From IMG/VR virus record IMGVR_UViG_3300042934_000869: a DNA stretch of 36,102 bases; one strand, written 5' to 3'. Positions 1 to 36,102 of the stretch are shown piece after piece. The stretch is from an uncultured virus (IMG/VR IMGVR_UViG_3300042934_000869). Lineage: Duplodnaviria; Heunggongvirae; Uroviricota; Caudoviricetes. The notes beneath the pieces were generated by a model. It saw only the letters and a list, made by a program, of their open reading frames with translations, was not told where the DNA came from and searched no databases. Positions within the stretch are counted from its first letter, which is position 1, and each line of letters starts with the position of its first letter. The position numbers and the translations under genes were made by a program.

Positions 1-1427
1 TGGTGCTCTTCATACGCCCATAAAAAGAATTTGCTCATATCTACTGTACTAACTGTAGCTATGTTATTTAGTTGATTCTTAACTACTTGCGATATACTTA
101 AGAAACTAAATTCAGGTTTTGATTTTATAGATTCATATATTTCATCATTACTATATAATTGTCTGCTATACTCTTGAGAAGCTCCCTTTATTAAGGCACT
201 TGTTATATCATAGCATTCTAAACAATCATCTAGACTAATAAATCTATCTATATAAATGTTAGTTCTGAATATGTCTGTTGGTATATCGAATATGTTTATT
301 TTTTTAGAATTACAATAAGATATTAAATTTCTTAAAGATACCAGACCGTCTAATAATACCATAAATTTGTTTCTGTTCTCTTTATCGTATATAGCTTTGT
401 CTCCTTCTTTTAATGAAAATAGAGATCCTTTGTTTTTAGATGATCTACTGCCTCCATCTATTATCCATATTGTTTCATATATGTTTCTTATAAGTTCTGG
501 TGTTAGTATAGAATCTATTTGTTTATATAGCTCTATGCTAATTTCGTTCCTTATTCGATACGTTCCAATTCTGTATTCTGTTTCATATAAAGATTCCGGT
601 CTTGATACTTTTATTGGTATAAAGAACTCATTCTCATAAAGAAACCTTTCTGCTTGTTTAGTATGCGTGGTTGGATTAAATTTATTCTGAATCCTATCTT
701 TTAGAGTGTCTAGCTTAGACGTAACTTTGTATATTTTATAATTAGATACTAAATCCATATACACTGTTCCATCTGTTCTACTGTTAGCACTAAATAGTAA
801 TTTACTGGATTCATAAATCTGTTTAATATCCTTCTTAAAATCAAAAGTAGCTTGTGTCTCTATAACTGACATTTCGCTCATAATTTCAAGACCTATTTCT
901 CCATCTCCACCCCTAGTCAAAAGACCTTTTTCATTTATTAATTTACCTAAGTCTTGTCTTCTAGACTGTATAAAAAATACGAAGGATTGCCTTATAAACC
1001 CAATTGGATTAAAAGAACTATTTAGGTCGTATTTACTTTTAGAGTATAAAGAGAATCTTTCACTAAATTCATTTATGACTTCGTTTATATCATATTTAGC
1101 ATTCTTTAAATTATACTCTTTCCTTATTATTGGATTATATACTTTCTCTTTTATATAGTTTAAACTTAAGTAGTCTTCAAATAATTTTTCAATTCCATAT
1201 TTAAGTATGTACTCTTTTACCTTATATAGGAATCTATTTATGTCATTTCTATATCCATGAGTAGTTAAGAACTTCTTTAACTGCTCGAACCCATCTTCAT
1301 CAGATTTGAATGTTTCTGTAATTAACCTATCAAAAATTTTACTACAGCGTTCTTCATCTAGTAAAATCTCTGAAGCCATCTTTAGTTCTTGAACTCTAAT
1401 TTCACCTCTAAGTTCTCTCAATAACAT
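1..1427 (-). CDS. Hypothetical protein, >475 aa, runs off the left edge (absent from the ORF track)
   Basis: Manual translation from ATG at 1427 (GGAGGTGA RBS upstream): MLLRELRGEIRVQELKMASEILLDEERCSKIFD...FFLWAYEEH, with no stop before position 1. No family recognised. Confidence 0.8.
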   Translation of the reverse strand, partial: MLLRELRGEIRVQELKMASEILLDEERCSKIFDRLITETFKSDEDGFEQLKKFLTTHGYRNDINRFLYKVKEYILKYGIEKLFEDYLSLNYIKEKVYNPIIRKEYNLKNAKYDINEVINEFSERFSLYSKSKYDLNSSFNPIGFIRQSFVFFIQSRRQDLGKLINEKGLLTRGGDGEIGLEIMSEMSVIETQATFDFKKDIKQIYESSKLLFSANSRTDGTVYMDLVSNYKIYKVTSKLDTLKDRIQNKFNPTTHTKQAERFLYENEFFIPIKVSRPESLYETEYRIGTYRIRNEISIELYKQIDSILTPELIRNIYETIWIIDGGSRSSKNKGSLFSLKEGDKAIYDKENRNKFMVLLDGLVSLRNLISYCNSKKINIFDIPTDIFRTNIYIDRFISLDDCLECYDITSALIKGASQEYSRQLYSNDEIYESIKSKPEFSFLSISQVVKNQLNNIATVSTVDMSKFFLWAYEEH

Positions 1428-1432
1428 TTATA

Positions 1433-1951
1433 TCACCTCCCTATCAACATAGTAGTTACTAGGTTGATAACATAACAGTAAGTAACTATTAGTAGACCTT
1501 TTTGTACCACTGACCTTTGTGTTCTTAAAGGTCTAAAGCACATTGCTATAAAAGACATTATAGCTAATGCTATTAAGCGTAATATCCATATAATTAAATT
1601 CTGTATGAGTATTAACAGCTCTTCTAGTATTTTAGCTATAATTCCTTTTATAGAATAAAACTTTATATTTTTCTTATTATCTTTGCCATATTCCACATTC
1701 CAAAGACCAGCTTTATTACTTTTCTTTTTATTACAATCTGGACATATCGCAACACAATTAAACACTCGGTTTATACCAAACCATTTAGATACAGGGAATA
1801 TATGGTCTACTTCCATATTATGTACTGTTAGAGGTTTTATGCATTGGGAACAAAAATAGTATCTATTTAGAATACCTCTATTGTGTTTAAGATATTCTCC
1901 TCTGGCATCAAACTTTTCCCTTTTCATCCTTGAATAGGATTTGTAGCCCAA
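1433..1951 (-). CDS. HNH endonuclease-family protein with C-terminal hydrophobic (putative TM) helices
   Basis: CSQC...EVDHIFP...NCVAICPDCNKKK is the zinc-binding HNH signature. Two hydrophobic stretches in the last ~65 aa. TTG start with GGGGTGA RBS. Confidence 0.85.
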   Translation of the reverse strand: MGYKSYSRMKREKFDARGEYLKHNRGILNRYYFCSQCIKPLTVHNMEVDHIFPVSKWFGINRVFNCVAICPDCNKKKSNKAGLWNVEYGKDNKKNIKFYSIKGIIAKILEELLILIQNLIIWILRLIALAIMSFIAMCFRPLRTQRSVVQKGLLIVTYCYVINLVTTMLIGR

Positions 1952-2005
1952 AGTTTATCACCCCTTCTCCCCCTGAAAGTAATAACAGTCAGTAGCCTAG
2001 CATTG

Positions 2006-5000
2006 CTAGAAACTACTTGACTCTCTTACTTTATTATAATCCCTTTCTAAATCTTCTTGGGGATTAATATTGTTATTATCTTCTTCTATTATTAGCTCTT
2101 CGTCTGCTGTTATATTTGTAAAAGCTGAACTTTCTTCCAACTTTGATTCCTCACCTTCGAGATTATCAAATAAATCAAAATTAAGAGATTCAAAATTATT
2201 TAGATTCTCTAGGTTATTGAAATCTAATTCGTTATTACTTAATATACTAGACGTAGAACTGTTTGCTACTTCTCCTTCTAGTGCTATCTCTTTTAGGCTT
2301 GAAATTTTATTTATATATTTTGGTGTATTTATTCTTTTAGTTGCTTTAGTATGAGTATTTTCTCCTATCATCATTTGTGATAATGCACCCATTCTTTTTG
2401 ATCTTTGCCTGTCTGGTATTAGTGCTATATCTGCTATATTTCCTGCTACATTAGTGTATGCTAGGTTAGATAGGAATCCTCCTAATTTATTAACAACATC
2501 TTCTGTTTTCTCAGTCTTTTGATAGTAAGTTACATCAGCATTATCCTTTAGTATTTCTTGTAGGAAATAGCTACCTCCTGATTCATATCTCTCATCATTA
2601 GATTCTGTAACTCTTACTAAAGATGTTTGAACCCTTACTATGACTTCAAAATTCCTTACCGAGATTGTTATGTTGTTTGTAGAGAACATGTCATAAAACA
2701 CTTGTAATAAAGCTATTTGTCTCTCTTTTATAGATTCTTGAGAGCTGTCATTTCTCTTTACAGAATTAACATCTATAACTCCATTAGTAAGGAATTGTCC
2801 TCTTTCTACATACTCTCCATCTTGGATTATTACTGCGTCTTTAGGTACTTTATACTTATCATCTGATTTACCATTTAGGTTGTATATCATACAATCTTCT
2901 TTACCCATATCCTTTACTCTGAAGAAACCAGAATGATAAGCTGTTATTGCTGTTCTTTGTCTCTTAGGGAATGAGCCCTTTATATAAGCTTTGAATGTTT
3001 CAACACCAGATGACGATGAATCAGACTTTCCTCCATTGTTAACACTGTCTAGATTTAATTGTGTTGCAGTTTCTCCTATTGACTGAGAAGCACTTATTCC
3101 TATTTCTTCTCCAACTCTTGGGTACTTATGTCTCTCTGCTTTTACACCATAGCACTTAGCACAAACTCCTCCTATACTATTACAGTCTAGCATAAGTCTT
3201 ATGTTTACTTTAGTTAAGTTATTACTCTCTATCTCTTTTATAGTTTTGTTACTTACTATGGAATTCTCAAGATAGGGTAAATCGTAACCTACTCTATTCA
3301 GTATAAGTCCTTTAAACAATGGGTCTAGTTTATATTTAATATTTACTATTCCATCGTCTAGTATTACTTTTCTTATCTTTGCTTTTCTTATATAGTATAT
3401 TACTAAACTATCAACTATATTTCCTGATATGCTCATATACTTTTGTAAGTTCTCATCACTAGAGTGTATAGTCTTACCTATTAAATCTGCTATGTCTATG
3501 TCCTGACCATCTTTCTTTACTGATAGTAGTTCTGTACTGTATCTTACATCTATTAGATTATCAAGTTTACCACAATCATGCTCAACTATTTTAAAATTGC
3601 TTGTAGTAAATACAGAGCTTCTAGTTAACTCTCCTGCATCTGCTGTATCATTCTGAACTTTAGAGAAACCAACTCTTGTACCGTAAGATATAAGTATTTG
3701 GTCGAATGAGCTTAACCCTCTAGAGTAGTTAGATAATATAGGTGTCTCTAATTCGTCATTATTACTTCTAGATACTATACCTATAATTCCGCAAGATTGC
3801 ATCAACTGTGATAGATTACCTCTAGCGCCGGAATCCATTATAATGAATAAATTATTATTTCTGTCATAGTAACTTAATAAACCTTTTTTAATATAATCTG
3901 TCATATACTTATAGATTTTAAATGAAGATGTTTTTCTATCTTCGTCTGTTATTAGTCCTAACTCAAAGAAATCATTTATTTCTTTTACTATAGCTTCCGA
4001 TTTAGAAATCATAGAATCTATCTCTGGGTGTTCTATATAGTCGTCTGGGTGTAAAGTAATTCCAGACCTATCACAAGCACTTACTCCAAAGATTAACATT
4101 TTATCTAGGTATTCACATACTTTCTTGTTACTGCATTTTTCCATTAAGTAGTAGCATATTTCTTGCATACTAAAAGTTTGTAGTGGTACTCTTCCAGTCT
4201 CTTTATCAACTTTACCTTTAGGGTCTTTATTCTTTTTTATCAATCCATCGAATGCTAGATTTTTATAGTTTGTTTTATCTATGAAATCTAGTCCCAGTGG
4301 GTTTGTAAATTCATTATTTGTAAATCCATCAGGTAATAATGAGTTGAATAATATCCTACCTGCTGTAGATAAATACTTTTCACCATTAGAATGTTTATAA
4401 CATATTAAATCATATCTTTCTATATTTTTATATAATATGTCAGAATCTAATGTTTCTAAGTTATCATATAATACTATATTGTTCTCTGAGTATTTTTCAG
4501 TATCTTTATACCATGTTTTATTTTCATGCAACATAGTACTTAAATAAATACCTAATAGAATATCTTGCTTAGGTATCAATATAAAACTATCATCTTTAGT
4601 ATTTAACATTTCTGAGTAAGTAGAGATTTTTTCTAGCAATTCAGCTTCAGTCTCTGGATCTAAAGGAAATGCTCCGTACATTTGGTCCCCATCAAAATCT
4701 GCATTATATGCATCACATGTTAATGGATGTAACTGTATAGCTTGTCCTTTAACTACTTTTACTTTAAATGCTCTACATCCTAATCTGTGTAATGTTGGTT
4801 GTCTTCCTAGTATTATGACTTTGGATTCTATATACTCTATTAGCATCTCAGTTATCAGTCTTAGATGTGATTTAGATTCTTCTATTGAACCCAAGCATAA
4901 CAATCCTCCAACTTTCGCATAATCCTCTGTTACTATAGCGTCTAATAATGCAGATACATTATCATCACTTCTAGAACCGTTTTCAAGTATTGTATATGCT

Positions 5001-8000
5001 TTTGTTAATTTTGGTTTTATGAAATCAGATAGACAATTTACACAGTAAGAAAAAGGTATTCCAGCTTGTTCTAACGTTATAAGACCTGCTTCTGCAGGTA
5101 CAATAGTACCTCTGAATGACCTTGATATTATTTTAGTCATTGCATTATCTCTGATAGCACCGTCTGAATTTTCTGCTCTTTTACCTGTAAAGTATGTAAG
5201 TATGGTTCTAACTTTCTTTTCTTTTCCATACTCGTGTGATTCGTCATATCCTATAAATCCTGCTATACTGTTAAATATTTCTGTAGATTTATTTATATTA
5301 TTTACTTTTACTGAATTTATTATTCTTCTATAGTATAGGTCAAAGTCACTAACTCGATTCATCATACTTAATCTATATGTTCTAGGTAGTATTGGGAAAT
5401 GGGAGATTATGAAATCTTTGAACTCCATCTCTTCTTTTTTAAGCATTTCTATCATTGAATACAACTGCTCTTCTTTGTATATATCGTCTCCCCAGTGCTC
5501 TCTAGATTCTTTCATTTTAGCTATTGAGCTAGAATAGAAATTATATGAATCTTCTAATTTACATACTTTAAATAAGTGAACAACCGATGGCATTCCTGAT
5601 TTGAATTCATAACCTTTAATATCTCTAAGTTCTGATATATTAGTTAGCTTAGTTACTATAGCATTTTCTCCACTTACATCTACATACGCTTTTCCTAATA
5701 TTATATCTCTTAAGAATCTAGCGTTTAATGGCTCTGGCTTGTTTAATACATATTCTCCTTTACTCTTTTCTTTAAGTACTCTAGCTATTAATAGTTTACC
5801 TAATCTACTCTTGTAAATCCATGTGGGGTGTATAATCTCACATTTTAATTCCATATATCCCCATCTTTGTCTTACCTTAAATAATTTATTTGGATCATCT
5901 GTTGTTCCAAATATAAGATGGTCATGTAAACTCTCTTTGTTATTTTCTATAGGTCTTTCTGCAAATGAACATATATCAGAATCTGTAAGTATCTTCATCT
6001 TATACCCGCCATTTTCCTCATCATTTACTATATCAGTACCTAGCATTCTGGATATAGCTAGTGCGTAAGCATCATTATGATTTTCAGCATTATCTACAAT
6101 TGATCCATCAAATTCTCTATCTCCACCTTTTGATCTATTCACTATGAATTTTTTACTTACTAGATCGTCAGACAGTACAGACATTATTTCTTGTAATCCT
6201 CTAGTACATCCTGCTGAGATAAATGCCCAAGTCTCCATCTCTCCAAATGATTGTCCTCCACCTCTCTTTTTACCTTTTACTGGTTGTAGAGTTGTTGTAC
6301 TAATATTTGTTATTAGATTTGTACTTGCCGACTTAGAACTAGATAAATGTTTTAGCTTTTGGTAGTACATTACTCCTACAGTTGTAGGTCTGTCGAATAG
6401 TGCTCCTGTTCTTCCGTCTACTAAATATTCTGGTTTTGTATCTGTTAATTCAGTATATTTAGCTACTATCTCTTTTGAGTCTGGGTGATAAGGACTTAGT
6501 ACTACTCTCTTATCAGCTCCTAATTTAGTTGCTGCAAATGCTATAAGAGCATGGTAAAACTGAGCTACATTCATTCTTGAAGGCACTCCTAGTGGATTTA
6601 TTTCAAGGTCTAAAGGTTCTCCTGTTGATTGTATATATGGCATATGTGACTCTGGTACTATCTTAGCTACTACACCTTTATTACCATAGTCTCCTGTCAT
6701 CTTATCTCCTACGTCTATTTCTTTTATAGTTGCTATATAAACAGTTGCTATAGTATCATTATTAGATAATGTTGCTAGTATTACCTCTCCTTCTGTTACT
6801 ACATCTAATTTAATAGAACTGTCTTTTATACCAACTTCTCCCTTTACATATTTAGCTATTACTACAGATTTAGGCTTTAGATACGTGCCTACTTGTGGTA
6901 AACCCTCTTTAGTAAAGTCAGGTATGTATGATAGGCATCCGAACGTTTCTACTTCGTTACTATTTTCATCTTCTGATTTCTTTAGTTCATACCTTATCTC
7001 TTTGATGTATATATGAGCTAATTTATTAGTACCTAAAAGACCTCCCGATATTGTCATTCCATCATCTAGACAGGAGGACATCCATGTTTTAACCCCTACT
7101 TTTAAATTTACTCCTGTTGCTAGGTCTACACAAAAATCATTATTTGGGTCTACCTTCATGTGTCCTGTTTCTAGATATTTATCTACATCATATTTTCTAA
7201 TGTCTAGACTATTATCATACGCTACTATGTCATCTCCTTGATAAACTAAATTCCTAGTAGGTCTTATATTGTATTGTGTTAGAGAATCATCTGTGGTTCT
7301 TCTACAGAATGGAAGAATTCTTTCTACAGTTAATGTTTCTTCATCTCTTCCTAAGTCTAATTCGAATATTAATTTTCTATATCCAGGTTCGGATGTTACA
7401 GTGCTTACTAACTTTATAGGTCTATTAATAAAGTTCTCAAACTCTATATGAGATACTATATTTGAATTATTTATATAGTATAAACTTAGTATATCCTTAG
7501 CTGTCTCTATTCCAGGCTGTAGTAAACTTATAACACCTGTTGAAAATATAGGTCTTTCTGCACGTAAAGTTATAACTGCTTGTTTACGTTGACCGTCTGA
7601 CATTGTAGTTCTTTTACCAGCTTGGAACTCTCCCATAGGTATTAATGCTGATGGTAAACTTAAATTGTTTAAGTTAGAATACTCTATATACTGTAATTTG
7701 GATGGGTGAACTTTTATAATTCTTCCATTGTAATGACACGAAACTAGGTCACTACTTAAGTCACAATTCCAAGCTCCTATATAGCTATTTAGAATTTCAT
7801 ATGATTCTAACAGTACTGGTTCTTCTCCTAGAACTTTACAATTTTCTACTTTCATGAATTTACTTCTTATAGTTCCATCTTCTGCTTCTTCTGACATTAA
7901 GGTTCTATAATGAACTCTTCCTATCTTCTTAGACTCTGGCTGATGAAATGGGTCATATATTCCGTACTCTGAAGATTTTACTGTAATTAATCCATCATTA

Positions 8001-9244
8001 GATCTTCCTGAATAGTCAGACGCTATTTTACTGTTTTTAGCTAATACTGATACTATATTAGTTGTCTCTGATGGTTGCGACATTACTGGGTCTTCTTTTA
8101 TCTTACTTATTAAACTCTCTATATCTAGTGTTGGTATATCAATTAATGAAACATCAGTCTCTATACCTCCTGATATAAATGCATTTGATACGTAATTATT
8201 TATTATAAATAAATTATTCTTTATAGTCTCTAAAACTGTATCTTTATAAGTTACAATCTTTCTGTTATATAATTCGTATCTCTCATCCATAGAAGGGTAT
8301 CCATCTAATGTCAAAGCGAACATATTAAATATTGTGAATAACTCATTCTCGGATAAATCTTCTTCATCCACCAAAGGGTATTTCTTCAATTCATAAACTT
8401 TACTATTATAATAAACCATTAGTGTGTCTATACCAGAACTATCTATATCTTTTAATATTTCTTCAGTCAAAGTAGTTCCTGATTTATATGATAGTATATC
8501 TCTAGCTAATTCTTTATGAAGTGCTCTGGATAAGAAAGACATCTCTCTTTCTATTCTTGTTCTTGAGGCTCCTATATTCATCATCTTTTTAGAATAGAAT
8601 CTTCTCATTAACTCCTTATATTGAAATTCTGCTCCTAGATTATTTGAGGAACTTTTTCCTCCACCTTTACCTTCTCTTATAGCCTCTAGTACAGCTCTAA
8701 TGCATTCCTCTCTAGACGGTTCCTCTATAAGTGTAGATATTATGTATCTATTTTTCATACCTAACTTTAGAGCAAGTTCGTCAAAAGATTTCCCAGTAAG
8801 GGCTTTCAAAAATACTCCACCATTTATCTTACGCTTATTAGAACCTATCTTTATAAATATTTCTCCGTATGAACCTGCCATAGTTAACTTAGAACCATGA
8901 GATGGTATCATCTCCATTATCAGATGTTTATTGCTTTTTGTTAAGCACCAACCAGGAGCTCTTTTATCTACTCCCATCATTGAATAGAATGTTCCATTTA
9001 TTTTATATCCTAAGTAAGTTTCTGCTGGTACATGTAACACAGATACCGGCATTTTCTGCCATTGTCCTGTTATTAAATTTCTGATTTTTACCATTACTGA
9101 GACAGGTAAATATACTGTACTAGATGACTCTGGTGTTTCTACTGAGTCTATTAAATCATATGTCACAGAATAAAATTCTGTACTTGTTCCACAATTTTCA
9201 ATAAATGATCTAAGAGTATTCTTTAGATCTATATACACACTCAT
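2006..9244 (-). CDS. rpoBC: Fused DNA-directed RNA polymerase beta-beta' (RpoB-RpoC-like single chain), highly divergent
   Basis: Beta motifs GDKMTGDYGNKGVV, NPLGVPSRMN, VGVMYYQKLKHL, GGQSFGEMETWA, LQEIMSVLSDD. Beta' motifs RQPTLHRLG, catalytic YNADFDGDQM (NADFDGD at 4685-4705), DSGARG, bridge helix TADAGELTR, GVCAKCYG, QSIGETATQL. One uninterrupted frame; junction near 6004-6025. Confidence 0.97.
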   Translation of the reverse strand: MSVYIDLKNTLRSFIENCGTSTEFYSVTYDLIDSVETPESSSTVYLPVSVMVKIRNLITGQWQKMPVSVLHVPAETYLGYKINGTFYSMMGVDKRAPGWCLTKSNKHLIMEMIPSHGSKLTMAGSYGEIFIKIGSNKRKINGGVFLKALTGKSFDELALKLGMKNRYIISTLIEEPSREECIRAVLEAIREGKGGGKSSSNNLGAEFQYKELMRRFYSKKMMNIGASRTRIEREMSFLSRALHKELARDILSYKSGTTLTEEILKDIDSSGIDTLMVYYNSKVYELKKYPLVDEEDLSENELFTIFNMFALTLDGYPSMDERYELYNRKIVTYKDTVLETIKNNLFIINNYVSNAFISGGIETDVSLIDIPTLDIESLISKIKEDPVMSQPSETTNIVSVLAKNSKIASDYSGRSNDGLITVKSSEYGIYDPFHQPESKKIGRVHYRTLMSEEAEDGTIRSKFMKVENCKVLGEEPVLLESYEILNSYIGAWNCDLSSDLVSCHYNGRIIKVHPSKLQYIEYSNLNNLSLPSALIPMGEFQAGKRTTMSDGQRKQAVITLRAERPIFSTGVISLLQPGIETAKDILSLYYINNSNIVSHIEFENFINRPIKLVSTVTSEPGYRKLIFELDLGRDEETLTVERILPFCRRTTDDSLTQYNIRPTRNLVYQGDDIVAYDNSLDIRKYDVDKYLETGHMKVDPNNDFCVDLATGVNLKVGVKTWMSSCLDDGMTISGGLLGTNKLAHIYIKEIRYELKKSEDENSNEVETFGCLSYIPDFTKEGLPQVGTYLKPKSVVIAKYVKGEVGIKDSSIKLDVVTEGEVILATLSNNDTIATVYIATIKEIDVGDKMTGDYGNKGVVAKIVPESHMPYIQSTGEPLDLEINPLGVPSRMNVAQFYHALIAFAATKLGADKRVVLSPYHPDSKEIVAKYTELTDTKPEYLVDGRTGALFDRPTTVGVMYYQKLKHLSSSKSASTNLITNISTTTLQPVKGKKRGGGQSFGEMETWAFISAGCTRGLQEIMSVLSDDLVSKKFIVNRSKGGDREFDGSIVDNAENHNDAYALAISRMLGTDIVNDEENGGYKMKILTDSDICSFAERPIENNKESLHDHLIFGTTDDPNKLFKVRQRWGYMELKCEIIHPTWIYKSRLGKLLIARVLKEKSKGEYVLNKPEPLNARFLRDIILGKAYVDVSGENAIVTKLTNISELRDIKGYEFKSGMPSVVHLFKVCKLEDSYNFYSSSIAKMKESREHWGDDIYKEEQLYSMIEMLKKEEMEFKDFIISHFPILPRTYRLSMMNRVSDFDLYYRRIINSVKVNNINKSTEIFNSIAGFIGYDESHEYGKEKKVRTILTYFTGKRAENSDGAIRDNAMTKIISRSFRGTIVPAEAGLITLEQAGIPFSYCVNCLSDFIKPKLTKAYTILENGSRSDDNVSALLDAIVTEDYAKVGGLLCLGSIEESKSHLRLITEMLIEYIESKVIILGRQPTLHRLGCRAFKVKVVKGQAIQLHPLTCDAYNADFDGDQMYGAFPLDPETEAELLEKISTYSEMLNTKDDSFILIPKQDILLGIYLSTMLHENKTWYKDTEKYSENNIVLYDNLETLDSDILYKNIERYDLICYKHSNGEKYLSTAGRILFNSLLPDGFTNNEFTNPLGLDFIDKTNYKNLAFDGLIKKNKDPKGKVDKETGRVPLQTFSMQEICYYLMEKCSNKKVCEYLDKMLIFGVSACDRSGITLHPDDYIEHPEIDSMISKSEAIVKEINDFFELGLITDEDRKTSSFKIYKYMTDYIKKGLLSYYDRNNNLFIIMDSGARGNLSQLMQSCGIIGIVSRSNNDELETPILSNYSRGLSSFDQILISYGTRVGFSKVQNDTADAGELTRSSVFTTSNFKIVEHDCGKLDNLIDVRYSTELLSVKKDGQDIDIADLIGKTIHSSDENLQKYMSISGNIVDSLVIYYIRKAKIRKVILDDGIVNIKYKLDPLFKGLILNRVGYDLPYLENSIVSNKTIKEIESNNLTKVNIRLMLDCNSIGGVCAKCYGVKAERHKYPRVGEEIGISASQSIGETATQLNLDSVNNGGKSDSSSSGVETFKAYIKGSFPKRQRTAITAYHSGFFRVKDMGKEDCMIYNLNGKSDDKYKVPKDAVIIQDGEYVERGQFLTNGVIDVNSVKRNDSSQESIKERQIALLQVFYDMFSTNNITISVRNFEVIVRVQTSLVRVTESNDERYESGGSYFLQEILKDNADVTYYQKTEKTEDVVNKLGGFLSNLAYTNVAGNIADIALIPDRQRSKRMGALSQMMIGENTHTKATKRINTPKYINKISSLKEIALEGEVANSSTSSILSNNELDFNNLENLNNFESLNFDLFDNLEGEESKLEESSAFTNITADEELIIEEDNNNINPQEDLERDYNKVRESSSF

Positions 9245-9489
9245 TTACTGACCCCCTTAAAGTAAAGCTCAAATATATTTCCATAATAATGTTCTAGTAT
9301 ATTTACTATTCTCGGAAATAGCTTTGGGTATTCTTTCTCCAATTTGTTATCTACTATATAATGAAACATTCCTAAAATTTCTGATTCTCTTACTATGGAT
9401 TGTTTATTAGAACTTATTGAAGTTTCTGAAATTAGAACTCTAGACTCATCTGGAGTTACCCATTGATTTTTTCTACTGTTATTTATCAT
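9241..9489 (-). CDS. Hypothetical protein (82 aa), translationally coupled to the RNAP gene
   Basis: ATGA overlap with the RNAP start. GGAGG RBS. Confidence 0.7.
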   Translation of the reverse strand: MINNSRKNQWVTPDESRVLISETSISSNKQSIVRESEILGMFHYIVDNKLEKEYPKLFPRIVNILEHYYGNIFELYFKGVSK

Positions 9490-9745
9490 TTGGAGTAACC
9501 TCCTTTATACTTCCATTTTCTGTTCTTAACTGTATAAAGTACTCAGTATTAGAAACTTCATCTATTTCTTTCTTTCCTATTCTTGCTATTAGTATTTGTT
9601 CTTTTCCTAAAGATTCTAAAACTAACTTTCTTATTTTATTAGAAGATATTATTAATTTAAAATCATCATCTGAACACAGATATGACCCTTCAAAGAATAC
9701 TTCTGCTGATGTAACCCCTTCTTTTGTAATATAGTAACTAATCAT
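9479..9745 (-). CDS. Hypothetical protein (~88 aa)
   Basis: Track gives a TTG start at 9754; the ATG at 9745 follows an AAGGAG RBS and is preferred. Overlaps both neighbours. Confidence 0.7.
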   Translation of the reverse strand: MISYYITKEGVTSAEVFFEGSYLCSDDDFKLIISSNKIRKLVLESLGKEQILIARIGKKEIDEVSNTEYFIQLRTENGSIKEVTPNDK

Positions 9746-9905
9746 TTGTGTCAACTCCTTTGCTGAATATTCTTGATTCTTCTAGATCGAATTTCTTTAA
9801 TTTGTATAGAGTTATACTGTAATCATTAGTTATTTTTATTTTTTGTACTTCTTCTATGTTGTTGTCACATTTTGGAAGCTTCTTAGCGTTGCCCGATATT
9901 ATCAT
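9738..9905 (-). CDS. Small hypothetical protein (55 aa; absent from the ORF track)
   Basis: AGAGGTG RBS, then MIISGNAKKLPKCDNNIEEVQKIKITNDYSITLYKLKKFDLEESRIFSKGVDTND*. Fills the gap exactly and overlaps both neighbours. Confidence 0.7.
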   Translation of the reverse strand: MIISGNAKKLPKCDNNIEEVQKIKITNDYSITLYKLKKFDLEESRIFSKGVDTND

Positions 9906-11064
9906 TTTCCACACCTCTTTTATTACTATTATATAACTCTTCTAGTTCCTTGTTTGTTATTATACCAACTCTCCATAATTCAGATAGAGAATGTTTTAAC
10001 ACTATATCATGAGTATTCTCTCTTGTATAAAATTGCGTATCTCCTGAATATGTTAGGTCTGCATATCTAACTACATAATTTACTAGATTTTCTTTACTGA
10101 ATGATTTTATAAAATCTACTATGAAATCCCTTACTACGTACATTTGTTCTAAAGTATAATGTGTAATATATTCGAACTTCTTGTAAACGCTATCAGTAAT
10201 CATTTCCATTGGGTCTGATTTTTCATTTAAATCTTTTAAATAATTTCTGCAACTAAATTTTATATTATTAATACTATCTTTATCTAATCCTTCTTCTTTA
10301 TCTATAGAATCTATTATATATTCTACTACAGTCCAAAATTTAGGACTACCATTTGGGAGATAGTATTCTTCTAATATCTTTGCTCTGTACTTCAGAATGT
10401 AATACTCTTGATAGTAATTATTGTTCTTAAAGGATTCACTTGTAAAATAATTACTATCTTTCATAGAGTGGTTTACAAACGGTGGTCTATAATAATACAT
10501 CCTATTTTCCTCTAATAGCTTATAGTATATTTCTAAATATTCTCTAAGTATGTCTAGTGTCTCTTCATACATTATACTCCTTCTTAGACAGTTTAATATA
10601 TTCTTTTTAAGATAATAGATAGATATGTGTAATTCATTAGACTCTGTTTCAGTTTTTAATTCTTTGCATCTGTTATAGCATTGTAGTAAAGATGCATAAG
10701 CTACCTTTTCAGAAGACATTTTTACAATTGACTCTGGATCATCTAGTATCATTAAACTTTCGCATAAACTTCTAACTTCTAGTATATCTTCTAACTTTAC
10801 ATTGGACAGTATATTATTTCCTTTTCCTGAGTATAGGTTGAAGTATCTAACGGTTCTGTAAAAGTTGTTTATTATAGGTTTATTTATTACTGACTGAAGA
10901 TTAACTCTTAAAGCATCTGCTATTCTATTACTTATCCTATTGTTATCATATGAGATACGTATACGTGTATCAACTCTATATTTATAATAACCATATAATG
11001 GATTCATTATATCTAAAGTGTCTAAGAACTCTATATCCTTTAAGATTAATTCGTCTACTGCCAA
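9883..11064 (-). CDS. Hypothetical protein (393 aa), Tyr-rich, probably alpha-helical
   Basis: Long ORF with TTG start and GGAGGT RBS. No motif recognised. Confidence 0.8.
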   Translation of the reverse strand: MAVDELILKDIEFLDTLDIMNPLYGYYKYRVDTRIRISYDNNRISNRIADALRVNLQSVINKPIINNFYRTVRYFNLYSGKGNNILSNVKLEDILEVRSLCESLMILDDPESIVKMSSEKVAYASLLQCYNRCKELKTETESNELHISIYYLKKNILNCLRRSIMYEETLDILREYLEIYYKLLEENRMYYYRPPFVNHSMKDSNYFTSESFKNNNYYQEYYILKYRAKILEEYYLPNGSPKFWTVVEYIIDSIDKEEGLDKDSINNIKFSCRNYLKDLNEKSDPMEMITDSVYKKFEYITHYTLEQMYVVRDFIVDFIKSFSKENLVNYVVRYADLTYSGDTQFYTRENTHDIVLKHSLSELWRVGIITNKELEELYNSNKRGVENDNIGQR

Positions 11065-11103
11065 AATATTACCTCCATTCTTAATTTAATTATGATAAAG
11101 TAG

Positions 11104-12351
11104 TTACTGGAAGTTTGATAGCTTCCTTAAACTAGAATCTTCTCCATTGAGTAATTTTCTTAGTCTTTCACCAAATATAGGTTTTGCTATTGCTCCAGAA
11201 TCTCTTTCGTAATAAATTCTAGAACCCTTTGTTACATTGTTATTTACTATATAGCTTGGGTTATAGCATGTTATTCGTTTCTGTGTTATACCACCATCTA
11301 CTATCATAGGTTCTATTTCTATAACGAAAGAGGCATTTACTGATTGTTGCTCCATCACTATATCTTTTACTATACCTACTTGATATTCGAAAGCCCATTG
11401 TTCAAATTTTAAAGCCATGTTCCTTGTACTGTACTGTCCACTTATTTTACCTACTATCTCTCTACTATTTAATTCTACAACTGCTCCGTCTGAAGGGAAT
11501 CCAGCTTTTTTACATTCATAGAATATATAATCCATTTTCTCTTTTAACCAAATACAGAAGTCATTAAAGTCTTTAGGTACTTCTTCGGCTTTAATTAAAA
11601 TACTTGGTGGAGTTTCAAATCCTAAATCTCTCAATCCTTTGAATGTTCCGGATACAGTATCGCTTAGACCATCTGCATTAAAGGCTAGGTAATGTAGGTA
11701 GTTATAGTAATAATCATCTATTGTAACTCTTAACATCGATAAAGCTGCTGACCTTTCACTAGTAAATTTATCGAATTGATTCTTTGGTATTTCTTTAAAG
11801 TGTTCAGTTTCTGTAACTCCCTCTCCGTATACAACTAATTCATTTTTTCCTGAATTTATTTTTAATGGAATGATTTTAGACATATTAGAAGTTACATCGA
11901 AAGCTTCTCCATCTCTACCTCTAGTCATAGATATTGAAAATTCATCTGCTACATAACCCAATCTTAGATTTACTCCATTTATTTTAGCTGACATAAACTT
12001 ATCTTCCTCTGGAGTTTCCATAAATCTTTTATGTGCTTCATGATAATTTTCTATACTCTCTATAGACATAGATTTATCTTCTCTAAGTATTTCTGAGTAT
12101 TTAGAGCTAGCTCCTAGTTTATAAATGTATGAAGTTAGATTAAATTCTTTTAGTAACTCTATAGGAACATCATCATCATCATAAGACTGATTTACAATGG
12201 GAGTGGCGTTAAACTTATTCATCGTAGTATCTAGAGTCCTGTAAGATTCATCTGAGATTAGAGAGTCACCGCATCTATAAATATGTCTTGCTAATATGTA
12301 TAAATCTACTGCTCTCTTATCTTTTATTAACTTACTAACTATATCTTGCAT
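11104..12351 (-). CDS. NAD-dependent DNA ligase-like protein, minimal (Ia + adenylation + OB domains only)
   Basis: Ia-like YRCGDSLISDESY, motif I SAKING, MTRGRDG..DVTSN, VYGE, SDGAVVELN, MALKF, OB-fold EPMIVDGG..ITCYN. Ends before the zinc finger/HhH/BRCT domains of LigA. Confidence 0.85.
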   Translation of the reverse strand: MQDIVSKLIKDKRAVDLYILARHIYRCGDSLISDESYRTLDTTMNKFNATPIVNQSYDDDDVPIELLKEFNLTSYIYKLGASSKYSEILREDKSMSIESIENYHEAHKRFMETPEEDKFMSAKINGVNLRLGYVADEFSISMTRGRDGEAFDVTSNMSKIIPLKINSGKNELVVYGEGVTETEHFKEIPKNQFDKFTSERSAALSMLRVTIDDYYYNYLHYLAFNADGLSDTVSGTFKGLRDLGFETPPSILIKAEEVPKDFNDFCIWLKEKMDYIFYECKKAGFPSDGAVVELNSREIVGKISGQYSTRNMALKFEQWAFEYQVGIVKDIVMEQQSVNASFVIEIEPMIVDGGITQKRITCYNPSYIVNNNVTKGSRIYYERDSGAIAKPIFGERLRKLLNGEDSSLRKLSNFQ

Positions 12352-12926
12352 AGAACTTTTTCACTCCTTGTCAGTTTATTTAAGTATTGTATAAATTCAT
12401 TAACTTCATTATCTTCTGTATCATATTTACATTTTTCTTTTATATTACATACTATAGGTTCCTGAAATATTCCATTAACAGTATAGTGAATTACTAATGC
12501 TATCTTAGGACTAAAATATATTTCTTTCGACACTATCACTGTATGAATAAATTTTTGACTATACTGATTTATAGCCTCTAAAAAAGCTCCTCTATATAAT
12601 TCTACAAACTGTCTGAACTTAGTCTGTACTTTATCTAAATATTCATCTGACTCATAATACGATTTTAAGCTATCATATGTTTTTAGATTATGAATTACTT
12701 TATCTCGTAAACTTGGTTTATATCCATTTCCTATACATATAAACTCTGAACTTCTATTCATTACAAATATTTCTGATTCATTAAAAAGAAATAGACCTGT
12801 TTTGCAAAGATTTTCATTATCTATGAAAATTATATAATATGCGTTCAAATCTCCATCTATTATCTTTCTTTGTACTACAGACTTAACTCCATAACTCTTT
12901 ATACATGAGTTTATGAAATCTTTCAT
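12339..12926 (-). CDS. Hypothetical protein (195 aa)
   Basis: AGGAGG RBS. Overlaps the ligase start. Confidence 0.75.
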   Translation of the reverse strand: MKDFINSCIKSYGVKSVVQRKIIDGDLNAYYIIFIDNENLCKTGLFLFNESEIFVMNRSSEFICIGNGYKPSLRDKVIHNLKTYDSLKSYYESDEYLDKVQTKFRQFVELYRGAFLEAINQYSQKFIHTVIVSKEIYFSPKIALVIHYTVNGIFQEPIVCNIKEKCKYDTEDNEVNEFIQYLNKLTRSEKVLCKI

Positions 12927-12951
12927 ATTCTCTACCTCCTAAATAAATATA

Positions 12952-12975
12952 GAGAGGCTGTTCAAACAGCCCCTC
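12952..12975 (-). terminator. Probable intrinsic terminator after the DUF3892-like gene
   Basis: Minus strand GAGGGGCTGT-TTGA-ACAGCCTCTC followed by TATATTTATTT. Confidence 0.65.
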
Positions 12976-12994
12976 ATCAATTTTAATCTTCCTA

Positions 12995-13378
12995 CTAGAA
13001 TTTAGGCAACTCTTGTAAATTGTTGCTATCTTTTCCGTCTGGGATTCCTCTTAGATATTCTTCTCCGTACTTAGATTCTCCTACAACATATCCTTGAAGA
13101 ACACCTTCTTCACAAAGTTGAACTGCTCTTCTTTTTGATATAGTAGTACCGTCATCTAATTTGTATAGAGATATTTCTGAACCTTCCATATGCACTGCAA
13201 CCACTTGTTTAGGACTTCCTTGAGACACATACTCTTCAACAGAAACTGTGTCGAAATCTAAAGTCTCATTTCTTCCTTGAATTGATTGAGTTTGTTGCAT
13301 GTTTTGGAAATTTTCATTTCCTTGCATATTTCCTGTTCCTTGAGAATTTTGAATACCTTTGTTTATTTCGTTGTTCAT
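12995..13378 (-). CDS. DUF3892-like protein with a Q/N-rich N-terminal extension
   Basis: C-terminal YKLDDG...EYLRGIPDGKDSNNLQELPKF matches the recalled DUF3892 pattern (YLR..PD....NNL..LP.F). Confidence 0.75.
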   Translation of the reverse strand: MNNEINKGIQNSQGTGNMQGNENFQNMQQTQSIQGRNETLDFDTVSVEEYVSQGSPKQVVAVHMEGSEISLYKLDDGTTISKRRAVQLCEEGVLQGYVVGESKYGEEYLRGIPDGKDSNNLQELPKF

Positions 13379-13426
13379 ATAAACAACCTCCTTAGTAAAA
13401 TAGATTTCCTCTCACCCATTTTAATA

Positions 13427-13520
13427 AGGTTTGTTGTTGTACAATCAGTACATTATAACAACAACCTAGACTAATTAGTCTAGTGGATTATAACCATCTA
13501 GATTATAATTCATTAGATTA
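13427..13520. repeat. Cluster of inverted and direct repeats
   Basis: Imperfect IR 13427-13467, perfect 18-bp palindrome CTAGACTAATTAGTCTAG at 13466-13483, then three GATTA(T)AA-like direct repeats. Confidence 0.7.
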
Positions 13521-13526
13521 ATTTTA

Positions 13527-13745
13527 GCTTGGAGGACTAACCTCCAAGCCTTGAAGTGGTTTAATGTGTGAAAATCGGATAACTAAATATAATATGTGGT
13601 GACCTATTGAACGCTTTGTCAGTGCATCATATTGGGGGACGCACTTGATACTATTTCTACATTAAATTTGTATAAATCTGTTTCAAGAAAAGGAGTCTAT
13701 TGTACTAAACCCTTAACTTTCTATGTTCTAGTTATCCTTAGTACT
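13527..13745 (-). ncRNA. Candidate structured small RNA
   Basis: Starts just after promoter-like motif copy 1 and has no credible ORF. Contains stem AGTGCGTC/GATGCACT with a C-rich loop, a long-range GGATAACTA/TAGTTATCC pairing, and a terminal 9-bp GC hairpin at 13527-13549. Confidence 0.4.
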
Positions 13746-13789
13746 TCACTATATTATAAAAGAGTAAATACAGATTCTAGGGTTGAAAA
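13746..13789 (-). promoter_or_regulatory. Bipartite promoter-like motif, copy 1
   Basis: TTTTCAACCC-N20-TTATAATATAGTGA on the minus strand; same spacing as the copies at 19444 and 30689. Confidence 0.7.
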
Positions 13790-13796
13790 CTTAGAT

Positions 13797-14462
13797 TTAG
13801 TTGAAAGAATTACTATCTTCTATACTATCTTTATTAGAATTTACATAGTATATCTTGTTATAATTCTTCTCTAACTCTACTTTAATTTTCTCAGCAACAC
13901 TATTTATATCTACTGGATTGTTATCTATAAACATGTGTATCATTTCTGGCAAAACCTCTTTATCAGCTATATACATTTTGGTCTTACTGATATTACTTAA
14001 ATCATTTTTCTTTTCTCCAGAAAATACATGTATCCTACCATCTTCTCCTGTACCAATTAGTACAGGTACATAGTGTCCTAGTTTAGGTTTGTAGTGTATC
14101 TCTAAGTCTTCACCTAATAAGGCAGTTCCTATTACCTCTTTGAATGTATATTTTATTCCTTTAGTTTTTATGAACTCAAATACTATACATGCAAATAATC
14201 CTACTCCTATTCTGTATAGTAAATTAAGTGGTGAGAAAAATGCAACTGCACAAAAAATCAACACTATAATTCCTATTTCTAATTTATGATTTCTGGAGAT
14301 TTTGTAAACACCTTTCATCTCTCTATCTATTAGATTCGAAGCTTCAACTGCTGTGTGTTTAACACTTTTTAATATTACTTTTTCATCGTTGTAGAAGATA
14401 TTACTTTTTAATTTCTTAACACTATACTCTATAATCTTAGGTTTCACTTGTTTTAGTTTCAT
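13797..14462 (-). CDS. Hypothetical membrane protein (2 TM helices)
   Basis: Hydrophobic IGIIVLIFCAVAFF and LLYRIGVGLFACIVF segments. Overlaps the upstream gene. Confidence 0.75.
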   Translation of the reverse strand: MKLKQVKPKIIEYSVKKLKSNIFYNDEKVILKSVKHTAVEASNLIDREMKGVYKISRNHKLEIGIIVLIFCAVAFFSPLNLLYRIGVGLFACIVFEFIKTKGIKYTFKEVIGTALLGEDLEIHYKPKLGHYVPVLIGTGEDGRIHVFSGEKKNDLSNISKTKMYIADKEVLPEMIHMFIDNNPVDINSVAEKIKVELEKNYNKIYYVNSNKDSIEDSNSFN

Positions 14463-15105
14463 TTGTGAATTCCTCCTCAGACTCTTCCACTAAATCAAAT
14501 CCATTAATGTTATATCTTTCTCTTATTTTATTATATATAATAGGTATTAGAGAATCCACATTTTGATTGTCAAAGTTAGATAGGTCTATTTTAACTGAGT
14601 TACCTTCTAATTTTACTTCTATCTGATCCTCTGAAGTCTTTATATCTAATACTTCTATTGTTACTCCATCTATGTAGAAACTATCTTTACTTTCCTTACT
14701 AGGTAAGCTTATTTCTAGATTATTATTAGTTCTACTTATTGATACATTATTTGGTAGCAGTGGATTACTACTATCCTTTAGTTTAAATATTATTGTTCCC
14801 TTCGATACTCTTACCGAAGCTTCGCTTACAGATAAGTCTCTCTTTATTTCTGATAAACTACATTTTATAAATTCTGTATCTTGACTATTTTCAAACCCCT
14901 TTTCAATATTATCAAACAAGAATTTATTATTCTCTGCTACTTTTAGCTTACTGCCTTTTGAAAATTCAAAATAGTAGTTATTCCCTTTTTGAACAATATT
15001 AGTTACATTTCTAAATCTTGACTGATACATATACATTGTTATGAAGTGCCAACCTATAGATACAGCTATTATTAGTGACACTGTAATAAGTGCTAATTTT
15101 TTCAT
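14437..15105 (-). CDS. Hypothetical membrane-anchored or secreted protein
   Basis: MKK followed by a hydrophobic N-terminal helix. GAGGAG RBS. Confidence 0.75.
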   Translation of the reverse strand: MKKLALITVSLIIAVSIGWHFITMYMYQSRFRNVTNIVQKGNNYYFEFSKGSKLKVAENNKFLFDNIEKGFENSQDTEFIKCSLSEIKRDLSVSEASVRVSKGTIIFKLKDSSNPLLPNNVSISRTNNNLEISLPSKESKDSFYIDGVTIEVLDIKTSEDQIEVKLEGNSVKIDLSNFDNQNVDSLIPIIYNKIRERYNINGFDLVEESEEEFTNETKTSET

Positions 15106-15131
15106 TTAAACTTTACTCCTCTCTAATACTA

Positions 15132-15193
15132 AAGTATTATAAAACTAACTTCTATGAATTAACTTTATAATACTTGGTGGGATTTCTCCCACC
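15132..15193 (-). terminator. GC hairpin plus adjacent AT-rich inverted repeat
   Basis: GGTGGGA-N4-TCCCACC at 15176-15193, just past the stop at 15201, abutting a 12-bp IR AAGTATTATAAA/TTTATAATACTT at 15132-15175. Confidence 0.55.
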
Positions 15194-15200
15194 TTGTATT

Positions 15201-18200
15201 TTATCTCTGCTTATCTGATTCCATGTCGTCTAATGCAGTATTAGACATATCTATTGTGTATAAAGGAACTTCAAATGTGTTTCTATTGGTTCCTACATTT
15301 GAGGTTACTTGTAAAGTTATATTTACATCTCCTTTATATTCTTTACCTGTAGAATCTTTAGCTACAAAATTAACAGGTAAAAAGTGTTTTAGGTATATAG
15401 GTGTTCCCTCAGGTAAATTTTCTTTTACTATTTTCTGAGAGTAATAATTTGTCCCTGTTAAAGTATCTAGGTCACCTACTATTTTTCTGTCAACGTAGAT
15501 AGTTAGTGGTTGTCCAGAACTTCCTGTAGTTTTGTATACTAACTCAACAGAGTCTACATTATTAGAGCCTTCTTTTGTTATATTATAGTTTATTGCATAT
15601 CCTTGAGATATTGATCTACCATCGAATTTATATGCTTTTCCTAATGGGAATTTTGAAGCATCGACTCCATCTCCTTTTCCTGTTAGTCCATATCTAAATG
15701 GGTACACTGCCTTTTGCCACTTAACATCTTTTACTGCGGTAACTTCTATACTGGAAGGTGTTAGTAAGGCTGGCATTGTATGATAAATCCATCTAGTACC
15801 TGTTCCACTAGGATTGTCATTATAGTCGTACATTGTAACTTTTATACAATACCATCCGGTAGGATAGTTACTAAAGTCATGTTCTAATCCTGATAATCTC
15901 TTATCTATCAAAGGTGTTCCATTTGGTTGTACATTATTACCACTTACTGACCATATTTGCATCCTATTATCTTTGTATCCTGAGGCAAAAGTGGTTCCTG
16001 AAGTTTCTGCTACTGTAAGAGGGTCTCCTGTAAATAGAGATGACTGTATGTTAAAAGTGTATGGTAATATTATGTCCTCTAGCTTAGTCCAGTTAAATTT
16101 AGCTGATATATTATTTTCTGAGTATGATATGACTGGCGAAGAACTAGTATTAGACTTGTCATCTATATATCCTCTATAATTTAAAGCGGGTGATTGAATT
16201 ACAGAAACTTGTATATCTGGACCAGGAATACTAACTCCTGATGAATTAAATACAAATCTAGATTGTGTTGGTACATCAGTATTAGCAACACTACCATTTG
16301 CGATTACCTCTAATTGCTTTCTATTATTTCTAGTAACTTCATTTGTAACTATACTTGCATATTGTATTGGTATTTTTATGGTACTACTCCAAGATATATT
16401 TCCTACATTATCAGTAATCTTAGCTCTGTAAGATTTTCCTGATGTTACGTTAACAGTATATGTTTTACTTCTTACTGTTGAATTAGTTGTGGATTCTGTA
16501 TGTGACCACACTGGATTAGTTGTACTAGAACCTTCATACAATTCCATTTTACCTATACCAGATAGATTATCTACTGCTGATATATTTATACTGGTTCTTG
16601 TCTTTAGAGATAAAGTTGGTGGAGAAGCAGAACCATCTACACACAGTTTCTCTCCATCTTTTTCTCCAGCAGAACCTCCTGTATAATAAGTTGTTCCTAT
16701 AATAGTGTAAGCTTGACCCCATACATTAAATACTTTTCCTTCTGCAGAATTCGTTGCTTTTGTGTATATTATTGTTGTGCTTCTTTGTATATTAGGTGCT
16801 GGTGATGTGCTAACTATACTACAACCACTTCCTAAATAGAAGTCATTTCCAGATACTCTACTTACAGAACCTCCAAGAACTGATTTAAATTCATTCTCTA
16901 CTCCTGACGTTTCTAGAGTAGTATTTAACACAGAAGGTGAAGGAGCTCCTATTTTGCTATTTGCATATGTAACCAATCTAAACTGATCTGTAGTATTTAC
17001 CCATCTAAAGTTTGTATTTGGTTCAGCATAATGCCAGTTCTGCAGATCTGTGACTGCTTGGTCTGGTGTTGGGTCTATAGTGTCAAAATCAACACTTCCA
17101 ATATAGCAATCATTTCCTACATTATCTGACGCATATATATCTGCTGTGTATGTACCAAACTGATTATACATATAGCCAGAATTAACTGCTACATTTAATT
17201 TAAAACTTCCATCCCATTGCTCAGTCATTTGCTGACCGTAAGCTAGGAATGTTGAAGTACCTTTTTTCTTTATATCTGCTCTAACTGTATTTTTATTTAC
17301 ACCAGATACTGCTCCATCAGCTTGTATAGCTGGTTGGTAGTTTCTTCTATCTGCTAGGTTAGTTACTTTTACTACTTTATTATTGGCTGTCGAACCAGAA
17401 TCTAGAGATACTGTTCCTGCAGGACCTAACCCATCTATTCTTATTCTTCTATTTGCTGCAACTCCCCAAGTATTATCAGGAACTGCCCATACATAATAAT
17501 TATTGATTGCATTACCATAATACAACATATCTCTATCATCTACTACGTTGAAAGTCATTTGAAATCTTCTCAAACTACTACTATTTCCATTATCATCATG
17601 CATACGCAGTGATACGTTTCTATATGCTCCATCTGTAGCATCCATTCCTGCTGTAGCGTTCCAAGGTGAATTTAACTTTACGTAATATCTCATATCTCTT
17701 CCGCCATTTGCAGCATTATATAACATAAAGTACACATGCATTAAATTTGAATTATATGACTCTGATACATTATCTAACTGTATAGTAGCTCCTCTTTTAT
17801 ACCACCTATCAGTAGAACCTGCATATGGTATGTAAGGATTAACTGCTCCATTAAATTGATACCAATTATTACTTCCATCGAAATAATCGAACATTCCAGG
17901 ATCAGAACGTGCTGTTGGTTTTTGGTTACCCCATACTGTTAGAGGTATGTTATAATAGGTTTCCATTTCAACCCAATACCCAAATGCATTTTTTATTATT
18001 GCTTCTGCATCTGATTCATTGTATGCAACTGATCCCCAGGCATGTGCTCCATTTTCATGTATATCACCATCTTGATTTCTATACCCATTTGAGTAGGTAG
18101 TAGTGGTAACAATAAAGTTAAACTGAAAGTTTAAGTTATAATTTCTATCTCCTATTTCATCAGCTGCATCTGGTATTTTTGATATTAGATTAGATAGACT

Positions 18201-18542
18201 TGTTCTAAAGGCTGTATAACTGTATGTTCCGTCTACATAATCTGGTAATCTATCAAATCCATTATAGCCTAATTTGGCCATATAATTTGAACTCCACTGT
18301 CCATCTTTCTTTCTGACTTTTGCTTGTATACCAATACTTCTATATGTTCTACTTGCTCCACTATCTGCTTTTACTCCCCTGGCTGCATAATATATCCAAC
18401 CATCTTGGTATATTATTCTACTTCCTCCTGCTGCATCATACACTTCTTTTGCATTATTGTATGCAAATGCTTTATGAGAAAATGACAGTACTCCAAGTAC
18501 TGTCATAAAAAATACTATTGTTATAAATCTTTTTATATTCAC
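15201..18542 (-). CDS. Large secreted beta-rich (Ig-like repeat) protein, putative adhesin or pilus-associated protein
   Basis: Sec signal peptide ending AFA. S/T/G/N/Y-rich. Recurrent ASDNVGN / AVDNLSG / ITDNVGN turn motifs typical of bacterial Ig-like domains. Confidence 0.7.
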   Translation of the reverse strand: MNIKRFITIVFFMTVLGVLSFSHKAFAYNNAKEVYDAAGGSRIIYQDGWIYYAARGVKADSGASRTYRSIGIQAKVRKKDGQWSSNYMAKLGYNGFDRLPDYVDGTYSYTAFRTSLSNLISKIPDAADEIGDRNYNLNFQFNFIVTTTTYSNGYRNQDGDIHENGAHAWGSVAYNESDAEAIIKNAFGYWVEMETYYNIPLTVWGNQKPTARSDPGMFDYFDGSNNWYQFNGAVNPYIPYAGSTDRWYKRGATIQLDNVSESYNSNLMHVYFMLYNAANGGRDMRYYVKLNSPWNATAGMDATDGAYRNVSLRMHDDNGNSSSLRRFQMTFNVVDDRDMLYYGNAINNYYVWAVPDNTWGVAANRRIRIDGLGPAGTVSLDSGSTANNKVVKVTNLADRRNYQPAIQADGAVSGVNKNTVRADIKKKGTSTFLAYGQQMTEQWDGSFKLNVAVNSGYMYNQFGTYTADIYASDNVGNDCYIGSVDFDTIDPTPDQAVTDLQNWHYAEPNTNFRWVNTTDQFRLVTYANSKIGAPSPSVLNTTLETSGVENEFKSVLGGSVSRVSGNDFYLGSGCSIVSTSPAPNIQRSTTIIYTKATNSAEGKVFNVWGQAYTIIGTTYYTGGSAGEKDGEKLCVDGSASPPTLSLKTRTSINISAVDNLSGIGKMELYEGSSTTNPVWSHTESTTNSTVRSKTYTVNVTSGKSYRAKITDNVGNISWSSTIKIPIQYASIVTNEVTRNNRKQLEVIANGSVANTDVPTQSRFVFNSSGVSIPGPDIQVSVIQSPALNYRGYIDDKSNTSSSPVISYSENNISAKFNWTKLEDIILPYTFNIQSSLFTGDPLTVAETSGTTFASGYKDNRMQIWSVSGNNVQPNGTPLIDKRLSGLEHDFSNYPTGWYCIKVTMYDYNDNPSGTGTRWIYHTMPALLTPSSIEVTAVKDVKWQKAVYPFRYGLTGKGDGVDASKFPLGKAYKFDGRSISQGYAINYNITKEGSNNVDSVELVYKTTGSSGQPLTIYVDRKIVGDLDTLTGTNYYSQKIVKENLPEGTPIYLKHFLPVNFVAKDSTGKEYKGDVNITLQVTSNVGTNRNTFEVPLYTIDMSNTALDDMESDKQR

Positions 18543-18564
18543 TAAACCCTCCCCTTTTCAGTTA

Positions 18565-19410
18565 CTAATCTACTTTAGCCTTTCCTATATATACTGTAGT
18601 TTTATTATTGTCTCCATTGTAATATGCTCTAGCATACAAATAATGAGAAGTACCTAATACTGAAGCTATTTGAGAAGAAGATGCTTTTCCACCTATATCT
18701 ACTTTTTTAACTTCTATATTAATAAATCCTACCTGATACTCTACTCTGTATGGTGTGAATTTTAAAGACGATATCTTGTTTGATGCAGTTCCTGCATCTA
18801 TAGAGCCTGAGCTGAATTGACTCATTATACCATTTAATTTATTGAATACATCAGCAGTCATTACACAATAGTTACTATTCTCATCAGTGTTATTTGTGTA
18901 ATTGGCATACTTGCTTTTCATAGCTTCACTTGATGCACTATCTAACCATTCGCTTGGTTGTTTAGGTTGCTCAACTGGTGCTGGTTGTGGTGTAGGTTGA
19001 GGCGTTGGTTGAGGCGTTGGTTGGGTAGGTTGTGGAGTTGGTTGTGGGTTAGAAGGTTTGCTTGGATTATTTACTGGAGTTGAATTTCCAGGATTATCTT
19101 TAGCATCATCTTTCTTAGGTTCTCCATAATTTACATTATCTAAAACATTTTCCACCTTAGATTCTTCTACAACCTTACTATCTTCTGGAGCTTTTTCTAT
19201 GTCAGAGCCATCGCTCTCAATTACTGTATCAACTACTTCTTTACCGTCATTTACTGGAGCTACGTATACATCTTTCACATTACTTCTGTTTATCATAATG
19301 TATACTGCGATTCCTCCTACTACTATTACTACTGTTCCTACACTAGCTATTGCTATTTTAGCCGCTTTTGACATTCCCTTTATTGTTTTTATTATTTTAT
19401 CAAATTTCAT
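18565..19410 (-). CDS. Membrane-anchored protein with a Pro/Gln/Thr-rich linker and C-terminal domain
   Basis: Basic N-terminus, one TM helix, acidic spacer, (PQPT)n linker. Confidence 0.8.
   Translation of the reverse strand: MKFDKIIKTIKGMSKAAKIAIASVGTVVIVVGGIAVYIMINRSNVKDVYVAPVNDGKEVVDTVIESDGSDIEKAPEDSKVVEESKVENVLDNVNYGEPKKDDAKDNPGNSTPVNNPSKPSNPQPTPQPTQPTPQPTPQPTPQPAPVEQPKQPSEWLDSASSEAMKSKYANYTNNTDENSNYCVMTADVFNKLNGIMSQFSSGSIDAGTASNKISSLKFTPYRVEYQVGFINIEVKKVDIGGKASSSQIASVLGTSHYLYARAYYNGDNNKTTVYIGKAKVD
18953..19050 (-). repeat. Coding tandem repeat (PQPT)n
   Basis: NPQPTPQPTQPTPQPTPQPTPQPAP; 12-nt unit GGTTGAGGCGTT duplicated on the plus strand. Confidence 0.8.
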
Positions 19411-19443
19411 AATTATTTCCCCCTAATTTCTATTATTTTTATT

Positions 19444-19487
19444 TCACTATTATATACTTATTTGTTAGTACGACCTAGGGCTGTAAT
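19444..19487 (-). promoter_or_regulatory. Bipartite promoter-like motif, copy 2
   Basis: ATTACAGCCC-N20-GTATATAATAGTGA, about 33 nt upstream of the start codon at 19410. Confidence 0.65.
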
Positions 19488-19495
19488 TTTCTTTC

Positions 19496-20062
19496 TTACA
19501 GTAAATACAAGAATAAAACTATCATAAAAGTTATGTGCAAGCATGGTAATAACGCAACGTAGTCCTTATACATGTTGTCCTTATCTATGCATAATTGTGC
19601 CATATACTTTTTAATTGGTTTTGTATCTACTATCATAAGTACTAATAGTAATATAATTAAGAAGGTTATTATTCCTGCTCCGAACCATACAGTGTAGATT
19701 GGTGCTGCTAGTATATCTTGAGCTCCTACAAATGTAACTTGTTTATCCTCTGGTTTTCCTTTATTGTATTTTATATCACAAAATAATTCTGTAAGATAAA
19801 AGAATATCGCTAGTGAAAAGAATCCTATAAATAGGTCAGCACTTAATCCATATATACAATAGCCTGAAAATATAGCAGGTATATACAGTATAGGTATTGT
19901 CCAACTTTTCTTAATTCTTCTATGAACTAGGTCAGACTTTGAGTAGAACATCATAGAAAAGAATATTAGTAAGAAACACAGTAATACTGGTATTAGAAAC
20001 TTACTATTACTAACAGGAAAGAAATAATTACTTAGTATCTGTTTAACTTGTTGCAATTTCAC
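19496..20062 (-). CDS. Divergent prepilin peptidase (A24 / TadV / CpaA-like)
   Basis: Multi-TM protein with both Asp motifs: SDLVHRRI (cf. D...r.I) and FVGAQD (cf. GxGD). Last gene of the Tad cluster. Confidence 0.7.
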   Translation of the reverse strand: MKLQQVKQILSNYFFPVSNSKFLIPVLLCFLLIFFSMMFYSKSDLVHRRIKKSWTIPILYIPAIFSGYCIYGLSADLFIGFFSLAIFFYLTELFCDIKYNKGKPEDKQVTFVGAQDILAAPIYTVWFGAGIITFLIILLLVLMIVDTKPIKKYMAQLCIDKDNMYKDYVALLPCLHITFMIVLFLYLL

Positions 20063-20068
20063 ACCTCC

Positions 20069-20815
20069 TTACCTTCCTGTCGAATAGGTTTGTATTTCGT
20101 TAAAATCCACTGTAGTATTAGAAAATCTACCTTTTACAGGTACATGCTTACCTATTACCATGAATGTGTTATATGATGAAAAAGTATCTTTATTATCGCC
20201 TGTTTTGTTCTTTATATCGTATTCTTGTGACTTATGTATTGATTGATTAACACTGTTATTTATATCTACTTTAACACCTAAACTTCCTTCTACATACGTT
20301 TGTACTTCTTGAAGATTGTTACTCACAGTAGATAGAAGTTTAGTATTGTTTAAATCATATATCTCTACAGTGTATCTAACCACTACTGGCGCTGTAGGAT
20401 TTGGTTTACTATAGACTGTAAAGATATTTATTATCTTTATGTTGTAAGTCTTTAGTGTATCCTCTGGTATTAATGTCATACTAGAGAGTATTCTATTAAA
20501 GTATTTCTGTGCCATTGGTCTGTTTATCAATACAGGATTTGTTGTTACTCCATACTTATCTAGGTCTTCTTCTAGTAAGTAACCTTCTGATATATTTTCG
20601 TAATTTTCTTTATTTAGAATATATCTTTTAGAGTATGCTTTAGTTGCTTTAGATACTCCAAAATTAAATTTATCTACTTGCTGTTGCTTGTATATTTGGT
20701 CTACTCTAATCAAAGAAATTGATACAAATATTACTAGTGATATGCCTATCAGTACTGTATAAATTATACTGTTGGGATTACTATCTTCATCTTCTTCTAT
20801 AAAACCGGAAGCCAT
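20069..20815 (-). CDS. Tad-associated minor pilin/pseudopilin-like protein
   Basis: Single N-terminal hydrophobic helix plus soluble domain. TAATG-coupled within the Tad cluster. Confidence 0.55.
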   Translation of the reverse strand: MASGFIEEDEDSNPNSIIYTVLIGISLVIFVSISLIRVDQIYKQQQVDKFNFGVSKATKAYSKRYILNKENYENISEGYLLEEDLDKYGVTTNPVLINRPMAQKYFNRILSSMTLIPEDTLKTYNIKIINIFTVYSKPNPTAPVVVRYTVEIYDLNNTKLLSTVSNNLQEVQTYVEGSLGVKVDINNSVNQSIHKSQEYDIKNKTGDNKDTFSSYNTFMVIGKHVPVKGRFSNTTVDFNEIQTYSTGR

Positions 20816-21309
20816 TATTCAACACTCCCTTCTGCATACCCTATTACTTTAGCTGTGGAACCAGTTCCTAGTATTCTGTACATAGAAGTTAAAGGTGTCT
20901 GTCCTGTTGATACTATCTCTACTCTTACTATATCACCTTTTTTAAAGTCTATAGTTCCTACGGATGCTCCATCTGTAGATACTGCTAATGTCTCCAGTGA
21001 GTTTAGTCCATCTTCAAAATTTAATTTTCTATACCTTATTTCATAGCTTTTTATGTACCATTTGGTTTTATCTATGTCTTTTTTATAGTGTTCTTGCATA
21101 GCAGGGTTTAGCTGTCTATTCTCAGATATTGCATCATACATTGAGAAAGCTATTTTGTTTTCTCTATCTGTAACATATTCATGATTCGTATTAACTATAA
21201 AATAGACTATAAAATATGCTATAACTGCTACGGTTATACCACCTTTGACTGTTGTGATTATACCACCTGCTAAGTTGTTTTTAAAAGGCTTTATCAGTGT
21301 TTTTAACAC
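20815..21309 (-). CDS. TadE-like minor pilin
   Basis: Shares the leader LIKPFKNNLAG with the two Flp-like pilins, followed by a hydrophobic helix and a small globular domain ending GSVE. Confidence 0.6.
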   Translation of the reverse strand: MLKTLIKPFKNNLAGGIITTVKGGITVAVIAYFIVYFIVNTNHEYVTDRENKIAFSMYDAISENRQLNPAMQEHYKKDIDKTKWYIKSYEIRYRKLNFEDGLNSLETLAVSTDGASVGTIDFKKGDIVRVEIVSTGQTPLTSMYRILGTGSTAKVIGYAEGSVE

Positions 21310-21343
21310 ATAACCCCTCCTCTCATTAAGTATTAAAATGGAC

Positions 21344-21399
21344 TTTATTAAGTTATTAATTTATAATAACTTAATAAAATCGGGAGAAATAAATCTCCC
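21344..21399 (-). terminator. GC hairpin plus 15-bp AT-rich inverted repeat after the pilin genes
   Basis: GGGAGA-N6-TCTCCC at 21382-21399 and TTTATTAAGTTATTA-N5-TAATAACTTAATAAA at 21344-21378. Confidence 0.6.
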
Positions 21400-21410
21400 A
21401 ATTATGTAAC

Positions 21411-21683
21411 CTATTTTACAGTTTTTATATCTGTTAGAGCTTTTTGTACAAGTGGCAATCCCCATGTATAGAATGAGTAACCTAGTAATACAACAAGTAC
21501 TACTATACCTACCACAGCTGTTCTAACTCCGAAAGTAACTCCTGTATCTACCATATCGTCAGCACCTTGACCTGCCGCTGCAATTTGATTCTTAAATGGC
21601 TTCATTAACACTGAACCTATAGTTTTTGCTTTTATTTCCATACCTACTTTTATTTCTAAAATTCTATTCTTTATATTTGACAT
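21411..21683 (-). CDS. Flp-like major pilin candidate 2
   Basis: Small protein with basic leader, KPFKNQIAAAGQGADDMVD, one hydrophobic helix. Paralog of 21704-21925. Confidence 0.7.
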   Translation of the reverse strand: MSNIKNRILEIKVGMEIKAKTIGSVLMKPFKNQIAAAGQGADDMVDTGVTFGVRTAVVGIVVLVVLLGYSFYTWGLPLVQKALTDIKTVK

Positions 21684-21703
21684 ATTAATAATCCTCCTTA
21701 AAT

Positions 21704-21925
21704 TTAGTCTCCATCTTCAATGGATTCATTTTGTTGTTCTATAGAATTTGCTCCTATATCTACTATAGCATCTTTATATTCTACTACTACATAAGCTATC
21801 GTGACAAAGATAGTTAAGGCAATGCCTAGTACACTCATGCTTACACCTTTGTCAACCATGTCATCAGCACCTTGACCTGCTGCACCTACTTTATTTCTGA
21901 AAGGTCTTAGCAATAATTTTAACAA
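21704..21925 (-). CDS. Flp-like pilin candidate 1
   Basis: RPFRNKVGAAGQGADDMVD plus hydrophobic helix. Directly follows the TadC-like gene. Confidence 0.7.
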   Translation of the reverse strand: MLKLLLRPFRNKVGAAGQGADDMVDKGVSMSVLGIALTIFVTIAYVVVEYKDAIVDIGANSIEQQNESIEDGD

Positions 21926-21937
21926 TCTATCACCTCC

Positions 21938-23101
21938 TTAAACCGCACTTAGTACTAATGAAAGCAATAATCTTACAATAGACAGTATGAATGCTGCAGT
22001 AGCTAACCTCAATAATCTTTTCTTTTTCTTATTATCTTCTCTGTAAAGCAATCTCATAATATCATCGTGAGTTGTAGTTTTATTAGCTTCTATAGCTGCT
22101 AAAACTTGTGTAGGTACAGATGAATCCATTAGGTTTAAATACGATACTAGAGATTTAAACCTAAATGGAAACTCAGGTCTTTCAGCAATTAGTGTGTATG
22201 AGTCAGACTGATTCTCTTCATATATAGTTTTAAACTCTATGAACATTTCTTTATAGTAACTTGAATGCTCAATGAGTATATCAAGTATATCTATTACATG
22301 TTTCTCTGAGTTTATGTAGATATATGTTTCTAAATCATCAAATTCTAAAATTGTGTTTGACTCTAGGTACCTATAGTAGAACTTTAGAAGTTCACTAGGC
22401 AGTATCCATGCTAGAAATGGTATTAGCATAAATAGCATTACATCCAAAAATCCAAAGATTTTATGTATATCATTATGTAGGATTTGAATGTATTTGTATA
22501 CAGTATCTTTATCCAAAGATTTGAATTTTTCTAAGGACTCTCCACTCATAGATGAAATTCTACCCTCTATTATTCCTTTGTTTCTTTCATTTAACTCTTC
22601 TGTTTTTTCATCTATAACTTCTACCTTAGCAGAATTTTTAGAAGTCCCATTCATCATATCTTTTATACCGGATATACTAAATCCATTTTTTTCTTTATTA
22701 TATTTTGGGAATTCTAAATTTTTTGATAGGTAGTTATAGTCTTGCCTACTTATCTCTATCGGAACAGACATACTCACTTTAAATACATTATTGTATCTAG
22801 TTATTAGATTTGTTCCAAGTATTGCTGTTGAGATAAGTATTCCTGCCATACATGATAGGATTTTTATAAAATAAAAATCTCTTGCTTTTGTGTAACTATC
22901 TACTACAAACAAATAGTCTTCAAGTATTAATCTTTTTAGTGATTTCTCTTTTGGTAAAAATAAGTCTATTATTTTCTGTACTAAAACTCTATCTCCAAAT
23001 CCGTCTCCTCTAAAATTACTGTTGCTTTTGTAACTTAAGTATCCAGCGTAAGAGAGTAACAGTATGCATATGATTAGTAGACTTAGTATAACTGTAATCA
23101 T
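21938..23101 (-). CDS. TadC-like pilus assembly membrane protein with a large soluble insertion
   Basis: N-terminal, central and C-terminal TM segments. Second of two platform genes after the ATPase. Confidence 0.6.
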   Translation of the reverse strand: MITVILSLLIICILLLSYAGYLSYKSNSNFRGDGFGDRVLVQKIIDLFLPKEKSLKRLILEDYLFVVDSYTKARDFYFIKILSCMAGILISTAILGTNLITRYNNVFKVSMSVPIEISRQDYNYLSKNLEFPKYNKEKNGFSISGIKDMMNGTSKNSAKVEVIDEKTEELNERNKGIIEGRISSMSGESLEKFKSLDKDTVYKYIQILHNDIHKIFGFLDVMLFMLIPFLAWILPSELLKFYYRYLESNTILEFDDLETYIYINSEKHVIDILDILIEHSSYYKEMFIEFKTIYEENQSDSYTLIAERPEFPFRFKSLVSYLNLMDSSVPTQVLAAIEANKTTTHDDIMRLLYREDNKKKKRLLRLATAAFILSIVRLLLSLVLSAV

Positions 23102-24015
23102 TATTCAACAGACCTCCTTTCATATAAGAGGTCTAACACTAATGATATACCTATTATTCCCAGACCTATATATGTTAGAACTGGCATGAATTCTGCAGAG
23201 CCCATTGTATCTGTTACTTTGGTTGATCCTATACCCATTCCTACTACTATAAATAATAATATAACTACCACTACTTTAAATGCAGAAAACACCTCGTAGC
23301 TACCATTTCTTAACTGATAATGTAGTGAGGCAATAGTTCTGTGTTTTCTTATTTCTTCACAGGGATTTTTACCTTCTTCATCGTATTTTATAACTGATGC
23401 TATAAAAGATTCTGAATACTTATCTCCTACTGACCCGTAGAAATCTTCATAAGCTTTATATTTGTCTATCTGATATGTGTCACAAAAACTCTCAAAAATC
23501 TTTCTTATTGGTCCTGTGGATATGGCTGCAACGTTTTCAAATACTTCATGTGTTTGTAAATTATCTGCGTAAAACCTTTCGGCTGATTCATAATACTTGA
23601 GTAGTTTATATCTTAAATTCATAGACTTTTTTAGAATATTATTGGTTATTATAAGGAATGGTAGTACTAATGAAAATGCTAGAATTGGTATGCTAAAATA
23701 CCAAACTTTCACCATAGTTAGTACTCCTACTATCTCTAAGTACGATATGCAAGGAAGTAATACACAGTATACACTGATTGCTGCTTTTGATGAAGTCTCT
23801 GAAGCATATATGAATCTAAGAAGTTTTTCGTATCTATCAACTATACCGCTAATAAATGGCATACTAATAAAGTTTCTATATATTCCTACATAAGGCTGAC
23901 CTAGTCTGGAATATTTTTTTCGTCTTATTCTTTTTACTCTATAAACTGAGTATAATGTAAACACTAGTACGAAGATAGTTACTGACCAGAAAATTGTTTT
24001 AATTATTAACTGCAA
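23101..24015 (-). CDS. TadB-like pilus assembly membrane protein
   Basis: Multi-TM protein immediately after TadA. Track start is 24057; the TTG at 24015 follows a GAGGT RBS and is preferred. Confidence 0.65.
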   Translation of the reverse strand: MQLIIKTIFWSVTIFVLVFTLYSVYRVKRIRRKKYSRLGQPYVGIYRNFISMPFISGIVDRYEKLLRFIYASETSSKAAISVYCVLLPCISYLEIVGVLTMVKVWYFSIPILAFSLVLPFLIITNNILKKSMNLRYKLLKYYESAERFYADNLQTHEVFENVAAISTGPIRKIFESFCDTYQIDKYKAYEDFYGSVGDKYSESFIASVIKYDEEGKNPCEEIRKHRTIASLHYQLRNGSYEVFSAFKVVVVILLFIVVGMGIGSTKVTDTMGSAEFMPVLTYIGLGIIGISLVLDLLYERRSVE

Positions 24016-25552
24016 AGCTACCTCTCTTTCTAACCCTCTCTTCGTAGAATTCTCCATTAACTACTAGCCCTTTTATTTTCTGAGGATTAAAGTTTCTTTG
24101 TAAGAATGCATGCTCTAATGTTTTAGATATTCCTTGTTCTTGGTATAACTTCATTTCTTCGTAATCATATTGCCATAAAATTCTAATATTTAATTCTCCG
24201 TTTTTATCTAGTCCTTCCTTAGGAAGTTCGCATGCTACTGATGTATGTCTAAGACCAGGGTCTTTAGAGTACTCATCACAACATCTATTAACAAATATTA
24301 TATCCGCTGATCTGCATACTTCTTGTATAGCTTCCTCTAAACTACCTGCATATCCTGCATGTACTAATGAATTAGCCATATCGTATACAGCTTCTTTGGC
24401 ATCATCTTCATGCCATGTACATACGGTTCCTGATGTTGTTCTCTTAGCCGCTTGTGTATACAGATACACATCTTGACCAGTACGAGCCTCTCCTAATCCT
24501 ATTACCTTTGCATTTAATCTGAACAATGATTCAAGTAAGGAGTCTATAGGTAGTACTCCAGCTCTTAGCCTGTTTACATATAAGTTTGGTAATTTCTCTA
24601 GACCTAACTCAAATGCGCTCTCTATACTTGCAACAGTGGTGTTCATAGGATATCTCTTAAATAAATCTCTTGTAGCAGTAGACTTACCTACTCCTTGGCC
24701 TCCTACCACTATAATTCTTGGTTTGAACTCCATTAATAAATCTTTCCAATCCTCGAATTCTTGTGTTGTAGACCCTCTATTTATTAGCATTTGCTTTGTT
24801 AAGAAGTCTCCATAATGTATTCTAATATTAAATGAATTAGTTGCATTTAGTGGGGGACATTGTAGATTAATTCTTGAACCGTCTAGTAATTCTGATTCAG
24901 CTTTCGGATTAGCTTGTGATAACTTTTTAAGACTGGTCTTTGATAATCTATTTACTATTTTTGCTAACTGTTCCTCTGGATAGTATAGCTTGTCCAATTT
25001 AAAATCTACTCCTGAGATTTTTATTAATAAATGATTACCACCTGACATTGCTATTTCTTCTACTTTATCAGATCTTTCATCTACTCCTAAATTGCAGAAC
25101 TCATCAAGTACACCATAACCATAACATTCTTGAAAACATACTTGAGCAAGTTTTTCAAGTTTAACTTCTATGTCTGCATCTTTTCTAATCAAAATTTTAT
25201 TCAATTTAGATGTAAGTAAATCCAGATTTGTCGAAGATATCTCATCACATGTTCCATAGTAATTTATGTAATAACCTTCTAATATTCTGTCTATCTCTCT
25301 CTCTTTTATTTTAACATCTCCACTAAGTATTGGAATAATCATTTCCTTAACAGCTCGTCTATATTTCTTACTTCCTTTTTGTGCTAAATCTAATATGTTT
25401 TCTTCTCTTTTTAAAGAACCACTGACTCTATAACCTGAGAAGATTTCTCTTAAGGGCGTATGCATAATGGATTTTGGTTTCTGTGTCTCTCTCAGTTTCT
25501 TTATAACTATTTGATTTAGAGTAGACAGAGAATTTAAAGCTCTCTTATCCAT
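23999..25552 (-). CDS. cpaF: CpaF/TadA-family pilus assembly ATPase
   Basis: GYGVLD, VEEI, LLDGSRIN, Walker A GGQGVGKST, Asp box IESAFEL, Walker B IGLGEAR, His box TWH. Confidence 0.9.
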   Translation of the reverse strand: MDKRALNSLSTLNQIVIKKLRETQKPKSIMHTPLREIFSGYRVSGSLKREENILDLAQKGSKKYRRAVKEMIIPILSGDVKIKEREIDRILEGYYINYYGTCDEISSTNLDLLTSKLNKILIRKDADIEVKLEKLAQVCFQECYGYGVLDEFCNLGVDERSDKVEEIAMSGGNHLLIKISGVDFKLDKLYYPEEQLAKIVNRLSKTSLKKLSQANPKAESELLDGSRINLQCPPLNATNSFNIRIHYGDFLTKQMLINRGSTTQEFEDWKDLLMEFKPRIIVVGGQGVGKSTATRDLFKRYPMNTTVASIESAFELGLEKLPNLYVNRLRAGVLPIDSLLESLFRLNAKVIGLGEARTGQDVYLYTQAAKRTTSGTVCTWHEDDAKEAVYDMANSLVHAGYAGSLEEAIQEVCRSADIIFVNRCCDEYSKDPGLRHTSVACELPKEGLDKNGELNIRILWQYDYEEMKLYQEQGISKTLEHAFLQRNFNPQKIKGLVVNGEFYEERVRKRGSFAVNN

Positions 25553-26410
25553 TTACTTTCCCCCTTTCTTTAAGAAAGAAAAAATACTATTTTTCTTTTT
25601 CTTCTTTACAACTACAGGTTTATCTAGTATTATATCTCCTAGCTCGTCGTCTAAAGTTTCATTAATTTTCTTAGATTTCTCAAAATTAATTTCTTGATTG
25701 AGTGTTTTAGATATTTCATTTATTCCATTATAAAACCCTGTTGTAGAAATATTTTTAATTTTAATTCCTTTTCCTGCATTTCCACTTGTGTGAAGATTTA
25801 GCAGATTTTTAACTTTGTCCGAATACGGAAGGAAATATAAAGACTTTTTTAAGAAGTTCTTTTCAAATAAATTTTTCTCTGGGAATATAGTATTGTCTAG
25901 TTTATTGACTATAACTAATCCAGGTATTACACCATTTCTCATCTCTTCTTGGTACTCTAATACAACTAACATATTTTGTTCCATTACATTCAGAGGAAAT
26001 ATTCTAGCTCCATTTTCGGTAAGCTCTTCATATAATTCTCCGTCTGGCATGTCTAGTATTACAACATCATACAGGTCTTCAAGCCTATCTAGTAGTAATT
26101 TTATATTATGTGATCTTTTGTAGAGATAGGTTGATAGAGTAACTCTAGTACCTTGTATCACATCTAGACCATCATAGTTAGTTATGTGTTCTTCTAACTT
26201 AACATCTTTATTATCGAAACCTAAACTAGTTATAAGTCCATCGATACCTTGATTTCTTTTCACTCCCAATATTTTATAGATATCACTATTATACTGTAAA
26301 TCAACAAGGCAAACTTTTTTCTTAAAACTTTTATTTAGGCATATTGAAGAAAGGACTGCTATTGTAGTAGAACCAGTACCACCTCTCTTTGAGGTAACTG
26401 CTGCTATCAT
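25553..26410 (-). CDS. CpaE/TadZ-like MinD/ParA-family protein
   Basis: SKRGGTGSTT deviant Walker A, VCLVDL, YDVVILDMP, VNK, C-terminal amphipathic SIFSFLKK. Confidence 0.8.
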   Translation of the reverse strand: MIAAVTSKRGGTGSTTIAVLSSICLNKSFKKKVCLVDLQYNSDIYKILGVKRNQGIDGLITSLGFDNKDVKLEEHITNYDGLDVIQGTRVTLSTYLYKRSHNIKLLLDRLEDLYDVVILDMPDGELYEELTENGARIFPLNVMEQNMLVVLEYQEEMRNGVIPGLVIVNKLDNTIFPEKNLFEKNFLKKSLYFLPYSDKVKNLLNLHTSGNAGKGIKIKNISTTGFYNGINEISKTLNQEINFEKSKKINETLDDELGDIILDKPVVVKKKKKNSIFSFLKKGGK

Positions 26411-26421
26411 ATTAATCCTCC

Positions 26422-27123
26422 TTATTTTTTATCTGTATTACTTGTACTTTGACTACCTGCACTATCATTAGGGGCTTGTCCCTGTATATAGGTCTTCTGT
26501 AGCTTTGGTTGACTTAAATCTCTATATCTAGTTACATACAGAATTCCCTCTTTAGATGCTGAGTTTAAATCGTTTTGTTCTTGATTAGTAACGTTAAATA
26601 AAAAGAACCCCGGCACATCTTCTTTCTTAGAAATTGGCTGACCGTTTGTCTGTTTAATGTTAGCTACCGGTATTGATGGTACTACTACAGCATCTTCTCT
26701 GTTATCTTGAAATTTCACTTTTATTGCTACTATGTCATCTACATTAATAGAGTTAGCTAGTGAACTTTCTACAGTAGTAGATAAGGAGAAATCTAGATTT
26801 CTATCAACACTCTCTTTTAAACCTATGCTAGATTTAGTTATAGGCTCATTAGTATATAAGTCATACATTGCAACTTTTCCTTTTAATTCACTTTCGCTAA
26901 TAACTAAATTTTCAGCTGGTATAGCTATATTTGATGGAGTAGAAGACTCCTCATATGCTCCTAATAACTCATGACCTCTACTAACTGGTTTAATAAGCTT
27001 AAAGTGTTTAACTGATTCTCCTCTTGACTTATTGTATCCTACGAAGTAAGCACCCAATATACCTACTGCGAAGAATAGTAAAACTACTGCAATTGTTATT
27101 ACCGTTTTTACTTTTCTACCCAT
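26422..27123 (-). CDS. CpaB/RcpC-like SAF-domain protein
   Basis: N-terminal TM, SAF-like LKGKVAMYDLYTNEPIT, RcpC-like SLANSINVDDIVAI. First gene of the Tad cluster. Confidence 0.75.
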   Translation of the reverse strand: MGRKVKTVITIAVVLLFFAVGILGAYFVGYNKSRGESVKHFKLIKPVSRGHELLGAYEESSTPSNIAIPAENLVISESELKGKVAMYDLYTNEPITKSSIGLKESVDRNLDFSLSTTVESSLANSINVDDIVAIKVKFQDNREDAVVVPSIPVANIKQTNGQPISKKEDVPGFFLFNVTNQEQNDLNSASKEGILYVTRYRDLSQPKLQKTYIQGQAPNDSAGSQSTSNTDKK

Positions 27124-27135
27124 TTTATAGTCCTC

Positions 27136-28164
27136 CTAATAAAATATTTCGGTGAAAAATTCACCGTTATTTACTGCTTGTTTCATGCTTGATTTTAGTT
27201 TTGAATACGGAATAACCACCATGGTCATTTCGCAACCTTCTTTTATCTTTAAACCAAATCTATGTAGCATGGCAATAGTATCAAATTTATTAGGTATTGT
27301 GGATATAACAAATTTATCAACTAGGGCCATTTTCACATTATGATAAATACTTTCCTCCTCATTATAGATTTTTACTTTAGGTTTATCTAACTCTGGGGCG
27401 TATTTATTTATAATATTAATAACTTTCTTTAAATGAATCAAATTACTATCTTCATAACAAAAGAAAGCTAATGCTACCTTAGTTGTATTTTTTGGTCCTA
27501 GTATCTTAGTTATTTCTGTGTCATTACTTATTTCGTGTCTATTTCTGTATCCTAGTATTATTCCTAATGCTTCAAATCCATCATAGTCTGTATAAGTTTT
27601 ACCTCTGTAAACTTTTGACGTACTGTACTCTATGAACTTTTTAAATATTGGATACAGCTTTATTACTTCATATACAGTTGCTAATTTTGTTCTTTTCTTA
27701 TACGGGTTGTCTTCTGTATATAATCCCTTTCTCCAAACACCAGGATTTGCGTCTGCACAATGTTCTACACCCTTTCCAATATGTCCTTCCATAAATCTGT
27801 CTAGGACTTTCTTTAATTCATTAAGCTGTGCATTTCTTCTTCCTGACATATAATTTAGTGGTTCTTCCATAACTAAATATCTTATTCTTGCTCCTTCTAG
27901 TATTGTGTTTAGAACTTTTAAAAGAGCTTTTCTATAATCAGTATAATGCATATTGTCTTGGTTAACAACTTCTAACATACCTCCTGTCTTTTCATCTAAA
28001 GATAAGAATCCTATACCTGTACAGCTATTTGACTGGTCCATCCCAATATCATAAAGTCGGTGATTCTCTAGTTTAAATCTAGATATAAAATCACTTCCAC
28101 TCATTTCAAATAACTCTTCTTCATCCTTTTCAAAGTCTGCTAATATTCCAATTACTCTTATCAT
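27136..28164 (-). CDS. RuvC-like (RNase H fold) nuclease / Holliday junction resolvase with C-terminal extension
   Basis: IGMDQSNSCTG, LVMEEP, PGVWRK and DYDGFEALGI give the RuvC-type D/E/D acidic arrangement. Confidence 0.7.
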   Translation of the reverse strand: MIRVIGILADFEKDEEELFEMSGSDFISRFKLENHRLYDIGMDQSNSCTGIGFLSLDEKTGGMLEVVNQDNMHYTDYRKALLKVLNTILEGARIRYLVMEEPLNYMSGRRNAQLNELKKVLDRFMEGHIGKGVEHCADANPGVWRKGLYTEDNPYKKRTKLATVYEVIKLYPIFKKFIEYSTSKVYRGKTYTDYDGFEALGIILGYRNRHEISNDTEITKILGPKNTTKVALAFFCYEDSNLIHLKKVINIINKYAPELDKPKVKIYNEEESIYHNVKMALVDKFVISTIPNKFDTIAMLHRFGLKIKEGCEMTMVVIPYSKLKSSMKQAVNNGEFFTEIFY

Positions 28165-28832
28165 TCTAACTCCATTAAGTCATTTAAATCTTCATCAGAA
28201 TAATCTTTTCTTTTAATTAATTTTCCACCTTCGAAAAGCATGTCGTATATTTTTTCAGGCTCCATTCCAGACTCCATAAGGTGAATGGATGTAAGTATTA
28301 CATTTTCATCACCTTTACATGAAGTTCTTATCTTTCTTGATAGCTCTAGGTATGTTTTAGGTCTGCTATCTTTCAGTTTAAATGCTACTGATTTCTTTAG
28401 ATTTGATTTAGCTATTTCTTGAGTAGTTATACTTCCTTCTACGAATATTGATTTCGCTCCTACCTTTAATTGCATAACTGGATCGTTTCTTAGTAACTCA
28501 TCAATAATAGTGAAGTAAGTAACATTCTCTTCTTTAACCACTCTTTTATATTTTGCTATAAAGCTTGGAAGATTACCACCACTAGGGTTTTTAGGATCAT
28601 TTTTACATGCAAAACATTTATACCAATTTCTCTTTTTATCTATTCTTAATGACGGATGCGAGTCGTTGCCATGGAACACACAAATAACTATTACAGTATC
28701 TACACCTGCAGTAACTGCTCCGTCTAGCATGTTAAACTCTTTTAGATAATCCTCGATATGATAATTTTCTTGTATATAGTCGACTGCTGTTTTTAAAATA
28801 GTTTCATCTATTTTACGCATTTTTACTAACAC
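28161..28832 (-). CDS. CHC2 zinc-finger protein (DnaG primase zinc-binding domain, no TOPRIM)
   Basis: CVFHGNDSHPSL...WYKCFAC...GGNLPSF. Only 223 aa. Confidence 0.85.
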   Translation of the reverse strand: MLVKMRKIDETILKTAVDYIQENYHIEDYLKEFNMLDGAVTAGVDTVIVICVFHGNDSHPSLRIDKKRNWYKCFACKNDPKNPSGGNLPSFIAKYKRVVKEENVTYFTIIDELLRNDPVMQLKVGAKSIFVEGSITTQEIAKSNLKKSVAFKLKDSRPKTYLELSRKIRTSCKGDENVILTSIHLMESGMEPEKIYDMLFEGGKLIKRKDYSDEDLNDLMELE

Positions 28833-30534
28833 TTCTTATATAGTTAACTACGTCTTCATCCTTGCTTGGGTCTTTTATAGCAGTCTTTATCAGTTTAGTT
28901 AATTTTACTTTCTTATCATTATCTAAGGTCTCTGCAAAGTTAAACCATCTAACATGCTTTATACTTGTTTTAGATTCTTTCTTTTCTTCTGTTTTTCCTA
29001 GTATGTTTACTAGTGGAGTTTTTATTTTATTACTTTCAGTTATTACCTGACACTCTAATAATCCTGAATCATCTATAGATAATTCTACAACAACTCTTAC
29101 AGTTCCTGCCTTACCTTTAGGTATGTTTCTTAGTATTAGGTTTCCTAAATATATGTTGTCTTGTGCATATATTCCAGAGCCTTCGTATACTTCTACATTT
29201 ATTAACTCCTGATCATCCATACTAGTTGCAAATATTTTACTTGTAGTATATGGTATACTTTGGTTCTTTTCAATTAAATGAGTTATTCTGCCATCAGCTA
29301 AAACTCCTATAGCTCCTGATGTTACATCAAATATTTCTAAATCTTCCGAACCGTATTTCAATCTTTTAGCATTTATAGATGCTCCTAATGCTACTGATTC
29401 ATCTGGATTTAGGTGATTATATATTTTTAACTCTGGATATGTTTCTCTTAGCATTTCTTGTAGATAGATATTTTTAGTGGAACCACCGACTAGAACTAAA
29501 CCATCTAATTTAACTTTTTCAGACTTTATCAAATCATCAGTATACTTTCTAGTTCTGTTAAACAGCTTTCTAGTACACTTCTTATAATCATCTTTAGTAA
29601 ATGGTACATCTTCTAAAACTTTAGTTCCATCTTTAAGTGTTATATCTATCTTTAACTTTATCATAGAGAAATCTATCTTTTTATTGTGTTCTAATCTTAA
29701 AGTTATTTTCTCTTTATCTTGTTCTGTTATTAACTTAGTGTTATAGCCCAAATCTTTTAGTCTTTCCTCCACTATATCATACATATAGTGGTCTAGGTCA
29801 TCTCCTCCTAGTGCAGTATCTCCTCTAGTAGCTCTTACTGTAATAGTATCTTTCTGAGATGAATTTGATACTAGTCCTAAACTAGAAAGTATATCGTTGT
29901 CCATATTAGTTGCAACTTTTATACTTACCATAGATACATCGAAAGTTCCTCCACCTAGATCATATACTATAACATTACAATCTTTTTTATCTAATCTATA
30001 AACTAAAGAAGCCGCAGTAGGTTCTCTCATTATATTTAATAAATTAAGTCCTGCTAACTCAGCTGCTATCTTAGTATCTTCTATCTGTTTGTTATTAAAT
30101 TCTGCAGGAACTGTTATAACTACATCTTTAATATCTTTGTAAAGTTTTGAAGCTTTTTCTACTAAAGCTTTTAATATCTCTGAGGATATTTCAGAAGGAG
30201 TTTTGACTAACTCTCTACCTGCATGTCTTAATGTAACCTTTTTACCAGAACCCATTAATTTTTTTACTGAGTAAATTGCATTAGGTTTATATCTTTGACT
30301 GTAGGCTTCTTCTCCAACTATCATCTTATTGTTATTTGAGTCCCATAGCACACATGACGGCATTGTTACTTTACCGCTACCTAGTTTAATAACCTCTGGT
30401 ATATTACTATTTCCTACAACTGAAATACAACTATTAGTTGTACCTAAGTCTATCCCAAATGCGTGGGATTTTAGATTTGTCTTATTCTCTCCAGTCGCCT
30501 GACTTAAAGAGAATGCATTAGATTCTTTTAACAT
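28813..30534 (-). CDS. Hsp70/DnaK-family chaperone, divergent, with a short lid
   Basis: GIDLGTTNSC, VITVPAEF, REPTAA, YDLGGGTFDVS, LVGGST, NPDESVALGA, linker EIFDVT, substrate-binding beta domain. Confidence 0.95.
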   Translation of the reverse strand: MLKESNAFSLSQATGENKTNLKSHAFGIDLGTTNSCISVVGNSNIPEVIKLGSGKVTMPSCVLWDSNNNKMIVGEEAYSQRYKPNAIYSVKKLMGSGKKVTLRHAGRELVKTPSEISSEILKALVEKASKLYKDIKDVVITVPAEFNNKQIEDTKIAAELAGLNLLNIMREPTAASLVYRLDKKDCNVIVYDLGGGTFDVSMVSIKVATNMDNDILSSLGLVSNSSQKDTITVRATRGDTALGGDDLDHYMYDIVEERLKDLGYNTKLITEQDKEKITLRLEHNKKIDFSMIKLKIDITLKDGTKVLEDVPFTKDDYKKCTRKLFNRTRKYTDDLIKSEKVKLDGLVLVGGSTKNIYLQEMLRETYPELKIYNHLNPDESVALGASINAKRLKYGSEDLEIFDVTSGAIGVLADGRITHLIEKNQSIPYTTSKIFATSMDDQELINVEVYEGSGIYAQDNIYLGNLILRNIPKGKAGTVRVVVELSIDDSGLLECQVITESNKIKTPLVNILGKTEEKKESKTSIKHVRWFNFAETLDNDKKVKLTKLIKTAIKDPSKDEDVVNYIRSVSKNA

Positions 30535-30564
30535 ATTCTACCTCCTAAGATGTTTGTATCATGT

Positions 30565-30604
30565 AAAAAGGGGTGTGTTAAATCTTAACGACAACACACC
30601 CCTT
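30565..30604 (-). terminator. Intrinsic terminator in the leader upstream of the Hsp70 gene
   Basis: Minus strand AAGGGGTGTGTT-N13-AACACACCCCTT followed by TTT. Confidence 0.75.
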
Positions 30605-30688
30605 CTTTATCTGTTTGCTTTTTTAAACAAACTTTAAAAAATTAAGTAATTAAGCGTTGATTTATAATTTCTTCCTATCATCAACAAC

Positions 30689-30732
30689 TCACTATAGTAT
30701 AACATAATTATTCTATAATTCGGGGTTGAAAA
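30689..30732 (-). promoter_or_regulatory. Bipartite promoter-like motif, copy 3
   Basis: TTTTCAACCC-N20-TTATACTATAGTGA. Confidence 0.7.
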
Positions 30733-30743
30733 AGTGAATTTTA

Positions 30744-31412
30744 TCATGATATTATTCTATCTATATTCTTAACAATATCTTTAGTAAAGTAATCTGAATA
30801 ACTCATACCCTGTCTAGAAGCTTCATACAGTTTGTTATAAGATACTAACTTAGAAATCCAGAAGATATAACTATCTCTTTCTTGTGGTTCTATTGTTGCT
30901 AAAATGCAATTTATACCTTCTTCTATACTTAAATTCTTTGACACGTATTTCGAATAACTCAATAAAATCCTATATCTGAACTTTTGAACAAAATAAGGAA
31001 ATGACATTGTTCTTTTAAAACTATCACACTGCGATAGTATCTCCTCGCACTTCTCTATGAATATAGGTACTGTAGTATCTGCTTTATTGTTTATAGTTCC
31101 AAATCTGTATCTGGATAAATCTGCAAGAAATTTAGTAGTGTTGTTATCTACAATAAAATCACCTACTGATATATCATTTTTTACTTCTATATTTTTATAA
31201 GTTTCTATGTCTGATCTTATAAGGTTTAAGAAAACTTCTAAACCTCTATTAAACATCTTTCCTCTAAATAATACAACAGGCAATGAATTATATAATAATT
31301 CACCTGATATATCATCTAAGTTACTCACCAATATTCTTCTTATAGTTTCTAAACTTACATAACTTGTCTTGTTGTAATTTCTTAATATTAATTCTGATTC
31401 TAAACTAAACAT
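30744..31412 (-). CDS. Hypothetical protein (222 aa)
   Basis: ORF with GGAGGT RBS. No motif recognised. Confidence 0.75.
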   Translation of the reverse strand: MFSLESELILRNYNKTSYVSLETIRRILVSNLDDISGELLYNSLPVVLFRGKMFNRGLEVFLNLIRSDIETYKNIEVKNDISVGDFIVDNNTTKFLADLSRYRFGTINNKADTTVPIFIEKCEEILSQCDSFKRTMSFPYFVQKFRYRILLSYSKYVSKNLSIEEGINCILATIEPQERDSYIFWISKLVSYNKLYEASRQGMSYSDYFTKDIVKNIDRIIS

Positions 31413-31495
31413 ACTCTACCTCCCATTCTAATCAGTATGTATACTTTTAATAATTAGAATTTCCTGTAGTATTTAGTTTAGTATATGTTATGTTT

Positions 31496-32038
31496 CTAAG
31501 AAAATATTTTTAGTTCTGTGAAATGGTTTGTGGGATCTTTTATATCTTTTATAACTAATTTACACTTTAATTTTTCTGCTATCTCTTTTGCACTTAATAG
31601 ATCACTAATCTGTTCTTTAATTCTATTGTTATCTAAATAAAGTTCTACCACAACTCCGTATTTATCGTATTTTATTATAACTTTACTTTTAAATTTATTT
31701 AGTAAGTAAGTCAGGCCTTCTTGTCTATTTATATAACCTTTTATTTCTAGACCTCTTAGTTTATTTACTGTTGCATCGAATCTATCTAATGCTCTATAAA
31801 TATCTTGCATTACATACTCTATACTTTGTTTGCTGTAATCATAAGTAATACTATGATTGTATGTAATATCTGCTCCTAATTTTTCTAGACTTTCTATAAT
31901 AGCTATACTTTTATCTTTTAGATATAGTATGCTTAATACAGGTACTTCGTTATATTTTACTGTTTCCATATTATCTTCATAATGTATGCTGTAACTACTG
32001 TCCTTTAATTTATATCCATTTATATTTATATTTCTCAT
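31496..32038 (-). CDS. Hypothetical protein (180 aa)
   Basis: ORF with AAGGAG RBS. Confidence 0.75.
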   Translation of the reverse strand: MRNININGYKLKDSSYSIHYEDNMETVKYNEVPVLSILYLKDKSIAIIESLEKLGADITYNHSITYDYSKQSIEYVMQDIYRALDRFDATVNKLRGLEIKGYINRQEGLTYLLNKFKSKVIIKYDKYGVVVELYLDNNRIKEQISDLLSAKEIAEKLKCKLVIKDIKDPTNHFTELKIFS

Positions 32039-32069
32039 ATTATCTCCTTTCTACTATGACGTAACTATG

Positions 32070-32095
32070 AAGATACCTATAAATATAGGTATCTT
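32070..32095. terminator. Hairpin / probable terminator
   Basis: AAGATACCTATA-AA-TATAGGTATCTT just past the stop at 32105. Confidence 0.6.
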
Positions 32096-32104
32096 TTACT
32101 TAGG

Positions 32105-32569
32105 TCATTTTAGTATGTACCAATAGGGTTTACCTCTTATTCCCCACTCTGCTAGATGTTGTTTATCTCCTATATAATATTTTCTATAAGATTCTATAAC
32201 ATCATCTGTCATATATTTAGTGGGCATAGATAATTTAGGTGTTGTGATTCTATCTTTGATTGGTAAATTTGGTACACTTAAATTCTTTATTACTCTTAAG
32301 GAATCATGATATGAATATCCTCTATACACGGCCTCTCTTCCTAAGTATAGAGCGAGGTACTTTAAGTACTTCCAGTTTAGCTCACTTTCCATAACCCATC
32401 TTACACATTTATGAGTTGTATAAGCCGGAAGATATCCTTCTTCTAACCCATTTAATCTATTAACTGTGCTTAACATTTGGGCTGATTCTAAAATCATTTT
32501 TCTAACGTGAGTGTTCATATGATACTGGGCACACTTTTCTATATCATGGTCTAAGAAAAATATGTTCAT
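32105..32569 (-). CDS. Pyrimidine-dimer DNA glycosylase / endonuclease V (DenV-like) family protein
   Basis: MNIFFLD...CAQYH..HVRKMILESAQMLST, HKCVRW, YRKYY..K..LA.W..R..P.W. Confidence 0.85.
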   Translation of the reverse strand: MNIFFLDHDIEKCAQYHMNTHVRKMILESAQMLSTVNRLNGLEEGYLPAYTTHKCVRWVMESELNWKYLKYLALYLGREAVYRGYSYHDSLRVIKNLSVPNLPIKDRITTPKLSMPTKYMTDDVIESYRKYYIGDKQHLAEWGIRGKPYWYILK

Positions 32570-33003
32570 TAGAAATATGCTTCCACCAATTCTACAATAG
32601 AAGCATCTAGATATTTTATTACAAATAAATTTTCCCCATCTTCATCTTTTCCATAAATTAGTCCTTCTCCATTCCATTCTACATGATGTAGTTGGTCATT
32701 TATATCCCCTAATTCATCTTCACTAATCTCTTCTGATTTTACTAGAAGGTCTAGAATCTTGTCAATGTCTTCTAGTCCTCCTTCTATATTTGCGTATACT
32801 ACGAATGTATCTTCTTCTATAGTTTTTGCTAATACATTTCCATTAGCGTCTAGTAATGTTGTAGAATCTCCTTCATCTCCTAGGTCTTTTGTATTTTCAG
32901 CAAGGTAAATTTTTATAACCTCTGATGAAATTACAGCATTCTTGTCTGTCTGTCCTTCGAAATTACACTCTTTCAGTAATTCTAACAAATCTTCTTTATT
33001 CAT
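32569..33003 (-). CDS. Acidic hypothetical protein (144 aa)
   Basis: Coupled to both neighbours (ATGA and TAATG overlaps). Confidence 0.75.
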   Translation of the reverse strand: MNKEDLLELLKECNFEGQTDKNAVISSEVIKIYLAENTKDLGDEGDSTTLLDANGNVLAKTIEEDTFVVYANIEGGLEDIDKILDLLVKSEEISEDELGDINDQLHHVEWNGEGLIYGKDEDGENLFVIKYLDASIVELVEAYF

Positions 33004-33221
33004 TTATTCTTTCCTCCAAATTTATTTTTATTTCCTGAAATAAAATAATATATAACTAACATTAATAAGTAAAGTAATATACTCAGTGCTGATCCTTTGC
33101 TTATTAATGAAGATACCTTTTTACTTGACGTTAATATATGATAAGTGCTGTTAATTATTGCTATACCGTTTAATAGTATTACAGATAAACCTAATTTGAT
33201 TATTGTAGATTTTTTATTCAA
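33000..33221 (-). CDS. Small membrane protein (2 TM)
   Basis: Two hydrophobic helices and basic termini. Confidence 0.65.
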   Translation of the reverse strand: MNKKSTIIKLGLSVILLNGIAIINSTYHILTSSKKVSSLISKGSALSILLYLLMLVIYYFISGNKNKFGGKNK

Positions 33222-33239
33222 TTATTATGTATCCCTAAA

Positions 33240-33779
33240 TTATCTTTCATTACTCATACCTCCAAATATAAACAGTTCACTTAACATAGATGGTGATGAT
33301 ACCTTGGAATCATTTTTCTCCCAATTGTCTCCTATTAGCTTAAACCCTGTGCAGTCTTCAAATTTTAAGAACGGCACAAATGATATAACACTATCTTCGT
33401 TTTTTAATTCTTTATCTATAACTATATTATCGAATACAGTAGTTTCATCTATACTCTTATCCCTCATTAAAGAAAGAAATTTATCGTACGGTAGGCTGGC
33501 TACTAGGTCTGACTCTACATCAAACTCTAGTAAGAATTGACCACTCTTTACTGATATCATACTACTTATATCTTCCCATGAATTCTCTAAACTAACTTCT
33601 CCCATTATTTTGGTAAGTCCTACAACTAACTTAGAAGAAAATCCTGTATTGCTTTCTAGAAAGGTCTCTAGAATCTCTTTGAAGTTATTATGCATTGGGA
33701 AGATTACTACATCACATAACTTCTTATTATCTACTAATTGTCTAGATTGTTTTACATCAAGCTTTGTAATAAATTTCAT
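33240..33779 (-). CDS. Hypothetical protein (179 aa)
   Basis: AGGAGGTG RBS. Confidence 0.75.
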   Translation of the reverse strand: MKFITKLDVKQSRQLVDNKKLCDVVIFPMHNNFKEILETFLESNTGFSSKLVVGLTKIMGEVSLENSWEDISSMISVKSGQFLLEFDVESDLVASLPYDKFLSLMRDKSIDETTVFDNIVIDKELKNEDSVISFVPFLKFEDCTGFKLIGDNWEKNDSKVSSPSMLSELFIFGGMSNER

Positions 33780-33815
33780 TACACACCTCCTGCTCTGTTA
33801 TAATTAAATATCTAT

Positions 33816-34010
33816 TTAAGTTTCAAATTCAAAATCTTCAGCACAATCTTCACATAGTGTGTGTACTGTAGACTCCGATATATTTGTATCAGGTTCTTCT
33901 AGATATTGATAACCATTTATATCATAGTAGCATACTTCATCTAAATCTTCGCTTTCGAATCCGCATACTTCGCACTTTAGAGAGAACTCTACTAATCTTT
34001 TGACTTCCAT
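33816..34010 (-). CDS. Small acidic zinc-ribbon-like protein
   Basis: CEVC and CEDC cysteine pairs. AGGAGG RBS. Confidence 0.75.
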   Translation of the reverse strand: MEVKRLVEFSLKCEVCGFESEDLDEVCYYDINGYQYLEEPDTNISESTVHTLCEDCAEDFEFET

Positions 34011-34056
34011 ACTTCTACCTCCTAATATTCACTAAGCTCATCTAAATAAACTTACT

Positions 34057-34085
34057 AGAGCGTGTATTAAATTAATACACGCTCT
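34057..34085. terminator. 14-bp perfect inverted repeat (terminator or binding site)
   Basis: AGAGCGTGTATTAA-A-TTAATACACGCTCT just past the stop at 34092. Confidence 0.65.
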
Positions 34086-34091
34086 CTAAAT

Positions 34092-34262
34092 CTACTTTAG
34101 TATAATTGATGGATTTTTATGTAATGAAGGTATTCCATATACTACTACCCATTGTCTTATTAATCCTTTAGTTGCTTCTAAATTAGTCTGATTAACTTCT
34201 GAAAATAACTCTCTGCACGTACCTTCTAGAGAAATCTTCTCTACTTCTTTAGTGAAACTCAT
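34092..34262 (-). CDS. Small protein A (56 aa; absent from the ORF track), paralog of 35268-35444
   Basis: AAGGAGG RBS; MSFTKEVEKISLEGTCRELFSEVNQTNLEATKGLIRQWVVVYGIPSLHKNPSIILK*. Confidence 0.75.
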   Translation of the reverse strand: MSFTKEVEKISLEGTCRELFSEVNQTNLEATKGLIRQWVVVYGIPSLHKNPSIILK

Positions 34263-34282
34263 ATTCCCCTTCCTCCTTTATT

Positions 34283-34789
34283 TTAAGCTATTTTATTTGA
34301 TTCTGACTGCATTACTTTTATCTCTCCTTTAGATGGAATGATATATTCGTATCCAGTTTTATTTACTACTTTTATTACTATCATTAGTGTGGGATTATAT
34401 TCATAAAGTATGTCTAATACTTTACCACTTATTTTAGTTTTTGTTATATCGTATCCTTCAATTATATATCCTATATTAATCTCTAGATACTGTGAACTTG
34501 ATTTTATATACTCTATATCTTCCTTCATGATTATTTCTAACAATGCTGGATTTATAACATCTTTAAATGTATCTTTACTTATTATATTACATATTGATAC
34601 ACTAGAAGTATTTACATATTCTATCTTTCCGTCGTCTATTAACTTTTGTAATCTTGATATTACTGATTCAGTAAATGGAATATGCTCTGCTCCATTTTCT
34701 TCTAGTAATTTTAATTCTGCATACATTCTTTTTATATTTTCTAATGAGTAATTTCTTTTTATATATTCCTTTAAACATATTAATCTCAT
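34283..34789 (-). CDS. Hypothetical protein (168 aa)
   Basis: AGGAGG RBS. Confidence 0.75.
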   Translation of the reverse strand: MRLICLKEYIKRNYSLENIKRMYAELKLLEENGAEHIPFTESVISRLQKLIDDGKIEYVNTSSVSICNIISKDTFKDVINPALLEIIMKEDIEYIKSSSQYLEINIGYIIEGYDITKTKISGKVLDILYEYNPTLMIVIKVVNKTGYEYIIPSKGEIKVMQSESNKIA

Positions 34790-34843
34790 ATACTCTACCT
34801 CCTAATATTTATACCAGCTAGATAGTACAGTTGACTTATACTA

Positions 34844-35278
34844 TTATATTTCCGTATCCAACTCTTTATTGTATTCATCAAAAAGTTTATCTAATTTAAA
34901 TTTATCATAGGAGATTGTACCACTTTTTAATGTGGTTAATAATCTATATCCTATATCAGTAAAGCTATAGACTTTTCTCTCTATAAAACATATTTCCTCT
35001 TTTACTTCTATTGACTCATTCTCCTTTAAAACTTCTGATGACTCGTAAATCTCTATATGTTTATAAGATGATTCTCTTTTTGTAGCATATTTTATTTTTC
35101 CTGTATATTTATTATGTACTATAGATTTTAAATCCTCTAAAGTCTCTATAGATGTACATGGAACATACACTATATTACTATGCATGCACATATCTATGTA
35201 GTTTCCATCAAAATCAAAATCATTTGGTAAAATAACTATATAATCAGTTTCTGTTTTGCTATAAATACTATACTGCAT
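34844..35278 (-). CDS. Hypothetical protein (144 aa)
   Basis: AAGGAG RBS. Confidence 0.7.
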   Translation of the reverse strand: MQYSIYSKTETDYIVILPNDFDFDGNYIDMCMHSNIVYVPCTSIETLEDLKSIVHNKYTGKIKYATKRESSYKHIEIYESSEVLKENESIEVKEEICFIERKVYSFTDIGYRLLTTLKSGTISYDKFKLDKLFDEYNKELDTEI

Positions 35279-35444
35279 CTCTTACTCTCCTTTTGTTTAT
35301 ACTAGTAAGGATTGGGTCTTTGCTTATTTTAAGTTTCCATTCTTCTATTAATGCTTCTGTCTTTTCTAAGCTGTCTTCGTCTGTATTACCATATACTATA
35401 TAGCAAGTATCTTTTAAGTTATACTTACTTAATCTATTACTCAT
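35268..35444 (-). CDS. Small protein B (58 aa; absent from the ORF track), paralog of 34092-34262
   Basis: MSNRLSKYNLKDTCYIVYGNTDEDSLEKTEALIEEWKLKISKDPILTSINKRRVRDAV*. Fills the gap and overlaps the next start. Confidence 0.7.
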   Translation of the reverse strand: MSNRLSKYNLKDTCYIVYGNTDEDSLEKTEALIEEWKLKISKDPILTSINKRRVRDAV

Positions 35445-35458
35445 ATTAATACACTTCC

Positions 35459-35968
35459 TTAATTTAATTTAATATTATGAAAACAATCTACTGTTTTTTC
35501 TTCAAACATACTTTTAAGATCATCTCTGTACCATAGGTCTGGTGAGTTAACCAATATAGTTAGTTCTTCTACTATATTATGTGCAATCTCTAAATCTCTT
35601 CCTAGACCCTTCCAAATCTTCTTACCTCTATTAGTAACCTTACCTTTGATGACTTCTCTATGTATAGGATGTCTATAGTACACAGCATAAGAATTCCCTT
35701 TCTTAACCAGACTGCATTTGTATTTATGTATAGATTTTTTAGTATAGGTCTTTAGAAATTCCGGTAGCTTTTCTATGAACTTTGATTTGGAATATACTTT
35801 ATTATTTATCTTATCCAATACTATACTTGGGGATATTGACTCTATTATATATTTAAAATCTTTCATACTACTAGTTAAATATATTGTTGCTATCTTCTTA
35901 TCAGGCTCTAAAGAGAAGTTACTATCGTTAGTTATATACAACGCATAATCATCTATTACTGCATACAT
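35459..35968 (-). CDS. Hypothetical protein with a possible integrase arm-type DNA-binding domain in its C-terminal half
   Basis: YAVYYRHP...GKKIWKGLGRDLEIA resembles the lambda Int N-terminal YYCYRDPRTGKEFGLGRDRRIA. Confidence 0.5.
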   Translation of the reverse strand: MYAVIDDYALYITNDSNFSLEPDKKIATIYLTSSMKDFKYIIESISPSIVLDKINNKVYSKSKFIEKLPEFLKTYTKKSIHKYKCSLVKKGNSYAVYYRHPIHREVIKGKVTNRGKKIWKGLGRDLEIAHNIVEELTILVNSPDLWYRDDLKSMFEEKTVDCFHNIKLN

Positions 35969-36102
35969 GTAGCACCTCTCTATTCCTATCAGCAGACTTA
36001 GTGATGTTGTCTCTATAGCAATTGTTTATTAAAGATTTATTTATTGAGGAATAGTCTTTATTTTTAAACAATAAGCACATGCAGTCTTTGCTGACACTTG
36101 AG

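What the first reader, a model, noticed from the sequence alone, without database searches (positions are those of the whole stretch)
1..36102. Overall identity: transcriptionally autonomous, pilus-bearing large element
Seen: 36 kb of single-strand coding that combines jumbo-phage-like autonomy genes (RNAP, ligase-like, RuvC-like, primase finger, DenV-like, Hsp70) with a plasmid-like surface apparatus (Tad pilus, adhesin), mostly orphan genes, and no virion, T4SS or core chromosomal genes. Inference: part of a poorly described class of giant extrachromosomal element in Clostridia-like hosts.
Basis: inference. Interest (0 to 1): 0.75.

Follow-up and report, generated by a model that had tools for sequence, protein, structure and literature searches.

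The report
Giant element with own RNA polymerase
This 36-kb stretch is the transcription, DNA-repair and pilus-building part of a large mobile genome (phage-like or plasmid-like, not yet decidable) from a big unnamed family that carries its own fused RNA polymerase.

Summary
The gene-level observation holds. All real genes lie on the minus strand. They include a 2412-aa fused beta-beta' RNA polymerase with intact catalytic motifs, an HNH nuclease, a short NAD-ligase-like enzyme, a RuvC-fold nuclease, a CHC2 finger protein, an Hsp70, a DenV-like protein and a divergent Tad-like pilus operon. 23 of 36 proteins match no Pfam family, and no virion, VirB4/VirD4 or ribosomal gene is present.

The RNA polymerase marks a large unnamed family: 128 representative clusters at E<=1e-10, mostly 2300-3400 aa. 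It occurs only in metagenome contigs of 58-670 kb, where the order ligase / RNAP / HNH / two unknown genes / family-A DNA polymerase is conserved. Relatives also carry sortase, pilin, SecY and PBP genes.

The family was not found in the phage records, the plasmid records, IMG/VR (four markers) or 1,199 GTDB genomes. The published giant Bacillota elements (Inocle, Hodor) list no RNAP core.

I could not read the rest of the contig, so phage versus capsid-less element stays open (about 45:40).

The parts
3..1427 (-). N-terminal 475 aa of a conserved all-alpha protein of unknown function; the window edge cuts it. Relatives have 740-960 aa versions just downstream of the HNH gene.
   Evidence: tblastn gave weak hits in 14 loci. 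Alignment A2. AF2 model all-helical, pLDDT 64.8. No PDB match by sequence or fold and no Atlas match.
1433..1951 (-). HNH endonuclease with a hydrophobic C-terminal tail, directly downstream of the RNAP gene.
   Evidence: Pfam HNH 2.3e-8. PHROG HNH families. Homologues at 40-51% identity next to the RNAP in 34 of 65 metagenome loci. Three TM-like segments at residues 103-170.
2006..9244 (-). Fused beta-beta' multisubunit-type RNA polymerase, 2412 aa. This is the family marker.
   Evidence: Pfam Rpb2_6/7 and Rpb1_2/3/4/5. NADFDGD and 80+ other columns invariant in 39 family members. About 25% identity to cellular rpoB+rpoC. Separate clade in the tree. 128 representative clusters at E<=1e-10 with the N-terminal 700 aa.
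9241..9754 (-). Two small ORFs (82 and 91 aa) just upstream of the RNAP gene. Relatives have a 91-95 aa ORF at the same place.
   Evidence: ORF lists. No family hit.
9883..11064 (-). 393-aa protein of unknown function between the ligase and the RNAP. Relatives have a 370-411 aa ORF at this place, with no detectable sequence similarity to it.
   Evidence: No tblastn hit in relatives. No family.
11104..12351 (-). Short NAD+-type DNA-ligase-like enzyme: Ia-like, nucleotidyltransferase and OB parts; no Zn finger, HhH or BRCT.
   Evidence: Pfam DNA_ligase_aden 2.2e-10. phrog_3869 2.1e-29. LigA models sub-threshold. Homologues in 30 loci at 25-40% identity. K123, G126, R144, R146, E177, D288, G289 and K315 invariant; motif I is KxDG in 11 of 12 but KING in the window.
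12339..13378 (-). 195-aa unknown protein and a DUF3892 protein. The pair is syntenic with locus L162.
   Evidence: Pfam DUF3892 7.8e-16. tblastn to L162. L162 DUF3892 1e-33.
13379..13785 (-). Promoter-like motif copy 1 (13746-13785), followed by a 367-nt highly structured untranslated stretch ahead of the DUF3892-ligase-RNAP gene string.
   Evidence: Motif. Fold z-score -6.0. No Rfam family.
13797..15105 (-). Two small membrane or secreted proteins (221 and 222 aa) at the distal end of the surface cluster.
   Evidence: TM scan. No family.
15201..18542 (-). 1113-aa protein with an N-terminal signal-like segment; a candidate secreted surface or pilus-associated protein. 'Adhesin' is not shown.
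   Evidence: TM/signal at residues 1-19 and no LPXTG. Only a sub-threshold DUF7591 hit. PDB nothing below E 0.1.
18565..19410 (-). 281-aa membrane-anchored protein with a proline-rich linker. First gene after promoter-like motif copy 2 (19444-19483).
   Evidence: TM at 21-39. Only low-complexity hits. Motif.
19496..20062 (-). 188-aa polytopic membrane protein; candidate TadV-type prepilin peptidase.
   Evidence: Peptidase_A24 6.9e-4, 20.5 bits, below the cut-off of 26.5. Four TM segments.
20069..21925 (-). Four proteins with one N-terminal TM segment: 248 and 164 aa (pseudopilin-like) and 90 and 73 aa (pilin-like). Three of them (164, 90 and 73 aa) share a K/R-P-F-K/R-N leader; the 90- and 73-aa pair also share AAGQGADDMVD before the TM helix.
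   Evidence: Sequences. TM scan. No family hit. The Flp G/XXXXEY motif was not seen.
21938..24057 (-). Two polytopic inner-membrane proteins (387 and 318 aa) at the TadC and TadB positions.
   Evidence: At least 4 TM segments each. No T2SSF hit even at E<=10.
23999..25552 (-). TadA/CpaF/VirB11-superfamily secretion ATPase, 517 aa.
   Evidence: Pfam T2SSE 5.8e-10, above cut-off. NCBIfam VirB11 8.4e-19, TrbB, and the TadA family conjugal transfer-associated ATPase model, all sub-threshold. Only 15 related clusters at 42-48% identity, two on RNAP-bearing contigs. Walker A GGQGVGKST, E311/E315 and H381 invariant.
25553..27123 (-). ParA/MinD-like ATPase (TadZ/CpaE position, 285 aa) and a CpaB/RcpC-like protein with an N-terminal TM segment (233 aa).
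   Evidence: AAA_31 5.9e-8, above cut-off. phrog_164. pilus_cpaB 3.8e-4, sub-threshold. TM.
27136..28164 (-). RuvC-fold nuclease with an extra C-terminal domain, 342 aa.
   Evidence: Five homologues only. Invariant D43, E100, D195. AF2 pLDDT 85.4. Foldseek top hits are RuvC, MOC1 and phage bIL67 RuvC: prob 1.0, TM by target 0.62-0.75.
28161..28832 (-). CHC2 zinc-finger protein (DnaG-type finger only, no TOPRIM), 223 aa.
   Evidence: Pfam Zn_ribbon_DnaG 8e-7. PHROG primase families. dnaG model sub-threshold.
28813..30534 (-). Hsp70/DnaK-like chaperone, 573 aa. First gene of the Hsp70-to-pilus gene string.
   Evidence: Pfam HSP70 1.4e-80. phrog_22485 1.3e-82. DnaK and HscA models sub-threshold. 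30-35% identity both to huge uncultured phages and to cellular DnaK-type copies within 'phage' records.
30535..30728 (-). Promoter-like motif copy 3 (30689-30728), followed by a 156-nt structured leader that ends in a strong terminator-like hairpin just before the Hsp70 ribosome site.
   Evidence: Fold z-score -5.5.
30744..35968 (-). Ten small genes. Nine are orphans; 32105-32569 is a DenV/Pyr_excise-like protein of a phage-typical family.
   Evidence: phrog_624 1e-36. 253 phage records at about 39% identity. Atlas Pyr_excise clusters, nearly all viral. The others have no family.

Best explanation
The window is an internal, non-structural part of a large self-transcribing mobile genome. It is not a chromosome. 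Its host is a low-GC, single-membrane bacterium. It belongs to a large undescribed family marked by a fused beta-beta' RNA polymerase.

I lean slightly towards a jumbo-phage-like virus whose virion genes lie outside the window.

Shown:
- The RNAP is one 2412-aa polypeptide with all catalytic motifs kept.
- It sits in a conserved string. In relatives the string reads NAD-ligase-like / ~390-aa ORF / small ORF / RNAP / HNH / 740-960-aa all-alpha protein / ~270-aa ORF / large family-A DNA polymerase.
- Genes carry GGAGG ribosome sites and hairpin-plus-T terminators.

Inferred:
- The element's RNAP transcribes its own operons from a bipartite promoter, CA(A/G)CCC-N26-(A/T)ATAGTGA. The motif occurs three times, each at the head of a gene string. 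One of the conserved unknown neighbours would be the specificity factor.
- The ligase, the RuvC-fold nuclease, the DenV-like enzyme and the CHC2 protein, together with the polymerase seen in relatives, replicate, repair and resolve the element's DNA.
- Hsp70 helps fold its proteins.
- One long operon runs Hsp70, CHC2, RuvC-like, CpaB-like, TadZ-like, ATPase, two polytopic proteins, two pilin-like, two pseudopilin-like and a peptidase-like protein. It builds a secretin-less Tad-type pilus on the host surface.
- The 281-aa and 1113-aa secreted proteins, under their own promoter copy, would be pilus or surface parts. The pilus would serve attachment or cell-to-cell spread.
For: RNAP and family:
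- Pfam domains.
- Invariant NADFDGD and other motifs in 39 members.
- 38 unnamed relatives at 27-48% identity on contigs up to 223 kb.
- 128 representative clusters at E<=1e-10; 114 of the 150 listed are >=2200 aa.
- A family clade split from 71 cellular rows by a 100* branch.

Synteny:
- 38 metagenome loci carry a full-length relative.
- HNH in 34 loci and ligase in 30.
- Gene order.
- Family-A DNA polymerase or its exonuclease in 12 of 16 downstream ORFs examined.

Phage-typical parts: RuvC fold; DenV-like protein with viral nearest clusters; HNH, ligase and Hsp70 PHROGs.

Not a cell:
- 23 of 36 window proteins and 58 of 72 neighbour proteins have no Pfam family.
- No tRNA in the window or in 12 relatives' loci.

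Promoter: 3 matches against 0.04 expected, all intergenic on the coding strand with the same spacing. Sigma-70-like sites are not enriched: 76 against 100±10 and 88 against 100±9.

Pilus.

Assembly: one contig of the source run covers window 1-20000 with no difference or joint.
Against: - No virion, terminase or lysis gene was seen in the 36 kb. None appeared among the 72 neighbour ORFs of 12 relatives run against PHROGs, or the 19 locus-edge ORFs run against Pfam.
- Four family markers found no relative in IMG/VR (2.9 million viral contigs): the RNAP motif and the ligase, RuvC-like and ATPase profiles. Yet JGI-style metagenome contigs of 40-84 kb carry the RNAP (L182, L192, L212).
- No relative in 50,697 phage records, which include huge uncultured phages.
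- Relatives reach 500-670 kb. They carry sortase, SpaA pilin, SecY, PBP transpeptidase and a zeta-toxin-like gene. That cargo is known from the Hodor and Inocle megaplasmids.
- A Tad-type pilus is more usual on islands and plasmids than on phages (recalled).
- The promoter pattern was defined after seeing the three copies and is absent from 38 relatives.
- Transcription by the element's RNAP is inferred, not shown.
Confidence: 0.45

Rival explanations
1. It is a capsid-less giant plasmid-like extrachromosomal element of a monoderm host. It would be of the general kind of the recently described Hodor and Inocle megaplasmids, but unlike them it carries its own RNA polymerase and, in relatives, its own family-A DNA polymerase. 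The Tad-like pilus here, and the sortase pili and Sec/PBP genes in relatives, remodel the host surface and could serve adhesion or mating contact for horizontal spread.
For: - Surface cargo in relatives: sortase in 4 of 12 loci, SpaA domain, SecY in L203, L171 and L167, PBP transpeptidase in L222 and L192, zeta-toxin-like gene in L204.
- The window's pilus ATPase is nearest to VirB11, TrbB and the conjugal-transfer TadA model.
- No virion gene anywhere sampled.
- No relative found in IMG/VR with four markers, nor in the phage records.
- Contigs up to 670 kb under the standard code.
- Hodors were first filed among 'huge phages' and re-read as megaplasmids. They have sortases, SecYEG and LigA.
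- Inocles have sortase A and a PBP.
Against: - No Rep, ParB, relaxase, VirB4 or VirD4 in the window or in relatives' loci.
- No bacterial plasmid with a multisubunit RNAP core is known to me (recalled). None turned up in 72,556 plasmid records, where all hits were cellular-type rpoBC at about 25% identity.
- The Hodor and Inocle gene tables list only sigma factors and no RNAP core.
- Hodor GC is 44.6-47.1% against 29-41% in these loci.
- The Inocle table lists no SecY.
- An own RNAP plus own replicative polymerase, RuvC-type resolvase and DenV-like enzyme is a virus-like set.
Confidence: 0.4
2. It is part of a cellular chromosome: either an integrated island or prophage-like region, or the genome of a very reduced, fast-evolving bacterium whose only RNAP is the fused one.
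For: - Fused rpoBC exists in some cells, such as Helicobacter and Mycoplasma suis (names given by sources).
- Relatives hold cell-like genes: SecY, PBP, PolA, ligase and Hsp70.
- The beta-like N-terminal part is weakly nearer to rpoB of small-genome Bacilli. 40 of 399 genomes match at 1e-15 to 1e-21, against 0 of 399 sampled Clostridia.
Against: - 23 of 36 and 58 of 72 proteins have no Pfam family; reduced cellular genomes keep recognisable housekeeping genes (established knowledge).
- No tRNA, rRNA or ribosomal-protein gene in 36 kb plus 12 x 17-20 kb.
- The family forms a clade apart from all 71 cellular rows.
- No family member in 1,199 GTDB genomes searched.
- No integrase or flanking host genes seen.
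Confidence: 0.08
3. The odd gene mix is an assembly chimera that joins phage-like and plasmid-like DNA.
For: The source is a metagenome assembly at about 11x depth.
Against: - One contig of the run covers window 1-20000 with no differences, joints or loose ends of its own.
- Composition, strand and skew are uniform over 36 kb.
- The Tad-type ATPase and the RuvC-like gene recur on other RNAP-bearing contigs, with lengths 187,357, 135,158 and 222,855 matching between searches.
- The same promoter-like motif heads both the 'phage-like' and the 'pilus' gene strings.
Confidence: 0.02

Closest known systems
Multisubunit RNA polymerases of jumbo phages (phiKZ and AR9/PBS2 type)
   Same: A mobile element encodes its own two-barrel, beta/beta'-related RNAP and so need not rely on the host core enzyme. 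No sigma-70-family factor is recognisable nearby. Basis for the phage side: abstract of PMC7598289 in a search listing, plus recall.
   Different: The phage enzymes are split into several small polypeptides (recalled). Here beta-like and beta'-like parts of nearly full cellular length are fused in one 2412-aa chain. tblastn of the phage records gave only cellular-type rpoBC and weak partial hits at 22-24% to Rhizobium and Vibrio phages.
Cellular fused rpoBC (Helicobacter, Mycoplasma suis and others)
   Same: The same beta-then-beta' fusion order and similar length, 2280-3130 aa.
   Different: About 24-27% identity, and they fall on the other side of a 100*-supported branch. The cellular proteins carry the full set of Pfam beta and beta' domains. 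The window protein lacks recognisable Rpb2_1-3, Rpb2_45 and Rpb1_1 hits.
Hodor conjugative megaplasmids of human-gut Bacillota (preprint PMC12934698; I read sections 5-7, term passages and searched Supplementary Table 2)
   Same: Giant elements of Bacillota. They have sortases, SecY and an NAD-dependent ligase, are mostly unknown genes, and were first mistaken for huge phages. Relatives of the window also have sortase and SecY beside the ligase.
   Different: Hodors have Rep_3, ParA/B/M, VirB4/VirD4/VirB6 and a MOBH-like relaxase, with GC 44.6-47.1%. Their table lists only sigma factors and no RNAP core. Their LigA is full length at 798 aa, against 415 aa here. None of the Hodor plasmid markers could be tested on the unseen parts of these contigs.
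Inocle giant extrachromosomal elements of oral Streptococcus (PMC12340149; I read sections 7-11 and searched Supplementary Data 1)
   Same: Low-GC (32% or 24%) giant elements with replichore-like gene orientation and GC skew, mostly unknown genes, sortase A and a PBP-type transpeptidase. Relatives of the window have contigs of 287-435 kb, in the Inocle size range, with sortase and PBP.
   Different: Inocles are defined by InoC (PF13814) and have VirB4/VirD4. Their table lists sigma factors, Pol III alpha and PolC, but no RNAP core, ligase, DnaK or SecY. InoC could not be looked for here.
Tad (tight adherence) / Flp pili of monoderm bacteria
   Same: The gene order CpaB-like, TadZ-like, ATPase, two polytopic proteins, small pilin-like proteins, pseudopilin-like proteins and a small peptidase-like protein, with no secretin. 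The monoderm Tad gene order is recalled, not taken from a call.
   Different: Very divergent. Only the ATPase and the ParA-like protein pass curated cut-offs. There is no T2SSF hit and no Flp G/XXXXEY motif. The ATPase scores best with VirB11 and TrbB. The operon begins with Hsp70, a CHC2 finger and a RuvC-fold nuclease.

Membership tests
Multisubunit (two-barrel) RNA polymerase, bacterial beta/beta' type | beta' catalytic NADFDGD loop and beta/beta' core domains | tested here: met
   Rpb2_6 3.3e-46, Rpb2_7, and Rpb1_2/3/4/5, all above cut-offs. N1514, D1516, D1518, G1519 and D1520 invariant in 39 sequences.
Multisubunit (two-barrel) RNA polymerase, bacterial beta/beta' type | Partner subunits (alpha, omega) and a sigma factor | tested here: not met
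   No sigma-70, alpha or omega family hit in the 36 window proteins or the 72+19 neighbour proteins of relatives. They could lie outside the sampled DNA or be replaced by unknown proteins.
Jumbo phage (tailed phage, genome over 200 kb) | Major capsid, portal, large terminase and tail genes | tested here: inconclusive
   None in the window. None in 72 neighbour ORFs of 12 relatives by PHROGs, or in 19 locus-edge ORFs by Pfam. Only about 36 of an apparent 160 kb was visible.
Jumbo phage (tailed phage, genome over 200 kb) | Genome length over 200 kb | tested here: inconclusive
   The window's protein is on record on a contig of 160,102 bp. Close relatives are on contigs up to 222,855 bp and distant ones up to 670,364 bp. 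Completeness is unknown.
Hodor megaplasmids | Rep_3, ParA/ParB/ParM, VirB4/VirD4/VirB6, MOBH-like relaxase | tested here: inconclusive
   None in the window or relatives' loci; the rest of the contigs is unseen. The ParA-like protein here sits in the pilus operon.
Hodor megaplasmids | Several sortases plus a SecY/SecG/SecE and trigger-factor module; GC about 45-47% | tested here: not met
   The window has no sortase or Sec gene and is 28-34% GC. Some relatives have sortase or SecY, at 29-41% local GC.
Inocle | InoC marker gene (replication-relaxation domain PF13814) | tested here: inconclusive
   No PF13814 hit in the window or relatives' loci; whole contigs could not be searched.
Tad/Flp pilus system | TadA/CpaF-type secretion ATPase | tested here: met
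   T2SSE at 38.8 bits against a cut-off of 24.9. Walker A and other boxes invariant in 16 homologues. The subfamily is ambiguous: VirB11 and TrbB score above the TadA model, all sub-threshold.
Tad/Flp pilus system | TadB/TadC platform proteins (T2SSF domain) | tested here: not met
   Two polytopic proteins stand at the expected place, but there is no T2SSF hit even at E<=10. Their fold was not tested.
Tad/Flp pilus system | Flp-type prepilin with a G/XXXXEY processing motif, and a TadV (A24) peptidase | tested here: inconclusive
   Two 73- and 90-aa single-TM proteins share a conserved leader, but no G/XXXXEY motif is present (the motif is recalled). Peptidase_A24 scores 20.5 bits, below the 26.5 cut-off.
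Tad/Flp pilus system | TadZ/CpaE (ParA/MinD-like) and CpaB/RcpC proteins | tested here: inconclusive
   AAA_31 at 33.3 bits against 27: met at superfamily level. pilus_cpaB at 19.8 bits against 71: sub-threshold.
NAD+-dependent DNA ligase (LigA) | Adenylation motifs (KxDG lysine and others), the Ia-domain NAD+ signature and an OB fold | tested here: met
   DNA_ligase_aden at 41 bits against 27. K123, R144, R146, E177, D288, G289 and K315 plus Ia-like Y25, G28, D34 and Y37 are invariant in 12 sequences. The window has N in place of D in KxDG. The residue roles are recalled.
NAD+-dependent DNA ligase (LigA) | C-terminal Zn finger, HhH and BRCT domains | tested here: not met
   The protein ends at 415 aa. 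Matches cover profile positions up to about 370-400 of 650-690.
RuvC-like Holliday-junction resolvase | RNase-H-like RuvC fold with conserved acidic residues | tested here: met
   Foldseek: RuvC of four bacteria, chloroplast MOC1 and phage bIL67 RuvC. Prob 1.0, TM by target 0.62-0.75, E 1.3e-4 to 1.8e-3. D43, E100 and D195 are invariant. Activity was not tested.
Pyrimidine-dimer DNA glycosylase (DenV, PF03013) | Match to the Pyr_excise family | tested here: inconclusive
   No Pfam hit at E<=10. The Atlas feature score is 0.95 and TM 0.89 to clusters in which 33-94% of members carry PF03013. phrog_624 is named 'DNA binding protein'.

The most novel reading that the evidence does not exclude
The fused-RNAP family is a third, so far undescribed kind of giant bacterial extrachromosomal element. 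It would be capsid-less and maintained like a plasmid in monoderm bacteria from soil to the human body. It would nonetheless carry a virus-grade information core: its own fused RNA polymerase with its own promoters, a family-A DNA polymerase, a ligase and a resolvase. Interchangeable surface modules (a Tad-like pilus here; sortase pili, SecY and PBP in relatives) would be used to spread from cell to cell. That would make it a bacterial counterpart of archaeal Borgs or of the cytoplasmic linear plasmids of yeasts.
Probability: 0.35. Interest if true: 0.9.

Novelty: new variant of a known kind. Interest (0 to 1): 0.72.

Why it matters
A self-encoded multisubunit RNA polymerase is known in bacteria only from a few jumbo-phage lineages, where it is split into pieces.

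Here a full-length fused enzyme marks more than a hundred lineages (at the 50%-identity level) of large elements that no source names. Some are very common: single 90%-identity clusters hold 816, 553 and 233 member sequences. Several of the contig names read 'human gut metagenome'.

If they are phages, this is a new major clade of large phages of monoderm hosts that standard viral catalogues miss, and it carries pilus, sortase and Sec genes. If they are capsid-less, bacterial plasmid-like elements can be transcriptionally autonomous. That would change how such elements are found and classified, and how host dependence is understood.

Either way, the fused RNAP and the short ligase next to it give simple markers for collecting the family.

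Tried and rejected
Reading the rest of the contig:
- No whole genome is held for the window.
- The relatives' metagenome records are not held for whole-record searches.
- The window's DNA is in neither viral contigs nor metagenome contigs.

Earlier findings of this scan: three look-ups gave nothing.

Collecting relatives:
None of those 156 loci reaches family-level score or holds any other window protein.
Three samples of 401, 399 and 399 genomes held no member.

Conserved 475+/740-960-aa protein:
- Profile against PDB, ESM Atlas, an AF2 model (pLDDT 64.8) and Foldseek gave no usable match. I considered a sigma-like role, but nothing supports it.

Single proteins:
- 1113-aa protein: no PDB relative.
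- Ligase against PDB by single sequence: nothing at 1e-3.
- RuvC-like and DenV-like proteins by sequence against PDB: nothing.

Other family scans:
- Rfam: only a sub-threshold PhrS hit inside a coding region, taken as chance.
- PADLOC: only generic HNH and zinc-finger hits.

Polymerase of relatives: about 23% identity to phage and cellular PolA alike, so it does not tell the two readings apart.

Promoter motif: not found in 38 relatives.

Sequencing runs:
- One DNA holder, probably the source, labelled soil metagenome. No RNA holder is listed.
- Laying its contigs added only continuity and about 11x depth.

Literature:
- Five searches found no description of a fused-RNAP element family.
- Subscription journals and some supplements were not visible.
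- Supplementary Table 2 of the Hodor preprint was cut when stored.

Full report
**What is in the window**

The 36,102-base window is 28-34% G+C. GC skew is negative in all 18 two-kb bins. Every long ORF lies on the minus strand. There is no tRNA. The standard code gives 93% ORF cover, and recoding a stop adds at most one point.

I scanned 36 minus-strand proteins. 23 have no Pfam family at E<=0.01 and 29 have no PHROG.

- A 2412-aa fused beta-beta' RNA polymerase (2006-9244) with Rpb2_6/7 and Rpb1_2-5 domains.
- An HNH nuclease (1433-1951).
- A 415-aa NAD-ligase-like protein (11104-12351).
- A DUF3892 protein.
- A T2SSE-type ATPase (23999-25552).
- A ParA/MinD-like ATPase.
- A CHC2 zinc-finger protein (28161-28832).
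- An Hsp70 (28813-30534).

No PHROG of a head, tail, connector, packaging or lysis class matched. There was no VirB4/VirD4, rRNA or ribosomal-protein hit.

**The three uncertain gene calls**

*RuvC-like, 27136-28164.* The protein has only five homologues in 5.8 billion clusters. D43, E100 and D195 are invariant among them. The AF2 model has mean pLDDT 85.4. Its best PDB matches are RuvC resolvases of four bacteria, chloroplast MOC1 and lactococcal phage bIL67 RuvC, at probability 1.0 and TM by target 0.62-0.75. The RuvC fold covers about the first 210 residues, and a second domain follows.

*DenV-like, 32105-32569.* There is no Pfam hit. It matches phrog_624 at 1e-36 and occurs in 253 phage records at about 39% identity. 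The ESM Atlas places it by features (0.95) and by structure (TM 0.89) with clusters that carry Pyr_excise and are almost all viral. I treat this as a supported lead.

*'Adhesin', 15201-18542.* All I can say is that it is a 1113-aa protein with a signal-like N-terminus and no LPXTG motif. It has no convincing family or PDB relative.

**The pilus cluster**

From 27123 down to 13797 nearly every protein has a membrane or signal segment. The order is:
- CpaB-like (sub-threshold, 3.8e-4);
- ParA/MinD-like (above cut-off);
- the ATPase (T2SSE above cut-off; best NCBIfam models are VirB11 8.4e-19, TrbB and the conjugal-transfer TadA model, all sub-threshold);
- two polytopic proteins;
- two pilin-like proteins of 73 and 90 aa that share a conserved leader;
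- two larger proteins, each with a single N-terminal TM segment;
- a 188-aa polytopic protein with a sub-threshold Peptidase_A24 match.

There is no secretin. As I recall it, this is the gene order of Tad loci in single-membrane bacteria. However, T2SSF domains and the Flp G/XXXXEY motif were not found.

The ATPase is a private variant. Only 15 related clusters exist, at 42-48% identity, and Walker A and the other boxes are invariant in them.

The Hsp70, CHC2 and RuvC-like genes overlap or abut each other and the CpaB-like gene. They therefore appear to be co-transcribed with the pilus genes.

**Signals**

Intergenic regions show GGAGG-type ribosome sites and hairpin-plus-T terminators.

A bipartite motif, CA(A/G)CCC-N26-(A/T)ATAGTGA, occurs three times. 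All three copies are intergenic, on the coding strand, with identical spacing:
- at 30689-30728, ahead of the Hsp70-to-pilus string;
- at 19444-19483, ahead of the 281-aa and 1113-aa genes;
- at 13746-13785, ahead of the DUF3892-ligase-RNAP string.

Chance expectation is 0.04. The pattern was defined after I had seen the copies, so this number flatters it.

Sigma-70-like sites are not enriched: 76 against 100±10, and 88 against 100±9.

Two of the motif copies are followed by strongly structured untranslated RNA, with z-scores of -5.5 and -6.0. Neither has an Rfam family.

**The family**

The RNAP is about 25% identical to cellular rpoB+rpoC. It has no closer match in 50,697 phage records or 72,556 plasmid records.

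In the 5.8-billion-cluster protein collection it has 38 unnamed relatives: 27-48% identity, 2356-2893 aa, sources Logan and ENA only. Their longest contigs run to 222,855 bp, and several lie near 160 kb (160,296; 159,854; 162,857; 163,356). The window's own protein is on record on a contig of 160,102 bp. In all 39 sequences the NADFDGD loop and 80-odd other columns are invariant.

A search of 1.84 billion representatives with the family-specific N-terminal 700 aa found 289 proteins at E<=1e-3, 128 at 1e-10 and 78 at 1e-30. Of the 150 listed, 114 are at least 2200 aa, and 96 of those hold NADFDGD.

I built a FastTree tree of the beta' core from 124 rows. The element sequences (53 rows) stand apart from all 71 cellular rows across a branch with support 100 and length 0.93. 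The window lies in a clade of 26 rows with support 99. This was a quick method with long branches and midpoint rooting only.

**Relatives with readable DNA**

A degenerate pattern for the family motif [YF]xSTAGR[IV]xFN found 65 metagenome loci. Of these, 38 carry a near-full-length relative at 27-33% identity. Their contigs range from 8 kb to 670,364 bp, and many are 287-567 kb. Four contig names read 'human gut metagenome'.

Some of these RNAPs equal clusters with 816, 553 and 233 member sequences.

Synteny is conserved:
- The HNH gene follows the RNAP in 34 of the 65 loci (33 of them among the 38 RNAP-bearing loci, plus L185), and the ligase-like gene precedes it in 30.
- The gene order is ligase / ~390-aa ORF / small ORF / RNAP / HNH / 740-960-aa protein / ~270-aa ORF.
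- In 12 of 16 downstream ORFs examined, the next gene is a large family-A DNA polymerase or its 3'-5' exonuclease part. By position, the window would have this gene just beyond its left edge. That is an inference.

The ligase family keeps the adenylation lysine, the other nucleotidyltransferase motifs and a LigA Ia-like signature, but lacks the Zn, HhH and BRCT domains.

Of 72 other neighbour ORFs in 12 relatives, 58 have no Pfam family. The rest include:
- sortase (4 loci);
- a SpaA pilin domain;
- SecY (also in two further loci);
- PBP transpeptidase (2 loci);
- a zeta-toxin-like ATPase;
- DUF3892.

Only 7 of the 72 match any PHROG, none structural. No tRNA lies in the 12 loci. The Tad-type ATPase is not within 10 kb of the RNAP in any of these distant relatives. 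It does share contigs with the RNAP in closer ones, as does the RuvC-like gene, shown by matching contig lengths.

**Phage or plasmid-like?**

For a virus:
- an own RNAP;
- an own replicative-type polymerase in relatives;
- a ligase, a RuvC-type resolvase, a DenV-like enzyme and an HNH nuclease;
- an Hsp70 of the kind also seen in huge phages;
- contig lengths of close relatives clustering near 160 kb.

Against a virus:
- No virion gene anywhere sampled.
- Four markers find no relative in IMG/VR, although JGI-style contigs of 40-84 kb carry the RNAP.
- No match among huge uncultured phages in the phage records.
- Sizes up to 670 kb under the standard code.
- Surface cargo typical of the newly described Bacillota megaplasmids.

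I read the two relevant papers in part.
- *Inocles* (PMC12340149): circular, 245-395 kb, 24-32% GC. They have InoC, VirB4/VirD4, sortase A and a PBP. Their gene table lists sigma factors only, with no RNAP core, ligase, DnaK or SecY.
- *Hodors* (PMC12934698): 211-389 kb, 45-47% GC. They have Rep_3, ParABM, a T4SS, sortases, SecYEG and a full-length LigA, and again sigma factors only.

The family here is therefore not either of these as annotated, although it shares their surface theme.

I put the virus reading at about 0.45, the capsid-less element at 0.40, a cellular origin at 0.08 and a chimera at 0.02.

**Host**

A single-membrane, low-GC host is inferred from three things: the secretin-less pilus operon, the GGAGG sites, and the sortases and PBP in relatives.

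'Clostridia-like' is not shown. The beta-like N-terminal part matches rpoB of small-genome Bacilli weakly (40 of 399 genomes at 1e-15 to 1e-21), and none of 399 sampled Clostridia at that level. This may reflect composition as much as descent.

The only run that holds the DNA is labelled soil metagenome and is probably the source. One of its contigs covers window 1-20000 without any difference or joint, at about 11x depth.

**Verdict**

The window belongs to a real, large, unnamed family of big self-transcribing elements. Five literature searches found no description of it. Whether the family is viral or plasmid-like could not be decided with the DNA I could reach.

Noticed in passing
window 30535-30690 (-) and 13379-13745 (-): Two untranslated stretches just downstream of promoter-like motif copies fold far better than shuffles (z -5.5 and -6.0). 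The first ends in a strong terminator-like hairpin right before the Hsp70 ribosome site, like a leader or attenuator or a small RNA. No Rfam family matches.
   Followed up: partly
window 11104-12351 (-), residue 125: The ligase motif I reads K-I-N-G in the window, where 11 of 12 family members have K-x-D-G. The adenylation lysine itself is kept.
   Followed up: partly
window 1433-1951 (-): The HNH nuclease conserved next to the RNAP has a hydrophobic C-terminal tail with three TM-like segments. Its fixed position beside the RNAP in 34 loci argues against a stray homing endonuclease.
   Followed up: partly
L213:1-3462, L162:3-3878, L182:14-3907, L214:16424-20032, L188:16988-20032 and others: A large family-A DNA polymerase with a 3'-5' exonuclease (850 to over 1290 aa; several are cut by the locus edge) lies four genes downstream of the RNAP in 12 of 16 relatives examined. 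It is only about 23% identical to phage or cellular PolA.
   Followed up: partly
L203:89-766, L171:19271-20032, L167:19183-20031; L222:18643-19953, L192:18712-20016; L162, L202, L182, L214: Relatives carry SecY, PBP-type transpeptidase, sortase and a SpaA pilin domain within 10 kb upstream of the RNAP module. The surface cargo differs between clades (Tad-like in the window).
   Followed up: partly
L167, L175, L189, L215 (contig ranges): In four independent assemblies the fetched locus ends 8.3-8.6 kb from a contig end, although the contigs are 287-390 kb long. This suggests a shared repeat or breakpoint there.
   Followed up: no
G005:C39:9496-11544: A Clostridiales MAG shows a single open frame of 2564 aa across its rpoB-rpoC matches, a possible cellular rpoBC fusion. 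It is at cellular-level similarity to the window protein, not a family member.
   Followed up: no
GTDB genomes G004 to G1196 versus the class of G003: The beta-like N-terminal 700 aa matches the ordinary ~1200-aa rpoB of 40 of 399 small-genome Bacilli at 1e-15 to 1e-21, but none of 399 sampled Clostridia. This is either a hint of origin or a composition effect.
   Followed up: no
window 34011-34282 and 35279-35458 (-): Both 'intergenic' stretches hold a short ORF (about 50-55 aa) with a good ribosome site, below the ORF-list threshold. The small-gene block is therefore denser than the list shows.
   Followed up: no
P0090, P0091 (tree): Two 2715-2749-aa proteins that I first counted as cellular fall on the element side of the tree on a very long branch. 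The family may be wider than the 39 aligned members.
   Followed up: no

Follow-up and report, generated by a model that had tools for sequence, protein, structure and literature searches.

A family of single-chain beta-beta' RNA polymerases in which the main sigma-docking modules are lost or trimmed

Single-polypeptide RNA polymerases (RNAPs) in which two double-psi beta-barrels are fused, the NCgl1702-like enzymes, were reportedly recognised by Iyer, Koonin and Aravind in 2003 on mobile elements of Gram-positive bacteria. In these and in the YonO-like enzymes the flap (the SBHM insert) is wholly absent, according to PMC7824862. The non-virion RNAPs (nvRNAPs) of jumbo phages use no host sigma and owe their promoter specificity to proteins that do not look like sigma, gp226 and gp68, as described in PMC7618050 and PMC7598289. 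In the phiKZ paper the N-terminal zinc-binding domain is described as common to all multisubunit RNAPs, the AR9 nvRNAP is given as lacking it, gp68 of phiKZ and gp226 of AR9 are placed, as a fifth subunit, at the position of sigma, and the RNAPs of both phages are described as having no rudder (PMC7618050).

The window analysed here, a stretch of 36,102 nucleotides, encodes a single-chain RNAP, P0001 (Table 1), consisting of a beta-like part (residues ~ 1–1080) and a beta'-like part from residue ~ 1081; in the alignment, beta' homology begins at the joint directly where beta homology stops. Pfam matches Rpb2_6, Rpb2_7 and Rpb1_2, Rpb1_3, Rpb1_4 and Rpb1_5, and Rpb1_1 is absent. The best PDB sequence matches are bacterial beta' chains (E = 8e-74), and the identity to RpoB and RpoC of Bacillus and Listeria is ~ 26%. 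P0001 belongs to a fused family of 39 members with ORFs of 2356–2893 residues, in all of which the catalytic core is retained: N1514, D1516, D1518 and D1520 are invariant, as are the NADFDGD (beta') and GDK..GNKG (beta) motifs of the two barrels and the four cysteines of the second beta' zinc site (C1891, C2021, C2028 and C2031), which correspond to C814, C888, C895 and C898 in E. coli. The body of the flap is present across the family (76–97 of 108 residues; in P0001 positions 63–373 of the 373 in the Rpb2_6 profile are covered), and so is the rudder (13–18 of 21 residues). In the trigger loop the equivalent of E. coli R933 is replaced in all 39 rows and that of H936 is N in 37. We rejected a pseudogene reading because the ORFs are long and intact and the catalytic residues invariant in all 39 members, features which suggest that the family is under selection for function.

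In bacterial RNAP the beta flap tip is the docking site of sigma region 4 and of NusA, the beta' zipper and zinc-binding domain contact sigma region 3–4 and upstream DNA, and the clamp helices bind sigma region 2 and, at their tip, NusG; E. coli residues R275, E295 and A302 are of significance for sigma binding. The flap tip, zinc-binding domain, zipper and lid also line the RNA-exit channel. These modules were compared in a MAFFT alignment of RpoB and RpoC from E. coli K-12 and B. subtilis, the 39 members of the family and 10 cellular beta-beta' fusions, residues being counted in segments defined on E. coli; with the 10 fusions there are 12 cellular rows. Each gap in P0001 is flanked in the multiple alignment by clearly homologous anchor motifs. 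The flap-tip helix is deleted, with ~ 19–20 residues missing relative to E. coli between the anchors GK(V/Y) and (V/I)KDSS, and a pairwise HMMER alignment of the flap arm stops at KGE. The zipper has lost 11 residues between S(W/F)S and IFG. From IFG to R(M/W)G(H/Y)(I/M)EL, the place of the zinc-binding domain, E. coli has 35 residues with four cysteines and P0001 has 13 with none, a shortfall of ~ 22. The five residues missing from the lid fall between (V/I)LP and SD(L/F). The clamp helices (coiled coil) span 33 residues compared with 45 in E. coli, or 43 compared with 58 if the rudder is included (YRR(V/I)IN to GK..G.(F/I)R); their base is kept, together with the conserved LY(Y)RR(I/V)IN motif (LYYRRIIN; LYRRVIN in E. 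coli).

Table 1 Features of the RNAP gene, its neighbours and the candidate promoter motifs, in window coordinates
Feature	Position	Strand	Basis or remark
P0001, 2412-aa beta-beta' fusion RNAP	2006..9244	(-)	one ORF, translation
Flap arms joined by a tight turn, AKYVKGEVGIKDSS, aa 797-810	6815..6856	(-)	alignment and model
beta' N-terminus, ESLHDH...GYMEL, aa 1104-1133	5846..5935	(-)	place of zipper and zinc-binding domain; alignment, model
Lid, PRTYRLSMMNRVSDF, aa 1287-1301	5342..5386	(-)	5 residues short vs E. coli/B. subtilis; alignment
Clamp helices without tip, YRRIIN...FNSI, aa 1305-1327	5264..5332	(-)	alignment and model
Fusion joint, GGYKMKILTDSD	5975..6010	(-)	alignment with E. coli beta and beta'
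Catalytic NADFDGDQM loop, kept	4679..4705	(-)	translation and family alignment
beta active-site motif, GDKMTGDYGNKG, kept	6674..6709	(-)	alignment
Second beta' zinc site, kept: C2021, C2028, C2031	3146..3190	(-)	with C1891 at 3572-3583
Trigger-loop N-arm, GETATQLNLDSVNNGG	3029..3076	(-)	E. coli R933 and H936 equivalents changed; family alignment
82-aa orphan ORF	9241..9489	(-)	stop overlaps RNAP start (ATGA); no Pfam match
91-aa orphan ORF upstream of RNAP	9479..9754	(-)	phmmer E 3.2e-7 to L170:5156-5407
HNH endonuclease directly downstream of RNAP	1433..1951	(-)	Pfam HNH 2.3e-8
Helical orphan, N-terminal 475 aa (rest cut by window edge)	3..1427	(-)	profile match 3.4e-126
Bipartite motif CAACCC-N26-TATAATATAGTGA	13746..13785	(-)	head of intergenic region before the operon that ends with RNAP
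Bipartite motif, copy 2, CAGCCC ... TATATAATAGTGA	19444..19483	(-)	motif scan
Bipartite motif, copy 3, CAACCC ... TATACTATAGTGA	30689..30728	(-)	upstream of Hsp70-like gene

Across the 39 family rows the flap tip has 3–16 residues (at most 8 in 30 rows) against 22 in E. coli, the zipper 3–6 against 16, the zinc-binding domain 4–14 against 36 (no cysteine in 38 rows, one in the remaining row) and the clamp helices 24–38 against 45. The lid has 10 residues, against 15, only in the 25 closest members; it has 12–15 in 13 others and none in one row. Three trims (flap tip, zipper/zinc-binding domain and clamp helices) occur in every one of the 39 rows and the lid trim in 25, the nearer half of the family, where all four sigma contact modules are reduced at once. 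None of the trims appears in any of the 12 cellular rows, where all of these segments have full length. Pfam lists Rpb1_1 (PF04997) in nearly all of 81 other rows and in no family row. The first beta' zinc site is gone while the second is kept in the same 39 rows, indicating that the loss is specific.

An AlphaFold2 model of residues 640–1839 (pLDDT 84.3, pTM 0.78) agrees with the trims. It ends the flap in a tight beta-hairpin (strands 798–802 and 805–808) without a helix, gives the two clamp helices lengths of 14 and 12 residues (1300–1313 and 1320–1331), and has short helices with pLDDT 83–94 at the beta' N-terminus where the zipper and zinc-binding domain would be. A phmmer search with residues 1040–1480 alone found no PDB chain at E ≤ 0.001, so that the alignment of the beta' N-terminal region draws its support from the multiple alignment, anchor motifs and model rather than from pairwise similarity. 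The initial annotation had proposed that the flap-tip helix, the zipper and the four-Cys zinc-binding domain are absent and that the lid and clamp coiled coil are shortened. All of this is borne out, with a start for the cysteine-free segment at 5846 rather than ~ 5847 and with the lid shortened across only part of the family; neither the alignment nor the predicted structure shows the lost elements to be present.

The relatives of P0001 lie on contigs of 160–190 kb labelled Clostridium paraputrificum, with Eubacterium labels too, WP_156561823.1 being found on contigs of 185–193 kb from C. paraputrificum isolates, and in the public records the homologue is named only as a hypothetical protein or as 'Bifunctional ... 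beta-beta''. On similar contigs of 140–190 kb, three relatives (L160, L162 and L166) have separate beta and beta' genes, the only split form seen among these elements, and share the lost zinc-binding domain, the five-residue gap in the lid and the deleted flap tip. A beta' tree places the 13 rows of the fused family and the 3 of the split type outside a supported clade that holds 34 of 34 cellular bacterial rows; FastTree warned of long branches and odd amino-acid composition, and the position outside the cellular RNAPs may be due to long-branch attraction. No near-identical DNA to the window was found in phages or plasmids, where tblastn returned only cellular rpoB/rpoC at 24–32% identity. 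A family-specific DNA pattern found no loci in viral_contigs and 26 in metagenome_contigs, several of which (L161, L164, L167, L176, L181 and L183) were set aside as RNAPs of eukaryotic or giant-virus type. Two other scans were discarded, one of viral_contigs with a single protein, the one match being an unrelated giant-virus contig, and one for loci with the family alignment, whose patterns were too generic and were dominated by cellular RNAPs. A search over 401 genomes gave nothing at E ≤ 1e-120, but these are small-genome bacteria and not Clostridium, so the result is uninformative. Full-text literature searches found no paper on the family within their coverage, outside which work of the Aravind group possibly mentions it.

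Since the pieces of the surface that hold sigma are lost, the RNAP probably finds its promoters in another way. The reading that we favour, with moderate confidence, is that of a working single-chain RNAP from which the modules for sigma and elongation factors have been deleted, and which is steered by a non-sigma-like factor of the element rather than acting as a canonical SigA holoenzyme. P0001 would be the bacterial-type RNAP of an extrachromosomal element of ~ 160 kb from low-GC Firmicutes. An NAD-ligase, a primase-type zinc ribbon and an Hsp70 are also carried on the element, and close relatives have a family-A DNA polymerase shortly beyond the RNAP. In the RNAP lineage the catalytic core has been kept whole and the peripheral handles (the flap-tip helix, the zipper with the zinc-binding domain, the clamp-helix tip and, in the nearer half only, part of the lid) have been removed as clean deletions. 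The most likely consequence would be that no canonical holoenzyme forms with host SigA, and that the promoters of the element are reached through an element-encoded factor not recognisably sigma-like, as with the jumbo-phage nvRNAPs. The initial annotation had similarly reasoned that the enzyme does not use host SigA normally and needs another factor or recognises promoters itself; its structural premise holds throughout the family, and from it we infer the non-use of SigA, the loss of NusA and NusG binding and the existence of another factor. This interpretation is plausible. Co-folding of the clamp region with residues 95–215 of B. subtilis SigA gave a score of 0.00, which, in a run without controls, is uninformative either way.

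The alternative that survives best, although we consider it unlikely, is that the RNAP still uses a sigma70-family factor, either host SigA or a sigma of the element, which has co-adapted to a short clamp coiled coil and a tipless flap, the deletions serving to tune the choice of partner. With the clamp-helix base and the flap body kept, a reduced sigma interface could indeed still form. Joint trimming of four modules in 25 rows, and of three in every row, speaks against this, as does the beta homologue of Vibrio phage D69, which keeps a flap-tip-like segment where the fused family has none. Pfam searches found no homologue of sigma70-family proteins, alpha or omega in 35 window ORFs at E ≤ 0.001 or in 26 orphan ORFs at E ≤ 0.1; host alpha and omega subunits could serve P0001. 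A profile of four E. coli sigmas likewise matched none of 41 window ORFs, and nothing in 20-kb flanks at six loci of the fused family. The same profile did pick up a sigma region-2 ORF in L184, an unrelated locus, and is therefore able to detect sigma. The window is 36 kb of a source contig of 160,102 bp, about one quarter, so the rest of the element may hold a sigma-like gene.

The intergenic regions offer this alternative some support. The three candidate promoter motifs (Table 1) include TATAAT or TATACT, and an extended -10, TGTTATAAT, lies at 13452–13460 ahead of the RNAP operon; host SigA could read both. Only the exact and bipartite forms of the motif stand out, the 13-mer with two mismatches being found 12 times where 13.3 are expected, no excess over chance. 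Matches to sigma70-type promoters in positions 1–20000 number 83, compared with 110.7 ± 10.1 in shuffles; this depletion favours the reading without SigA, though it amounts to only ~ 2.7 sd and comes from a crude scan covering half the window. We found no RNA sequencing run for the window sequence.

More doubtful is the idea that the deletions are mainly about elongation and termination, leaving an RNAP insensitive to NusA, NusG, hairpin pauses and perhaps intrinsic terminators. Genes of the element could then be transcribed past signals that halt host RNAP, with read-through as a temporal switch. All four modules are elements of the exit channel or the clamp tip, and since they line the RNA-exit channel, loss of control by NusA, NusG or hairpins is an equally valid reading of the deletions. 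The family-wide replacement of the R933 and H936 equivalents further indicates that elongation chemistry has been remodelled too. Two of the three motif copies are followed ~ 100–240 nt downstream, before the next ribosome-binding site, by a strong hairpin and T-run (13379–13796 and 30535–30743), the arrangement expected of a read-through switch; terminator-like sites are not, however, enriched (6 against 4.9 ± 2.6). This reading is in any case compatible with the loss of sigma docking and does not exclude it.

The favoured reading, a factor of the element in place of SigA, directs attention to the neighbours of the RNAP gene. The order RNAP–HNH–helical orphan is conserved in the window and in L170, L172, L159 and L163, and HNH homologues follow the RNAP in six related loci. 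The 91-residue ORF is conserved in position in L170. The helical orphan has 61 relatives, in which its full size is 720–1200 residues, and its model has a pLDDT of 85.4. It has no Pfam match and no usable Atlas match; Foldseek found no match at E ≤ 0.001 in PDB or BFVD, and a profile search of PDB sequences nothing below E = 0.047. VIA-align of model residues 187–389 gave weak fold matches to sigma domain 2, at Z 5.3 with 9fo6_F (rmsd 5.8, 117 aligned) and Z 5.0 with 3ugo_A (rmsd 5.8, 116 aligned), both within the noise for helical proteins and lower than the tool counts as meaningful for them. Compared with four E. coli sigmas by hhalign, the 62-row orphan alignment scored a probability of 0.1%. 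From its place after the RNAP and HNH genes this protein is a candidate partner or specificity subunit of the RNAP, and it is our best candidate for the non-sigma promoter factor. Lying between the RNAP and DNA polymerase genes, it could equally be a replication protein. An ORF of 393 residues at 9883–11064 was dropped as a candidate factor because a protein of ~ 400 residues also follows the ligase in split-type elements; its sole relative in a word-indexed search was itself, its positional counterparts align at 12–23% identity, and Atlas gave nothing at 0.9 or above.

The window also encodes an NAD-ligase, a primase-type zinc-ribbon protein and an Hsp70-like gene, with a cluster of secretion-ATPase and prepilin-peptidase genes 10–19 kb from the RNAP, and no virion gene was seen within its 36 kb. 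In L170 and L172 a family-A DNA polymerase lies three genes downstream of the RNAP. Other single-chain RNAPs of mobile elements have been proposed to serve in replication or DNA transfer. For P0001 we think it very improbable that RNA synthesis is specialised in this way (for example for priming or for transcribing incoming single-stranded DNA) rather than general, for although the ligase, HNH, polymerase and secretion neighbours and the altered trigger loop would fit, the family keeps the full bacterial-type architecture (clamp, rudder, flap body, switch regions and bridge helix), unlike the minimal YonO/NCgl1702 type, and the element has a separate primase-type zinc-ribbon protein.

A wider proposal, rather unlikely as a whole, is that the 140–190-kb elements of Clostridia are an undescribed class of self-sufficient replicon with their own DNA polymerase, ligase, chaperone and RNAP, in which a handle-free RNAP and a new specificity subunit, the orphan after the RNAP and HNH genes, would act at CA(A/G)CCC...TATAGTGA promoters and read through hairpins that stop the host enzyme. 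If true, bacterial mobile elements would have a third independent transcription machine, and its RNAP would be a natural example of a minimal single-chain enzyme. The zinc-binding domain, flap tip and full clamp helices are regarded as near-universal in cellular-type RNAPs, and a natural family without them is a ready-made test of what the sigma, NusA and NusG handles are needed for. It also gives a lead to a new promoter-specificity factor and to an enzyme compact enough to be of use in vitro and in synthetic biology, and draws attention to a group of large elements, from Clostridia of gut and soil, with their own replication and transcription machinery.

We can now place the family with respect to the known systems. 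Like the jumbo-phage nvRNAPs (AR9/PBS2 and phiKZ), P0001 is an element-encoded, bacterial-type two-barrel RNAP, and the loss of the zinc-binding domain is shared with AR9 as described in PMC7618050. It differs in being a single chain where the nvRNAPs are split into four beta/beta' pieces, in being much nearer to cellular RNAP (PHROG E = 9.5e-93 for a cellular-like profile, 3e-15 for jumbo-phage RNAP profiles), and in belonging to a family that keeps the rudder, which PMC7618050 gives as missing in phiKZ and AR9. The presence of both barrels in one polypeptide is shared with the NCgl1702-like RNAPs, from which P0001 is set apart, on the description in PMC7824862, by a flap whose body is present and of which only the tip helix is gone. 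Vibrio phage D69 and its group are similar in joining a large phage genome (186,708 bp in D69) with a bacterial-type beta homologue, and differ in the flap tip as described above. The layout is shared with the cellular beta-beta' fusions of Helicobacter, the Wolbachia type, Mycoplasma suis and others, in which beta is also followed by beta' in a chain of similar length class. However, 10 of 10 of these keep the full flap tip, zipper, zinc-binding domain, lid and clamp helices, carry Rpb1_1 and group with the cellular RNAPs in the beta' tree, whereas the P0001 family does neither of the last two and has given up the docking modules while keeping the core.

The window, 36,102 bp at ~30% G+C, has all of its long ORFs on the minus strand, among them that of the RNAP, P0001. 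Pfam finds in P0001 the families Rpb2_6 and Rpb2_7, covering the C-terminal two thirds of beta, and then beta' domains 2–5; beta' domain 1 and beta domains 1–3 were not found by Pfam. The top matches in a PDB sequence search are bacterial beta' chains (E 8e-74), and in tblastn against plasmid records Bacillus and Listeria rpoB–rpoC are 25–26% identical over 70–73% of the protein. Because of this domain order and these matches, P0001 is, judged by sequence, a strongly diverged beta–beta' fusion of the bacterial type. Its last 132 residues, 2281–2412 (window 2006–2404, minus strand), form a tail of low complexity in which E, N and S abound; the beta' of E. coli and B. subtilis has nothing that corresponds to it.

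The initial annotation had claimed that the flap tip, the zipper and zinc-binding domain, the lid and the clamp helices are lost or trimmed. The peptides it quoted lie in P0001 exactly where it placed them, and in an alignment of E. coli K-12 and B. subtilis rpoB/rpoC, the 39 family members and 10 cellular fused beta–beta' proteins, each of the four trims is a clean gap with conserved motifs on either side. In P0001 the flap tip lacks ~20 residues between GK(V/Y) and (V/I)KDSS, the zipper 11 between S(W/F)S and IFG, and the lid 5 between (V/I)LP and SD(L/F). The zinc-binding domain, which in E. coli spans 35 residues with four Cys from IFG to RMGHIEL, is represented by 13 residues without Cys ahead of RWGYMEL, and the clamp helices and rudder together occupy 43 residues compared with 58 in E. 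coli. The modules are full length in all 12 cellular rows, the cellular fusions among them. An AlphaFold2 model of residues 640–1839, with the family alignment as input (pLDDT 84.3, pTM 0.78), agrees: the two arms of the flap meet in a beta-hairpin whose turn is two residues long, the clamp helices have 14 and 12 residues, and short helices (pLDDT 83–94) take the place of the zinc ribbon. Foldseek with this model ranks Firmicute beta' chains first. Phmmer with the N-terminal 440 residues of beta' alone matched no PDB chain, so for that part the alignment depends on the motifs that anchor it, on the multiple alignment and on the model. The observation is right and precise, and the trims are conserved across the family.

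Coordinates of features in the window and in related loci, and lengths (residues) of the sigma-docking modules
Feature	Location	Strand	Details
P0001, RNAP beta–beta' fusion	2006-9244	-	single 2412-aa ORF
Trigger-loop R933/H936 equivalents	3029-3076 (P0001 aa 2057-2072)	-	family alignment
82-aa ORF stop/RNAP start overlap, ATGA	9241-9244	-	ORF coordinates
NAD-ligase ORF (adenylation part only, 415 aa) and 393-aa orphan	9883-12351	-	ORFs
Prepilin-peptidase-like, pilin-sized small ORFs, two 318-387-aa ORFs, T2SSE/VirB11-type ATPase, ParA/AAA_31	19496-28164	-	
Orphan after HNH	3-1427; L170:13594-15783	- (window)	follows RNAP-HNH
Bipartite motif, three copies	13746-13785, 19444-19483, 30689-30728	-	intergenic, coding strand
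Extended -10-like TGTTATAAT	13452-13460	-	~75 nt before first gene of RNAP operon
Strong hairpin and T-run after motif copy, before next ribosome-binding site	13379-13796, 30535-30743	-	
L184 sigma70 region 2 ORF, 102 aa	8152-8460 of L184	-	E 4.7e-15
Flap tip	E. coli beta 891-912		family 3-16, E. coli 22; <=8 in 30/39 rows
Zipper	E. coli beta' 35-50		family 3-6, E. coli 16; 39/39 rows
Zinc-binding domain	E. coli beta' 60-95		family 4-14, E. coli 36; 0 Cys in 38 rows, 1 Cys in one
Lid	E. coli beta' 250-264		10 in 25 closest rows, E. coli 15; 12-15 in 13 others, 0 in one
Clamp helices	E. coli beta' 265-309		family 24-38, E. coli 45; P0001 33

The family keeps NADFDGD and the beta lysine motif, the bridge helix, the rudder (13–18 of 21 residues), the flap body (76–97 of 108 residues in 38 of the 39 rows and 69 in the remaining one, P0039) and a second zinc site, C1891, C2021, C2028 and C2031, invariant in 39/39 rows. 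With these core features retained, the second zinc site included, the alignment shows that the first zinc site was lost specifically and not through general decay. The trigger loop is altered in a way that the initial annotation did not mention: the equivalent of E. coli R933 is replaced in every row and that of H936 in 37 of 39, and the second helix of the loop has diverged strongly.

The 38 relatives of P0001 (2356–2893 aa, 27–48% identical) come from metagenome assemblies only. One cluster is named 'hypothetical protein [Clostridium paraputrificum]' (WP_156561823.1; UniRef name 'Bifunctional ... beta-beta''), and two others carry the names of a C. paraputrificum MAG and of Eubacterium sp. 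The contigs of named relatives fall into recurring size classes of ~163–172 kb and 185–193 kb; that of the window is 160,102 bp, and the only sequencing run listed for it is a soil metagenome. The carriers are apparently an undescribed family of large Clostridial elements. A family-specific DNA pattern, GRQPTLH...NADFDGD, caught, in metagenomes, six loci of the fused family (L159, L163, L170, L172, L179, L182) and eight, on 142–193-kb contigs, in which beta (1239–1492 aa) and beta' (1101–1302 aa) are separate genes (L160, L162, L166, L168, L169, L171, L178, L180), with NAD-ligase and Hsp70 homologues nearby. The pattern also caught largest-subunit genes of eukaryote or giant-virus type with Cys-rich N-termini (L161, L164, L167, L176, L181, L183), which were set aside as unrelated. 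In L162 and L166, YdjM-like and further genes lie between beta and beta'. The three split enzymes aligned (L160, L162, L166) likewise lack the zinc domain and the flap tip, have shortened clamp helices and show the very same gap of 5 residues in the lid, so the trims are older than the fusion. A beta' tree built with FastTree (53 rows, 1112 columns) unites the fused with the split element enzymes at support 84 and places them outside the clade, itself fully supported, that holds all 34 cellular rows; the depth of this position is unsafe, given long branches and skewed composition.

Searches for the sigma70, alpha and omega families gave no match in 35 window ORFs (E ≤ 0.001) or in 26 orphan ORFs (E ≤ 0.1), and a profile made from four E. 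coli sigmas hit none of 41 window ORFs and nothing in the loci of the fused family. The same profile detects a sigma region-2 ORF in an unrelated locus, L184, of a different lineage that apparently still has a sigma; only a few genes separate this ORF from a divergent beta'-like gene (1254 aa), on a metagenome contig of 48% G+C. The initial proposal was that this polymerase does not work with SigA normally; the docking trims behind it stand, and the departure from normal SigA use deduced from them is our best reading, held with moderate confidence. The same deletions would also sever the enzyme from NusA, NusG and hairpin signals.

Intergenic DNA makes up 2130 of the 36,102 bases and contains a bipartite motif, CA(A/G)CCC, 26–27 bases and TATA(A/C)TATAGTGA or a near variant, which may be an element promoter. 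The motif occurs three times, where 300 first-order simulations give 0.01 on average, for a pattern defined post hoc; the copy at 13746–13785 stands at the head of the operon ending in the RNAP, and the same motif words were not found in L170. It is conceivable that host SigA reads these sites, each of which includes a TATAAT or TATACT box, together with the extended -10-like sequence, a possible host SigA promoter for the first expression of the polymerase. Sigma70-type matches in window 1–20000 number 83, against 110.7 ± 10.1 in shuffles. Downstream of two of the motif copies lies a hairpin with a T-run (for example GGGGTGTGTT...AACACACCCC TTTTT; GCTTGGAGG..CCTCCAAGC), an arrangement that may represent a short leader RNA or a switch for read-through.

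The RNAP is preceded, in order, by a DUF3892 protein, a 195-aa orphan, the NAD-ligase adenylation protein, a fast-evolving 393-aa helical orphan and, directly ahead of it, two small orphan ORFs, 91 and 82 aa long. The ATGA overlap of the 82-aa ORF with the RNAP suggests translational coupling; L170 has a small ORF without detectable similarity at that position. The pair of ligase and ~400-aa protein recurs in L170, L162 and L166. After the RNAP come an HNH endonuclease and a large orphan truncated by the window edge; L170 has the same gene order followed by a family-A DNA polymerase, which L172 likewise reaches. Farther upstream lie a primase-type zinc ribbon, Hsp70 and a secretion-ATPase/ParA-like/prepilin-peptidase cluster that looks like a Tad- or type-IV-pilus-like apparatus of the element. 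No virion genes were seen in the window's 36 kb of the contig.

The orphan after HNH is a lead, and no more, to a partner of the RNAP. It has 61 relatives of 719–1012 aa, and an orphan of this family, 720–1200 aa long, always comes after RNAP–HNH, as in the window, L170, L172, L159 and L163. Its model is confident (pLDDT 85.4) and mostly helical; the protein has a small beta-rich C-terminal domain, and H703 and G706 are near-invariant. Foldseek finds nothing similar to the model in PDB or BFVD at E ≤ 0.001. In a VIA search residues 187–389 match sigma domain 2 (9fo6_F, Z 5.3; 3ugo_A, Z 5.0) and 3les_A, which we take to be a scaffold built on a Thermus sigma fragment, with scores within helical-protein noise; profile comparison with sigmas gives a probability of 0.1%.

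Among known systems, the NCgl1702-like and YonO-like single-chain enzymes lack any flap insert, as described in the Aravind-group jumbo-phage paper (PMC7824862); on that description the P0001 family was not placed with them, because its flap body is kept. The beta of Vibrio phage D69 has a flap-tip-like segment, whereas the tip is deleted here. The phiKZ paper (PMC7618050) describes the zinc-binding domain as common to all multisubunit RNAPs, the AR9 nvRNAP as lacking it, and gp68 and gp226 as occupying the position of sigma; on that account the AR9 enzyme is the closest precedent. The P0001 family belongs to a kind already known, RNAPs encoded by elements and stripped of control surfaces that the cellular enzymes have.
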